From Phoronis australis (Eukaryota > Animalia > Phoronida): a DNA stretch of 64,000 bases. The notes below the pieces were generated by a model. That model made no database searches and was not told the DNA's origin. It saw nothing but the letters and a program-made list of their open reading frames with translations. The translations under genes and the position numbers were made by a program. Of the stretch, positions 1 through 64,000 are shown piece by piece (positions within the stretch are counted from its first letter, which is position 1; every line of letters begins with the position of its first letter). Location: positions 135,913 to 199,912 of the forward strand of contig NMRA01000680.1 in NCBI GenBank assembly GCA_002633005.1. The letters are read 5' to 3'.

Positions 1-1617
1 GGGTTGTATGAAATTTCAATAAATTCTTTCCTTAAAAGGATTCTAAACCCTAATTTGATGATTTCAACCAGTCCTCGTGCTTTCACTTGCTGACTGATGC
101 ATCATTGGCGTCAATCTTCAAAGATAAAGCAGGAATCAACATACCCGCTATCTCACGAATTGGAACTAATGGTCCTTGGTGAATTTTTTTCCCACAGATG
201 CTGCGTAACTCGCTGAAAGCGTAGGTCACGCTTGCCTCTTTAGCAGAATTTGTAAGTTTCCTAAATTTCCTAAAACGTTAGAGGATTGTCGAGCCGTTAC
301 AGAGCCTTATTTTGTTTCAGAGAACTAGATGGGAAAGTCGTTTTTAGTACATGTACATGTATCTGTTAATAGTACAACACCGTGTTTGGTACATGTATAC
401 TTTTAACTTGGAAGATTGGTACGCTTTGTGCGTTCTGAAAGGCCTGACCATAGCGGGACACGTTCCTCGCAAGATTAGCAAATGTTTTGCGTTCTTTTTG
501 AAGCACTGTGGAAGTTTGAAGTGTACAGCCATAGACATAGCGGCGATGCTCGTGGTCTAGAGATTCCGCGCACAACGATTTTTCAGGACTCTCGGTTATT
601 ATTGATAAATTGAAGCAATTACTGTAGAATTTTAGAACTGTAGGTAAGGCATTATTCGCATATGTACACGTTCATGGATTGGGCATTTATTTTAGCGAAG
701 TCTGAAAACGAGTGGGGGGGGGCTTATAGGGGCATGGACGCTTATGAGGACGAATGTTATACAATGATTTCGGCTAAAATGACATTGTGCATTACGATAA
801 GAAATCAATTTCAAGAAATATGGTATTTCACTTGCTGTGAGCACATGGACCGGCCTTCCGCCTTTCCCCCCTTTTCTTCGTTTCGGACTAGTCCACAAAT
901 TCCTTTGGGCACGACCACAGATTGTGATCTTTTGTCTGGACGAATCGCGTAACGGGTGACATCTACTGAATCGGTAGAATCGCACTGCGCCGATGATTTT
1001 TTTACTGCCGGAGCATCGACACGCTGACGAAACTGAATCTTAAATTCATGATAAGAACAGCAAAAGGAGGAGAAAAGTTATTCATGTCCATCTGGGAAAC
1101 GATATAGTGCTTTTGCGCTATGAAAATTCGCTCGCCACCTGGGCGACCGGATAGTTAACTTCTATTCGCCCAGCACCATTTCTACTCGCATTGGCGTCTG
1201 GGCGAGTGGCTAAGTATATCTCTGTAAAAGAATACGAAGTAGGATATTGATGAATTATTACCTCCCCCGAAAGAACCGTGCTCACGGCCAGTGGAAGTTA
1301 AATGTAGTTAGAAGGCTACCCTGTCCCTGCCAGTCTTCACTAAGTCAGAGAATCCCATTCAGTATTCTTAAATTTAAAACCGCCGTTGGTCGCCACAGCC
1401 CTGACCCGTGCCCCAGAGTGTTGTCCCTGCTTGAGAATGAGTCGTTAGTTAGGTTCAAGAATCATGATTGGCAGTGATTGGAACTGAGCTCATCTGTAAA
1501 CAATGAAATCTATGTTTTAAGACCTATTCAACTCTTGCATACACTTTAAATGGCTACTAAATGTACACAAATACAACATTTCATTCACGTCAGTTGCGAA
1601 TCATTAGCAGACAGTCC

Positions 1618-1710
1618 GAGTAATGAACCTTCGGAGTAGTGATTCAGAAACATCAGAGTAGTGAACCGTCGGAGTACATGTACATGTAGTGACCCTTCGG
1701 AATAGTGACA
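1618..1710. repeat. Short ~16-bp minisatellite (gagtagtgaaccttcg-like)
   Basis: 4-5 imperfect copies. A similar degenerate array lies near 22645-22745. Confidence 0.5.
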
Positions 1711-2255
1711 AATTTGTTGCTCGTATGGAATCTGCGAGTCTGTGCACCATTGCCACTGATGGACTAGGAAACACCTTCTCCATTGACCAAAGTTTTATTA
1801 GGTCTAGACCTGCTTTCCCCTAATACTGTGAACATGCTCGTTTCCTCAGTTCAAGAACACAGTAGTTAAATGTCTGGTTTTGTTTGAGGAACGACAGAGG
1901 ACTGCTTATGATGAACTTATCGTCGGCCTGTACTGGATTTAAAAGAATGAAAACGCACACACGTGTACACGCGCATGCATGTCAATTCACCAATCCCCAA
2001 TCAAAGTGGACACTGAATGAACAACAATCATTTGACGGTCATCTTCAATTCGAAATTTGAAATGCCTGCACCGTACCATACTATGCCAGCAAGTACACCA
2101 AAATAGCAGATAACAATCATATTTTCTGCTGCTTTGTTTCTTGGTCGATTTTAAAACTTTCACGCCACACAACTTTTTGAGAGCTCTTTCGCTGCTTTAA
2201 AGCTTAGATGGTTATAGACATTTACTTCTAGACTCCCTTGTTACCCTATGGTGTA

Positions 2256-2664
2256 TCGTTGGCCGAATCGGTGAACGTTACTCCGTTAAATAACATGCGT
2301 AACATAATTCTTGTTGGAGGTGTATTAAATTGCGGCGTAAAACATTATTTGTGGCGTAAAGTGGTTATTTACGGCGTAAAGTAATTATTTGCGGTGTACA
2401 GTAATGAGTTAAGGCGTATTGTAACTTTTGGCACCTCAAATACTTACTTTATGCTGTAATGTAATAATTACTTTAGGTCATAAATAGTTATTTTACGCCG
2501 CAAGTATTATTTACTTTACGGCGCAGATAATTACTTTGCGCCGTAAATAATTACTTTACGCAGCAAACAATTACTTTACGCTGTATTAATTACGTAACGA
2601 CTCTAACAAGAATTAACTTACGCACGTAATTTAACGGCGTAACGTTTACCCATTTGGCCAACGA
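2256..2664. mobile_element. Fold-back MITE with TA target-site duplication
   Basis: About 65-bp imperfect TIRs (tcgttggccgaatcggtgaacgttactccgttaaat... / ...atttaacggcgtaacgtttacccatttggccaacga) flanked by TA on both sides. Internal ~21-bp repeats are arranged in inverted orientation. Confidence 0.8.
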
Positions 2665-3945
2665 TAATATCGACGATAATGGTGTAGCAACCACACAATG
2701 ACAATGATTGACGTAAAGCCTCCTCTAATCGTCTGCACAATCCTGTCATCTGCGCAAACACCCCTCGGACGAAGTTGGGCCCTGGGGACGGGAAGGGCCC
2801 GATGATTACGCGAAGCGCTTTGAATCAGAAGCAAATTGGTTTTAACTTAGTTGTAATTAGTAGTTGTAGTAGCTGCAACAGTTTTGTTACTGTTGTTGTC
2901 CATCTATATCCTATCTCTAACTTATGGGTTGGGGCTTGATCTTTTGCGCGGGGAAGGGTGTTCAATTGAGCCCCCCGCCCCGAACACCCCTGGCTACGGG
3001 CCTGTAGTCGGCTGTTGTGTTCTTGTATAGGCTGGGCTATGGTGATGATTATCACGTGACTAGGGCAGCGGGGAGGCAGTTCTATCAGTGGCTGAAAGAG
3101 GCAATCGGGATATTATATCCAGGGTTGTGTCGTCTTAAATTTGTTTAGACGGTCGTTTCTTGGCGTATTGGTGACAAACAGTTTGGGTAGGTGGGTTTTT
3201 AGAGTCAATTTGAACAATTGCCACGTGTACAGCATGTCAGTTGCAATGTTTGCCTCTCACAAAATGTAGCGGTTCTTCTATGACATTGTATTGTTTGGTT
3301 CCAATCCGTCCAGACGACAGTGGTTTCTAAATTAGACTGGTCCAAATATCAGTCTAATCCATTTTTATGCCTTTGCGTGTCCATTTGTCGGGCATCCTGA
3401 CCATTCATCAGAAGAAATTAGTGGTAACTGGTTACCATAACACTGAAACCTATCACATCTGTTTGGGTTGTAGTTGTTCGGGTAAAGGTAATCTTAACTT
3501 AGCTAGATGTATAGAAATTCAGACGCTAAAACGTTAAAAAATTCACCATCTTTAGTCCACCGTATATGCATTTATTTAGTAAGTGTTTCTCAGTATCGAC
3601 GCGCAGTTATTACTATTGGAACATTGTCTGTACTCCACACAATAGCATCTTACATCAGATGGTCAACATTTTCTAATAGTCAGGAATACAAAGTTTGTGT
3701 TTTGTGTTCCACTGGCAAAGGCAACTCCACTTGAATGGAAAAAAGGCGGTGCGCAAGAACACGTAATTGAGATAAGGTGTATGTTTACGGTAGCTTTAAA
3801 TCTGCTTGTTGTGCTCTTACTCATATGGCGAATGTGTGTTGTTGTTTCCCAAAAATACTGGAAATCTAAATGTAGAAATTATGCAAATCTGTCAAAACAT
3901 CTTTCCCGTAGGAAAAATCAATCTGGCTATGTTCTTTATTTGCAG

Positions 3946-6900
3946 TTAGACCTGGCTGACCTGTCCTCAGTTAGAGCCTTTGCATCTGCATTTAAAAAAT
4001 CTGGTAAAGCTTTGAATATTCTGATCAACAATGCCGGCGTTTATATGTCTGAGCGAAAGTTAACAAAAGATGGATTCGAGATGACTGTGGGAACAAATCA
4101 TCTTGGTAAGACCTGTGGACCACATTCCCTAATGTCAATTATGCAGCCTATAACTCGGGAAATTAAAACGAACACACAATACAGAGATGACGTTAGCAGG
4201 TACTTTGGGATTAAGAAGTATTGTCATATTTGAAATGAAATAGGCTTTGGTTTTCTTGGAGTTTTATGTCGAAGTAACTTAAATTTCATTTACTGTGCAG
4301 TATACTTTAAAAATAACCGGACAACATTTGAACTTTGCAGTGGGTACTGTAGTGACCTGTCATGGCTCACCTGCAGTTATGTTGGACCTTCACAAGAGTA
4401 TTTGATCAAATTGGAAAAGATTATAAAATTTAACTCAACGAAAGTGTTTATTTTCTGAAAGCAGAAGCCTGCATAATTCAGTCTTGCCGTTATGCTAATC
4501 TGCTTTTGAATGTGTGGCTGGAACATGTCATTTTGTAGCAAAATTTCGAAAAAAGGTAAAATAACGGTCTCAGTACATGTACACATGTAGCATGATCAAA
4601 TATGAATGTACAAGATGAAATATTAAAACACCTTCAATTTTCTAAGCTTTCCTTTCGTTTCATTTAAAGGAGAATGCCACCCAAAAAACAACCTATTTTG
4701 TATTAATTTAGATCGAGTAGTTCTACTCGATAACTGCAGGTTCGGCTGCGTTACCTGACACCTGACGGCAGACGGGGGTGTTGAAATTATCCAATGACGA
4801 AATTGGTTTCACACGCAGTCTGTTCAACAGTTCACAACACGGGTTACTGGTGTCAGCTTATCGCTTAAATTCATCGTTTAACACCAAAAAATCATCAAAC
4901 TTTGATCTAAACCCTTAAACATACACCGAGTTCTTATAAAAACATGTTGTTTTATTTCGATGTTACGGATTTATTGGTTTTTTGACACACCATAGCCTAC
5001 AAAGTTTGGCAGGCCAATTTACCAAGGTTCGTATCAGGAGTTTGGGATCTGTTCGGAGATAAATTCGAACTATTCTTCTGTGAAATACAGACAGGAGAAC
5101 CTAGACCTGTGTTTTTTACTTGTGATTTTTTGAGCGCTTATCCCGGCCAGTAGCTCGGGACCGGATCAGACCCATCGCGGCCAGACTGACTCGTTATGCC
5201 TATCCCGGGAAGGGCGCTCGGAACCGATCAGGCCCGTCGCGGCCACCGGGACTGGCACGCACATAAACCGGCTTCAGTTGGAAACTAAACCCCCAGTCAC
5301 GAAAAGACTATAATTGTGAGCCGAAGAAATAATGTGCACGTAATTATTTATGTGAATTAGCCAAGAAACTGAAAATCTACTTACTTGTGGGGGCCGCAGA
5401 GACGGGTTCACCCTCCACAGACCGTCACAGGGCAAAGGTTGTACAGTAACAAAGATTCCCCTAACATGTGACCAACAGCTTTCTGTCAACAAACACTGAA
5501 TTAGCATGCGCTCACGCGGCCTCGGTGCCCGGTCAATTACCTTTATTGCCGGCATCAAAATTCGGTAACGCAGTGGTTTATTCATTGCTGGCTTCTCAAC
5601 ATTTGCACTCACGAATACTGCAAAGGCATTACAAAATGTATCTAATGAGACAGACGTTGTTTCAGTTTTTTATATAAGCATTGGTTAGGATGAGAATAAT
5701 TCATTTTTAAAAAGATCGCAGAATAATAAACGTCTACATGGCAACTCGCCCTGCGCCAATCCCGACTTAGTCAAGAGCTCATCCGACGAAGACTTCACGG
5801 GTCGGATCGTTAGGTTTTACTGGCTATCAGTTCGAACCGGAATTTACTGATCAAGAAATACTAGAGGCGCCGTGAACATGCACAGGCAACGGAACGTATG
5901 GATATTTCTTTGGTAAGCCGGAATTCGTCAGAGAAATCACTGTCGATCGACAAAATGCCGGCCACAGACACGGAGATGTTTCACGGCCTCATACTTGCTA
6001 TTAACAGCGTACCTTTCATTCTTCACTACCGAGAGTCACCCCCTAAGCATTTCGGGCTCTCGAGGAAGTCGAAAAAACGATATGCACGCTTTCTTTGCAG
6101 ATTCATAGTTCGGACAAGCGGAAACGATGCACCGCAACATAGCGGCATTCACTCTGCAGACGAACCACTGACGTCGCTTCGTCGTTTCTCACCTTCCTCA
6201 CAGGTTAACGCGGCACCTCTCGGCAAGGTGATGTCGACCGTGTAAGAGGCGAAGTGGATATAGACCGATTAAGACGATAAAAAAGACTAATTAAATCGGG
6301 TGGCATTCTCCTTAAACTGTATTTTTTCGTACAAACCAAAATTGTTCTCAGGTAAAAGTAGAACATTTTAAAAAAGATTTTTCGCATAGTATTTAAAAAG
6401 AACAGTGCACAAAACAGTCTGTCTCACATTGTGGTGCGATCAGATCTGCCATTTCTCAGACATGATATCCCAAAATCAGCCAAACTTGACAATTTTTTTC
6501 AATAGTTCTACACAACCTTAATCCTTATGAGTCGTGAGTTGAAGTTCATTTTGTCTAATGATCGTGGCATGTGCATGCACAGTAGTAGATGGCGCTGTGT
6601 ATCCTTTGATTCCCCCTTGCCTCTGCTTACTTTCTATGAATGCTTAGTTGTGGTTGAATCAGTGCAAACTTGTATTTCTGTATTTGTTAAGGGCACTTTC
6701 TTTTGACCATTCTTCTGTTGGATGACATAAAGAGGGCAGCAGCTGACACAGGAGAGGCACGCATCATCAATGTATCGTCGGCGATACAGGAAGACATGAA
6801 AGTTGGCCCCAGTGAGTAGTAAGATTGACCTTTTAAGATATCTCTGTCGGTTGAAGCATTCATTGGAGAATTCACGATATCATGACCATTTGTACATAAC

Positions 6901-9900
6901 CTACATGAATATGTACGCTGGAGTGGGGGAGGGGAGAGGTTGAGATTTTTGAGAACCCGGAAAGAAAAACTAAATGCATTGAAAATTTTTAGATTTACTT
7001 TACTAAGTCAGTGCATAGACTAATACCAGTGTTGAAGCAAATATGTATTAGCGCATAAAATGTCGATATACTGACCACAGTAATTCTCAAAATAATCTGG
7101 ACAACTTTGAATTATGAAAATGGTAATGCGCACAAGCCCGCGACAACTCCATTTCGATTATTAGTAGAAATCCTTTCAAATCCACAAAATCTCGACAGGT
7201 ATGACTCCACGCACTTTGTGGAAGACGCGACAACTTTTGTGGTAAGTCCGTTTACAAGCAACAATTGACGGCTTGGCAGTCTGTAACGTCACATTACCCA
7301 ATGACTATTGTTTGACAGTAATACTGCAACAGTTGACTATACTGATAAAAGGTCTATTCGACGACCTTAAATTTGACAGAATTTGACAGTATTCTGTCAA
7401 AGTCTGTCCATTTAATTTGAAAATAAACTGTAAAATGTTGTTACAATGCTGGTATGAGATAGCGGCCTGCGGGTTACTACACTGAAAGCGGTGCTTTAGT
7501 GCGCGTTTTGCTATTCAACGAAATATGATTTTCAGTTTGCTTAAAGTCAAATGTCTATGTTTATTGTTGTAAAAATACTGTAGAGTTCTTCAATTTATCT
7601 TTATATGTTGACCAGGTGCATCTTTTGATTACTCAAACATTGAAGAATTAACGAAATAAATTCACACTGAAACTATCATTTGCCAGTTAAAGGCGTCACT
7701 ATATCCGCGCTGCATAGAAAAAACTAAACTTTGGTTGAGACCAGTTACCACTAAAAACATGTCGCTATTTCGTCATTACTCAGAAATGATTCTGATCTTG
7801 CAAAAGCACTGACATTCTCGGCGAATTCAATATGTCCCGTGACAAGTCAACTTTCAGCGACTGGTCTCCGGTAATAAACTGAGCGACGAAGGTAAGTTTC
7901 TAAATCAAACATCGTATTTGCGTTGGAAGGGGTTGCTGTGCTTTGAAAATGTTACAGTGTGCCCTGACTGAAGTGAATCTCTCAAATTTTGGTGTTAATT
8001 TTTCTGTCCTTGATTGCCGTTTGGAATTTTTTATGAAACACCATGTAAAGAATACTTTGGCCACAGTAATTTTGGTAATTTTTTGTCGATTTTATGTTGT
8101 GTACCAACTTTTTGACGAGAAGTCTTACATTTGATTAAGACTAAAGACAACTCAACTGTCGAAAACAGTTACCATTTTAAGGCATTACGGTATTCAGTTG
8201 CTCTCCCAAATCCTCAGAATGGTTTTTGCGATGACAACTATCCTTTGTAAATCCTAAAAATACTAACACGTTTTTCTAAGTTTATTTGACAGAAATTTAC
8301 ATTTCGTCACTTACATACTGTGTTCTCTTTATTATATTTTCATTTCTTTGTAGAATTCAAGCCACTCGACTTTGACGACTTGATGTATTCAAAGAAAGGA
8401 TCCTTCAGTAGTGGACAAGCGTATCGTGACTCCAAACTAATGAACGTTCTATTCACCAATGAGCTCGCACGAAGGCTTGCTGGAACTAATGTTTTTGTCA
8501 ACAGCATTCACCCCGGTAATTGGAGACGATTTGTATGTAACATCATTTCTAAATTCTGTGGGTCTTTTTACACTGAGTTGCATCAAAAAAACTAAATTTT
8601 TAGTTAGTCCACTTGCCACTGACTGCCTAATGGGTCTCAATTTGTTCCTCACTCAGATGAGAAGCAATTTTGGATCTTGTTAAAAACTGAGATGCTGAGT
8701 CAAGCAGTGACAAGTGAACTTGCAGAGCCTGGCCTCGAGCAATAAAGTGGCTGACCTTTTTCAACCAATGAAATCACATCTAGTTTGACATTACGGCGTC
8801 TTCCCGTTGCTCCCAACTTGTTCGATTCTATAGCCCAACAACAATTTGGGAAGTTTACCCCTGTAGCCAAGAACTTACACGACTGATTAACTCCCTTCTT
8901 CCATTTATAGTTGGAGGGCCAGCTCTGTTTTGTTCGATAATTGCCCTAATCTCCAATAAGATCATATCTAGCCTGACTGAGTTGTGCTCTTAAAAATAAA
9001 AGTTAAGTTATAACATATTTGAACATAAACCAATAGAATTTCAGAATTCTTCGTCAAATGCTGGTCATGTTTAATTTTTGAATCGCCAAAATCGCCCAAA
9101 TACAACCGAAGTTACGACAATCTATTCTTTCCGATCATAGGCCTACCAATTTGCTCTGGGTTTGACTGTGTTCACACGTGGTCTATTATAAGCCTGCTAG
9201 AAAATTGGCCTGCCTGTTGTCATACCAGACAAAACACTGTGCTTGAAGTTAACAATGAGGCTAGATGTTATCACACGCTCACAACCCTCTACATGTACGT
9301 CTGGTAAAGTCACTGAACGGGAGAACGCCGTCATGGCTAAGGAGCACGTAGAGACCAATTGGATAGCACGTCTCCACAAAATTTATTGGAAGGCGGGTTC
9401 ATAGCTGCCTTTAAAGTAATCGGCTTGGCCTGGCAAGAGTGGATTTATCAACTCAACTGTTAACTGGTGTTCCTGCATTGTCATTTTGAATGTTTTACTA
9501 TGAATTGAAGAACCCTGTGGTCACGCTAACTATAGGAGCTCTGTTTTGTCTATTTAACAAAGCAAGTCCCTAATATTTTATGCTATGTTTTACCTTTTGG
9601 TGAAAATTCTTACTAAGGTTTAGAGTACTAAACACCAACTAAAATAGCCAAAATCTCTTATTTCCTTGTTTCAAAGATTTGATGTATTCTGTCATTCTAC
9701 TATGAAAATAAAAGAAAAGCCTGACTTACATTTTGTAAAATACTTTGTTTTGTTGAGATGTTTCGCAGATAATTTCATTGTTCCATCCCCCAACTATGTT
9801 CCGACTAGAAGCTTGAAGTTCTTATTTTGCATTTGTCATTTTTCGTGATTTTTAGGTGCGGTGCCAGAAACATCGATTTTTAGGAACTTGTCAGCATGCC

Positions 9901-10923
9901 TGAAGTGTATGCTTTCCTGCCTAACCCCGTGCTTAATGTGTTGCTGCGGAGCTCGGACCTCTGAGCAAAGTGCTGCAATGTTGTGCGATTTAGCAACATC
10001 GGACAAGTACAAAGGTAAGGGACACTAGCTAACTAAATAATTTATGAAGAGAGCTCTCATTTGGCCGCCGGCTGTCCACTGGAGAACTCTGTCAGAAGCA
10101 AGTTTTGAAAACACACCCATGTATAACCCATTGTTCATGATGCACTCTCACTTCGTTCTTTTTGAACGTTAACATCATTCGGATAAGTGCAGTTGTGTGC
10201 TGCACAATTCAAGACCGCGTATTGCTCAGGCAGGTTAACTTGGGACATATCAACACAGGGACAGCAGTTGCAGTGCACGTTATGTCTCTTTCTGTTGTTG
10301 TAGTTAAACGATTTTACCGTAACAAAAATGTTCAATTTTCCATGAAAGTTTTCGTGTTTATAGCCCACAGTGTCTTAAATGGCCGGGAAAATGTTGACAG
10401 GACGAGACAGTGGGTAGTTATCGCTGTCAGTCATCTCTGTTCCCTAGGCCCCAAACAAAAGGAGCAAAAAAGTCAACTGGCTATTATTATCCAAACCAGT
10501 AAGAAACATTCGTAGTTTCCGGTTGGGGAATTAGATGTAGCACCATAGTATCTCAACATCGTTCTCCCATTTATGAGGCATAATGTTCCAAGTTTGCTAA
10601 AATTTGATTTTTTTCTATATACACTTGCGCACTGGTAAGGGATGGTGATGCCCAGAAAGCTTGGTAACTTTCATGCATTTAAGTCTCACGGGAATCCTTG
10701 GGCAGAGTTAAAAATAAAGAACCATTCTCTACACGTTGCTTTTCCAGGAGTCACTGGTGCGTATTTCAGAGACGGAAAGGAGGCTACTCCCTCGCAGGAA
10801 GCATTACAAGAGGACATTCAAGAGAGATTATGGTCCGTCAGTGCGGACCTAGTACAACTCCAGCCCTCTGATAACCCACCACACAGCAGTGAGGACCCAC
10901 TGTTATCCCAAAACAGCTATTGA
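3946..10923 (+). CDS. Short-chain dehydrogenase/reductase, retinol dehydrogenase (RDH11/12/13/14)-like; spliced, N-terminal exon(s) not located
   Basis: Phase-consistent GT-AG exons: 3946-4105 (alternative acceptor 3912; LDLADLSSVRAFA...ILINNAG...DGFEMTVGTNHL), 6692-6811 (GHFLLT...ARIINVSS), 8354-8515 (AYRDSK = YxxxK catalytic motif, LFTNELARRL, VNSIHPG), 9856-10014 and 10748-10923 (GVTGAYF...QERLWSVS, stop). These are hallmark motifs of the RDH/WWOX-like classical SDRs. Confidence 0.9.
4668..6312 (+). mobile_element. Non-autonomous DNA transposon, Kolobok-like
   Basis: Perfect 15-bp TIR aggagaatgccaccc / gggtggcattctcct, left flank TTAA, right flank TAAA, no transposase ORF; lies in an SDR intron. 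Confidence 0.75.
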
Positions 10924-11296
10924 ACCTAATCGTTGATTCTCCTGGGCCATTAATTTGAAAGTTTCTGGAAGTGTCACTCATCAATAATAATTGAATACAC
11001 AGAAACAATTAAATAGGTAAAAACTGACCTAAACCAAATGTACTGGACAGCCATACGCATAAACTTCAATTGGTATAATATTTACTGTTTTGACTAATTG
11101 TTTCTTGTATTTGCATGCATAACATGAGTCAGAGCAATTTTTGCTATTTTTCTAGATCAGGAAAAAATAGTCACTTTGCTGAGAATTTGATCCGTCAGTT
11201 CCATTTAAGTTGATAAAAACAACGTACACAACATTAAGAACTGAATCTACATTTTAGTTGTTTGCTTTTTCCAGCAGAACAACTGGGCTTACTGAT

Positions 11297-11302
11297 AATA
11301 AA
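11297..11302 (+). promoter_or_regulatory. Candidate polyadenylation signal of the SDR gene
   Basis: AATAAA about 375 nt after the stop codon at 10923; position only, no transcript evidence. Confidence 0.35.
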
Positions 11303-12395
11303 TCCATGAACATTACAATGACTGTAAGTGTAGTCGTTCATTCACACATGCACACACAGGGGCTTATAATTCTTCTATTCTCACGTTTACTATTCTCAAG
11401 GAAAACAAGCTTTTCAACTTTATAGTAATCTAATACTTCTGTCTTGAACGTGGTCTGGAGTTATTGGGTTTTTGTTTGAAAACATGCAACATAAACTATG
11501 GACATGTAGTTTAAAACAGATTCGTTAAAGTAATGTAATGTTTCAATTCTCTTTTGAACTTGACAAAACAAGGTGTGCTGCTATTGGGTTTTTGTTTGTA
11601 AATATACAATGTATACACTTTGGGTTAAACAGATACTAGAGGTATTGCGAACATTGAATCAGTCTTTATAAAACCACTAAGAGTTTTGCTTTGGGTTGTA
11701 CGGATACTTCAAAAACGCATTTCGACAAAGCCAACTTTGAAGAACAATTTCACCCAAAACATTTTCCATGAGCAACATCACTTGTATGAAAACATGATTT
11801 TGCTAACTTTTCAAAAATCAAATTTCTACGCAATTTTCATCGTATACTTTGAAATATTGCAATGTGGGATCAGAAATGTGTAGTTTAAGCCGGGGTGTAA
11901 ATTATACCTCCAATAATTTGGTAAATGCTGCCCAATATTCAGATTTGGGCTCGTTTACGTCCCAGTGAACTTAAGATAACGCCATCTGATTTTGTTCTCC
12001 ACGTTAGCTATATTTCCACAAGGCTCATCCAAATCGTTGAAAAGTGCTACCTTCTACTGTTTGAAAGTTAACGTGGATGCCACTTTAAGCCTTTAATTGC
12101 CATCATGGTTTATTTATTGTTAATGCTGTTTCATTTCGCGTACTGTATTTTCAACGACCACAGTGGAAAAACGTTTCGTTTTGTTTCATCTGTTTTTCCA
12201 CATCATACATTGATTTCTGTTTATTTCTGTGTGCTGATGTGGACAAAATAACTAAGCAGAACTGAACAATTCGGAAGTTCGGGTAGGCTCCACACACTAG
12301 GGCGCTATTTGACTTCTGTCATCCTCGTCCGCCATCTGTCCCCCACTCCCCTTGCTCATGTATGAAAATGAAACCAATGCAGTCGCTCACACCAG

Positions 12396-12401
12396 TTTAT
12401 T
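12396..12401 (-). promoter_or_regulatory. Candidate polyadenylation signal of the ZP gene
   Basis: TTTATT on + (AATAAA on -) about 290 nt past the stop at 12687. The gene is convergent with the SDR gene. Confidence 0.4.
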
Positions 12402-12686
12402 GTAGTCATTGAGGTTTACTTGCAAGTGATATTTTACAGTTTAAATGGCCAAGATCATTAATTCACTCATTCACTCCAGCTTATTTCGATACTCTATAAT
12501 TGTTTTCAAGTTGCACTCAAAACAAATTCAATATTTCACTCCAGTGTAGTCTAATACGTAAAAATTATTTAAAAATTCTCATTCTCGGCAAAAATGCACA
12601 AAAACTCGAGTTTACTCTATTACTTTCATATACTCAATATTGTTTGGCAAGTTGCACTTCCTAAACGAAAGATAATTAGTTTACGA

Positions 12687-15600
12687 TCACGCTTTGGTCT
12701 CATCCTCATACAACGGACCGACTTTATTCAAATAAGGCTTAACAACATTAAACGTTGGTATCTCAACAGCGTACGGGCGGACATGGACAATGGCATCTCG
12801 AGGAATGTCTTGTACTTTCGAGCGCTGTTTTGCTCGTCGGTGAAGAATGAAGAAAACCGTTAGCGCAGTCAACAGTGTTGCAAACACAACGGACAGTATG
12901 ACGATCAACGTGGTGTGGTCTACGTCACCTGCAAATGACCAAAGAACTGACTTAGTAAACGTGCATTCTTACGTACGCCTCATAGTTTTGAGACAAGTGA
13001 ATCCATGTTTCTAACAGTAAGCATCATTTTACCAATACAAAACAATGTCTCAGATGAAAGAAAGACGCGGAGACGTGTATTTCTAAATTTTGAAATTTCA
13101 ACCAGTTAAAAACAATTGAGTACCTTCAATGATGAATGGAACGCTGATATGGAAGTCATCCTGAAGCAAATCCGCCTCAGCTTTTGAGCCGCACACGTTC
13201 TGTGGAGATGGAGATAACAAAAATAAACAGTAAAGTAGACGGCAATACACATTTCTTGGACAATTTTCAAACGCCTAATCACGATTGATTTTCACAAAAA
13301 ATCAAATACGCTACGTACAAACTTTCAAAACGAAAATTTAAAAATAGGTTTGTCGCCCTCAATGTGTTTACGATGGGTCTCGTAATCTAGGAACGGCAAC
13401 ATCATTAGCCTGGGGCGATTTATTTGGGGACTTTCACTTCTTCCGAAGTCCGCTGGTCTCACTACACGCAACCGGAAGTGTTTTCTAGGCGCACCCTAAC
13501 GGCTGAAAGTCTCCCATTAACCACAACAACATGACGTGTATGATCTAAACCGGCAGATTCTAAGGTGCTCAAACCGGTTGAGTGTCCCAATCTCGACTCA
13601 GCTGACAGTAATGGTGTGGAAGCTTCAATGATAACGTCAACAGCAACAACAAGTGCAATTCATTACTACGATAATAGGTAACAAAATTAAACATTTTAAA
13701 ACAAATTATTGGTTACGGTTCTATAAAAAGTTCATATGAAACCAGCAATGGGAATTATGTCACAGAAATGATACTGGATTGGTAGCCCAGCTAGCTGACT
13801 TCTACTTCCGCTATACTAAGTGTATAACAACAAAAGTGTGAAATCGGTAATAAATGCACCTTGATGCAAAAACTGTCATCATTTCTTGTGCAAATTTTCA
13901 GTGTTAGAGAGTAGACAATGTCTTGTCTGGATCCTGGCATAACAACACCAACTGTCGATGCGTTGAAGGGCGGTGATATCGCCTTGAAGAAGCCCTCGTC
14001 TTCTTCGAATTTCGAAAATCCATCGCTCCTCGGCCAAAACGTGCGATTGGTCTCACTCAACAGTGGGCAACTGCAATGAATTTCCAATGCGTTTACTTTC
14101 ATTCTGCTTCTACCAGTAACGGGAAATATTTAATTTTAACACCAGCTTTGGTTCTTCTTTCACTTAATTTACATTTTTTGAAAAAACGAAATTGATCAGA
14201 AATCGCAAAGGCTGTCGGTTTGACTCCAACTCTGAAATGCTTACCCTATACCACTGCTCAGCACATTGGTATGATAAATGACACTAAAGAACACAAGATA
14301 ATGTTTTAACTTAATCACAAGTTGGCCAATTATCACGCCATCGCAAAAACGAGTCTTAGTCAGGTAGAGCAATACACTGTACATCACGTAGCCACACTAC
14401 TCTGGTTAAGGGAGACACTGAAAATGTGACGCGTACACAAACAGATGCCTTTATACTTAAATCGAAGAATTCACTTTCTGACATCATTAATTGTACTGCG
14501 TACGGTGAAACTGGAGTATTACACACAATTACCATGGGCCAAAAGTACACGTGATGACCATTTTTAAATAACGACACGAACCAATTTGAATGTAACATAG
14601 CCCTGTCATTTAAGTTATTGATGTTAATCAAGCCATCTCTGGTTTCTAGGACATCCAGTAGTCCAAGGGAACTCTAGTCTGATGGTGTGCATGTTTTCTG
14701 TACATGATTCTTTCGCATTTCGCTTAATCGTCGTGCGGGACCGTCTGGAGTTGGTATATGGTGCAACTCGGGACGGTCTGGGGTCTACAGAAAACCACAG
14801 CTCAACTGTGACTCTACAACAATGTGATAAACGAGAGTAGTTCTACTTGCTGCGTCAGCTGCTGGTATGCTTATTTCTTTTATGACACACAATGTGTGAC
14901 TGGGAAAAGCGTTTTCAAAATAATTTGGATAAATCAGTGGAGTATGAGACCCCTGAGGTCCCTGTCAAGTCCTCACGGCAATTTTACGTTATGCGTACGT
15001 CATTGAACGTACGTGAAAAACAATATCTAAACATTTTCAATTATGTTACTGCATTTGCACTCGTGCGACATCGAAGACGACAATAATTGCTCATTATACA
15101 TGTACTTGCAAAAACACGAAGCATTTTGAGTGTGCCCCGATTGACTTCATTCTCGCGATGGTTTCCGGGTGCATCAGTGATTGTCGTAAGGAATGCTGAT
15201 AAAATCTTCAATGCAATGCTGTAAGGCTCAGTTCTGCCTTATTAGTAGACCTTTGGATCAGTGCATCTTCAGAATAGTGAGCTGCTCATCTGATGTGGTA
15301 GTGAACGTACAGTATGACTTAATTTATTGTGCATTTGTTACAATTAAAAGTAAAACCTCCATGAAATTAAGGTTTTGCTGGATCATATGACTTTTTTTCA
15401 AAACATTAACAAAATATTGGGGAAAACGATTACACAGAATTTTTGGGAAAAAGAAAAATGATGTTTTGATCCACAAAGATTGGTCCAAATACGTTTTACT
15501 TTGCTTTTTCGCAACATGCCGTATAGTAAAAACAAACGTTTTAAGGAGGAATACGGACCAATCATTAGCGCATCTACCCCCTTTAACAGATTCTTTAGCA

Positions 15601-18113
15601 ACAGTATACAAATTTACCTGTCTCGCATGAGGCCTGTGGTGAACGCTGTGTCATTTTGTTTGGCCCACAATTCGACGGCTGTAATTCCATTGGCAACTTC
15701 AAGAGAAAAGGATGCACTTTTGAAATATACCAAGTACGACAGCAAATTGTAAAAAGTGATAGATTTGCTGCTCAGTAGTTAATTGGTTAGACCTCCTTCT
15801 ACAGCAGTGAAGTAATTCGATTCCGAAATCATGAAATACTTTAAAAGTCCAGGAGACTTTTTCTCAGTTTAAAGCATATTTCTTCAACAAAGTCTGCACT
15901 CCAGTGGGAAACTTCAAGGAAGCAATGGGGACTAATCACGTGGGATCAGTGACTTATATCGCCACCTACATGTAGTTGGGTACCTGGAGTCACTTTGTTT
16001 TCGCATCGGGTAGCATATAGGGGAACAGTTTGACTTACCAAATGGACCCTTTTACACTGTATTTGATTAGACGTGACGATTTTTAATAAAAGATATAAAG
16101 TGACTCCTCGTCCACTAGGGGCCACTAATATCCGGTCCCAAGTGAACAGTCGCTATTAAAAGTCTCCCATTGGCCATCTAGTCAATGTCACGCAACCGCA
16201 AGTTTTACAAACGATGACCATTTCGGGGTCTAAAGGGCAGTTAAACAGATGGGCTAAGCGGAAGTGTACTGACTGCTTATAAGGACAGGACAATCTTCAC
16301 ATTTCAAAAAGATTAGTATAATCACGTACTTGACGATTTCAACAGCGTCAACACTATCACTATTTTCTCGTCTTGCCTGGCCGTGGTCACAGGATCTTGC
16401 GGTGCGCTTGATCTGGCCACGTATGCTGAATACCCAGGTTGCCTGTGGACAAAGGAAGGGTTGTCATTTTATTTTTATTTATTATTTATTTTATTATTGT
16501 GATATTTGAAATGAGGGTGGCCTCCTCAGTGATAGCATTGCTTTCCAAGAGGTCCTCATTCGTATGTTAAGAGGCCAATTGCCTTATCCTATGTGGTTTT
16601 AGGGGACACGGACCCCCTAGTTACATAAACAGCAAAAAATTAAAACAAAAAACAACAACGTCGGCTTTCCATTTTGGGGGCCTTCATGGAATTTTTACTC
16701 GAAAATTATGGTCTCCTGGCACTTAAGATGTCTTAGTTCCGCTTCACCATCCCAGGTCCAAATTAAGTGTAGAATTTTTATTCAAGCATATATCCACCTG
16801 TGAGCAAGGCAAACTTTGTAAAACCGTTTCAGACCCCCTGCCCTGTCGTCGTCAATTTCAACTGGCTTGTCATTATTTCGCACGCAGTCTCCACCGACTT
16901 CCCTTAAGCACCCCCATGACGTCACCGAGTATTTAGTATTCAATCCGGTCACCACCATCAAAGCCTCTCAAAATTACCACAAGTGTGTCGATATTTCTGA
17001 ACAAAGATGGTCTCATTTGCAACAGGAACAAAGCGCAATGCATCATGCATGTAGGTCTTCAGCAGGACCCACTTTACAAGATACTTTAACCTGCAGGGCT
17101 CTAAATTTCTACCACTTGGACTTGAAATGTGAACGATGAAACTGATGGTAAAGTATCACTGATCCCAGACCAGTAACAGGAACAAGCATGGTGATTTAAG
17201 ATAGGTATTTGAATTTCACTATACTTGGCCCTTTGGATAGAGCTTGGGACTTCACTTAGGCACTCTTCGGTTCCACCTCCACCGCAATTGACAACAAACA
17301 TGGCATCACTTCCGGTCAGCTGACCAAAATGGCGGATCATGTAGAACTTGAAAACGTTTGGGTTTCCAGCCACCTGTAAATAGATGTGCGTGCTAAATCC
17401 CGGTGCATTGGGGACTTGGGGAGCAGGATCCTGCCATTTCCTTCGGGTCAGCAAAGAAATTGGCTTCAAAGATAATCAGATAATTGCTCGCCCACGTGAT
17501 AACCTAGATACGCGCCAGTGCACATGTTGGTACTGCAACCTCAGGGATGATGTATGTATACTGTTTTCACTGCTACGCTTCACATGGTCTATAGGCGGTG
17601 CGCCCATATAGCCCCCATTTTTCAGTCGGCTGCGCCGCCCATGGTATACAGATATTTTGCTTTCGAATTCGTTTTTTAACTATGAAAACACTATAAGCAG
17701 TTCCTGGCTTCATCAAAATGAAAAGGCTTAATTTCCTTTCATGCTCTCGCATTAGCCTACACAGCCTAAATGTCCATCATTACTTTGGAAGTGCCGTGAA
17801 ATCCGCGGCATTTTGGCAACAAGTTTGATTTTGTTCGTGCTCGTTTTTCAAGTTTGCTTCCACTGAATCGATGGCACAACACTCTCGCTCAAAATTGAAA
17901 CTCACGTGGGTCAGCGTGTTGCATCCCCTACTGGCCGTATTTCCAACTGTTAAACGAATCACAGTTTCGCTACCATCGATGTCGGTATAACATTTGGGTT
18001 GGGATAACATCGACATGCTATCTTCCTCATGCATAAAGAGTCTTGAAAATGGTCGGTTAGCGGTGCGAGGCCTGTACAAAATGTCAACGCTGTCAACTTT
18101 CCCTCCGACTAGT
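12687..18113 (-). CDS. ZP (zona pellucida) module-containing single-pass membrane protein; spliced, 5' part unresolved
   Basis: Phase-consistent exons 18113-17906, 17373-17225, 16902-16798, 16442-16330, 15696-15618, 14070-13860, 13199-13124, 12928-12687. ZP-N-like: ...KCY...RGCNTLTH...FKFYMIRHFGQLTGSDAMFVVNC. ZP-C-like: KIVIVLTL, ELWAK, LMRDSCP, SPPFNA, IVYSLTLKIC...FC...VC. EHP-like FHISVPFII, TM helix LIVILSVVFATLLTALTVFFIL followed by HRR and a short tail. The donor at 17224 and acceptor at 16903 are weak. Confidence 0.72.
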
Positions 18114-19228
18114 CTACACAAGAACGTAACTAAAACATAATAAACACAGATATATCACTATCCCAACTGTTCATGCATACATGAAATTTCGTTCAAGATA
18201 CGATGAAAAAGTATTAAACAGTATGAAATACCTTGGTGTTGTGTCCACGTTCTCTACGTCAGGCCAATAACATCATTTTTACTGTGAGGACAAGTGGCTT
18301 TGTTTTCCATCCATGAAACCAGTTTCAATTATATTTAGAGTATGTAAAAAGCCATGACCTGTCATGTACGCGAACCTGCCTTCCAGCAAAAATATTGAGA
18401 CCGCTGTGTTACGTAATGCACTATGAGATACAGTGTAAAAGAGATGCGAAATGGCGCAAATTGTTTCAACATTAAAAGGGACGAGTCCATATTTTAGTCC
18501 CAATGCACAAAGCGTGTAACGGCATAACCCGTACTGCATACTTAAAACAGACTGTGAAACGTCCATGTAAGCGAAACAGTTTTCCAAATTCAACCGCCAA
18601 GAAACACATTCTAGTTGCATTAAACCAGTCAAGTCCGTCTTTGGCAAAAGACAAGAATGTACTTTCTCAACAATAAAAAACATCTACTTCACCTGATGCT
18701 CATGCAATAAGTAGGGTCGATCAGTTGGAAATGCTTTATTGGGGCAATGCCCAATATTTATGGGATTTGTAACAAATTTTGGCTGTGGACCTATGAATTT
18801 TACTTGTTGAGTTGTGTTTATAAAGCACACCAAAGAATTTTCTTCGAAAACGCATCATTTTATTCGGGCATACCAAAATAACAAAAGCGCATTGTTATTG
18901 CAATGGCTGTACGCAACACGTATTCACAAATCACGCCTCTTGCATGACGCAAGCATGGGAGTACATGTATGTCTTCACAGGTATGACATTTCATTTTTCT
19001 CATTTCTGAACTCGGATAATGTGATGTTTTGGCCCGAAAAAACAGACGGAATGCTGTTGTTTGAAACCAGAGGCTGGTGACTTGTCACCGCAGGTACTGG
19101 TCTCAAATGTAATGAGTTCTCTCTTATTTCCAAGACCAGAAATATCACCTTGAGAACAACGTCAAGTGGTCCTAAGAAAAAGTTCATAGCTGCTTGCATG
19201 AAAAATTTCTAGCACCATTTGAATGTAC

Positions 19229-19343
19229 CTTGCCCATCGGTACTTTCCCGAGCGTACATTCTGTCCTCATTAATCAAGCATCGGACTCTTTCTTCTGCAT
19301 TGTTCCTTCCCTTTTCTTCACATGTCGTCCATGAGCAGTTAGT
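19229..19343 (-). CDS. Candidate linker exon between the giant gene and the ZP exons
   Basis: ctttctag acceptor and gtacat donor; open frame TNCSWTTCEEKGRNNAEERVRCLINEDRMYARESTDGQ. It starts in phase 0, matching the end of the 20687-20565 exon. Confidence 0.4.
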
Positions 19344-20564
19344 CTAGAAAGACAATGGGATGACAACAAGGAAGGATAACTCTGAATCTTAGACAATTGA
19401 TCATTTCTAAGATAGTCTGATACAGAGATTATTTACATCACATTGCAAAGGAACGTGGACTACCTGTCATCCAATGCAGACTGAAACCTAGTGATGAAAA
19501 TAGAAGCCCTAAACCCACATTTCACGTAGAAAACAACTGATATTGTTGCTTTATAGCTTTAGTCAATAACTCGATGAAGTCCTTCCCATCCGACAATAAC
19601 CACAAAAATGTATTTCAGTCCATAAAGCCAATAATGTATTTTAATTTCAGGGAAAACGGGGATAGGCCTATCTGGAAAATCAACTTGAAACTCAGCAACC
19701 TTGGTAAAGGGAATGATATAACATGTGGTCAATTACAAAAAATATTGGTGTACACTGCTAAAGAAAGTTTGGACGGAGTGGACGGCAAAATGAGAGCGGC
19801 TCTCCTAGCTTATTTATCGCCTGCCTGAAGGCGTGTACTGAAGATAGCCGCTTTATCCTGCGTCGGCAACGGGAAAATATTAACTCTGATCTTATAGCCC
19901 TCAAGGCCGACGGGAACCAGCGATACAAAAAAATCCAAAATTCTGAAGAACCAAAAAACACTGATAGGCAAGTCTGAAACTCTACGATCCAATGGAAACG
20001 CTCAGGACCTCGTGACATCTGTTTATATTTGACACTCCGAGTAGAGTTCATTAACTGCCTCGCAGCTAGAAAAAAAACCTAGCCACAATCACGTGTTCTC
20101 ATTAAAAATACACAGCAATATCTCAGATAATATCGTGAATTGTTGCTTTTTAGCGATGTCCTAGCGTTGGTCCTTGCGTTATTGAACTCTTCTTTGATGT
20201 CATGGCGTTGAACTTGTTGTGTCACTCTGTCCACACGAGGGCGCTGCGACGGAAGGCTGCTTTTAGATATTTGCTGCTCTAATTGATTTGGCATCTGTTT
20301 GTCTCACTGCCTTGTTTTGTGGTCTACATGTAGGAGTTTTTGAATCTATTTCAATCTGGTTTAATCTATAATTAAACTATGCTGCTGCAGGTTTCAGCTT
20401 CGACAGTAAAGAACATTTAAAGGAACAAGTGCAAACACCAACAATCAAATGCAATGAAGGCACAGAGGCATTTCAGGACCAATGCCATCACCTCAGCGGG
20501 GATACACTGAGCGACCGTGGGGCCGCTCGCACTAAAATTTGGTTAAATTCCAGTCAATACTCAC

Positions 20565-23500
20565 TTCTTTCAAACTTTCATGAAGAGCCACCATGGCGAT
20601 CTGGGTGGGATACATCACCTGCTCAGTTAGTTCACGTTTTTTCCTGAAGGCTTGACGTGGCTTCCGCGTAGGTCTGGTATCGCACAACTACAAATAAAAC
20701 AACAATGCATTCATGGCCGCTGTTGCTGGGTTACCGGACAGGAGGTTCGCTAGCCAGGTCATGGATCATGCGAACAGTTTGATTTCCCGACGGTGTATTT
20801 TGACAATGACTTCTGCATTGTCTCTCTATGTGTTCAACATACAAATACAAATAAGCATTCAGCGAATTATTGTCATGTGTGGCAATAGTATAAATCGTTA
20901 ATGTGATACAACCTGTCCAACTACAGTGGTTTTAGTCCAGATCACGTCCTTCCCCAGATTGAAGTCATCACATGAATTACAAGATTCACACAATTCCTTC
21001 CATTCAGTGTCATCTGCAAGTATATAGGCATACAATTTAGGAAACACATTAAACCAACATGTAGCGCATCACTTTTACGAATGCAACCGGTTTCAAAAAA
21101 CTTGTCCAACGTTGAATTCTGTTACGAATCACATGCAGCTGACATTCTATGTTACACTCACTTGTCATTTACAAAAATACGCTGGTCCATATTCAAGAAC
21201 CAAGCTCTTCGTTAGACCATTTACACAGCTGAAAACCTTTTTGGATGTTGCTTACGCGTATCCACTTGATGTCATGGCAAACACCTTCTTTCCATTTACC
21301 TGCCCCTGTTAATAAGACACTAGGCAACATCAGCAAGGAAATACGTACCATGCAGTCGTGACTCGAGTTTGACTAAAAAGCCAAAGCAAGGCACGCTTAA
21401 TAGACCTTAACCGTTGTGAATCGAGTACGTGACTAAAGAAAAAATAGTTTCTGCGTGACTGAGAATTTCAACTATCAAACGCAATGTTTGCCTAAAATGT
21501 AGGGGGGCTCGAATTCTTGAGGACGTGGAACTTTTCCTAACATAATAAAAAACGGGGGAGGAAAAAAAGAAATGGGATACCACGTTCGCAGCTGTGAATT
21601 GTTTGGTCACGCCTTTATAGTGGACTTTTGTATAGTTTTCTCAGATTTTTCGTTCATTTCGCTCAGTGTTTGAAGTCCAGTGTCCGTAAAATGGGGTACG
21701 TTTCTGCGGACGGCCACTTAACAAGTGTGCAGCAGTTTGTTTACGTTAACAGCTTCGCATTTGGTTTACTGCTGTGATAAGTCATCTGGCTGTCTGTGAG
21801 TGAAATGTGCCTGAACATTAGGTTATTTAAACTGTTGCATTATTCTCATTTAATTTTGAAAGTTGATTATGAGTTGTCGACCAGCGGAATGTTCTTGGTC
21901 ACAATCGACTCACATTTGCCAAAGACACGCCTATAAATATCCATAAATAGTTCCATTGCCAAAGCAACACTGTCTGTGACCTGGCATACATATGGTGTCA
22001 TCACCCTGGGTTGTTACCAGTTGTGTAAACCGACTGGATACTAGTGTTCTAATAAACTACCCCTACGGAATGAGTTCAGACACTGAGCGTAATGTTCCTG
22101 TGATTCGGACTTTTTTGCCCCCTTCGCCACACGGGGGTATCGTTCAAGCCCCCCTGGGTGCGCGCATGTACATGGACCGCCAACTTCGTATACTTTCAAT
22201 GGACGAAATATGTGGTCTTTCGCACAAGCCCCGTTAGGTCATTCTGCACTAGCGACACCTGGCCAAATTATCTGGTCTTATATCCGGCTAATCATGGCTG
22301 GCTGTTGTGTGGTCGGGTGGTAGTAGCATTGCTAAAACTACTCACGACATCAACAGTTCTATTGTTGGAAGACTTTGATATGCGCTTCAATCCCGAATTG
22401 TTATATTTTAGTTTTACTGGACTGTGGAATAGATGCAAGAATTTCCCGTAACAATACACTAACCGGAGTATGCACAAGATACTTTAGGAGAGTGGCGCCA
22501 CCTCTAGGAAAGTACACAAAAAGATGTCGGATTTTCGAATATGTTGTCTATAATCTATGGCTTGATATGCATAAAACGTTGCATAGAGACGTCGGATAAT
22601 AGAACCCTAAGACTATAGAAACGTCTACATTTTTATTATTTTCGTACTATTGAACCGTCGCATTTCTGAACCTTCGCGCTGTAGAACCTTTTTGTGTTGC
22701 TTAATGTTTTTTTAAATACTTTGGACTGTTGAAACTTCAGACTAAGGAATTCTTTAATCATTTAGACGCACCCATCTACCATAGCCGTAGCATATTTTCA
22801 AGGTGTATTTTTGATAAGGAGTCGCTCCCCAGCAGGCTGTCCCATTGAATGTTACATCGATAAAGGATTTTGATCCAGGACAGGTAAAGAAACAACGAAC
22901 AAGTGACCTCAAAATCAACGTGTTAGTACTAAACACGCAAAACTCGTCTAACTCCACCAAACGAAATAATGCAGCTCGCAAAGTCGATGATGTTTTCACG
23001 TAAACTTCATGTCGCACAAAACCAGGGAGATTTCAGGCACTAGAAATTTTTAATTTTCAACGAAACTATAAGCCAGACTATGCTATCAAGTGGATGTCCT
23101 TATGTTTCATTAGGTCCCAAAACGGACTGTTGAACAAAAGACCTCAAGGAGACAATGCGAGCCATACAGAGGAGGTACTATCTTACCTGGGTCATAGAAC
23201 ATCAGAGCTGGAATTTGTCCCTCCCTTAAGGCTTCACGATCAAACGGAACGCTGACGTCAATAGGGTGAGAGAGCATTGCATGGTCCTCAATAGGACTGA
23301 TGAAGAACGAAGATCCGGTGTAGTCTTCAAACCTGATTTGAATATTATGATAAATGGATTGAAGTAGCGACTGGAACAACGTTAAAACATTAATGACGTT
23401 AAGTGTATCATTTTCGGGATTAGGCGTCATACTAAAGGAAATCTTTGGCAATCAGAACAACGATATTCTTCCACATCCATATCTATTTCATGCATTTCTT

Positions 23501-26500
23501 GGTTTCTGCAATTAAACAAAATTTCAATCTTAAAGGCAGCACCTTAATTTAATTCCACGAAGATTAATTTTGAACGAATGGCCAACTGGATTTTTTACTA
23601 ATTATTCCTTGTTGATGGCCAGATTAACCAGCTTCAAGTAGGATTTATCATTTTGCATTGTTTTGAAGGGGTTAAGACCCGGCTACTGTAATTAAGCAGC
23701 TGATTTACAAGGACCATAGCTTATGTTTTGACAGTTACTAAAATCGAGTTACCTGCTTTTCAATCGTCTTGAACTCATCGTTTCCTCCCTGCTAGTTTCT
23801 GGATCTTGAATATACTGCTGGAATGTTACGGAAGCAGCGGAGCCGTATCGCGCTTTGACATCGAGTTTGTTTAATGTGCCCGCAATAACGGATGTATTGC
23901 CTGAATAGCAAGAATTGTGACAGAAACCCAGAGTGAACTGCCAATTACAATTTTCCAATTCTTTCAGTTGCTGAATGTGCCATGGTGCCAGGCTAATCAT
24001 GTGCGCTTGATATGGTGTAAAGGTGTCTCAAAGGAGCTCGTGTTCTGCACAATGCAAAACAATTCAATGGTGTTTAATACATGTTTAAACTATAAAAATG
24101 CCTTAGCAAACCGTAAAAAATAATTTTAAACGATTAAGTCAAATTGCTTACAAACGAACCTACCTGTTATTTCGATTGCAATAGGAGGCAAGGTTTTGGC
24201 GGAAAGGTCTGAAGACGGCTGTTCCAAGTTCATAATCGTTGGCTTTTCGACTTCAAGTTTGCGGATTATGTCGCTCTTTCCTAAAAGTAAAGCAAAATAG
24301 TGCATATGTAGTTAGAGAAATTCATGGTGCTACATTTGTTCTGCAGACAGCCAATGGTCAAGGAAATTTCATTCTTGCTTATGAAACCGTAAACCAATCT
24401 CCTTTGGGATTATACAGGTATCATTCAAATTTTCTGGCGGCAGCTTTAACTGTACTTTTGTTCTATGCAATATGTTAAGAATTTTCTTTGCAATTTCAAC
24501 TTCGGATTTTGTGTAACCCAAATCATGTTATCAAATGAACAAACGTACTGGCCACACAAACTTCTCTCGTTGCAATATCAAGCTTTACTTTAGCCCTAGA
24601 AAGAGCAGTCAGTTTCTGGTAAGTGCACCTCCCAGGCTCCATACGGAAAAAGGTATCGCCTGCGTCTTCTGTTTCCGTTGTACTGTTACCTTTAGGCACC
24701 ACCGACAGACTGCAATAGGTAAAGTGTAATGATTTTTGTAGAGTAATAAGGCAATCCTGTGTCGATCATTGAGTGACACTTCTGAGTTGATCAAAAAGGG
24801 AGGCAAACACTGAAATAATATTTACCCATATTAATTTCTATGCGTGAGCAGCTTAGTAACTAAAAGTGCAAGAATGCAAGTTTGGCTGCAACAAAGTCAT
24901 GGATTACATAATCATAATTGATATAGTGACTATTACATTTGCATCTGAAAAATTAAGCAGGACAAATGCTTGACACATGGTTGGTATTCTTGGTAAAGAA
25001 CTTGAATTAGAGGGAAGGCTTACTATTTCTGAAGGGGCCGATGATATCAAAATTTAGTGTTTTCAAAATTATCTATGTCTATGTAAAATTGATACTTGTC
25101 AACAGAGCACCGCAGTGTCCACTATAAAAATATAACGTATATGTACTTAAAGGGAAAAATTAACCTCACTAATGTAACCATATTCTGGAAGAAATAATTA
25201 AGTACTTCATGACAACCGATATGCTCTGCTAAGAAGACAAAGTTTCATTCCCGCTTTTTTCCTGACTATACAATGTATGTTTCCAATAAAGAAGTGACAT
25301 TGTACGAAGATCGTTAATGATGCGTTAAGTTAGATGAAGACCTTCCGAATTACACAATGAATTTTTAAATTAAAAGCGAAAAAATTAATTCCGTATGATT
25401 AGGGGTCTACATTGTCAGCATACTCAGTTGGTCACGCGAGTCTCTATCCTGTTGATGAATCAGCATGGATGTAGAAACAATACCCATTATGATACCTAAG
25501 AGTCTGGTTCATTCCCACATAATGCAGTGTACCGTCCGCAATTTCCACTCCACTAGATGTCTCGCTACCAGCCAGAATGGTAGGCAATATGTCCGAGACG
25601 TCGTTGTGGGAGCCTATTCCCCATTCTGCAAGTTAACGGAAGTCATTAGTAAAGCCATGTCAACATCCTCAGATTTTCTATACGACCTCGAGTTCAACTT
25701 TAGCAGCACAGCTTAGTACACGTCAATTGTCTTGTGCGGCTTTGCATACACCTAGTTAGCTCGAAAAATCTTGTCGGACTAACTGCGCACGCAATCTAAT
25801 TCGGTTGCGTGCAACAGTCGAATACGAAAGTAGACTTCTGTACACGTGGTTCATTAAAAATTCGAAGTGTGTATACAAGGCTAAAAAACACTCGTATCAG
25901 TTGAATGTTTTATGTTAAAAATTAACTTGCAAGGTTCCCATTCTTACTGTGCATAAACAACAATAAGCTAAACTCATTTACAGGATGAGCCTACTAACGA
26001 AATTTGTAGAACATACCGATAGATGCTGAAGTCTTGGTTTTAATTTTCCATCCAATCCCTGTGGTTGTCATGAAATCTGTTATCAGGACTCCTTCAGGTA
26101 AACCTTTGATTGTTCTCGTATTTGGCAACTCAATGCTGATAACTTCAATGTCAGGCGGTTCGAAGTCAGTGGTTACATTACACGAAGATCGGGAGCTTAA
26201 GCCGAGAACGTTAATAGCGTCCACGTTGAACCAGTACCTTTTTCCATGAAAAAAGTCTTTTTTGAATTTGTTCCTTTCAAAAACAAATTCTTTAACAGTA
26301 CCAACACTTTCTCTGGTCACAATGTCATCTAAACCTTCCTCTGAACCCACTGATAATACGTAAGTCGACACGTCTGATTCAACGTCTTCACATTCCCAGT
26401 AGGCCCCGATACCTTCTTTTGAACCAAGATATTCTGTGGGTTCTGCCGTTGAGCCTTTGGGATCCAAACAGAGTACCTGAGTGCATGTAGGCGGTGTAGT

Positions 26501-29500
26501 GTCCACTCGCAACCCGTCACCAACTACTATAACCGAACGTGAAGCAAAATCAACCGCTTTGACGACCAGGTAGTAAATGTTCGGTTGAAAATAGTACTCA
26601 TTTTTGTCCATTGCTGAACGACTTTCCGGAGGCAACAGTTTCATAGATCCAGGTGACAAGGTTAAGTCCACGAGACTAAAGTGGTGCACAATAAAGCCTT
26701 TCAGGCTACATGAGGGATCGCACGTCAAATCGCACGTGCTTTTGCAAGTTGCGCACGGAGTCTTCACTAATGATAACGGATAAACATCGCAACTAACGTT
26801 AGCCTGACTGCTTAGACCTATCCAGAGCTCCTTTATGTTACTGGCTTCATCATGAAACGCTTTACCAAACATACAGGGCTCGTCTCTTTCCAACGCAAGG
26901 GAAACTTCTTCGACAATTGCATTGGTTCTTTTAAGATCGGGAAAATAATCGTTTCTGTTCCAAACGCGAAAACCCACGTTCGCCGACTTCACTTGTTTTA
27001 TTCCGTACAATGTTGCCACCTCCTCGCTAGAAATCATGAGTCTAGTATTCCACCTTTCGAATCCAGTAGACGCATCTTTGTCAAAAACAATGGAATATTT
27101 CATCGAGTTCTCAAAAGGGTTGTGCTCAAGTGTTACCCATTCTTTCATTATTGAATTGTCGACACCTACACCCCAGAACAAGGCAGGGAATTTTCCATTT
27201 CGTTTCCCTCCAATGACATGAAATCCTACAGCAGGTTGGAGATGTACCATTTCTTCTTCAGTTGCGGAATGGTTCCCTTGGATATTGACTGTTGTGTTAG
27301 ACCTTTGGAGATCGGTTGCATTTGACACGCTTGTTCCTGTCGTATTATATGTTGCATGACTCGTGTTCTCAAACACGAAGCTGTAAAACGGCATAAACTT
27401 CTCGTTACTGGACACGTAAAATGTTGTGATGACTTCACTCCCTTCAGCGGCTTTAAATACTGTTGTGTAGGCGCCTTCGAATATGGTGGTGAAAAGTTGG
27501 AAACCAGCGAGAGACATCGCCTTTCCCTCGTCAATGGTTTCGGCTACCAAGACGAGACTTCCGTTGTCGCCCGGATAAGTATTTTCACTGTTATAAAATG
27601 CATATTTCCCGGTGAAATCTTCATCCTTACCAAGAATATTTATGGCATTAGAAACAGTATTACCGACAACAAGATCTACTCGTATATCCGTTTTGCAATC
27701 TGTCTGTTTTATGCCATGGTCTATAGCCACCATCGTGTCGATAGAATGCAAAGACGTTTGAAACAACAACGAATTTGTCCACTCAGAACCATATTTTACA
27801 GAGCCTCCGACTGGCGGTGAATTGTCAACCATTACAGGAACACTCCAGCCAGTTGATGACAAGCCAGCACTGTTGGTGACCTCAACCATGACGTAGTATA
27901 TGGTTGACTGCTGAAGAGATAAGCCTTCGAACAACGTAGCGTTGTCACGTGAGATGCGTACAGGAGATGCAATGTTCAGTAACTGGCTTTCATGAAAAGT
28001 ACGATCACTACACTCGTTTTGTTTATAAACAGACACGTCATAATAGGCAATTCCACTTTCTGTGTCACTGAATTGATCCCATTCAACATAAAGACTGCTT
28101 TTGAGTGGTACAAACGAGATGTGGCCTACTGTGGTGCCATCAATACGAATGTTTCCAACAGACGGTGCTGTCAAATCGATGGTGACAGGAGACGATTGTA
28201 CAAGGAGACAGTGGTCGGCAACATCGTGAGCCACAACAGTTACAAAATATTGAGCTCCGTGCTTTAGCGATAGATTTAAAAATACTGTCACCGTGTCAAG
28301 TCCCACACTTTTCAAAGGAGACGTGTCAAATACTGAATAATTTAGGTTCTTGCAAGAACACGATGTAAGGGACGAAGATAAGCCGACGTCATATCGTAAC
28401 AATGGTATGTGAGTACGGAAACTCGACCACGACGCCTTGAGCGAGAGTATATCCGACTGTGCGCTGTTTACATAGACAGTTCCAGCGGTAATAGAGTTAT
28501 TATACCCCACAAGTATTCCATTGGATGAAACATACACGGTACTTCCTGCAGCACTGTGGGCCAACACTGTCACGTAATATCTCGTCGATATGGCTTGAAG
28601 ATCAAGTTTAGTGAACATGTACTTCGTGCTTAGCCCGACATCAACAAACGAATGTATATTTGCCCTCCCGCTAAAAGTGCTTACGTCATTCCCCACAGCA
28701 ACTTCGTACTTCACAATTAGTTGACTAGGGTTACTACTTTCGTCGTCGCCAAACTTATACCACCTTGCTTGAAGTGTGTCGAGAGGCTGTTGATATTCAA
28801 GATCCATTTCATCTCCATCGATAACTACCCCTGGTTTGGGCGACTCTATGTTTACAGTTACTGTGTTAGTTTTTGCAACCAATGTTCTTTGTAAGCTGTC
28901 CACTATTTCAACTAGAGCGTAATACGTTTTCGTATTTTCCAAGTTCAACTCATCGTTTACCAATACATTTCGTGGACTGGGAACACTAACCATAGGTGCC
29001 ACTACCTGCCCATCAATTCGGTATATACCCCATCTAAGACTTTCTACCGAGCACCCTCCTATCAATGTCCATGAGACACTAACAGACGACAACGACATTT
29101 GGTATCTCAATTCTTGATCATGACTTCCAACAAACGCATGAAACTCAGGAAGCGGACTAACAGTTACGGGTTTACTGACAACTGTGGAAAATAAGCCAAC
29201 CATGTCAAAGGCTCTGACTGTTACGAACACTCGAGACCCAGGCTGTAGAGGACGTTTAGGCGTTAAACTAACGAAATCTTGGAGACCAATGCTAGTTGGA
29301 GAGAGAACGTCTTCTGTGTGTGGCTTAGTTCCTAGCAGAACATCGTATCTACAATGATGATAATACATTTTAAGTGAACATATTCTAATAGGCTGACAGT
29401 GACAGCCGACTTATACTCATGTGATTTACAGTTACAATAAACTCGAGTTCCGTCGATGAAACAAAATTTTGATTTGAACCAATTAATCCAAATGGACTCG

Positions 29501-32500
29501 TCTGCATTTGTTCCCCCTCAGATGAAAAGTAATACGGTAGCACGGCTAAGCTTACCTCTGAAGTCCAGACTGCCGGTCAACGAATCTTGAGATCTGGACG
29601 TTTATTTCGGTCATTGATATCTGGCATGGCGTCTCATCCTCACGTTTCCCACTTACGATTTGTACAGTGCCACCATCAGGCGGTATGTTGTCAACTTTGA
29701 CTTCAGCAGATAGCCAAGTAAACTGATGTAGATAATTGCTCACATTCAAAGTAACATATACGGACGTCAGGGTTGATGTTTCAAGAACATGGTGCATATT
29801 AAATGTGCGCTTGTTGTTAATCGCGCTGCTTGGCGAAAACTGTATCAGATTATCAAATCCTTCCTGTTCCCCAACCCCAACAGCTAATTCGGAGATGAAA
29901 CTCTCGTGTTCGTCTACCGCCCACTCACACGTGATCAGGGACTCCAACGGCGATACGTAGTCATTGCAACTCAAAGAAATTATCTTAGGTTCAGTTGCAT
30001 CAATCGTGAGTGGCGGCCAAGTTTTCTCAGCTAAATTGCCTGCTGCATCCATTGCCTCAACAGTCAAAAACCCTGTCTGCGAGTTGTTGATCGATAAATC
30101 GCCAGTAGGCAGCAGCATATTTACGGCGACAGTTTCTGCTTGAAAGTCCCTTTTTCCAGGAAGAGAACCATAGTGCCAAATTTGATGCGCAACATCCGAT
30201 TCTTTGTCGGTACAATTCCAGGAATAGAGGCTCGTGTCAAAGTACTGGAGGTAGATGGCAGTTTTTTCATGTACATTAACAGTAATTTGAGGTGGCTCGG
30301 CATCGACAATAACGCCATCAGATGAGGAAACGATGAATTCCTCAGGGCAGCCATGCCCAGTAATAGCTCTGACTGTGCCATAATACACGTGGTTGGTACT
30401 CAGTCTGATGTTGGATTGCGCTATTCCCGATGTTTCATTTTCCATCACAATGCCGTACGTTGAAAAGCCTTGTATATCTGAAAATCCTGGCTCTGATCCA
30501 ATAGCCCATTCATAAGCAACTATTCCACACGCTTCACTTTCAAAGCCGTGGAAGTTGATGGCAAACGAAGACAAGTCATGCTGGTAGTTATCGTCCATTC
30601 CAAAATTTCGACCATCGAAAATTACTCCAGGAACATTGTCTTTCACGACAAATATTGGTTTTGAAGATATTGGATCAGAGACCAACCCAGCACCGTTTAC
30701 GCTTTTCACCGTGACGTAATAGAGTACGTGTGATATACTCCACGGCTGCAAATCTAGACCACTGATGTGGCCGTGCATAGCTACCCCAAAGTCTCTGAAG
30801 CCACCGGATATCGAATCATCTCCTTCATTGACTCCTACAGCCACTTGGTAAGATACTATTCCACTGTGGTCGTCGTGTCCATGCCAAGAGGCTAGGATGC
30901 GATTCTGCTCCAGGTGCTCAACTTGTCCGTTGTCGTTCACCACTTCCTCGTCCAGTGACAGACCCACGATAACCTGAAGTTAAATCACTTGGACTATTAC
31001 GATAAACGTACTTGACACATACAAAAACACAGAAACGGTATCAAACATTAATCAACACTGAACAGCATTCATTGTTTTTCAACAAAATTTAGTCATTCAG
31101 AAATTAAAATGTGGCGTAACATCACCATCAGCACTGCTTTTACTGACAAATGTCACAAAAAACACTCGAGCGGTAATTTTAGGAGTAACAACTTCATTTT
31201 GTAAGCCAGGGTTTCGAGGGCAAATTAGCGTGTGGACTAATTTAAACACCACCAAATGTATAAAAGCATCCACTTCAAATCAAAGGCAAGTTTCGCGAAA
31301 CTTTCAGGCCGAACTCTGCTAAATTAAGACCATTCTGATTTAGCCTGCAGTAGTTTCAGAAAATTACTTGAGGCAAAAACCGGTCTTAGTTAAGACCGGG
31401 ATTAGCTTGCTACGGAGTAGCCTCTGATAGGTTTCCGGGCGTAATGAATTGCTGTGATCGTTGATACTTTTGCAGTTGATAAAACGAAGCGCATATTTTA
31501 AGTGACATTATTCTAAGAACAGGACAAGATGAAAAAAGAGCCACCAACCGGATAAATGAAATGCTGCTAAAATTTAAGATAGTAGATACTAACGCTGTCC
31601 ATTTCAGGAGCAGTGGTGTCAACGCGAACGCCATCTGACTCGTGTGTAGTAGAGAGCTGTGCGTGATTGATTGCCGTTACTTTAACGGTATAACGGGCGC
31701 CGTCTATGAGTTCCATTGACATCGTGGTGTTCATTGGCTCCAGACCACCAGAGGGCAGCACAATGTCATCCTTTTGAACGGGCCATATTTTAGACTTGTG
31801 ACCTTGGTAATCCATAAACACAGACACTCGGTATTGTGCTACTCCGGACTCCGAATCTTCAAATTTCCACTTGGCAAATATGCTGTCATCCTGTGTCTGA
31901 TAAAGTAGCCCGTTTTCGCTGTCCACTAATAATATCAAAATAGGTGGAGACAAATCCACGGCATATCCATCAGACTTAACCTTCGTAATGCTACCTGCTC
32001 CATTCTTCGCACCAACTTCTATATTCACACGATCGCCATTTTCCAAAGCCATCGAATGCTCTTCAAATTTTGTTGACAACCCATTTGTAAACGATTTTCG
32101 GAGTTCTTTATTAACGTACACGTTGACGATGTACTGCGCTATGTCACTTTCTAAGTCCTTAAAGCCTTCAAAATGAGCAGTGATTTCTGACTGTTTGTGT
32201 GTGTAAGCAATGTCCTTTCCAGCCTCCTTGCCGTCTTTAATCCAACCTTTTTCAGGAGGGGTGATGTCAATCAAAACTGAAAGGGTGACGACACATTTTA
32301 CAATTACTTAAGTGGCATACAGCGCGATGACAAATATAGACCCTAATTGCTGTCGGCAAAATGGAATATCGTGACAATTAAATGCCACATTTTCAGCTAA
32401 CTTAGTGACCTTGAAGGATAGATTTTCCACAAATCATAAAGAGTAAAAAGGCAAACGAGCAGAAATTATCGTTATCTAACCTGGTCCTTTTTCTAAAAAT

Positions 32501-35500
32501 CATAAGCCACAAAAACATGACACTTGTCAGTATGTATATCAAAATAATTGTCTTGCGAAAACCAACAGTCCTCTCAGTTCCTCCTATTGTTTCATTTTTC
32601 CATTTTTGCGAAGGGATTGGTTTGACATACATGTAAATGACCACCTTAACTGGTTTCTTTCCATAAATGAAGGTCAAAAACAAGTACGTTTCAAACTATG
32701 AAGACTACAGATCATGGATCCAAGTTCACTCGAAGTGAAATCGGCATGTGCCAAGTTATGATACTTCCGAAACTCTTCTAGGTAGACGATGTAGATGCTT
32801 TTCGTTGTCCCCAAGCCCGACCACCTTTAAATTTGTTGTTTGCCTGTTGCCAAGCAAGCCATTGCAATAGGCGTAAAAAGATCGCAAGAGTCAACGCCCG
32901 ATTATGACAGTTATGTTAAGGGCAGGTGCGCTTCTCATGAACGGATGCCCAGCGTTATTAATTTAGTTTTAAATGGGCGGATCGTCGCATGGTCTTCGAT
33001 TCAACTGAAATGTCAATTCATACACTGAAATACGTACGAACAAGTAATACATGAATACGCACCGCCATCGGATGACGCCTTAGACTGTTTTGGTTTCAGT
33101 CCTCGATTTACAGCAATCACTGTGGCGTAGTAGGTCTGGTTATGCTCAAGATGACCCGAGTAACAGTACGATTTGGTTAGATGAGATACGGAGTAAATAG
33201 CAAGTGCTGAGTCGCTGTCTTTATCGGCAGAGAAGCCTATCAGAAATCTTTAAAGCAAAAGAACAAGACATGGTAACAGATACGTATGGATAAAACACTT
33301 TTTGAGAGAGACAGGGACAGTGAGAGGGAGGAGAAGGGGTAGATATCTGGAGAGTGGGGGAGAGAGGAACATCGGGGAAAAAGAAAAAGACAGTGAGGGA
33401 GAGGAATAGGGAATGAGGGACCAAGGAAGGAGGAATATAAACAATAACCTTATATCATACAAAACATCCAACTATAAAAATTTTAAATAGTAATTAACAA
33501 ACTCGGAAAAAATAATAATTTTCCAAATACAGTGCATGTAACAGATTGACACCTGCCCATATCCAGCTGGGAAGGACAGTCTAAACTTCAAGCTTAAATT
33601 GTTGGGTGGAGCCTTAAGAATTTGAAAACTCACAGAGTTTGTCTTCAAAATCACATTTGACAGTTGGTGTATCAAAAACATACTCATTGATGCCTGTGTC
33701 TGGATCAAAGAAGTCTACCCAGTGAGCACATAATGTGGCGTTATCAGCTTGATACTTCCGGTTAATGTGAAGGTCAACACCATCAAGAACTTTTCCCACT
33801 TCCGGTTTTGTCGAGTCTTTCAGAAGTGGCACCTCGGAGTGGGAAGCGGCAAACAGGAGCACTTTAAAACAAACAATATGCCTGCTCAACAGGTTCTATT
33901 TGAAAGGTTATTTCCTTTTTACAAGAATACTTAATTCCGTTTTAATGATTTCAACGAATCCTCGTTGTCCCCTGCTATCGCATCATTGGTTTTAACATTG
34001 GAAGGTAAAAGCAGAAACTCAAAATGCATGCTCCCTATGTCATAGATTGGATGTTATAGTTTTATGCTGGGTAGTTTCTTCTCATAGTTTCCGTGTAATT
34101 TGTTAAATGCGTAGATCCCGTTTAGCAGATTTTGAAAGTAGTTTTGAAGCTTTCCTTCAAACTTTTGGTGGTTGTAGGGAGTTAAAAGCATTGTTTTTTT
34201 TCAGAGAATTGGATGGCGAAAGTCGTTTTCAATAAATGCTAATAGGTCAAAACCGGGTTTGGTACCTTTGTAAAACATCTGGGCTCGGGGTGAAATCTTT
34301 GGACGATTAACTGAACTCAAGCTTGTCTTGACATTGTCTGTACTACTTTTGTATGAACATAGTATGTTAGGGATTGTTCTAAAACCCCCTCGACCACCAA
34401 ACCCCAAGGCCCCTCGACCCACGATCCCCATGACCCACGACCCACGATCTGTGACCATAGACGTCTCTTTGCGCTTTTTACATATTTCATAATCTTATTA
34501 CGTAGCTGAGTGACTTTTCCACCAGACTTGTTTGCACGAATCAGCTCTGGCTCAAGTCTGGTGGTTAAAAACAGAGGCGTAATAATGTCATCTGGAATGG
34601 CGGATTAGTGTGCTATCGCTGTCAGGGGAATAGTTTCACAAGCGGCTACCAATAACCTTGATCTACTAAAGTTAAGGAGAAAGTATGTTAGGGGTGTATA
34701 CATATCATTTCACATTTTTATTATTTTGCTTTGTGTCGTAAACTCGTTTACAATATACTACGTGTAATTTTGAGATGCTTTTTGGTTAATAGTTTGTCTT
34801 TTCAAACTGCATTTACTGAAGAAATCACTTATTCGCGGCCTCCTCGGACTCTGTCAAAATAGCTTCAATCTGTCAACCACTGAAGAGCAGACGAGACGAT
34901 TTCACTCTGCCGGGAACTAGACGAATTGAAATGTTGGTAGGTCTTCGATTTGATTTGATTTGGCTCTCATGCTTTGTTTTGTTTTTGGATTCTGTTTTGA
35001 ATTGACTCTCTTAATTGCAAAAATAGGAAAAAGTCAGTCGCCTTCACTGCCAGACTCGTAGGACTTGCAACTCAGTGTTTGTTCTATGTTCAGATCGAGT
35101 TGAGCTTTTGTAAACTGTACTGTCACGTGTCGGGGGAGATTTGGGTCGCGGCTCGAGGGATTCGTGGGTAGTGGCTCAAGGGGGGTAGTGTGTCGAGGCG
35201 GTCGTGGGGTGTAAGGGTCGAGGGGGTTTAGAACAATCGGTATATTAGTCTGTGCTCCAGTACGATGTGGTTTTTGTAGATGAATCTCTAATTCTTGGTG
35301 ATCCGATCATTAGTCCTAGTCAGTACTCGAAGTCTCGAGTTTTTAGTTCGAATATAGGTGTTAACTAAGTCTGAAGTTGAACTTGACACTCAAATAACTA
35401 ATCTATGAATACATTTGTATCAAAGAATGATTGGCAATGGCCTCAAGGTCGCCCAAAGGTAGCCTACATGCAGTACAGAAAATGTTGTAAATGATTTCTA

Positions 35501-38500
35501 GTTCGAATTCGACTACAATGATCTAGCTTCTCTGGTTAATTTGAAGAGCTTGAACACGTTTCACCCTTTAAAATTCGTGACTCGTTCACTGGTGGTTTCT
35601 GTACATATTTTGATCAAAAGACGATGCCTTCTTCTACAAGAGCAACGCGGAGCGTTGAAATGCGCCCACGAATGCATCGCAAATGGTGTGCTTTTAGGGT
35701 TATTTATTTGCATCATAAAAATGGCCACTAGATGGCGCTAAAACGTACAATCCAGCCAAATATAGCTATGGATGCAAAACAAAACAACACAGAGCAACCA
35801 CTAGGAGGCGACACAGTAGTCAGTCGCCATCATCAAGCGTTCTCTTCACACATTTAAGAACATTTCAATTTTCAAAACCATCCCTAGAAGGATTTGGTTG
35901 ACCAGGGTTTGAAAACAGCAAAAATGGCCTCTAGGTGGCGCAACTTACCTAGATTTCATCCACAGACAGGAGCAAAGCGTCATCTCTTCAATAGATGCCC
36001 ACATTCAAAATTTTATGAAAATCTGTTTTGGACCTTTGAAGATACAGAGGTAAACGTAAACAACTAAAATTGACACTTGGGGGCACACGAGTGGTCAGAT
36101 CCTCCGAAAGTCGTCGTTGTTCGTTGTCAACATCATATAAATACACTTGCTAAATCAAGTAAAGATCCTGCAAACGGTTTAGGAAATACAGCCATGAGCG
36201 CAAAAAAACTGCCAACAGGAGGCACTACAATAATCGATGTTGGAAAATCATCGTCATCCGTCCACTTCATAGTTAAAACATACATGGCATTTTTCACAAT
36301 TATCCTGAAAGCAGTTTGGTTGATAGACGAGTGGACGACAATCGAAAACAGTAAAAATGGCCACTAGGTGGCGCAAACTAGGTCGAATCCATCTGAAAAT
36401 GGAGAGATAGCGTCACCTATTAACAGATGCCTGTATGCCAAATTTTATGAAAATACATTGAGGACCTTTGAAGAAAGAGAGGTAAACGTAAAAAAATAAA
36501 ATTGCCACTAGATGGCACACCAGCAGTCAGATCTGTCTGATAGTTGTCATTCTGCGTTATTAACATCATATAAATGCACTTGCTGAATTTAGTAAAGATC
36601 CTGCAAATGGTTTAGGAGATACAGCCATAGGCGCAAAAATGCCACTAGGAGGCGCCACAGTAGTTGAAGTCGTCAGAAAACTATCGTCAGCCGTCCACTT
36701 CATTGTAAGAACATACATGACAATTTTCGCAATCATCCTTTGAGCAGTTTGGTTGATGGAGGGATGGACGCCAGAAAACACACTCGAAAGCAGTAAAATC
36801 GGCCACTATATAGGTGGAGCAAAATACATGTACGTCGAATCCATCCGAAAACGAAAGGATAGCGTCACCTCATAGATGCCTATGTGCCAAATTTCATGAA
36901 AATCGGTTGAGGACGTTTCAAGATACAGAGGCAAACGTAAAAAATTAAAATTGCCACCAGGGGGCACAGCGGTATTTGGATCGGTACGAAACTCGTCGCC
37001 CTCTATCGTCAACCCCATAGGAACACACCAGCCAAATTTCAATAAGATCCTGCAAGGGGTTTAGGAGATACATCCGCGGACGCCGCACGCCTGACGCCCG
37101 GACGCCCAGACAGAGATGACGGCACTAAGCACCCACATATAAACATGTGGGCGCATAAAAATTAGATCTCAGTACTTCCGATAATCTAGATTTGGTCAAA
37201 TTATTTGGCTGATCGACGGTCACTTTACAAGGTTGATGTATATGATTTTATCAAAAGAGATGAACTTTTCTAAAATCATATCAGTAGATCCAATCATTTT
37301 GATTCGGTCAGATTATTTGGTTAACGATCATTTAACAAGATATAAAAGAACAATTACCGTTGTCGATGGCTCTCAATCTAATCCACGCAGGTACGCCATC
37401 CTTCAGTCCCAAATTCTTAATAACAATATGTGTTTTTTCATTCGATTTGTGCACATAAGGCGAATATCCCCGCACGTTTACGTCGTACTTTGTGTGCCCA
37501 AGACCAAAATCAACTCTGGATACACCAGACAGGTGATCAGAGACATTGTAATAAAGGAACAGCGTATCGAACTCCTCATCGTAAAAGTAGCTGCCAACTG
37601 AGTGAACTTCCGGTTTTACAGTATCAATGACAACGGGTTTAGAGTGGCAGACTGTAGTTACAAGGGCTCCACCAAACACAACGTTGTTAATTGCTTGCAC
37701 GGTTACAAAGTATTGTCCATCTTTCAAATGCAACCCTGATGTCATGCCGTTGTGAGTCCAATATGAGCTATCTGAAAGGTGTTTGTGAGGGTCATCGTAC
37801 GGACTGACGTCTTCTCCGCAAACTGACGTTCCAGCCGCCCACGTGTAACCCCAAATGCCTGTTTCTTTATCTTCAAACCCGTCCCAGTGACCTGTCGACC
37901 AAAAGACAATGAGTTTGATTAGTCAATAGAAGCCTTGGTTTAGAGATGTCAAAAAAAATTGAGAAGAAATGAAATTCAAGGACGTACATGTAATATCGAA
38001 TATTGCTCAAACGATACTTTTGAAAGTTACACATAGATTTAATTAAACGAATCAAATTGGGGAAAACAGATCTCATTGGTAGAACCATAGACTATAGTGC
38101 ACACCGCTAATTACATTATTCTTTCAACGCACACGTTCTGCAATCTTGCGCACAACAATAGTGTAATTTCATTACTGGACACGACGTCATTAATCACGCG
38201 GTTTCTAGTGTGATGGCACTTCCAGCAACTACATGTAAATACATGTACATGGTATGTTTACTGACGGGAAACGTAACCGAGACTAGACGGTTCAGATCTT
38301 TGCTAGCCATAGAAATCGCGTCGAGTAACTTGGCCACGAAAGCTGCTCCCTCCAAACTAGTGCAATGGTAGTCTTTTGCATTTAGTGGACTTTTCATATT
38401 GGGGCTCTCTAGAGTAATGAGAGCAAGAGAGGCTGTTTGGTCACGACTCAGGTTTGGCGGAGCGAAATTCAATTACTACGTACATGGCTGTTCGTTAATT

Positions 38501-41500
38501 GAAAGTCAGAGAAATAAGTCCCACTGGAAGACGCTCCTATTGTTTGACTAGCTTAGATGATTAATTTATGTTACACTGTATGTCAGATTTTAGTGTAGAT
38601 CCTAGCATAATTCAGTGAACTCTACCCTGATAGCCGTCCGGCAGGTGAGTGAATTTCAATACTACTTGGCTTATTTAAAAGTCAGGTATCCCATGCTGAT
38701 GTGAGCTGTGAAACAGAAACAAAATTATAATCTCATTGTCGGCGTATGTTGAGCCGATTTATCGCGTAACAAATGCGCAGAACTGATGCGACACCTATGT
38801 CAAGCTGATTAACTTCCGAGAATACCACCTTAAAGCAACGGATTTTGTATCAGTTTAGATCGAACAGTTGCACTCGATAACTGCGAGTTAATTCCTGTTA
38901 CCTGACACAAGTCAGCACTTTACAAGACGCTTACATGTACTTGTGTCAGCTCATTGCTTGACTTCGTCGTTTTACACCAAGATATCGTCAAAGTTTGATT
39001 CAAAACCCTTCCAAATACATTGAGTTTCTAGGCAAACGAGATGTTTTATTTAGCTGTTACTGATTTTATTTGAACGTATCGCAGGTTGCAAAGTTCGGTG
39101 GACCTGTTTGGTGACAAATTTGAATTACTCTTCCGTAAAATACAGACAATAGGACACAGCTGTGTGTTGTAGTTTTAGACTTAGGATTTTTTCATTTCTA
39201 AGCACACATAACACAGTAGCTAAGAACCCGATCAGGCCGCTGAGGACTGGAGACATCACCTGCCGGGTTAGTCGGCTGCCAGAAAAAAGTTCCAGTCAAG
39301 AAAAGACTCGACTAGTGAACCAAAGAAATAAGGTGCGCGTGAATTGGCCACGAAATTGCAAATAAGGTTGCTCTTCCAGTGAACCGCCAGGGCAAAAGTT
39401 ACAATTCCAATATATATAAGACATATACATATGCACATACATATACATAAATACATACATACGAAAAAACACACACACACACACACAAACACACACTACA
39501 GCTTTCTGTCTGCAGAATTCTGAATGAGCATGCGCTCACACGGCCTGGGTGCCCGCTCAATTAGAAGTGAACTTTAAGCTGTTAATGCAGTGTGATTTAC
39601 TCATTGTTGGTTTCTTAAAACATTTGCATTCACGAACATGCGGATGGCATTACAAGTTGTATCCACTGAGACAGACTTTTAGTTACAAATTTACATGAAC
39701 TTTTGTTAGGGGGACAATATTTGATTTTGAAATAGAACGCACTATAATAAAGGTCTATATGTACATGACTAGTTAAAATCAGACACGGAGGTCTTTCACG
39801 CCCTCGTACTTGGTATTAACGACGAACTTTTCATTCTTTACTGCCACAATACATTTCCGAAGCATATGGGTTTTCAGACGAAATAAAAAACGATATACCA
39901 CTGACGTCGTTGCGTCGTGTACTCGTCTGTCTCTCAGGTTAACGCGACACTTGGCGAGGTAAACTCGACCGTATAGGAGGTGATTTGGATATAGACCGAT
40001 TAAGACGGTAGAACACGAATTAAATCGGGTGGCATTTACCGTTAAGAAAGTCAAGACGGACATGACCATGGCTATGTTTTCTGCTTGCACGAAGCCGAAA
40101 GCGCGCTGGATTCTGAAGCGAAGCTAACGAACCAAACTTTGAATCCATAACGGAAGAGAGCGGTGCCTCCTCTATAATTGCATCGAAAAATATAGAAGTT
40201 GCTTGTCTATTGTCCATGATTTGCATGTATGGTAACATGACATACGCTTAAGGAGATATACATGTACCTGAGATGTAGTTATTGCTCATGGTGTACTCTA
40301 AATCGACTGTTTTCTCGTGACCATTCAAAATTGTGCTTGATCCAATTCCATCTTTTATGACACTGAAACACGCCAAAATGACCCCAGTCCAATTAAAGAC
40401 GTTCAGGTGATGACAAAATTTTGATAACGAAGTTGCCTTCTGTATACGTGTGACTAACATCTGCAATGGGAGACTGGGAATAGAATGAAACACATATTTA
40501 GCACACACTCCCAGACTTTTTGTAATGATACTTTAACAGTGTTACCGATTCAATTGATAAAGTGAAAGGAGATGACTGATATTACTCAGTGCTGTAGTGA
40601 CAAGATTAGAGGTACTGTAAGTAGGCGCACAAAGCCCACCGTTTCACTTTGAGCACTAAACGTAACTTACAGCGCGTAGGCGCTACATGTTCAAATGCCA
40701 AAAGGTGATTGGCTGCTCCTACGTGCGCCTACGCCCACTACAGCACTAATTTTACTCATTCAGTCAAAGGTGTCGTACATGTACTTCCCTCACTTATAAA
40801 TCCTCTTACCGGTGGTTTGGGTGCCATGTTAATTCCGTGCACCGTTGCGTAACTGACGCGTTACACCCATCATGTCGCAAGATGTCCAGGCTTGCATTTG
40901 CAATGGGTCCAGGCTCAGGGGGAGTGAAGTCGACGACTGTGCCTTTCGACGACAAGTAACTCTCATAGCCTAATTCATTTGTGATATGAACATTAATGAA
41001 ATACTCCTGGGAATGACTAAGTGGGAGGTCGTCGTACTCGAACATGTGACTATGACCAATAAGCCTTTGGTAATTGTGAAAAGCGCCGCTGTGTGTTAAC
41101 TTGGAAAATTCGCCATCTATGGTGTTCTGCAAAAGACACTGTTCACTCTGGGGATTGTAATCGAAAGAAATACATTTTGTTTCAAATTTAATACATTCAG
41201 CCGCACATATCAGATCAGAAAATGCTTTAAAAGTACGAAATGCCTCCGAATCCAGCCTTCCACGCCTAGGGTAGCCAAAGTGTTTCAATTCGTTCGACAT
41301 ATCGTCGTTCTGTGTTATTGCTGATGGTTTGAACGGTTCCCAGTCTCTAATCGTGTTGCCAAATGGTCCCCGGCCAACGCCAACAGCCTTGTACTGTATT
41401 GGCTCCAATGGAGAATCATCGTGTACGAACACGGTGGCACTTAATTTGTGGGGGTGACTTGAAAACTCGTACGAGGCATCCACTCTTCCGTTTGGAAGCG

Positions 41501-44500
41501 TCATATCGTATGTCTTCAGTGAACACTGGGCAGTGCTTTCCAAACCCTGAGAATTCCTTACTTTGACAGTCCAATATAGTGGAATGCCGTGTTCCATCAC
41601 CATCGGGATGACCACTGATGCTCCACCCATATCGGTCCAAGAAAGAATGTTTGTGCCGCCGACATGAGTGCCAATAGCAAATCGCCTTTTAACGTCGCTA
41701 GTTTTATCAGATGCACTGACTTCTAACATGAAGGCGGGGTCTGTAGGTTCCCGGTTAGTCATTTGTGTTACTGTGCACCCGCGAATCTCTGGCGGTGCTG
41801 GGCACTTTTTTACCCGAGATTTGTCGAGAATAACTCTGTTGATGCTGGGGCAGGACAGGTCGAAGATTGTAATAGAAAACCTCGTTTTAAAGATGAAAAA
41901 GTTGAGCTCTAGATACGCAGACAGAACCAATCGAATGGGAATTAGCTCCAGGTGTATTTGAAAGCTGAAAATACACGAATACGTAATCTCACTTAAAGAC
42001 TTTTTCTCCGAAAGTTCGTGTAGTCGTGTAGCTGTGGGGTTGTTGTAACAGTTTCTTATTTCTGCTTAACTAAGATACAAATATTTACCATGCAAATGAA
42101 TCAATATGTTAAGTGTAAGGTACAAATAGTTTATCATCACTAGCCACGGTCTAGAATGTAGTTTATTGTAAACTACATGTATTTTGAAGCAGTAAGAGCT
42201 CACCGTGTATCGAGAGGAAACTTGTCGTATTTGAGAGTAACCGTAACTGGGAATTTTACAGTTAGAAGGTAACCAGTCAGTTCCATCCCTGCTTCTGCAA
42301 TTATGATATTCAGGCTCACACGTCCCCACACTTTGGCTCCAACGGAAGGAGTGACCATACCCTGTGATTGAAATTGGTAGAACCTTAGGTTATTCAACCA
42401 CCACGTGTAGCAAGAACTAAATGACAATGCCGCTTTAACTTCATCTACGCTAAACTAAAGTGAAATTGTATTCATCTACAGATTGTAAATGTGAAAACAA
42501 ACAATCTGTGTCAGAATAAATATTGATTATATAATTACTGGACTTAGTTACATTGAAGTTGCCCAAAATTTGTACATATGTAACTTAAAAATCATGGGGT
42601 CAAACATATTTCTGGATACTTTTTGTGTAAACATGTGTTTAAAACCATGGGGACAAACGTCTTTACACCTACTTTGGAAGTTTACACGTTTACGTGCTCA
42701 CATAGCCCCCATAATGCAGTGTTATTGCCCAGGACCACGTCACGATACTAAATATTGTTCAGATCGTTTTCGTCACAAAAATCGTTCCTAAAAACCTTTG
42801 GCAATTCTCAACCTACTTCATATTATTCACAGCATCGCTATATGTTGTCTTTCTAATTCGACCAATACATTAATTGCAGAGATACACTGTAAGGAATTAG
42901 CCTGCAAGTTCCATTTCAAAACAATCGTTTATTAGGCATCCCGAAGCATCCCAGGTCATCAAACACCACCTTCTAGTTACGGGTAGACGATCAAACTGTG
43001 TACGCATGTTTTTACTTACGTGTGCGGTGTTACTTGCAAAACACGCTTTTAACTCGGCTGAAATACCCAGGACACCGCCAGCTCCAAATGCTTGAGAAAA
43101 CATAACGGCAAATCATGATACAACGTTTGGATACACCTTGTGACAAATGCTTGCTTTAAGCGGAGGGACATATAAGGTTCCGTGTATTTTTTGGCAGAAA
43201 TATTTAGTTTTCTAACCTTAAATTTCACATATTTTCTATTAAGTTATATCTCTTTACAAAACATATGTGTAGGCCAAAAACAATTGGAGGCAGGAACAGA
43301 GAGGTAGAGAGGGAAGGGAAGGAGCGAAGGGAAGTGGAGGAGGGAGGACGGAGAGAATGCTCTACATGTACATTGACAGATGTTACAAAACGCTGTGGGT
43401 CATTAACAGACCGCCCTATGAACTGTTCATGCGACCTTCGCAAATTGGGAGAATTTACAATTTAAAAACGCTACTTTTAAAAAATGCCCTTATGGTTGCC
43501 CACTGAACCCATGTAGTATGAAATTATTTTCATTTAACTGAACCAGTTAAAAGAGCCACGTGACAGTCTCTTAAAACAAAACATCGATAAATATGATGAC
43601 GTAAATTGCAGTAGGCTACTAGAAATGACGCCACCAGAAACAATTTCGATAACATAGAATGTGGTTATTGTAAACGGGCTACGAAAACGGGACAAGTCAT
43701 GAACAGGGTCGTACAATTTTAGAACCAGTTTGATGCCTATAAATCAGTAGAGATAAACCCGTCTAGTTCTCAAGCTGTAGGATCCTCTAAGTGACTACAA
43801 AATAGGTTTCTACGTGTAGCTGTGCCCGCGTAACAAAATGGTAGTGTTCAAAATTAACTGTACAAACTTTAACAGACTGTCAAACTAAGATAAACAACCG
43901 CTCAAAATTAATTCGAAGTTTAGTCCAATTTGTGTCGTCACAAAATGGCGTTGAAACAGATTTTAGATAATGTGCGCACCCAGTGGAGGCTCTGGGGGGG
44001 GGGGCTCAAACGTGCCCCCATTTTGCAAAGTGGGCAAAAAGTTCCGTCTCAATTAAACAAAAAGTCCGGTGTGCGTATGTTAGATGTACATTTAGTCGCA
44101 GTTTTGTGCGCCAAAATGTGGCAAATGTTGTCGTTGACCTGTTTATTTGGAAAACTACTGAAATACTTATCTGCAGACAGGTTACACGTATGCATTTTTG
44201 CCAGTGAGGATTATTCAAGATCGACAGAAACGATCTTGTCATAGACAGATGACAACTTACCAAATTTCAGTCCAACTGGTCCCAGCCAGAAAGTAAATGA
44301 CGGTTCGTTCTTAAAAAAACTCAAATCCTTTTCTCGTGAAAAATCAAGAGCTGTCATACAGAAATCTTCTGTTGCAGGAAATGCGTCCGATAAATTTTTT
44401 CTAAAAACATCAGGATTGGACATCAGCTGCAAAAATAAAGATTGGTTAATTATGAATCTAGAAAAGTACCCCAGACCTCCTGCTGTTTATATTTCTTTTC

Positions 44501-47500
44501 CACAGGAAAGTAGGTCGCAAGCAAGTCGCGGGGGTATCCATTGTTCACTTTGTTTTTTCTTTCTTAAAGTAAAAATAATGGCAATCAAAAATGATTTTTC
44601 GGTAACGGGCTGCTGTTCGGTACTATATCCATGCGACGTGTATTGTTATATCCATCAAAACATAGAAAAACAATGGAAGTGTCCTATAGGCGATAACCAT
44701 GCGACGTGTTCCCTGAATTCGATGTTCCCAAACCTTAAGTCAACTTTACAACTCTTATTTATTGGGAGCGTTTATGTTGGGGTATGAACCCATGACACTT
44801 TTCAAGGAAGAGGAAGTGAGAGACAACCGTGGGGCACTTTTCAATGAACAAGGGGGAGCCAATTGCAAACTTGAAATGAGTTTCAACCAGGGAAGGCCCC
44901 GCTGTCCTTACCTAAGTAAGCTGAAGAAAGATGGGAGACAATTTAATCTTGACATGTCTTCCTGACAAAAACACAACAGGGCGATAAACTGATATTTAGT
45001 CTAAAAAGGCCATCGTCATGACGTCCCAAAATTTCGAATGAGCTCCATGGTTGAATTATTAGCCGAGTTACAATTACATTCTAGAAAAAGGCGGTTTTCT
45101 TAATGAAACAATGTAGCAGTACAGCAAAAACACACAAACTCTTCTTGGCGACGATAAAACTGTTGATGCAATTGACAAAAAACTTTGCTCCTGTCGGGAT
45201 CATGCCGACTAAATTATAACGGAGCAAGGCAACATCGAGTCCAAGAGGTATCAGCACGACGGAACACCTGCGCATTAAAACAGTACCATCATTTGTCATT
45301 TTCGTTCTCTTCACCGCAGGTATCCTCATCAACATCATTATCCATTATGCTCATAATCAAGCTTATCACCAGTATCTTCCATGACTTCCATGTTGTTTTT
45401 GACATCATCATCACCATAACCGTCATTACCGTTATGTTTCGCCAACAGTCACTATCCAGAGTGCTTCCATTCTTGCTCAGATTAGAAGGTGAGTCAAGGC
45501 AATGTTTGCCTGGCACATTGGAATTGATAAACGTCTATGCGCTATGAAATATTTACAGTTTTTTTCAAAATAGAACAAAAACGTTCAAAGCTGTGTGAGC
45601 TAAGATAAAATGGGGGAAGTTCTCCTAAAGGACACTTTTCTCGGGCAATATTTGCACTTCAGTCATCTTTTTAAAATATCAACTGTCTCATAATTTCGCC
45701 CAGAACACTGGGACAAGTGCAGCTCTTTATAAGGAGTTGCCCTTCAAGGTTCCAAACCGGCGAGGCAAATATGTAAGAAGCTGGATTTCCTGGCATATAT
45801 TTCATCTCAGCAATAGGTAAAGCATATTTCGTACGTATACTCACTGCTTCTAGAGTATCGGCTCTTAAATCGTTTAACAAATCCAATAATGATTTTCTGT
45901 CACCCACGCCTGCTTCTAGGACGTTGTAGGCAAAATCTTCCAAATTCATGTTCAGCACTTGTTGTGATGCCCAGTCTGCTTTGGGGCCTACAAAACAATA
46001 ATTAAAATTCAACTGTTCGCTATAGCAAGTACAGCTGTACTTACATGTATCTGCTTTATCTAACATTTGGCAACGATTTAACTTCATAATCGTCATTTGT
46101 GTTATTTTATATTTCAAATTAGCTGAAGTCAAGTGTACAATTCATGTATATTTTCCTTAGATCACAATGGTAAAGACATCTATTATAGTTATAATTCATA
46201 AAAGAACTTTTGCACTGTCTTACATGTCTGCCTGTTCCCAAAGTTCATTGGACAAGATTAGTATTATATCTAGAGGCCGGGTCGCTGCCGAGTGATTCAG
46301 GTCTCACCTCCCTGACCAAACTCAAAGCACGTCAGTCAATGATCAAATGCCACATCCCTGTAGCGTTTCGGAGCGTACCGCAAAAAATCTCGATTTGGTT
46401 ATGTATCGTGTACGGTCTCAGCAATTTCTCGTTTTCAAAAAGTCGTGACATTTCGAAAGGCTTTTCCCTTCACAATAGGAACGAGCAGTCTAGTTTTCCC
46501 TTCCATAAAAACGCACTCTCATATTTCCAGATTGATAGATATCGCAGCAGTTAACAGTTTGGTGTTGGTTATTTTGTGTTAACACCGTTGGTCTTAACAT
46601 TATGTATCAATTCATAATTGAAGAAAAAATTATCCCTTAAAAGTTAATGGGTGACCTGATGCGACGGACAATTTTTCAACTAGATTAGTGTAAATATATT
46701 ATTACCACTACACTACCACAACACTTTCTCTACACTACCGCTGCCAATGTCACTGTCACCACCACCGCTGCCGCCACCACCACTACAACTAAAATCACAA
46801 TGGCGTACTGTAGATACTTATTGTTTTCATTTTTGTGACACTCTTGGACTTACCAGATACACAATAAGAACTGGTCTGCTTCGGAAAACGAATTCTGTCG
46901 AAGATCCTATGTACCTTAGCGCATGTAGGATAGTAAAGTGAACAAAGCTGGACATGAAGGGAAACGACGATGTCTTCCATATTCAGTATTTCTATGGCAC
47001 CTCGAGCTGTCATGTCACCAAAACCGCCAACAGGGAAGTCGAACTCTGATATGTGCACAAGAGCTATTGAAAGACAAACATTGTTTCATACACAGCAAAT
47101 TCTGTTGATGTTTTTATTTTTACGCATAAAGATTAGTACAACTAAAGTAAATGTAAGCTATAGTGACACAAATATAGCAAGTGATGTAAATAAGATGTTG
47201 TATAAATATTGCACTGTCTCTGTACACTTGTTGCATACCATCGTAAAACTCTGAATTTCTAATGAATTGCACCTCTTTGTATCAAAACTCAGTTTAACAC
47301 TTTAAGTAATCTTTTACTAAACAGCTATGAGAGGAAAGGAAAAGTTGCAGAGTTGGGCTTTCTCTGTCAGGCATCTAATCAACGGCGGTTACTTCAGAGC
47401 CCATTTGTGTCAAATTTCATTAGCTTGCATACACATGAATATTTTCAAGGACTAAGTACAAAAGGCGAGTAGAGTCAACATTGGTGACAAACACAACACA

Positions 47501-50500
47501 TAAAAGACCCAGCAGTGCATCGATGACCCTCAAGTACTCTATGCATGCAGCTGTTGGACACCTCTTTACTACCAAGGTCTGACGTTGATTACCAATCGAT
47601 ATGAGACGTAGCACTCGATGATTTAAACAAGAATCCTTGCAAGTCAATAGTTACCAGGTTTGCTATGTAAGAGATGATTACATGGGCGGCGCATCACTGA
47701 AAAAGTGGAGGCTAAAGCCCCGCCACCCTATGTGGTGCACCGCCCATAGACTGTATTGGTATAAGCACTGCGTGCGTTGATAACCGTTAGTAGATACGTA
47801 CATGTATCTGACTCCAATGATTGAACGTCTGTTCGCAGATCAGTAGACAGTGAGGAAGTTGTAGTTCATGATTGATTCGCACGAATCAAGACAGGGCTAC
47901 GTTGTTAACCATAATTTATAAAGAAATCTTAAATATTGAACGTTTACATTGACAGCTAACACATTATAATAGGTCATTTAAATTCTGAATGTGTGTTGTG
48001 ATGGCATGTGATGTTTTGCGAAAGACGAAAACGTGAATTTTCCAATGACATACAACTTGACATGATTAAATGAACAAACTATATAGACACATACTGTTAC
48101 ATTGACTTGTAGACTTTTAAAGTTTAGTTCTGAATTTAGTTATGTTTCGCCTGTATAACAGCAAGGAGTTGTTATGGCTGTTTCAAAAAAACCTTAGCGC
48201 ATGCATGCACCCAGCCTAAAATATAGGGGGGCTCGAATTACTCGTTATGTGGACCTTTTACTGAACAAAATCTACGTGGATTAAAAATTTTAAAAAAGGA
48301 TCACAAGGTTCAGGCCTACGAATTTTGCATCTCCGCCGATTTCCTGTGTCCTTTGTGGACTTTTGTGTTGTTTCTCTCGGACTTTTACACCGAGGCGGAC
48401 CTTTTTGCCCTATTCGCCAAACTGGCTCCTTCGAGCCCCCCCGAGACCCCCCCTCCTAGGTGCGCCCATGTAGGTGTCAATATTCCTGTGATTCCTTCAC
48501 CAATAGCCCTTTCACGGCAATATACAAGGTAATACATGTATACGTATGGATAACTTGCTACCTACAGTACATGTATTGGGCAAAACAATAGCCAAGCAGA
48601 AGTCCGTGAGACGGACACAACGTCGCTAACTCAAGTACGTAAATTCCAGTATTTACCCCAATTTTTCTTTACTGTTGTAATTTGAAATTATTCCACTCAC
48701 GAATATGACCTGTTAAAGATAAAATTGTGAGTATTGCGGAATCTTAGTCAATGAATAGACACTATCAAACACTCAATTTGGCCTTCGTTCTCGTTAACAA
48801 CCAGACGTAATCTTTTGATCCACATCAAATTGCTCTTCTCTTCAAGTATCACCTAATAACTACACTTGGCTTACCTCCTGTTTAGTAAGACTTAGTTCTA
48901 AAACCCGATGTAGCGATAATATTAAAACGCCAAAAGGCACCCAAGAACAAAACGCAGCAGCAACAGTTTTCAATTTAAATGTGTTATTTAAAATAAACAA
49001 TAATACTCAAATGTTTAGTCAATTTAGTGAAACGACGATTGTTTTACGGTATTTGGCAAATTTGACGAACACCTTTGAGAACAAACGACCCTTCAAATAT
49101 GCACCTGTTTTTTATGTGCGTGTTTATTCCTTCAAGAACAAAATATTTCGTTTTAAATAATGTAACAATGTAAACGGAAATATACGATTGTTCTCTGTCC
49201 TTATGTTCTATTTAAGCAAATATCGCAATTGACAAAACATACGCTAGCAAACGTTCAGTCTCGCAAACGTAGGTTACTTAAAACTTAATTTCGACCTGCT
49301 GATCTTGAAAATTGAACTACGGTTTCATGTCATACCAGTACGAACATGTACAACCTCAACAAACCAAAAATGCGTTGGAAAATGGTTGCTTTATTGGTGT
49401 TGGTTATAAATGAAATTCACAAGATGATAATCTGTGAATTTTATTAAAAATAGATCGTCAATCCACACAGCAATGACCATGGGATTGATTGGGCGGCGCA
49501 GCACTGAAAAAATGGGGCTATAGCCCACTCAGCCCCCTGTGGTGCACTCTCCAAAGACCATGGGCGGCGCAGCACTGCAAAAAGTGTCGGGTTATAGCCC
49601 CCCAGACACCTACGGTGCACCGCGCATGATTGAGTGCATCAAGATGATAAACCTTGTTGTTCTAGTAACTGAGTCTTATCGATTAGCCAAAATGAAACTG
49701 TGACATTCTAAGCACAAATGTTGGGACCAAACAGAACTTACAGAGCAGGTTAAAACTCTGGACAGAGTCACCCAATGTCAGTTGAACCTTGTTAGCACAT
49801 GCGTTGTAGGTAATGTCAAGTTTCACCACCTTTTGAAAGTAGTTATATTGAAAGACTACTCCGCAGGTCAATCCAAGACAGTCGCTGCGAGGTTTACAGA
49901 AGGTCCCATCGTCAGTATTGATTCTGTTTGCAAACAGAGGGCATTCTGAAATTGACAACAATGCACCCACTGATCGCTTACTTTTCCGTTTTTGATGACA
50001 TGCAGTGAACATTGGTGCTACGAGATGTAAAGCTATTTAATGGATTTCATGCCAATTTTAGGCTTTGTGGTCGCGTGCTGCCACCACTGCAGTGGCCATT
50101 CTCGCACACTACAAGTACTGTACATATTAATGCAATCATCATTATGATCCAACTAGATCTTCTGACAGGAAATCTCAAAAACGAGAGTTGCATTAAAAAA
50201 TCGTTCAGCGCAAACAAGAAAATGTTAAGATAGTCTCGATAAATGAAATAGACTTTTGATTTACCAGGAAAAAGTTTAATGCAGAATGCAAGAGACCCAA
50301 TAGACCTTTATCATAAAAATGAAAGAAAGCAATTTCAGTCAGATATTGACAAAGTAATGACAAAGATTAGTGGTGAGGAGACATTTTCATATCCTGAGTG
50401 TAAACGAGAGCTTAAATGCACTTTTGTTTTTCATCACTAATGAATCTAACGCTAGTTTGAACTCGTGGAAACTACGTCTCACCGTTTGCCTTCAACGACA

Positions 50501-53500
50501 ACAACTGAAGAACCATCTGCTCAAATGAACCTCGAGGTTCAGTCTTCTTCGCTCGTAGCATACTTCGAAGTTTGCTTGGGCTGAACGTCATGGGGTGTTG
50601 GATGGGTTGGTCTTGAAGAGTTGCAGAGAATTCGGCCACTAAATCCATCAGTCTCATCTTCGTGTCAAGTTGACCTCCATCCTCTAAAATCTTGCTTATT
50701 TTGGCCAGCGTGAATTTGTTGACATTGAACGCGTCCAAAATATTTGGTGGGCGCCTAAAACACAACAGTTGTCGATCAAAATACAATTGCAAATCAGCAC
50801 TAAATTTACCGAAGTAGCTGATCAAACAGTGTAAGGCATATGACAATAACAAAGCATCATAACGAGAGATGGCGGAAGTACAAGTAAAATTAAATGGGTC
50901 AGACGTAAGAAACAGAAGCGCATACCGCTTACCTGTCATTTTTGGAGGACATGGCATTATCTTTAAAATTTTTAAGTTTTCCCATAGTTGTCAAAATTTC
51001 AACTGTGCTCTTTTTCTCCTCTTCAATTGTTTCTTCAAGATTTGTTTTCGCCTTTTTCATCAAATCTTCAACTCCATTTTTTGCCAATTTCTTGAAAGAC
51101 GAAATCTTCTTAGATACTTTAGATTTCAATTTTCCAGATATGGATTTGAAAAAGTTCGAAGTTTTAGGTTTTTTGGTGTTTTTACTACGACTTTTGTTTT
51201 TTCTCTGTTTCCAAGCTTTCTTTGCTTTCTTCAATAGCTTTTTGGGCAGGCCAAAGCGCTTTTTGGCAACCGTTTGTCCTATGAATTCGAAAGACAATTC
51301 GTTACAATGCTCCGTCCAGCGTGGGAAGGGAACCAGTCTTTCCACAAATGGAGTCGGGTCCACGTATTTGTAATCGTCGTCNTCTCTTTCTTGTGCTTCC
51401 ACTTCGCAGTCTTGGAAAGTTTTCGTGTGACAAGATGTATAAACTTCAGGTTGCATTCCGATTTCATGGAAAATCCGATCACCTCTCCTTCCCCAAGAGT
51501 CACTCCGTCGTTGGTGATATTTTCGTGTGGTAAAATATTTGAAATGATGATTTCGTATTTTTTGAAGTTTGCGTCTTCCGGATATATTACGACTTCATGG
51601 TTGTTTTTTCTTTTGACACAACCAACTACCGGACTAACAATCTGGAAATAAAATTGCAGCCTCAGAATTGCTACCAGAATAGTCACAGCTACCGCTAGGC
51701 GATAAGAAATGAATAGTGACAAAACGTTGTGTTGTGGCAATTATCTGATAAAGAACTGGGGCGTTGCAAACACCATAGCACGCAAAAGAGATGTTTACAT
51801 AGAAGTTGACAGTTCATGCTATTGTTCACTTGTTGACTATCACGCAGCAATGGCAACAGTTCCGATCTTAATTCCAGAATAGTCTAAAGTAGACCAAAAC
51901 TGATTTGGACATTCTACATTCATCTACACCGAAAAAGCACCGATGTAGAAACATTTCCATTAGTAAAATATTGTGAGTTTTTATTTTTAACTGTACGAAG
52001 GTGGTAGTCTGCCATTTAGGTTGGCAAATTCACAAATCGGTCTAAAGCAATGCTTTTGTCGTTGTGAATGTTTAAAAGTGCGACTGATGACAACCGACTG
52101 GCAGTCCGTCATTGTGTTTCTCGGAAGGCTTTCCAGCCTCTTCACAGAGGCAGAAGCTCCGTTTTGCGACACATGTTTAATCAATAATTATAGAAAGAAT
52201 CTTGGCGGCGATGTATAGTTTTACATGTGGATAAAAGTTGCCAGAGGCAAAAAGATTGTTAGAAGTGTTACAAGCTTGACTGGAAGTAACCCACGAACTG
52301 CCAATGATGCCTTCACAGCAAAACTCAAGCTCAGTCGGTATGGGAGAAGAAGGACCAACAATATAATCTCGCCTTTAAGGTTTGCAAATGAGCACTCATC
52401 TTGTAAGAAACAGCCTATACGTCAACGAAGATTAAATCAATGGTATGTTCTTAAATAGCGCAATTGTTCTTGCAAGTTTGCTGATCTTACTAAACTATGC
52501 AAGCGGACGTCGGAACGTGAATGTAATGTTACCACCTTTTTACCGTGTACTAGCAATGCATGACTGGAATGTTAAATAATGTAACTTCTTAATTTCCATG
52601 ATACAAGAAACGACTGCGGCGACCAAGAGATAGTGAAAAACAATCAACTCACCTTGCCGTCTCTTGGCGCCTCAACATCAATACCTTTAAGCCCGTTGAT
52701 TGATTTTGAACCAAATACGCCATCAGCGCATCTGTGGACGTCGGGGTCGACACGGCGTGTAGGAAACTGAGCATTGAACTTGGGTCCAAAGGCCTTTCGT
52801 ATTAGAGACCTGGTTTTATCAACCCTAAAAAAGACGTACCCGTGGCGGTGCGCTAACTGAGCAGTGTGAATTTACACAAAGTACATGTAATACTATGCAA
52901 ACTAAATTAAACCAAGTTGATATACAAGTATGTAATATGCCACTCATCGTACAAGAAAAGATCTAGATTTGATTATGCTGGGTTCTGACGACATGCTAAC
53001 ACTGCGTTCTATTGTTAAAAGAAGCCGTTAGCCAGATGTTACCGCATACTTACACAGTTTTCAATTCCATGTATGAATTCTTGATACTGCGGATTGCGTC
53101 AAAAACTGATGTGTAAGCCTCAACAAAGGGATCACCTAATTCAGCTAACTCGTCCAATGGGTTGAGTGTGTCTTTCAGTATCTGGAGAAACCTTGAGACA
53201 ATTTCTGCTTCTTGTTCTTCCTAAATAAAAGACCAATGCAACCACTATTATCACACAGCGTGATTCCTTTTGTGGCTTCCCCGTGATAAGTTCGATCTTC
53301 GTTTGGGATGAAATTAAAGAACGACCAGAATGCCTGAAATCGTTTTCGCATTATAACCCAGTTCTTATTCCCTGTTTTATATACACCCATATTTGGGATC
53401 ATTCAAACATAACAGTCAATGAAGACACAATCGATGATCGGATCGCATCCAGTCACAGGTTACGCCTAGCGAGTCACTTGTAGAGAATTTAAAACGTTCA

Positions 53501-56500
53501 ATTGATTACAAATTCTTATAATTGGGTATGTTTTCACGCAATCCAGACTTTATAGCGTAGTTTTGATTTATTACATACACTCACAATGTTGTGTTGCTAT
53601 TGAATTTTCAATTTTTTAGGTTGACCGAGTCAAAAGGGCGGCGATTAGGCTACGGGTTGCAACATTTGAAGGCGACTTATTTTGAAAATTGAGTTTCTAA
53701 TATAAAGTTTTCAATGAAGTTGATTATAATTGCTTTGAACGAAAAGATCAAGCTGATATGTGTTGTAAAGTTTCCAAGTATTTTGCACCAAATTAAACGG
53801 CCTATTGTCGCCTATACCAATAGGGGAAACACACACACTCGACAGCTACCCGTATTCAAATCGCGTAGCATTCGCACCTGCAGCTTCAAAAAGACATGAA
53901 TGCAAAGTTCCTAACATTAAAGTTTTTGTATCAAGCAAATTAATCTTTATAATAAACATTGTGAAATTGCTGATAACAATTCAACCGAATTTGTTTTTCC
54001 GACCGTTTCGACGGCCCCAGTCACACTCCCGGGGATTCCCATACATACGGGCCCGTATTAAAATATGTGCTAAGTAATTGAATAACAAATTTTAAAGGTA
54101 CTGATTTTGATCAATTTTAATATTAACTGATATGAAATGAAAAATTAATGTGTTTCCTTGATTTTCCACGTATTTTGCACTAAGTTAAATGGCCAGTCAT
54201 CGCTGATTCTAATACTGTGGAGACACGGTGACAGCCAAATTCGTGGTAACGATGACGTCATAGACTTCCATTGGCGCGAGCGCCGTCTCAATTTTTTTGG
54301 CGCTAAATGGTTTTCGTGATGGGGCTACTGTATTGTCGAAGGCCTACTTCATTAACGACTGGGGTATGCTATGACACAGTATTTTGATGTTTTTCATCAA
54401 TAAATGTATTTTAGATGTAAAAATAGTCATTTTGGCAACATACTTGGCCTTTAACTTCAGCTGTTAAAGGTCAAGTGTGTTGCCAAAATGACTGGGAGTA
54501 CGTGCAGTTGCGACACCAATTTGTCAATCATAACCTTGTCACCTTCTCAGGATTCCGGCATTACTTGGTTGGCCTGTGTTTGGTTGTTTTAGTGTATTGC
54601 AGACGATAAAATGTAAGGCGTACTTAGCACTGCTTTGTGATTGGCCCATGTAATACAAACATAACGTATTCGGTGTTATTACCCAGTCGTGTCGTCACAC
54701 ATACCCGGTCATGTGAGAATAGGTATTTACGAGGTGTTTTTGGAAGCTACATGTTATTATATGTTCCAAGAGCGCACTATTGGTGGTTGAGGCAACTGGG
54801 GACAAGCAAAAAGGACCAAGGGCAGTTCGTGTAAAACTTCGAAAGCAAAAAGTACGGAGAGGCAAAATTTTTTTATTTTACATAAGGAACAGGTTAGGAA
54901 TGACTGAAAAAATTATTATCAAGTCAGTTTTTGGAGAGGTGCAATATGGCTGTTACAGCGTCCCAAATTTGGCCGAAAATGGCTTCAGTAAAAACCTTCA
55001 AAATAGCCGTTTTTGCCATACAAACCAAATAATACAAAGTTAAAAATGAATGTTGAAAGTAGTGCCGTTAAATTGTTCAATCAACGTCCTTTTAAACCGT
55101 GTCACTAATTTGTTATCAGCTTACTACACATGCTTGTAAAATCCTTTCAAATACGTTTACTTCGACACCCAATTTTGTTGTAAAATGGAGATATAGGTCA
55201 TAAAAAGAGATATAATGAAGGAAAGGCCTTAAAAAGCGAGATTTTTCTACATCCCACCCAACCAAACTCGTGTACTAAGTCTAAAAAAGTCTGTGATTTT
55301 GGGTATAGACTCTACTTGTTAGTTTTTATACCGAGTCATTTTTAAATAATTGGATGACATATTTTCACGGGGGAAAGTGAAGAAGTATTTGTAATGGAAA
55401 TTCTTTGGAGAACAGCAACGATGTTTTTTCTTGGTTAGATTCGTTCGCGACCCGGGATTTTCGCGAAATTGCTTTTGTAGACTTGGCATTAAGCTAACCA
55501 TTGCGCTTTGTGAGGTATGCCAAATCCTATGTTAAAAGTACATAGAACTCCATAGTTTTCGCTACGAGGTTTCTTTTCCTTTACCTGTGTAAGTATTCCG
55601 TCATTTAGCCCAACCTGTTTGTCGTGAAGTCCAGTCTTACTTGATCTTATTCTTTTGGATACGGCTGACACTTCGACGAAAGTAGCATTTATTTCATTCA
55701 CAAGGTAAAACAACTCGTCGCCTGGGTTCATCCAGTAGGGTTTTTGACCTGCATGGAAATGATGAAAAAAATCAATGTCGCCATTTGAAAACTCGATTTT
55801 GCGAAACTACCTAAATGCTCATCTCGCAAATTACTTCACCCAAAAACATTATTTGTGGTACTAAATTAGGACACAAACTAGACGTTTCTTTCATAGCGAT
55901 TGAACCTGGTTTCCATTTTCTATCCGTTAGTGTTGCAAAACAATCGTAGACAAACTAAAAGTACTTACCATTTAAAAAGAAACAATTTTCTTGTATTTGC
56001 TGTTTCGCTCCAATCAACAATGCAATTGACGTCTTAATACTGGAAGAACATACAACCAGACAACATATCGAATCGTTATTACAGGGTGTCACATTGAAGA
56101 ACGAAACTGTTGGCCACAGCTTTGAGTTCGACACGGGGCGCATTCCCATATCGGTATATTTTAACATTTGAAATTTCAATCTGGAACCATGATATTCAAA
56201 CTACTGTTGATTAACTTGCTTTACAGTTTCATAGACCCCTATTTCACAAAAATACCATTGGAAATATGACGTCACAAATTACATGGAATACCCTACACAC
56301 GGTTTGCTTTTTGAGCTTTTTATCGAAGTTTTAACCCAGAAATACATGAATTCTGGTAAAAAGTTGTTTTCCCGATCAATGCATTTTTCGAAAATTAACT
56401 TCTTTGTCTGTTTCTTCTTCGAAGCTCCCGTCGATGCAATTTAGATGTTCATTCAGTCCTCTGGGAAAATGAAGCTGTCAAGCTCAACAGCTTTTTTGGA

Positions 56501-59500
56501 GATCCAGTGAGCTGGGCGATGTCGGGGATGTCGAATTCGGGCAGTTCTGCAGTAAATGTTCAGGTGTCTGGAGGTGAGTGTCATACGGACTTCTTTTGCT
56601 GGTCTAGTTGTTATACATATATATTCTTCTTCAGTCCCTAGATTTAGGCATTCATTCCGGGCATTTCTCAATTGGCTTTGTAGGAAGTTCTTTGCTTCCC
56701 AATAAGATGATAATTTGCCTTAGAGAGTGTGGTTCTGCTTCCTCGTGGCCGCTGATACCGCAGTGGGAGGGAATCCATTGCAGCAAAACAGTGATTTTGC
56801 TGCTCGTAATGTGCAACCACTTTTGGCAAAAACGCATGCTCACGTGTTTACGGGAACTGTGTGTCACCAGTTACTTAGAAAGAAGTCTAATTAGGGGTAC
56901 ACGTATTCATAGTAGTTTTCTATTCTCAATTTATCCAGGAGTTAAAAGTTGGACACGTCTTCATTAGCACCACCTACTGGAAGAGGAAATAGGAGTACAT
57001 GTACGTGCATCAAATAGGAACTGGATCCAATCTACAAGTGATGATCATGTTAATGACAACTACAGACAGGAATAACGGTTCTTACTTGATTACTGCTCGA
57101 ATAATAGTTGAAATGGCCTCCTTGGGATTCACAGAAAGCTGTTGAACCATGGTTACGATGTCTTCAATTGCATCCAGAATCCGCTGAATTGCAAACGGCA
57201 ACGTCACGGTTACAGCATCCACGACACTCTGAAAAAGTTAAATACGCAGACGAAATTGTATAGACTTATGTCAAAAAACTACGTCGTAGTGCTCGACGCT
57301 TAGCATGACGGGAAGCTGCATATGGTGACTTGGCAAAATCCGTGTTAGCGAAAACGCACGCAATGGTTGTCGACAAAAACGCCATTACCTTTTCCGGTCT
57401 CAGAATATGCCGCATGGTTCTTCAATTTCTCCAGTAAAATAAGCACCATTCAACCTCTAATTCACTTCCTCCTCTACCAGCGACGCACGCAAACTATCGG
57501 AAGTGCGTTTCATGGTGCGATCTTGTCGATTTTTGCCGAGCAATTTCGATTTCATCCATTTAATTAAAAAGGTAATAAATCCAAGAAAATTGTTATTAAC
57601 TTAAAGTTCGGAAGCCACCACAAATTTTGAAAAGAATATGGGGAATAATTGTCTAATGCTGATACTCGCTGCGACGACTTCGTGGCGTCTTGGCATTTTT
57701 CCTGGTCGTCAAGCAGAATCTGAAATCTCATTGGCGGCTTACAGGTGGCCAAATTGAGCACTGCACGGTATATTGTTCTTGGTCCTACATTCAAAATGTG
57801 TTTTTCTGGTCTGCATTACATGCATTCGGAACGCCTGCAAACTTGCGTTCAATTCTAAAAAAGAATTTATGATTTAGACCACTTGCCGCATAAGTCTAGT
57901 CTCAACTACAGTAGCTCGTTAGTCAGGTGAGAACTGACTCTTATCATTCGTTGAGAGCATGCTGGACGCCTACAATGACTAGCAACTTGTAGAGTGACCA
58001 GTTTAACTACTGTAAGCAAAAATCTGATAACCGAATTCCATGGCTGTAAGTCGTCTATTCCATACTGTTTTGTGACGGAAGCCCGGTTTATAGCCGATTT
58101 CAAGGTCCCATGCATATTACCTTACGGTTGCAGGAGTGAAGACAAGGCGTACATCAATAATGCGCTGTTATCTTAAAATTGTTTCGTAATTGGCACATAG
58201 GTACACTTAAGGGACATTACTGGTTTTAGATCAAAAGATTTTGGTATCACTGTTAGATAGAAATACTTGTTGAAGTACTGTAAGTGGCTTTGACCAGATA
58301 AATAAAACATCAAAAAATTTTATCAAGTGTTCTTCGCTGCGGGCACCTGGGTTGCGTATATGTCAAAACAAACTATCGGGACTTGTTGAATTCGTCACAA
58401 GTTTTTAACATTTTTACTCCAGAAAACCGAATTTTAGAACAAATCTTGTTGCTGCGAAGCTGTAAGGAGCGAGCTGTTTTTGAAACGGCCGCCCACACTT
58501 CTTTGTTACAAAAAGTGGCGAAATTATGCTAGAAAATGAAGTTTATTTAATTGATTTCCTCTTAAGCGGCTGCAACGAACAAGGTGAGTGTCGGTTGACT
58601 ACTAGATCTTGCATACACCCTCGCCGGTCCGTTAGCTTTACATGTTGATGTAGCCTTAGTTTTTACGACGAAGTAACGGGCATAAGTCAACTATACCCGG
58701 GTATTCAACGGGCTGTGTGGAATTTCCCTGTCTAACGGAGCTCAACACTCAGTGGCACGATAGCCTTCATACAGCTGAAGTCGGTAGCTAACCAACCTTT
58801 CAAGTTTACAGGGATGAGTATTGGCTGGCAGGTGGTTGGCTGAAGTCCACATTGCCCACGACAGCGACACACCAGTGTAAATTGTTGATATGGACTGGTT
58901 GCACAGGCAAATTTTCGCCTGACGATGACGACGACTGGGTATCACTTTGTATTGCCTTGGCTTTAACAGGTATCCCTGTTGACTCGAAATTTCACACTAA
59001 AATTTTTTATTCCAACAATATGAAGAACGCCACTTGACTGCACGCTAACACAGGACAGTGACTTTGCGCCCACCAAATACGTCACGAGAAGCAGCGCTCC
59101 AAGCGGTAATTTTTTAGCTTCGTTAGAGAATATTTAAGTTTACTTTAGATGTTGAATTATTGGTGAAATTAAACAACAACTCATAGAAAACTATCCAAAT
59201 TTTATTCAGAATACAATACAGTTCCCTTTTAAAGCAATGTCATTGAAATACACTTAAAGCGTTTGTACTTAACGGGTAGGATTGTGGTCAGTGGCAAATC
59301 TTTCGGCTGCTTTTGGCGAATTAATAGGTTACGTTTATTGCATCTGCTAATTTCTACAAATTTCTTTTCTCGCCGAAAATGTCCCCATAAACAACATACT
59401 TACGTTTAATACTTACATTATAAAAGTCAACAATATCGCCCTTGACATCCTCAACAAAGTGCTTTACGCGGTAAATGACTTTCTTCACTGCTTCTATCCA

Positions 59501-61906
59501 AGGCAATTTGCCGTAATCACTTACGATCTTGGCAAACTTAATAATGTTCTCAACTATTTCTTTCAGTTTCCGAGGAAGTCCTTTGACGACATCAACGAGT
59601 TTACTGATTAGGCTGCGTAACCCTCCATCTAGAAGTACCAGCAAACAGCGTTAATTGTAATGCGACAGGGACACTGAAAACAAGACAAGACTACAGTCAA
59701 CGAGTTCTGAACACACCTGCATCCACGGTGCGGCAAGGGGAGAAAAAGCCACCACCTCGTAAAATGCCNACGTTATGTATTTGAAAGTCCAAAAATAGGT
59801 TGTTGTCTCGTTGAATATTGGATAAGTTTTTGCGATTTCCTTTAGTTCTGTATCCTTCGCAGTTGGTGTGGTGAACTTAGGCAAGCATTCGTCCAAAAGT
59901 GCACGTACTTACACATTCATTGGAGCTTTAAGACTGTTTCAGTGGCATTTACACAAGCATGTGATAAACTATTTACCCCCCAAACAACCATCCGAAATTT
60001 GTAGATAAGTGCATTATGATACATAGGACATGGACAAACATGTATTGCGTATATTAGTGATACTATTTCACGCAGTGTCCGTTACTGTTAACGAGAGACA
60101 GCAGACGACATGTTTGCGATTGTTTTGTCCGGGTCTCGCAAAAGTCATGTAGCGTCAGTTTTTCTCTTTAGTAGAAAAACAAAAAAGGTTATGTCACGAG
60201 GGAAATTACAATAGTACAGAGCGATAATGTGTCAATTTCTCCGTGTGTCAAACTATCGCAGGACATTTGGATGGTGTGGCGGAATGGGCCAGTCTCCAAG
60301 AGCGGGTCAGTTATTAAGACAGGGTACTGTTGGCTGTTGATTCACAAGTGTTGGATTGGAATTTTTTACAAGGCAAATTTTACAACTTTTATTTCACGGG
60401 TATGGGAAGAAGTATCCAGGTGACACATTGACATTGGAAATATGGGTTATATCTGGAACAGTATAATAGTAATACTAAACACATGAATACAAGCCCGCGC
60501 ACAAACGTACACAAACGCGTGCACACTAAGGAGCACGCGCACGTGTACGCGTGGACACGCACGCACACACACACCAACACAAACACACCTAAACATTCCT
60601 TTTATAATTGCAGAACAAACACTCAGATGATAAATGTTGCCGCACCTCAAGAGTATCGCTTGATGATTCCGCTAGGAAGAACTGACACGACAAAAATGAA
60701 GTTTTGTTAGGCTTGACAACACCATTTTAACAGACAATCGAAAGTTCATCAGTTCTATCATCAATATACCTGGAGTTGACATTTTGTGCTTAGACTTCTA
60801 CATGCATGGTGACACCACGAACATGATGAATTGCACTTTTATCGGCATAGAACTCGACACAACGTGCTTTTCCCAGAGGTAGAGTTTCGTCTCTGAGGAT
60901 CACGCCCAGACATGCTTACCTCGAGTTAGCACTTATCTTAATTTTCAAGTCGAGCAGACACACTGGACTTACCTTTAACAAATTCCATCACTTTTTGAAA
61001 TGCCTCGATAGTTTTGCTTATGGGGTCCACCACGTTGTCATGTAATTTGTCAAAAATAGTTGCCAGTTGTGAGATGTCATTGATGCCAAAATCCTGTAAA
61101 ATTTATGACGAAAGTGTGCCTTTGTTAATCGCTTGAATTTGGGTGCAAATGCAAATGTATTAAAATGAGTGTAGATAAGCTGTCACAAGGGAGTAACACA
61201 GCTTACCTTCAATATGTTTAGGTTGTAGCTTATATCACCACGGTAACACGCCTTGGCGCGGAAGATGTCGAATTCCCAATTCATGAATCCAACCAATCCC
61301 TGAACATATGCTTCGTTGTCGATATCAACCTCAAAAAATCCCGAAAGTGGCTCTAAAAATACAGTAACTATACCAGTGAGAATTCTGAGGAAAAAATCGT
61401 ATGGGTTCAACTCAGTTATTCGTATTAGCTCAGTTGTTGGTATAAATCTGTTTTAATTTCAACACAATTTAATGTGAATGATGGCGGGATGCAATTTTGC
61501 TGTATTTAGGACATTGCAGTCTGTCCGCCAGACGCGTTGCGTCCCATTGCAAGATATTGAGATCTTGTTAAAGTGCGTCTGGATTTTGAAGGGGTTTTTA
61601 GTCAATGCACATCTTTCGTAACGAGATATCTCTGATGTGTGAGTCCTGAAAGACATTTGTAAAGTTAACGCAGTTCCTGTTTCATGTACTGCACAGTATG
61701 GCTCCAAAGTCTGCTTTCTCTTACTTAGTTGCAGTCTCACGCCATTGCGTATGTTTAGACCAAAACTTGCGCCAATGGCTCTCGAGCCGATCTTTTTAGA
61801 CCATTCAACGCCCGGTAGGTAAACTTTGAAACTCAGTGCTTTAAACAGTCTTGCCAAAAACCGCCTTTTTCTACTCTTCATAAGAAGGGGGTAGGTGTAT
61901 GACTTC
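20565..61906 (-). CDS. Giant multidomain extracellular protein (M23/LECT2-like, PAN/apple, FN3/Ig-like repeats, GH16-like insert); 5' end not located
   Basis: Exons in transcript order: 61906-61725, 61352-61207, 61093-60973, 59628-59417, 57228-57086, 56039-55969, 55748-55585, 53181-53054, 52824-52653, 51641-50933, 50754-50483, 49945-49742, (48709-48701), 47063-46854, 45987-45845, 44426-44261, 43090-43020, 42361-42204, 41964-40810, 40362-40268, 37891-37358, 33861-33684, 33247-33063, 32276-31594, 30973-29556, 29348-26017, 25625-25496, 24709-24549, 24280-24164, 23900-23753, 23332-23187, 21013-20913, 20687-20565. All are GT-AG and phase-consistent, except a 1-nt deficit at the N at 51382. Confidence 0.85.
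21495..21660 (+). repeat. Dispersed repeat shared with 48215-48390
   Basis: cctaaaat.tagggggg?ctcgaatt...gtgga.cttt...gtggacttttgt..agttttctc.ga is present at both loci. Confidence 0.55.
26017..29348 (-). CDS. 3.3-kb exon of the giant gene: FN3/Ig-like repeats with a GH16-like insert
   Basis: 1124-aa ORF with repeated W..F.D.ESGI..Y.V.VG, L..G..YYVTV.A.N.AG and D.TPP motifs. Acceptor cattgtag at 29349, donor gtatgt at 26016. Confidence 0.9.
29556..30973 (-). CDS. Exon of the giant gene, FN3/Ig-like repeats
   Basis: 471-aa ORF (ASWHGHDDHSGIVSYQVAVG, YYVTVKSVNGAGL, SSDGVIVDAEPP); ttcag acceptor and gtaagc donor. Confidence 0.9.
31594..32276 (-). CDS. Exon of the giant gene, two FN3/Ig-like repeats
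   Basis: IDITPP...FKDLESDIAQY...KNGAG...SDGYAVDLSPP...FEDSESGVAQY...SDGVRVDTTAP; canonical splice sites. Confidence 0.88.
33303..33435. repeat. Purine-rich (GA) low-complexity tract
   Basis: gagagagacagggacagtgagagggaggagaagggg...; a similar tract lies at 43287-43357. Confidence 0.6.
34371..35240. mobile_element. Non-autonomous TIR element with candidate 8-bp TSD
   Basis: TIR gattgttctaaaaccccctcgacc / ggtcgagggggtttagaacaatc with subterminal cctcgaccc/cccacga repeats. Flanks tatgttag (34363-34370) and tatattag (35241-35248) match at 7/8. Confidence 0.75.
35636..37160. mobile_element. Helentron-associated (HINE-like) element with internal ~430-bp tandem repeats
   Basis: Terminal acaagag plus hairpin caacgc-gga-gcgttg; subterminal inverted repeats atgcgcccac (35660) / gtgggcgcat (37147); 3' hairpin cccacat-ataaac-atgtggg; about 3 copies of a unit containing gatacagaggtaaacgtaaa and aagatcctgcaa..ggtttagga.ataca. 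Confidence 0.65.
37358..37891 (-). CDS. Exon of the giant gene, FN3-like repeats
   Basis: GHWDGFEDKETGIWGYTWAAG...YFVTVQAINN...VIDTVKP...DHLSGVSRVDFGLG; 534 nt, phase 1 to phase 1. Confidence 0.85.
38813..40041 (+). mobile_element. Diverged second copy of the 4668-6312 element
   Basis: Collinear shared blocks (ttagatcga...ctcgataactgc; gcatgcgctcac.cggcct.ggtgccc; ggatatagaccgattaagacg...taaatcgggtggcatt), TTAA at both ends, internal CA/TA microsatellite at 39410-39497. Confidence 0.75.
40587..40748. mobile_element. Small hAT-like MITE
   Basis: TIR cagtgctgtagtg / cactacagcacta; flanks atattact / attttact (7/8 match, 8-bp TSD); internal gtaggcgc/gcgcctac motifs. Confidence 0.65.
40810..41964 (-). 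CDS. Exon of the giant gene containing a PAN/apple domain and the first FN3-like repeats
   Basis: LICAAECIKFETKCISFDYNPQSEQCLL fits the PAN C...C....C.SF.Y.....C.L pattern; also VVDFTPPEPG. Confidence 0.85.
46704..46790. repeat. (ACC/ACT)n degenerate trinucleotide repeat
   Basis: accactacactaccacaacac...accaccaccgctgccgccaccaccactacaact; intronic. Confidence 0.55.
47681..47748 (+). repeat. ~65-bp mini-TIR element, one of at least four copies
   Basis: catgggcggcgca...ctgaaaaa...agcccc...ggtgcaccgcccat. Further copies at 49489-49558 and 49559-49627 (tandem) and inverted at 17587-17644. Confidence 0.65.
49489..49627 (+). repeat. Tandem pair of the ~65-bp mini-TIR element
   Basis: Two adjacent copies, each starting tgggcggcgcagcactg and ending ggtgcac. 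Confidence 0.65.
50933..52824 (-). CDS. Two exons encoding a degenerate peptidase M23/LECT2-like domain and a polybasic tract
   Basis: HRCADGVFG...LKGIDVEAPRDGK|IVSPVVG...LGEGEVIGF...FIHL...YVDPTPFV parallels the LECT2 elements GCGQY...HQGVD...VYAPFTG...KGEKLG...HVH...DPTAYL. Confidence 0.7.
54425..54493. repeat. Near-perfect inverted repeat (31-bp arms, 7-nt loop)
   Basis: agtcattttggcaacatacttggcctttaac-ttcagct-gttaaaggtcaagtgtgttgccaaaatgact; 29/31 Watson-Crick pairs. Confidence 0.85.
56490..56840 (-). mobile_element. Degenerate non-LTR retrotransposon 3' fragment (RNase H plus C-terminal zinc-knuckle region)
   Basis: VLLQWIPSHCGISGHEEAE matches the RNase H motif W.PSH.GI.GNE.AD of I-group LINEs. 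In another frame QTPEHLLQNCP matches the end of the CCHC knuckle. Frameshifted and internally deleted. Confidence 0.75.
60497..60590. repeat. (CA/CG)n degenerate microsatellite
   Basis: gcgcacaaacgtacacaaacgcgtgcacac...cacgcacacacacaccaacacaaacacac. Confidence 0.6.
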
Positions 61907-64000
61907 CTAAAATACAAAACGGACAATAATTGTAAAGTTACTCCGCAATACGTTTTATGACCTTATACAATGTTCTATAAGTATTTGCAACTGTATCCGC
62001 TTTGTCAATTTTAGGACAAGTTCTTCGTGATGTTTAATAAAGAATTATAATTGTAGAATCCAGGTCCAAAACCCAGCTATTACGTAAAGTTAACCCAGTT
62101 ATTAGCTAATGAAATGTTGAAAAGTCCACTTACTTTAAAACGAAATCATCGGGCAGAGACCTACATGTAAGCATGACTTACATCAAAATAAATTCATTCG
62201 CATCAAGCAGCGTGGGTTATGTGATATTTAGAATGCTAATTAAATCGGATTTAGAGGGTCTTACATAACAAAAAATCTGATTGTGATTTGTACAGCTTTC
62301 TTTGTTTCATCTGAGGGGATTCCAGGGCTTCAAAGAGCTGGGACAAACGAAACGCAGAAATCACTTTCCATTTGCGAAAGAAACATGTTAACCGTTGAGT
62401 TGTTAGCATCTTTGACGAGGTTTATAGTAGCCTCAAATGTAATATTAAACCAGACCTTTCCAAAGAAAATACTTACGCAAAAACCATATTGAACTCGTCT
62501 GAGCTCACATTCCGTCGCATGGGGTGTTTTTCATAACGGTTGTGAGCTAACTCTCGCACAGTCTCGTAACGATCGTTCAGTGCCGTGTCCATGAGAACAG
62601 ATGCGCTCTAATAGGTGAAATATGTGTAACATTTTAGTTAAAGCTTACCTGTAAATATTTTTTATAAAAATAGAAGCAACATAAAACGACTCATTTACAC
62701 CCGTTTCATAAAACCAAAGGTAGTGATGTGATTTGTTTTGAAGCCAGATTCAACACTAATTACTTGACGTTAAAACTGTTAATCTCAAACTCCAGGTGCG
62801 TAGAAGAAATAATCCCAACCTATCCGAGAAGGTGGTTGCCCCAAAGTCGAGGCAGTTGAAAAGTCGAAGTCGTTAAGTCATCTCGTCGTATTCAAAACAC
62901 CTAGAAATAGCCCCACCTAGAAAATATTGACCACAAAAGTTTTTAAAGACGTGTTAATCACACTGGATTCGGTTTTATTTTATTTAAACTCATTCTTAGA
63001 TTAGTTTAGTCTCCAGTGCTGACGTGCAATTAATGCGTGGGCTATAACTGATATTTTCTAATTCACGGCAGAGTAATCTGCAGAGACTACAGACAATGAA
63101 AAATTAACATCCATATTAAAGCTTTAAAAGACCCTAGAAATCTCTCCAAAATTTCGGAACATCATACAGATGTACAAATAGCTCGTCCGCTTTACGTCAT
63201 GCTTTATTCTTTGTCTTCCAAAACTTCATTAGGAAGTGTTTTGAAAATGTTTGCAGGTTGGCCAATTGATGTTATTTAAATAAACGATCAATATGAATGT
63301 GTTGTGTCTTTTTTATGTAGAAAAACTATTGCTAAACATGTCACCTTCGCACGAATTAGAACAGAGCACAAAACATCAAAAATTTATCTAGGGAAATTCT
63401 TGCATGGCTTTGACAACGAGTAATAGGAGTTCAATCAACTTGATATTTCACGCATCAGTCCTGATGCGAATTCGGGCATCGAGGCCTGCGTAATGTTTAC
63501 TTCATTTTTATAGAAGATGCTTGTATCTGCTTCAATTGAACGCTAACCGGAAACAGAATCGGACATGACTGAAGTAGCGAAAACGCAACAGTGGAATGGT
63601 GAAGCGGTTTCTTATTTTTTGTGAAAGGATTACCCCACTTCCGGTTACTGGAGTTATGAATGCGCTATAATATGTACCTGCCCATCATCAATTAATTGAA
63701 GTGGTAACAAAGGAAATACAGTCTTAAAGCGATAATTTGTGTGAAACAAAACAAGCCTATAACTCAGTCACGACTTTAATCAAAGTGAAACAATCTTAAC
63801 ATCTGATCTATAAAGGCTCGAAAATGACAAATTTGCGAAAACTAACCGAACTTTAGACCTGAAATTGGTTATATAGACGATTAAATTTACTTTATGCCAA
63901 TTAAATTATAGCCCATATCAAAATTACCTCTTTACATGTGTACCAGCGCAAAGCGTTAATAGCCGATCGACGCCATGATGAATGACCTGCGTTTGGCTTG

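What the first reader, a model, noticed from the sequence alone, without database searches (positions are those of the whole stretch)
12687..20687. The giant gene may splice directly into the ZP module and TM exons
Seen: the last clear exon of the giant gene (20687-20565) ends at a strong gtgagt donor with no stop or TM segment. The ZP exons lie 2.4 kb downstream on the same strand with no evident start or signal-peptide exon of their own, and a phase-0 Cys-containing exon candidate (19343-19229) sits between them. Inference: a single >4,300-aa type I membrane protein ending in a ZP module, analogous to DMBT1 or tectorin but with a different N-terminal cargo. Caveat: I could not find a clean exon bridging 19229 (phase 1) to 18113 (phase 2), and an alternative terminal exon exists at about 20323-20279.
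Basis: inference. Interest (0 to 1): 0.75.

Follow-up and report, generated by a model that had tools for sequence, protein, structure and literature searches.

The report
Giant receptor with swapped-in ZP stalk
RNA reads show that a giant invertebrate gene splices straight into exons that likely encode a zona pellucida (ZP) module and a membrane anchor, at the spot where its relatives carry a different stalk, so this is likely a domain swap in an unstudied family of cell-surface proteins.

Summary
The link is real. Stranded RNA reads join 20565>19343 (19 reads) and 19229>18129 (13 reads). 13 of the 15 junctions from the big exon to the stop are seen in reads. The 15 exons are GT-AG and form one open frame with one TM segment. 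The modelled length is about 4,340 aa inside the window, and the gene starts beyond it. It belongs to an unnamed family (Lingula, molluscs, lancelets and others): lipoprotein-type N-terminus, PAN, FN3-like repeats, then a domain whose homologue folds like ZU5/GAIN-B with a furin-type loop before its last strand. All 35 relatives with that domain complete continue into a cadherin-like/EGF stalk; none of the 24 scanned has ZP. Here a ZP-like module sits there instead. ZP identity rests on cysteine spacing and strand pattern (about 85%); no HMM or fold match was obtained. With no furin site after ZP-C, it is probably a membrane-bound stalk rather than a DMBT1/tectorin-type polymer. New variant by domain shuffling; moderate interest.

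The parts
59417..64000 (-). Upstream exons matching the lipoprotein-type (Vitellogenin_N/HEAT-like) helical N-terminal region of relatives; the gene start lies beyond 64000
   Evidence: tblastn of Haliotis P0002 residues 237-519; P0002 has Pfam Vitellogenin_N at 31-291; homology-guided exon model; not checked with reads
51384..52824 (-). Two exons for an M23/LECT2-like domain; an assembly N at 51382 coincides with a frame change
   Evidence: 29-38% identity to five relatives, including the Peptidase_M23 region of P0005; N position
40810..41964 (-). Exon with FN3-like and PAN domain
   Evidence: Pfam PAN_1 E 2.4e-5, above cut-off; 39% identity to P0002
26017..29348 (-). Big exon (about 1,110 aa) of FN3-like repeats
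   Evidence: Pfam fn3 E 3.6e-4, below cut-off; 929 relatives at E<=0.001; its donor 26017>25625 is seen in reads
24549..25625 (-). Exons 25625-25496 and 24709-24549: last FN3-like repeat
   Evidence: junction reads, homology
20565..24280 (-). Exons 24280-24164, 23900-23753, 23332-23187, 21013-20913, 20687-20565: ZU5/GAIN-B-like beta-sandwich
   Evidence: all junctions in reads; spliced tail versus family HMM E 2e-49; model of the Lingula homologue pLDDT 87.8, VIA Z 8.0-8.9 to ankyrin ZU5 and CD97/CELSR1 GAIN
20634..20645 (-). RKKR furin-type site in the loop before the domain's last strand (strand about 20606-20583)
   Evidence: the only R-x-K/R-R after the big exon; strict motif in the same loop in 19 of 33 relatives
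19229..19343 (-). Adaptor exon, phase 0 to 1, three Cys, no known homologue
   Evidence: junction reads on both sides; no Pfam hit; no match to the family stalk HMM
17225..18129 (-). Exons 18129-17906 and 17373-17225: likely ZP-N (Cys at 18118, 17992, 17923, 17286), an extra Cys at 17262 and the start of the interdomain linker
   Evidence: junction reads 19229>18129 and 17906>17373; Cys spacing
13124..16442 (-). Exons 16442-16330, 15696-15618, 14070-13860, 13199-13124: likely ZP-C (Cys at 14069, 13892, 13868, 13193; Leu at the Cys5 and Cys7 positions) ending in an EHP-like hydrophobic strand; no furin site
   Evidence: three junctions in reads, two inferred; Cys mapping against PMC7456536
12687..12928 (-). 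Last exon: TM helix (about 12908-12843), basic stop-transfer stretch, SKV motif (12821-12813), 51-aa cytoplasmic tail, stop at 12689-12687
   Evidence: hydropathy peak 2.7, the only clear TM in the last 843 aa; junction 13124>12928 17/4/0 reads plus X1 contig; motif comparison

Best explanation
One gene splices from its FN3-like repeats through exons 20687-20565, 19343-19229 and 18129 onward to the TM exon, and is predicted to encode a single-pass protein of more than 4,300 aa in which a likely ZP module has likely replaced the family's cadherin-like/EGF stalk. How it most likely works: the precursor would be cut by a furin-type convertase at RKKR, in the flexible loop of the ZU5/GAIN-B-like domain. 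The last beta-strand would stay inserted in that domain, so the roughly 4,000-aa outer part (lipoprotein-type region, M23-like, PAN, FN3-like repeats) would hang non-covalently on a membrane fragment of about 415 aa (strand, Cys adaptor, ZP-N, ZP-C, TM, tail). The ZP module lacks a consensus cleavage site after ZP-C, so it would stay membrane-bound and act as a stiff, possibly dimerising or matrix-binding stalk (endoglin/NompA-like) rather than as a released filament. Origin, inferred: the ZP exons form a phase 1-to-1 cassette that entered ahead of the gene's own TM exon, with the 0-to-1 adaptor exon restoring the frame and the old stalk exons lost. Shown: splicing, frame, homology and the break point. 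Inferred: ZP fold, furin cleavage, non-covalent tether, non-polymerising role, cassette origin.
For: Junction reads for 13 of 15 junctions, with even counts on both sides of the link (X2: 9-17 per junction upstream; 12 and 9 across the link; 11-17 downstream), so no step-up that a separate promoter would give. One ORF, all GT-AG. 9 of the 14 exonic read differences that fell in these exons among the rows shown are synonymous, against 25% expected, p=0.0025. Homology to relatives ends exactly at exon 20687-20565. 35 of 35 relatives with the complete domain go on into a cadherin-like segment: 33 by motif, and P0002 and P0007 by Pfam or by eye. No Pfam ZP in the 24 of them scanned, and no stalk remnant in six frames of the window. 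Cys at 1, 43, 66, 101, 186, 245, 253, 258 against nematode ZP columns 1, 29, 48, 80, 164, 206, 210, 215 (PMC7456536): random placement fits as well in 34 of 20,000 shuffles (post hoc). Leu stands at both Cys5 and Cys7 positions, a paired loss also reported for NompA and CUTL-28. Linker of about 24 residues. Fold of the upstream domain. The S/N/T/A-K-V/I motif after the TM occurs in 11 of 29 relatives against 1.6 in shuffles, at the same offset (7) as in Lingula P0073.
Against: No Pfam hit to any ZP family for single exons, no PDB sequence hit, no homologue of the ZP part, and the single-exon AlphaFold model failed (pLDDT 43). A ninth Cys (17262) and the three adaptor-exon Cys have no place in the standard ZP scheme. 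The full-length linker is a feature of polymerising ZP proteins (PMC7737619), which argues against a purely inert stalk. 14 of 33 relatives lack the strict furin motif in that loop. The fold was predicted for the Lingula homologue, not this protein, with Z only 8-8.9 and Foldseek E>0.01. The reads differ from the window at many sites (mostly 90-99% alike), so they come from a diverged population or a close paralogue. Junctions above 26,017 were not checked with reads.
Confidence: 0.65

Rival explanations
1. Same single gene, but the 3' part (ZP, TM and tail) came as a block from a formerly separate downstream ZP gene that lost its promoter and signal exon, fused by read-through splicing.
For: A phase-1 acceptor at the start of a ZP gene body is what follows a typical signal-peptide exon (established knowledge); ZP shuffling is frequent in lophotrochozoans (PMC9290575 passages); the SKV motif is short and was picked post hoc.
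Against: The motif after the TM matches the closest relatives in sequence and offset; no leftover of the family's own stalk or TM exons lies between 20565 and 18129 or elsewhere in the window.
Confidence: 0.2
2. The module is ZP and does polymerise: a non-furin protease cuts the short loop before the EHP-like strand, and the protein builds DMBT1/tectorin/uromodulin-like filaments decorated with a giant cargo.
For: Linker of about 24 residues, like polymerising ZP proteins; uromodulin is cut by hepsin rather than furin (PMC7737619 passages); ZP-N Cys complete.
Against: Only one Lys and no Arg in the 12-residue loop between Cys8 and the EHP-like strand; the F-x-F motif of ZP-C is not evident; the family's usual stalk is a plain membrane tether.
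Confidence: 0.2
3. The swapped-in module is not ZP but another two-domain, disulfide-bonded beta-sandwich whose cysteines happen to fall in a similar order.
For: No HMM, sequence or fold match; four Cys outside the scheme.
Against: Spacing test p about 0.002; the two missing Cys are exactly a disulfide pair; size about 285 aa directly before the TM; divergent invertebrate ZP-like domains are known to score below HMM thresholds (PMC9290575 passage).
Confidence: 0.15
4. Two separate genes: the giant gene ends at an exon near 20323-20279 and the ZP unit has its own promoter and signal exon.
For: An AG with a short ORF and stop at 20323-20279, and an ATTAAA further down the intron; 8 weaker joints were not displayed; diverged UTR reads could fall under the 90% threshold.
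Against: 19 junction reads against depth 20 at 20580; zero depth at 18271-19204; the three signal-like ATG frames in the two introns have no donor in a fitting phase.
Confidence: 0.03

Closest known systems
Uncharacterised giant family: Lingula anatina LOC106166509 (P0073), Haliotis rufescens LOC124148470 (P0002), Potamilus, Nucella, Ylistrum, Mytilus, Lineus, Saccoglossus, Anneissia, Branchiostoma members
   Same: Collinear homology at 25-57% identity from the lipoprotein-type region through M23-like, PAN and FN3-like repeats to the ZU5/GAIN-B-like domain with its furin loop; single TM near the C-terminus.
   Different: Relatives have Big_9/cadherin-like domains plus EGF (Sushi in some) between that domain and the TM; this gene has a Cys adaptor plus a ZP-like module.
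Membrane-bound ZP-module proteins (endoglin, betaglycan; Drosophila NompA and nematode CUTL-28 for the Cys5-Cys7 loss)
   Same: ZP-N plus ZP-C Cys pattern directly before a TM; paired Cys5/Cys7 loss and an upstream PAN domain, as noted for NompA and CUTL-28 (PMC7456536 section 9).
   Different: No sequence-level match found; full-length linker, unlike endoglin/betaglycan; a 4,000-aa cargo attached through a cleavable ZU5/GAIN-like domain.
DMBT1, alpha-tectorin, uromodulin, molluscan EGFZP
   Same: Large N-terminal cargo followed by a C-terminal ZP module and a membrane anchor.
   Different: These have a cleavage site between ZP and anchor (PMC7737619 for uromodulin, PMC9290575 for EGFZP; recalled for DMBT1 and tectorin); here none, and the basic site lies upstream of the ZP module.
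GAIN (adhesion GPCRs, polycystins), ZU5 and FIIND domains
   Same: Same fold in the homologue model (Z 8.9, rmsd 3.2, 135 aligned to ankyrin ZU5; Z 8.3, rmsd 3.3, 140 aligned to CD97); cleavage position just ahead of the last strand; fragments of cleaved GAIN stay associated (PMC9539791 passage).
   Different: A 18-33 residue basic loop with a furin-type site stands where GAIN has its autoproteolytic motif (recalled); no helical GAIN-A part; followed by a stalk and one TM, not a 7TM domain.

Membership tests
ZP module | ZP-N with four Cys (1-4, 2-3) | tested here: met
   Cys at 1, 43, 66, 101 versus columns 1, 29, 48, 80 of the trimmed nematode alignment (PMC7456536); positional only, bonds not shown
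ZP module | ZP-C Cys6-Cys8 and CysA-CysB | tested here: met
   Cys at 186, 245, 253, 258; Cys4-to-Cys6 distance 85 versus 84; positional only
ZP module | ZP-C Cys5-Cys7 (typical; lost in the members NompA and CUTL-28) | tested here: not met
   Leu at Cys6-18 and at CysA-5; a paired loss with precedent, so it does not exclude membership
ZP module | Profile match (Pfam ZP families) | tested here: inconclusive
   no hit for single exons of 25-124 aa; the spliced domain was not scanned
ZP module | Two Ig-like beta-sandwich folds | tested here: inconclusive
   one 74-aa exon alone gave pLDDT 43, four strands, no helices, no Foldseek match
ZP module | EHP strand between ZP-C and membrane | tested here: inconclusive
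   a hydrophobic alternating stretch ends exon 13199-13124; role untested
Polymerising ZP proteins (uromodulin, tectorin, DMBT1, EGFZP) | Consensus cleavage site between ZP-C and EHP | tested here: not met
   no Arg and no R-x-K/R-R between Cys8 and the TM
Polymerising ZP proteins (uromodulin, tectorin, DMBT1, EGFZP) | Interdomain linker of about 22-26 residues | tested here: met
   first ZP-C strand candidate begins about 24 residues after Cys4 (range from PMC7737619 passage)
Polymerising ZP proteins (uromodulin, tectorin, DMBT1, EGFZP) | Filament formation | not testable with these tools
   needs expression and microscopy
GAIN/ZU5 domain | ZU5/GAIN-B beta-sandwich fold | tested here: met
   in the Lingula homologue: pLDDT 87.8; the top 9 VIA rows are all ZU5 or GAIN, Z 6.4-8.9, unrelated glycosidase rows 5.5 or less; the window's exons match that alignment at E 2e-49
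GAIN/ZU5 domain | Autoproteolytic His-x-Thr/Ser site before the last strand (recalled) | tested here: not met
   no conserved His there; a basic loop instead
GAIN domain | Helical GAIN-A subdomain ahead of GAIN-B (recalled) | tested here: not met
   preceded by an FN3-like repeat; the model is nearly all strands
Giant LLT-PAN-FN3-ZU5/GAIN-like family (LOC106166509 type) | Collinear domain order up to the furin-loop domain | tested here: met
Giant LLT-PAN-FN3-ZU5/GAIN-like family (LOC106166509 type) | Cadherin-like (Big_9) plus EGF stalk | tested here: not met
   present in 35 of 35 relatives, absent from the window; hence a variant
Type I membrane protein | N-terminal signal peptide | not testable with these tools
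   gene start lies beyond 64000 and no genome is held

The most novel reading that the evidence does not exclude
This unnamed family is a class of giant single-pass receptors in which a GAIN/ZU5 fold has traded self-cleavage for a furin loop, giving a detachable 4,000-residue ectodomain held by one beta-strand (an adhesion-GPCR-like release switch without a GPCR). This member has wired that switch to a ZP module, coupling force-triggered shedding or ligand capture to apical-matrix assembly.
Probability: 0.25. Interest if true: 0.78.

Novelty: new variant of a known kind. Interest (0 to 1): 0.52.

Why it matters
It is an RNA-supported, exon-level example of stalk replacement in an old animal gene family that has no name or function, with the break point at a domain boundary and a small adaptor exon fixing the phase. 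It extends the list of ZP architectures (no FN3/lipoprotein-type giant with ZP turned up in the searches run) and shows a ZP-like module too divergent for exon-level profile searches. The side result, a Pfam-less ZU5/GAIN-B-like domain with a furin-type loop at the GAIN cleavage position across brachiopods, molluscs, nemerteans, echinoderms, hemichordates and lancelets, gives a testable idea for how these giant proteins are processed. ZP shuffling is common in invertebrates, which limits the surprise.

Tried and rejected
No genome is held for the window, so paralogues, a ZP donor gene and the gene start could not be sought. Pfam on single ZP-region exons or ORFs: nothing. PDB sequence search with two exons: best E 1.0-1.3. 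Protein search with exon 18127-17906: 8 candidates, none at E<=10. JGI metagenome scans with two exons: none. phmmer of the spliced ZP part against fetched relatives: none at E<1 among 215. AlphaFold of one exon: pLDDT 43, fold search meaningless. The ESM Atlas did not take the ZP exon; for the upstream domain of P0155 it gave only sub-0.9 leads, including a ZU5 cluster at 0.78. The alignment search for further tail-bearing relatives returned 1 protein, with the standard stalk. Pfam and PDB sequence searches with alignment A1 found nothing significant. A finer read map of 15.5-21.2 kb is lacking, which leaves two junctions and any minor isoform unquantified. Acceptor 18113: rejected, reads use 18129. 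The adaptor exon as a remnant of the old cadherin-like or EGF stalk: only a forced alignment, no HMM support. Earlier scan findings: none. Literature: ten searches listed no paper whose title or abstract start describes this family or an FN3/lipoprotein-type giant with ZP; most subscription papers are not held. Liao et al. 2014 on GAIN/ZU5/Nup98 (PMC4258472) was not held (only its title was seen in a reference list) and may already cover this domain. The supplement of PMC7456536 (alignments) could not be read.
Full report
1. Setting. The window is animal-type DNA (GC about 40%, GT-AG introns). No genome is held. A minus-strand gene runs from beyond 64000 to a stop at 12687; a short-chain dehydrogenase gene on the plus strand lies downstream, convergent (Pfam adh_short).

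2. The splice link. Three stranded RNA read sets and one contig set with the same species label were found and laid on 12200-26200 (about 18-19% of each read run was read). Exonic depth is on 'first mate +' only, the pattern of a minus-strand RNA. Of the 15 joints shown, 13 are GT-AG introns of this gene (reads X2/X3/X4): 26017>25625 9/5/0; 25496>24709 17/8/0; 24549>24280 15/12/0; 24164>23900 16/2/0; 23753>23332 16/4/0; 23187>21013 9/3/0; 20913>20687 9/0/0; 20565>19343 12/5/2; 19229>18129 9/4/0; 17906>17373 0/6/0 plus a contig; 15618>14070 13/9/0; 13860>13199 11/3/0; 13124>12928 17/4/0. The other two are repeat artefacts, and 8 weaker joints were not shown. Adding the inferred junctions 17225>16442 and 16330>15696 gives one stop-free frame with a single clear TM. 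At 20580, 15 nt from the disputed donor, total depth is 20 and 19 reads carry the 20565>19343 joint, so the alternative exon at 20323 is at most a minor form. Bins 18271-19204 are empty in all four runs, and signal-peptide-like ATG frames in the two introns have no donor in a usable phase. Caveat: the reads differ from the window at many fixed sites, so they come from a diverged population or a close paralogue, and diverged UTR reads could be lost at the 90% threshold. Of the 40 differences shown (271 were not), 14 fall in these exons; 9 are synonymous, against 25% expected (p=0.0025), so the tail is under selection in this frame.

3. The giant gene. The big exon finds 71 long relatives and 929 proteins at E<=0.001. 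Named ones are all 'uncharacterised' or hypothetical, or carry automatic labels: Lingula (closest in the tail region), Haliotis, Potamilus, Nucella, Ylistrum, Mytilus, Lineus, Saccoglossus, Anneissia, Branchiostoma. Haliotis P0002 (4,591 aa) aligns in order from residue 237 at the window edge to about 4,100. Domains in relatives: Vitellogenin_N or HEAT, Peptidase_M23-like, PAN, FN3-like repeats, Big_9/cadherin-like, EGF, TM. A homology-guided spliced alignment gives about 4,336 aa inside the window; several small exons between 43 and 56 kb are uncertain and none above 26,017 was checked with reads. With the part beyond 64000 the protein would be about 4,500 aa or more. A frame change at 51382 coincides with an N in the assembly and is probably an assembly artefact.

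4. Where homology stops. Similarity to relatives ends at exon 20687-20565. The preceding 210 aa form a domain with no Pfam or PDB sequence match. AlphaFold on the Lingula copy with a 27-row alignment gave pLDDT 87.8, a beta-sandwich with a low-confidence loop (about residues 181-200) before a last strand. The wide structure search ranks ankyrin ZU5 (Z 8.9, rmsd 3.2, 135 aligned), CD97 GAIN (8.3, 3.3, 140), CELSR1 GAIN (8.2, 3.1, 139) and further ZU5/GAIN chains in the top nine rows; Foldseek had the same families on top but no E<=0.001. The loop holds a strict R-x-K/R-R in 19 of 33 relatives and RKKR here. In GAIN domains cleavage at this position leaves the fragments associated (PMC9539791, passages), hence the inferred furin-cut, strand-tethered ectodomain.

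5. The swap. Of 216 fetched proteins, 44 match this domain and 35 have it complete; all 35 continue into a cadherin-like segment (33 by a D-x-D/E-x-D-type motif, two by Pfam or by eye), usually followed by EGF and a TM. None of the 24 of these scanned has a Pfam ZP hit, nor do the 71 precomputed rows. An HMM of that stalk finds nothing convincing in six frames of the window or in the spliced tail. Here the place is taken by a 38-aa Cys exon and about 285 aa before the TM.

6. Is it ZP? Direct tests were weak because only single exons were submitted: no Pfam, PDB, protein-database or fold match. The case rests on anatomy against Weadick 2020 (PMC7456536; passages and the first parts of sections 3 and 9 read, supplement not readable): reference Cys columns 1, 29, 48, 80 (ZP-N), 146, 164, 201, 206, 210, 215/218 (ZP-C). 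Observed: 1, 43, 66, 101, an extra at 109, then 186, 245, 253, 258. Every gap equals or exceeds the trimmed reference, and the Cys4-Cys6 gap is 85 against 84. Random placement of nine Cys fits as well in 34 of 20,000 trials (cost function chosen after seeing the data). The two absent Cys are partners (5 and 7), both replaced by Leu inside strand-like stretches; the paper reports the same paired loss in NompA and CUTL-28, both with upstream PAN domains, as here. Divergent invertebrate ZP-like domains with non-significant profile scores are described in PMC9290575 (passages). I put ZP identity at about 85%. Between Cys8 and the TM there is no Arg and no consensus cleavage site, which favours a membrane-bound module. 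The linker of about 24 residues is polymer-type, though (PMC7737619, passages), so filament formation after cleavage by another protease is not excluded.

7. Origin. The ZP-like exons start and end in phase 1 (18129 and 13124), the symmetry typical of shuffled extracellular modules (established knowledge), and the adaptor exon converts phase 0 to 1. The TM exon carries SKV seven residues after the membrane. A S/N/T/A-K-V/I motif occurs there in 11 of 29 relatives with a detectable TM (1.6 expected from shuffles; 1 of 11 other TM proteins in the set, itself a family member), at offset 7 in Lingula and two more. This leans towards a cassette inserted before the gene's own TM exon rather than fusion to a whole downstream gene, but the motif is short and post hoc.

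8. Verdict. The architecture was not found among the relatives or in ten literature searches, but it is built from known modules by a known process. New variant of a known kind; interest 0.52.

Noticed in passing
window 3646-10900 (+): Convergent short-chain dehydrogenase/reductase gene (retinol dehydrogenase-like by eye); two exons hit Pfam adh_short.
   Followed up: partly
window 51382 and 59769: The only two N bases of the window; the one at 51382 sits exactly where the coding frame changes inside the M23-like exon, so gene callers will probably break the gene here.
   Followed up: partly
window 52824-51384 (-): M23/LECT2-like domain conserved across the family; the metal-binding histidines look incomplete by eye (motifs recalled), so it is probably a binding rather than a catalytic domain.
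   Followed up: partly
relatives P0004, P0007, P0008, P0016, P0028, P0125, P0153, P0203: A second basic furin-type loop near the start of the same ZU5/GAIN-like domain; several relatives that lack the C-terminal loop site have this one.
   Followed up: no
relatives P0153, P0203 (unnamed, 9-kb ENA contigs), P0027: Apparently intron-poor members with the same domain and stalk and a divergent composition; possibly unicellular eukaryotes, which would make the family older than animals.
   Followed up: no
relatives P0006, P0068, P0137, P0176, P0188, P0202: Partial matches to the domain with no furin loop (Cys followed closely by the last strand); P0068 also carries REJ (PF02010), a polycystin-like combination.
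   Followed up: no
window 14720-14995, 16460-16552, 17530-17600, 20080-20145, 21500-21645, 22168-22470: Intronic dispersed repeats with read pile-ups on both strands and loose ends.
   Followed up: no
window 12720-12690 (-): The cytoplasmic tail ends in a Tyr-containing stretch and E-T-K-A, resembling a class I PDZ-binding end (recalled pattern).
   Followed up: no
runs X2-X4: Exonic depth differs strongly among three runs of one study (X2 > X3 >> X4), suggesting tissue- or stage-specific expression; all carry the same fixed differences from the window.
   Followed up: no
relative P0074 (Haliotis asinina): Has the ZU5/GAIN-like domain plus stalk unit twice.
   Followed up: no

Follow-up and report, generated by a model that had tools for sequence, protein, structure and literature searches.

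What kind of protein is encoded by an intron-rich gene that occupies positions 12688..63999 on the minus strand of a 64,000-nucleotide stretch (hereafter the window) of contig NMRA01000680.1 from the phoronid Phoronis australis? A preliminary description of this DNA had seen a giant extracellular protein in which two apparently dead microbial cell-wall enzyme folds, M23 and GH16, are carried on an FN3 scaffold, and had suggested a multivalent pattern-recognition protein or a secreted mucus or matrix barrier. Whether these folds reveal the function of the protein depends on where the gene begins and ends, on what its relatives look like and on what surrounds the two folds.

Extent, reading frame and expression of the gene

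The gene model was built by combining a six-frame reading, tblastn searches with seven relatives and splice-site scoring. It comprises 42 GT-AG exons, from 63999 down to 12688, and 4,409 codons without a stop. About 500 residues at the N-terminus lie upstream of the window, because the first two exons within it match the end of Vitellogenin_N in the relatives. The modelled protein is colinear with the Haliotis protein P0004 over residues 509–4369 of the latter (32% identity), and the full product is predicted to be a membrane-anchored surface protein of about 4,900 residues. In the preliminary description the gene ran from 61906 to 20565, with about 33 exons and 3,900 residues in one phase-consistent frame. 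The size was nearly right (32 GT-AG exons and 3,940 codons) and the order of domains was borne out, but the frame is shifted by one base and the gene extends past both ends. This is demonstrated by an RNA joint at 62476/61905, with exons at 62607–62477 and 63999–63928 farther 5′, and by another from 20565 to 19343 (11+4+2 reads), downstream of which eight further exons lead to a transmembrane helix and a stop at 12690. Acceptors at 59673, 55806, 18113 and 15716 were dropped in favour of 59628, 55748, 18129 and 15696 on the basis of splice score and phase. Overall, the architecture of the encoded protein as modelled can be held with good confidence.

The one-base frame break (51382..51425, minus strand) lies between about 51425 and the single assembly N at 51382, just after the equivalent of the M23 HxH motif, and is read as X in the model. 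It is likely an assembly artefact, which may stem from a gap at the N or from a short A-run just upstream. No other frame break was found in the 4,409 codons. The second of the only two Ns in the window, at 59769, falls within an intron of the model and leaves the frame unaffected.

The gene is expressed as spliced minus-strand RNA. Reads of two stranded RNA runs that carry the same species label fall on the exons in the expected orientation, and a third run gave almost nothing; between 12001 and 32000, exon depth was about 5–20 in runs X2 and X3 versus near zero in run X4 of the same study, which suggests that expression is sample- or tissue-restricted. The intron check covered 12001–32000 and 44001–64000, the eight introns in 32000–44300 lying outside it. 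Among the listed RNA joints, at least 16 of the 41 modelled introns were recovered: at least 14 of 17 in the former block, where they appear as CT..AC joints, and at least 2 of 16 in the latter. The other 25, three of them inside the ZP-like part described below, are inferred. Reads and assembly differ at 77 positions, and among the 40 listed 35 are exonic (22 synonymous and 13 non-synonymous); in the exons of the ZP-like part, transmembrane helix and tail, 13 of the 20 listed differences are synonymous. Intronic repeats at 48200–48425, 49490–49600, 58900–59230, 14940–14993 and 22168–22319 attract foreign reads on both strands.

The introns also harbour a 433-bp tandem repeat (35911–36968; 2.4 copies, 77% match) and an open frame (56655–56870, minus strand) that resembles by eye the RNase H remnant of a LINE, with no Pfam match. 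Convergent with the 3′ end of the giant gene, a short-chain dehydrogenase is encoded at 3646–10920 on the plus strand (adh_short E 5e-7 and 0.003 on two exons), retinol-dehydrogenase-like by eye; upstream of it, degenerate 20-bp tandem repeats form two blocks of opposite orientation (2330–2593).

Relatives, the putative lipid-transfer head and the M23 domain

A search with the largest exon returned 67 proteins of 1,968–5,000 residues. The mention in the preliminary description of similar unannotated giants in marine invertebrates proved correct, the relatives being labelled uncharacterised. Ten family members could be aligned (Mytilus, Saccostrea, two Haliotis, Littorina, Lingula, Owenia and three Branchiostoma). 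When 71 proteins were tested, 17 matched at least one profile of a non-FN3 region and 54, with bacterial, cnidarian, echinoderm and sponge proteins among them, had the repeat type alone in common. In the tree the model groups tentatively with Lingula (98/96), its own branch being flagged as long. A further protein from ENA, P0021 (4,013 residues), has the end of the helical domain, both sheets and the FN3 repeats; its helical insert is much longer, neither M23 nor GH16 was matched, and it is possibly a sister architecture. Metagenome scans yielded no relative. A coral ‘vitellogenin-like’ skeletal protein was considered as a member of the family and set aside because its architecture, in the excerpt of PMC4890752, is different. 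The individual domains are all known; no paper on the family or on their combination was found in the main texts of the openly accessible papers searched.

The N-terminal residues of the model (aa 1–79, 61873..63999) are the last 80 or so of the Vitellogenin_N helical domain and align with P0004 from residue 509. In P0004 the PF01347 match spans residues 280–558, and the domain scores above the Pfam cutoff of 24 bits in P0004, P0068 and P0006 (45.8, 44.1 and 34.4 bits); the portion inside the window corresponds to the final 50 or so residues of this match. Three of the six relatives in alignment A2 are without the domain because their models start downstream. Against a lipid-binding head counts the fact that the Pfam match lies partly in HEAT-like helices, HEAT_2 scoring too. 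The domain is followed by a furin-type site, RKRR (aa 80–83, 61861..61872), with R-x-[KR]-R present in all three relatives that reach it, and by an amphipathic beta-sheet (aa 85–178, 61091..61857; strand moment 1.45 versus 1.02 in the FN3 control), whose position makes it a likely C-sheet within a lipid-transfer module. Next come an amphipathic helical region (aa 185–470, 52824..61072; helix moment 1.43 versus 0.73 in the control), the M23 domain, a polybasic tract (aa 651–725, 51049..51273) with 29 K/R and 2 D/E in 75 residues, and a Cys-rich domain (aa 853–992, 46855..50489) that belongs to no named family and is found in 7 of the 10 aligned relatives. A second amphipathic sheet (aa 1060–1215, 41835..44369; strand moment 1.49, mean hydropathy 0.5), conserved in the relatives and about 880 residues away from the first, is a candidate for the A-sheet of the pocket, in a displaced position. 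Neither lipovitellin nor MTP nor apoB came up in PDB searches with three queries, which likewise speaks against a lipid-transfer head. A complex prediction run without alignments on the Haliotis head (270–700) and second sheet (1500–1680) scored 0.01. No VWD domain appeared in Pfam scans of the relatives or of the window exons.

The M23 domain (aa 478–650, 51274..52802) is LECT2-like. Profile searches with the window exons alone gave no M23 match, and the assignment comes through the sequences of the relatives, which speak for an M23 fold as the preliminary description had proposed: PF01551 was detected in two of six (E 0.0076 and 0.0074, below cutoff), the family profile of the region matched LECT2 (5B0H, E ~0.0025) and SpoIIQ (3UZ0, 0.06) best among PDB entries, and Atlas gave 0.93 for this region, with M23 in the top three clusters. 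The M23 motifs are Hx3D and HxH (PMC9662197, excerpt). In P. australis they read L..D and F.H, so that the first zinc-binding His is replaced by Leu and the catalytic His by Phe. The claim that the domain is dead thus applies to this gene and not to the whole family, since one of five relatives, Littorina P0006, keeps both motifs intact; in the remaining four at least the first His is missing. The Littorina region (~1014–1140) is a candidate active animal M23 peptidase, and some members such as this one may, by their motifs, have retained an active peptidoglycan hydrolase.

The FN3 stalk and the membrane-proximal base

Between aa ~1230 and 3830 (24177..41792) the protein consists of about 18–20 FN3-like modules. 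A self-built repeat HMM recovered 16 of them at i-E<1e-6, 13 of these by construction as they belong to its training set, in agreement with the more than ten FN3/Ig-like repeats noticed earlier; Pfam fn3 scores on the array were weak and below cutoff. Inside one FN3-like module sits a PAN/apple domain (aa 1398–1475, 41055..41288; PF00024 E 3.1e-5, 24.2 bits versus a cutoff of 21.4). Another module carries, between two invariant Cys, the GH16-fold domain (aa 3139–3413, 26873..27697). Structural modelling confirms a beta-jelly-roll of the GH16 type, as had been predicted. At the sequence level the insert had no Pfam match and no relevant PDB match; the Atlas leads for it, all under 0.9, were discarded, and a viral fold search produced generic FN3 and GH16 matches and nothing further. 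The GH16 consensus has two catalytic glutamates and an intervening aspartate (PMC6403176, excerpt). With the catalytic strand placed by the order of secondary structure rather than by coordinates, the three inferred catalytic columns contain no Asp or Glu in any of the 11 aligned rows, P. australis included, and the middle one is Gly in 9 of 11, which is consistent with the proposal of a dead GH16 domain.

The stalk ends in a conserved domain (aa 3835–4003, 20577..24164) that is present in 9 of the 10 aligned relatives and that, by eye, looks ZU5/GPS-like; it gave no match to a ZU5 or GPS profile. A furin-type site, RKKR (aa 3981–3984, 20634..20645), precedes its last strand and is kept as a strict motif in 7 of the 9 relatives with the region. 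Similarity to the relatives stops right after this domain. In 9 of 10 of them cadherin-like and EGF modules and a transmembrane helix follow, and in P. australis there are 320 residues unlike the relatives, then a transmembrane helix (aa 4337–4359, 12840..12908), which has the top 19-residue hydropathy of the model (2.69), and a cytoplasmic tail of 50 residues plus stop (12688..12839). Strict NPxY or YxxL motifs were not found in this tail, in which Gly replaces Asn at a similar Pro-x-Tyr; NPxY endocytosis-type motifs occur in the tails of P0004, P0068 and P0011 (3 of 9 relatives).

The P. australis-specific base (aa 4008–4330, 12927..19343) is probably a ZP module with Leu at both the Cys5 and the Cys7 position, as judged from cysteine spacing; its exons are backed by RNA joints and synonymous differences. 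Compared with the reference spacings in the excerpt of PMC7456536, those of P. australis are 23/19 for C2–C3, 35/32 for C3–C4, 67/66 for C4–[C5], 18/18 for [C5]–C6, 5/5 for [C7]–CA and 5/5 for CB–C8, with C1–C2 (63 vs 28) and C6–[C7] (54 vs 37) being longer. The Cys pattern, chosen post hoc, recurred in 63 of 5000 shuffles, and in 4 of 5000 when Cys-Pro was added. Searches of profiles and PDB sequences with single exons of the region (37–74 residues) gave no ZP match. The 11 representative matches of the last ZP-like exon were rejected as an artefact of weak sums over repeats (9 of 11 to Calx-beta, best stretch 14.5 bits).

Possible functions of the protein

The preliminary description had missed the putative lipid-transfer head, the membrane anchor, both furin-type sites and the ZP-like base. 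Once these are included, the picture shifts from a secreted barrier protein to a predicted type I membrane protein within the vitellogenin/apoB superfamily. We tentatively read it as a single-pass, furin-cut precursor that would hold a lipid-binding head of the vitellogenin/apoB type far from the cell on an FN3 arm and capture lipid-rich particles, a reading whose chances fall a little short of even. The N-terminus beyond the window would, by comparison with the relatives, consist of a signal peptide and Vitellogenin_N, and the two amphipathic sheets would form a lipid pocket around the inserted helical, M23 and Cys-rich block. Furin would cut behind the helical domain and again close to the membrane, the pieces staying together or the outer part being shed. 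The M23, PAN and GH16 modules would provide non-catalytic protein or glycan contacts, and the ZP-like base would anchor the P. australis version in the apical extracellular matrix, where the relatives have a cadherin-like/EGF stalk instead of this base. That the head captures lipoproteins or microbial envelopes at the cell surface is possible, and somewhat less assured.

A pattern-recognition receptor, with the dead M23 domain binding peptidoglycan and the dead GH16 domain binding beta-glucan so that microbes are tethered for clearance, would make use of two folds that are both present and both non-catalytic in P. australis. The dead GH16 proteins of insects are immune receptors (PMC6403176, excerpt), the DUF1943 domain of a crab vitellogenin binds bacteria (PMC7949091, excerpt), and towards the end of the GH16 domain a Trp-Asn pair is conserved in 10/11 and 9/11 rows. 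However, ligand binding does not follow from dead folds, because degenerate M23 domains mostly make protein–protein contacts (PMC9662197, excerpt) and the insect glucan-recognition proteins acquired a separate N-terminal recognition region (PMC6403176, excerpt). Further, M23 and GH16 each occur as a single copy, contrary to the ‘multivalent’ of the preliminary description, a 41-residue low-confidence loop with five N-glycan sequons lies directly before the inferred GH16 catalytic strand, and the columns of the preceding strand vary widely among the relatives. Such a receptor is unlikely.

Also unlikely, if less so, is a structural matrix protein whose furin-shed ectodomain would enter mucus, cuticle or egg coat on a ZP-like scaffold, the head being yolk-like lipid cargo or a relic. 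The conserved membrane-near furin-type site, the 34 N-glycan sequons of the modelled protein, the ZP-like base (apical matrices are built by ZP proteins; PMC7665627, excerpt) and the restricted expression suggested by the near-silent run accord with it. Polymerising ZP proteins, however, use a furin site before the external hydrophobic patch, and an aromatic residue after Cys4 is likewise linked to polymerisation (PMC4755741 and PMC7665627, excerpts); no such site occurs between the ZP-C-like part and the patch, the two R-x-[KR]-R sites of the model being elsewhere, and the ZP-like part has no aromatic residue after Cys4. Read depth is low, and the NPxY tails of three of nine relatives point to uptake. 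The gene itself might be broken or mis-joined, with a real frame break or with ZP-like exons from a neighbouring gene, to which the one-base shift, the long terminal branch and the three ZP-region joints not among the listed RNA joints would lend themselves. This is very improbable: the shift is the only one and coincides with an N, the RNA joint from 20565 to 19343 is in frame, synonymous changes prevail among the listed read differences, and no signal-peptide-like start was seen by eye ahead of the ZP-like part.

If the single-pass, lipid-capturing reading is true, a conserved membrane version in molluscs, brachiopods, annelids and lancelets would add a receptor-like branch to the superfamily and point to a way in which marine animals capture lipid or microbes at the cell surface. 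Within the family, an animal M23 site occurs naturally in both on and off forms, which bears on the loss of activity of LECT2, and one domain seems to have been cleanly exchanged for another at a cleavage site. The widest form of the idea is rather doubtful: an undescribed branch of large lipid transfer proteins in animals, anchored in the membrane, its lipid pocket split around a LECT2-like domain, with a stalk of about 20 FN3 modules into which a pseudoenzyme resembling bacterial lichenases is built, serving as a receptor for lipid uptake from seawater particles or microbes, and with the cadherin/EGF base swapped for ZP in this lineage exactly at the conserved furin site.

Comparison with known systems

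Vitellogenin, MTP and apoB are soluble lipid carriers and, to our knowledge, so are the known large lipid transfer proteins in general. With this group (vitellogenin/lipovitellin, the MTP large subunit, apoB and apolipophorin; PF01347) the family shares a Vitellogenin_N start, seen in the relatives, after which come a furin-type site and amphipathic stretches of both sheet and helix; the P. australis protein differs in having M23, PAN, an FN3 array, a GH16 fold and a transmembrane anchor. Vitellogenin proper is a soluble yolk precursor with a C-terminal VWD, whereas here VWD is absent and a transmembrane helix is present. Like LECT2 and the degenerate M23/LytM proteins SpoIIQ, EnvC and NlpD, the M23 domain is without its catalytic His, but unlike these it sits in a giant membrane protein and has lost the first zinc-binding His too. 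In comparison with GH16 lichenases and laminarinases and with insect betaGRP/GNBP, the GH16 domain reaches 14% identity, is nested in FN3 and bears a long glycosylated loop, and the N-terminal domain of betaGRP was not seen in the P. australis protein. NompA of Drosophila and CUTL-28 of C. elegans are ZP proteins without Cys5–Cys7 and with upstream PAN domains (PMC7456536, excerpt). The P. australis base resembles them in its four-Cys N part, in Leu at Cys5 and Cys7, in keeping Cys6, A, B and 8 and in the transmembrane helix that follows; this is a pattern match only, the PAN domain lies 2,500 residues upstream and there is no furin site after ZP-C. The closest counterparts are the uncharacterised giants of Haliotis (LOC124277142), Littorina, Mytilus, Saccostrea, Lingula, Owenia and Branchiostoma, which are colinear with the P. 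australis protein at 28–39% identity up to the membrane-proximal furin site, beyond which come, in their case, cadherin-like (Big_9) modules, EGF modules and a transmembrane helix, whereas the P. australis gene has a ZP-like module at this place.

Follow-up and report, generated by a model that had tools for sequence, protein, structure and literature searches.

The 64,000-nucleotide stretch of Phoronis australis DNA analyzed here (the window; contig NMRA01000680.1) raises the question of what a block of about 250 residues, unlike any repeat, is doing within an array of FN3-like repeats. The preliminary description of this DNA had placed the block at 26895..27640 and read it as a catalytically degenerate GH16-like β-sandwich acting as a non-catalytic glycan-binding module. 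Examination of the window reveals eukaryotic DNA with a GC content of ~40% and, encoded on the minus strand, a single large gene of many exons; the block falls within a stop-free frame of this gene that is 1,138 codons long (25994-29410). The motifs on which that description was based are all found in this frame on the minus strand and in the order given: GSLVLVA (27562-27542), EGAY...YVSS (27478-27407), AVGFHVIG (27232-27209), VTLE...SIVF (27136-27083), VGFRVWN (26977-26957) and AIVEEV (26920-26903). The block scores 3.0 bits on a repeat profile that gives its neighboring repeats 15.8-77.4 bits, which bears out its non-repeat nature; the block is real, and its true extent is slightly wider than proposed (27697-26873), running from one cysteine to another (Table 1).

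Table 1. Features of the phoronid gene in the window, listed from its 5' to its 3' end
Feature	Position	Strand	Basis and remarks
Exon fragment corresponding to the Vitellogenin_N/HEAT-like region of homologues	63919..63999	-	tblastn, P0056 residues 509-535, E 2.9e-5
PAN/apple domain, upstream exon of the same gene	41076..41249	-	Pfam PAN_1, E 3.1e-5, above cut-off; collinear with homologues
3.3-kb exon with ~8 FN3-like repeats, including the host repeat	26017..29348	-	Repeat matches; 3' junction 25625|26017 GT-AG, read-supported; 5' acceptor inferred
Host repeat, N-terminal half (aa 528-571)	27698..27829	-	Profile positions 1-29; model strands 11-13, 30-37
Predicted GH16-fold (lichenase-like) jelly roll without catalytic residues	26873..27697	-	aa 572-846 (Cys572-Cys846, 275 aa)
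Cys572, N-terminal end of insert	27695..27697	-	53/53; disulfide with Cys846 predicted, pairing inferred
Ser/Thr-rich loop of 58 aa with five N-glycosylation sequons, just before the dead strand	27236..27409	-	Predicted disordered
Dead catalytic strand AVGFHVI (aa 727-733)	27212..27232	-	hhalign, model strand at residues 200-206, family counts
Trp746, near-invariant, next strand	27173..27175	-	51/53; hhalign posterior 0.16
Trp817...Tyr822, aligned to two lichenase tryptophans, the second being +1 subsite Trp192	26945..26962	-	Posteriors 0.95, 0.28
Cys846, C-terminal end of insert	26873..26875	-	53/53
Host repeat, C-terminal half (aa 847-974)	26489..26872	-	Profile positions 35-69, 81-112
Predicted last exon: hydrophobic helix (~12908-12843), basic stop-transfer, ~50-aa tail ending GPLYEDETKA	12687..12928	-	Hydropathy scan, canonical acceptor; read-supported splicing reaches 14070, short of the exon

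Exons from 63999 down to ~23200 are collinear with homologues in tblastn comparisons, and the start of the gene probably lies outside the window, beyond its position 64000 side; the Vitellogenin_N assignment of the outermost fragment is by offset to the homologue P0046, whose own match covers residues 191-286. RNA reads were drawn from three stranded runs carrying the same species label, at ~18-19% of each run. They contain GT-AG joints of this gene from 33684 down to 14070, and none of the 15 joints listed, out of 24, falls inside the block. Read depth over 26484-27811 is 11.6-11.8 in run X6, 5.9-8.1 in X7 and 0 in X8, and the first mate of reads over the block always lies on the plus strand, which is what most stranded libraries would give for a transcript of the minus strand. 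The gene is thus spliced and expressed in two of the three runs, and the silence of X8 next to expression in X6 and X7 from the same study points to tissue- or stage-specific expression. As reads span the block and its frame is collinear with homologues, an artefact or intron read-through can be ruled out as its source. Many of the reads are merely 90-95% alike, so that other individuals or a paralogue are included among them. A 1-base insertion at 28787 in 8 of 10 X6 reads likewise points to a divergent allele or paralogue, as do the substitutions clustered at 30112-30150, which every X6 read and part of the X7 reads share. Elsewhere in the gene we noted: 1) an intronic tandem repeat of 433 bp (2.4 copies, 35636-37160) with 100-260-fold RNA coverage in all runs, mainly on one strand, which is probably a transcribed interspersed repeat family; 2) an assembly N at 51382 that coincides with a frame change between the adjoining tblastn matches 51665-51414 and 51381-51250, for which an error of assembly or a very short intron is the likely cause; 3) exons with read support that lie 3' of the FN3 array (~21000-23330) and encode PIDVSVPF...ALMFYDP..TEW, a stretch reminiscent of a ZU5-like domain.

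Searches with the insert alone against 2,263 candidates of 521-2,000 residues recovered no relatives. When its flanks were included, 7,618 candidates yielded 37 long proteins, and 65 cluster representatives were recovered as well. Iterative profiles run on these 102 proteins yielded 52 near-full-length segments, one per protein and always in the same place, which share 12-24% identity with the window copy. Together with the latter they form the 53-row alignment on which all family counts given here are based; partial matches and later cluster members, which also match, were kept out of it. Named carriers include bivalves, gastropods, the brachiopod Lingula, the nemertean Lineus, three hemichordates, amphioxus and the sponge Oscarella. 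Among the 37 long proteins 26 show no match to the insert and one more matches only at E 0.32, and cnidarian, echinoderm and Sycon proteins of the related giant FN3 type, like second paralogues of molluscs and amphioxus, showed no insert. The same layout of FN3-like repeats and dead GH16-like domain is also encoded by two metagenome contigs, L081 (27-2033) and L082 (2746-4786), both GC-rich (59-68% in L082). Their dead strand reads A-I-G-F/I-H and their frames are split as in an intron-bearing gene; they probably come from a non-animal and possibly from a unicellular eukaryote, in which latter case the domain would predate animals. These two copies also carry an extra insertion of ~200 residues in the C-terminal half of the host repeat. 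In a tree computed after removal of the variable loop, with the Lingula protein P0039 and other partial matches left out and lichenases as sole outgroup, the window copy falls in a clade of 32 rows (support 100/99) in which every named member is a mollusc, its nearest row being P0038. It is among the most diverged copies (end branch 1.59), and the lichenases form a branch 2.7 long that is nested within the ingroup, so that the tree yields neither a donor nor a root and sustains no claim of horizontal transfer.

The preliminary description was right to see an insertion in the FN3 array; a repeat profile refines its position to the inside of one FN3-like repeat rather than between two. When the halves flanking the insert are rejoined, they score 36.5 bits in the window copy, with a family median of 36.9 bits and at least 15 bits in all 53 rows, on a profile for which 72 repeats of proteins lacking the insert were used. 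Scored separately, the C-terminal half reaches at least 15 bits in 50 rows, the N-terminal half in 10 and the insert in one. The strand list of a structural model fits this arrangement: two strands precede the insert and the remainder follow it. By these profile scores the GH16-like domain is inserted within a single FN3-like repeat. The C-terminal half of this repeat also contains a cluster of five cysteines, C-x2-C-x3-C-x3-C-x3-C (C886, C889, C893, C897 and C901; 26705-26755), which is kept in 50-52 of the 53 rows and is predicted to form a small disulfide knot.

An AlphaFold2 model of residues 528-974, based on an alignment of 35 sequences, has a pLDDT of 83.5 and a pTM of 0.79, with the sequon-bearing loop alone (model residues 155-189) below 50. 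A Foldseek search with this predicted model places Bacillus lichenases on top (1u0a, E 2.4e-10). A VIA-align comparison with 48,161 chains puts the lichenase 3i4i in first place (Z 22.4, rmsd 2.8, 198 residues aligned), and this match spans model residues 46-314, exactly the region between Cys572 and Cys846. Among the best 50 VIA-align matches, ranks 1-30 are GH16 chains, mostly by entry title; laminarinases reach up to Z 20.3 and the best non-GH16 jelly roll has a Z of 15.5. Folding the insert alone gives a poorer model (pLDDT 72.3) with unchanged ranking (EG16 Z 17.9, lichenase 17.8; best match with rmsd 2.5 and 175 aligned residues). Consistent with these observations, all 19 matches of a 21-row profile of the insert against the PDB at E values up to 10 are GH16 proteins (best E 5.7e-7), namely 12 lichenases, 5 XTH/xyloglucanases and 2 kappa-carrageenases, with no laminarinase chain among them. 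The two proteins found with the insert profile among 4,816 candidates are likewise GH16, and hhalign aligns the insert with lichenases at a probability of 96% (E ~1e-9). Profile matches confined to GH16 show homology beyond a mere shared fold. The family consensus and the lichenases have in common the motifs YxxxxKA...V(T/S)S, L.FDP/A...H.Y, (I/V)DG and WN, and the order of strands is the same. Thus the proposed motif-by-motif correspondence is upheld, and the block is predicted to adopt a GH16 (lichenase-like) jelly-roll fold; the suggested comparison by Foldseek and profiles returned a jelly roll and significant GH16 matches, rather than another fold or an absence of profile matches. LamG and L-type lectins were considered as the nearest family and rejected on their lower Z scores and lack of a profile match.

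The window copy does not match the Pfam model PF00722, to which 5 of 21 family members show weak matches below the curated cut-off (best E 0.0016; the homologue P0005 scores 13.3 bits against a cut-off of 22). The window insert alone matches nothing in Pfam or, as a single sequence, in the PDB. The ESM Atlas offers a lead in the form of ConA/GH16-like clusters (0.91-0.93), with a recognition score under the reliability line. A search with the insert profile through 301 bacterial genomes from one phylum gave three matches, all lichenases with an intact ExDxE motif, and no degenerate relative was found among these genomes.

The preliminary description had noted AVGFHVIG in place of the catalytic ExDxE motif, and both profile alignment and family counts sustain this loss. 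In an hhalign comparison with 82 lichenases, V728-G-F-H-V-I-G734 is paired with I-D-I-E-I-L-G at posteriors of 0.22-0.47. With these moderate posteriors, G729 would correspond to the central Asp and H731 to the acid/base Glu. A727 may be assigned to the nucleophile Glu by contiguity, hhalign having put that Glu upstream of a gap. The loss itself does not depend on this register, because an E-x3/4-E pair at 724-735 occurs in none of the 53 rows and the strand 727-733 is free of any acid in 51. Position 727 is Gly, Ser or Ala in all rows, 729 is Gly in 51, and 731 is never Glu. As judged from these sequences, all three catalytic acids are lost family-wide, which also rules out a broken enzyme peculiar to this genome. 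Alternation along the strand would place Trp746 on the floor of the cleft next to Gly729. Further along the cleft, position 817, the equivalent of lichenase Trp184, is aromatic in 40 rows, and 822 is aromatic in 42 (Trp in just 5 of them, at an alignment posterior of 0.28). The retention of the altered site as such, with W746, His or Gln at 731 and the aromatics at 817 and 822, indicates a conserved rather than a decaying site. The loop preceding the dead strand had been noted for its sequons; it contains five (NTS, NTT, NAT, NTT and NHS; aa 682-713). Across the family this loop ranges from 38 to 140 residues within inserts of 244-368 residues, is acidic and unconserved in sequence, and bears at least one sequon in every row, at a density of 4.5 per 100 residues compared with 1.2 elsewhere. 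It may cover the cleft, and the place where it starts is compatible with this.

The proteins hosting this domain are 2,000-5,300 residues long and mostly single-pass. Pfam scans of 15 homologues give the order Vitellogenin_N/HEAT, PAN, FN3-like array, Big_9/cadherin-like and EGF, with many matches below cut-off. A C-terminal transmembrane helix (hydrophobic helix) is found in 28 of the 35 homologues examined, the other seven including truncated and apparently secreted forms, and some full-length homologues start with a signal-peptide-like sequence. The tails contain NPx[Y/F] in 6 of 28 cases, compared with 0.51 expected from shuffles, and these represent four lineages, namely amphioxus (three closely related proteins), a nemertean, a sponge and a hemichordate; YxxPhi is only mildly enriched (16 vs 10). 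The sponge homologue ends in NPLYEEAAEL, resembling the tail predicted for the window copy, which has GPLY. The host is likely a single-pass cell-surface receptor, the window copy being presumably anchored in the membrane by its predicted last exon. The host family itself (the window gene occupying ~12687-64000 on the minus strand) appears to be undescribed, combining a giant single-pass architecture with a Vitellogenin_N/HEAT-like, i.e. lipid-transfer-like, start and NPxY in some tails. It would be unusual for a relative of secreted lipid-transfer proteins to be anchored in the membrane. Different modules occur in related giant FN3 proteins, such as weak DUF642 and Peptidase_M23 matches, WAP and a C-type-lectin-like end (P0023 2708-2798, P0007 789-874, P0085 86-127 and the C-terminus of P0094/P0124), which suggests a modular ligand-binding superfamily. 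Giant single-pass ectodomains with membrane-proximal EGF repeats and NPxY tails also characterize endocytic receptors of the LDL-receptor/megalin type. The likeness of the host family, which has all three traits (NPxY in some tails), is one of analogy and not homology: Pfam scans of the homologues show no LDL-A or YWTD, and instead the Vitellogenin_N/HEAT-like, PAN, FN3-like and Big_9/cadherin-like regions.

The best structural and profile matches are GH16_21 lichenases (3wvj, 3i4i, 1u0a and 1gbg) and plant EG16 (5dzg). Unlike these, the family lacks ExDxE and the -1 aromatic platform, lies inside an animal repeat protein, and has its long glycosylated loop where lichenases have a short one. 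PMC6827312 defines GH16_21 by short loops and ~210 residues, a definition outside which the insert falls by its length. Animals are already known to have non-catalytic pattern-recognition proteins with a GH16 fold, namely βGRP/GNBP/LGBP (GH16_4) and horseshoe-crab Factor G alpha (PMC6827312, PMC6272582 and PMC6403176, the last describing insect βGRP/GNBP as non-catalytic GH16 binding proteins). The phoronid domain shares with them the fold and the lost catalytic residues. According to PMC6827312, GH16_4 derives from the laminarinase subfamily GH16_3 and ~9% of it is without catalytic residues, compared with loss in all 53 rows here. In PMC6272582, the glucanase-like domain of insect βGRP is described as neither hydrolyzing nor binding insoluble glucan, and as important in the immune response without clear glucan binding. 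Further, βGRP/GNBP are small two-domain proteins with a separate N-terminal glucan-binding module, whereas the hosts here are repeat proteins of several thousand residues, and Pfam scans of the 15 homologues show no such N-terminal module. The two may also differ in branch, the insert profile matching lichenases, XTHs and kappa-carrageenases and βGRP coming from the laminarinase branch, although laminarinases do reach the Z of 20.3 mentioned above. L-type lectins (ERGIC-53, VIP36, Emp47p) and other ConA-like proteins are likewise non-catalytic jelly rolls in type I membrane proteins; their Z scores of 13.5-15.3 are clearly under those of GH16, and they give no sequence-profile match. The domain thus resembles a pseudo-GH16 binder, yet lies outside both GH16_21 and βGRP by their defining features. 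Non-catalytic GH16 domains as such are known already; what appears to be new is a dead lichenase-like domain within an FN3-like repeat of a giant protein. A survey of molluscan glycoside hydrolases, in its available text, reports GH16 as laminarinases only and makes no mention of such a domain (PMC7560691). Literature searches, including six gene identifiers (0 matches), recovered no description of the domain or host family, most subscription journals lying outside their scope. In databases, family members are uncharacterized or named after their EGF match (Delta-like, CRB1, HEG1, NCAN), and Pfam misses the domain.

In light of these observations, we propose that the domain is the ligand-holding head of a cell-surface uptake or recognition receptor, which binds rather than cuts polysaccharide; we give this reading about an even chance of being correct, glycan binding being plausible on the predicted structure and the conservation pattern, and having a precedent in the known non-catalytic GH16 binding proteins (PMC6827312, PMC6403176). 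The putative Cys572-Cys846 disulfide would let the domain hang off the rod of repeats. With the Glu and Asp positions turned into Gly/Ser/Ala and Gly, and the near-invariant Trp likely flooring the old cleft, this floor and the retained distal aromatics could offer a stacking surface, which the glycosylated loop would flank or gate. Particles or glycoconjugates held in this way might then be linked, through the NPx[Y/F] tails, to uptake or to adaptors of the cytoskeleton. The sites by which lichenases hold their substrate provide a more equivocal picture. Their roles have been assigned to Phe92 as -1 platform, Tyr94, Trp103 and Trp192 at +1 (PMC6827312). The Phe92 position is aromatic in just 4 of the 53 rows (the window copy has Tyr665), that of Tyr94 in 20 and that of Trp103 in 12, and the upstream strand has not kept its Glu/Arg pair; these losses, and the chance that the loop covers the cleft, weaken the binding reading. 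Counting against the proposal, too, are the failure of the insect βGRP domain to bind insoluble glucan, the moderate posteriors of the catalytic-strand register, the divergence of the window copy and, for the receptor context, the close relationship of three of the six NPx[Y/F] tails, the GPLY of the window copy's predicted tail, the mild enrichment of YxxPhi and the seven homologues that have no C-terminal helix. The loss of most lichenase sugar contacts fits a structural or protein-interaction module in which the cleft is filled, by Trp over Gly together with the loop, so that the domain would act within the rod as a kink, a spacer or a place for docking and hold a mucin-like loop outward. 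Conservation is strongest at Gly, Pro, Cys and one Trp, as is typical of structure, and the presence of a sequon in every loop despite the range of loop lengths agrees with such a role, for which the βGRP glucanase-like domain, immune-relevant without clear glucan binding, would be a precedent (PMC6272582). However, His or Gln at 731 (36/53), Arg, Gln or Lys at 748 (38/53) and the aromatics at 817 and 822 are kept from sponge to chordate, which suggests a maintained ligand surface; we regard the structural reading as a serious possibility that falls somewhat short of probable. That the domain is a relic under structural constraint only, staying because its deletion would break the host repeat, could account for the low identities and long branches, and for its absence from related giant FN3 proteins in, for example, cnidarians and echinoderms. 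We consider this improbable, since one copy persists in the same place in each of the 52 homologues with an invariant new signature (G/S/A-x-G-x-H/Q and W746), and since a clean loop insert should be deletable without breaking the repeat. A surviving enzyme with non-canonical, for example His-based, chemistry or with residues supplied by the acidic loop seems very improbable, for although 731 is most often His (19/53), Gln, Ser or others take its place in 34 rows, the strand is nearly always free of acids, and the loop is unconserved and predicted to be disordered.

Building on the proposal of a ligand-holding head, a broader scenario would be that an FN3-like repeat took up a lichenase-type enzyme before the origin of animals, and that this enzyme was converted once into a polysaccharide-gripping head. 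The domain would then mark an undescribed family of giant endocytic receptors, with lipid-transfer-like N-termini and NPxY tails, that catch algal or microbial particles in sponges, molluscs, hemichordates and amphioxus. We advance this scenario tentatively, as one that is on balance unlikely; were it true, GH16-based pattern recognition would have arisen in animals a second time and independently. Irrespective of this history, the family provides a concrete, expressible candidate ligand-binding domain of 275 residues in a large receptor-like family, at a point where the recognition of food and microbes at the cell surface of filter-feeding, phagocytic invertebrates is poorly mapped. If the domain does bind glucan or algal polysaccharide, a GH16 enzyme would have been turned into a binder twice in animals, this time apparently from a branch other than that of βGRP/GNBP.
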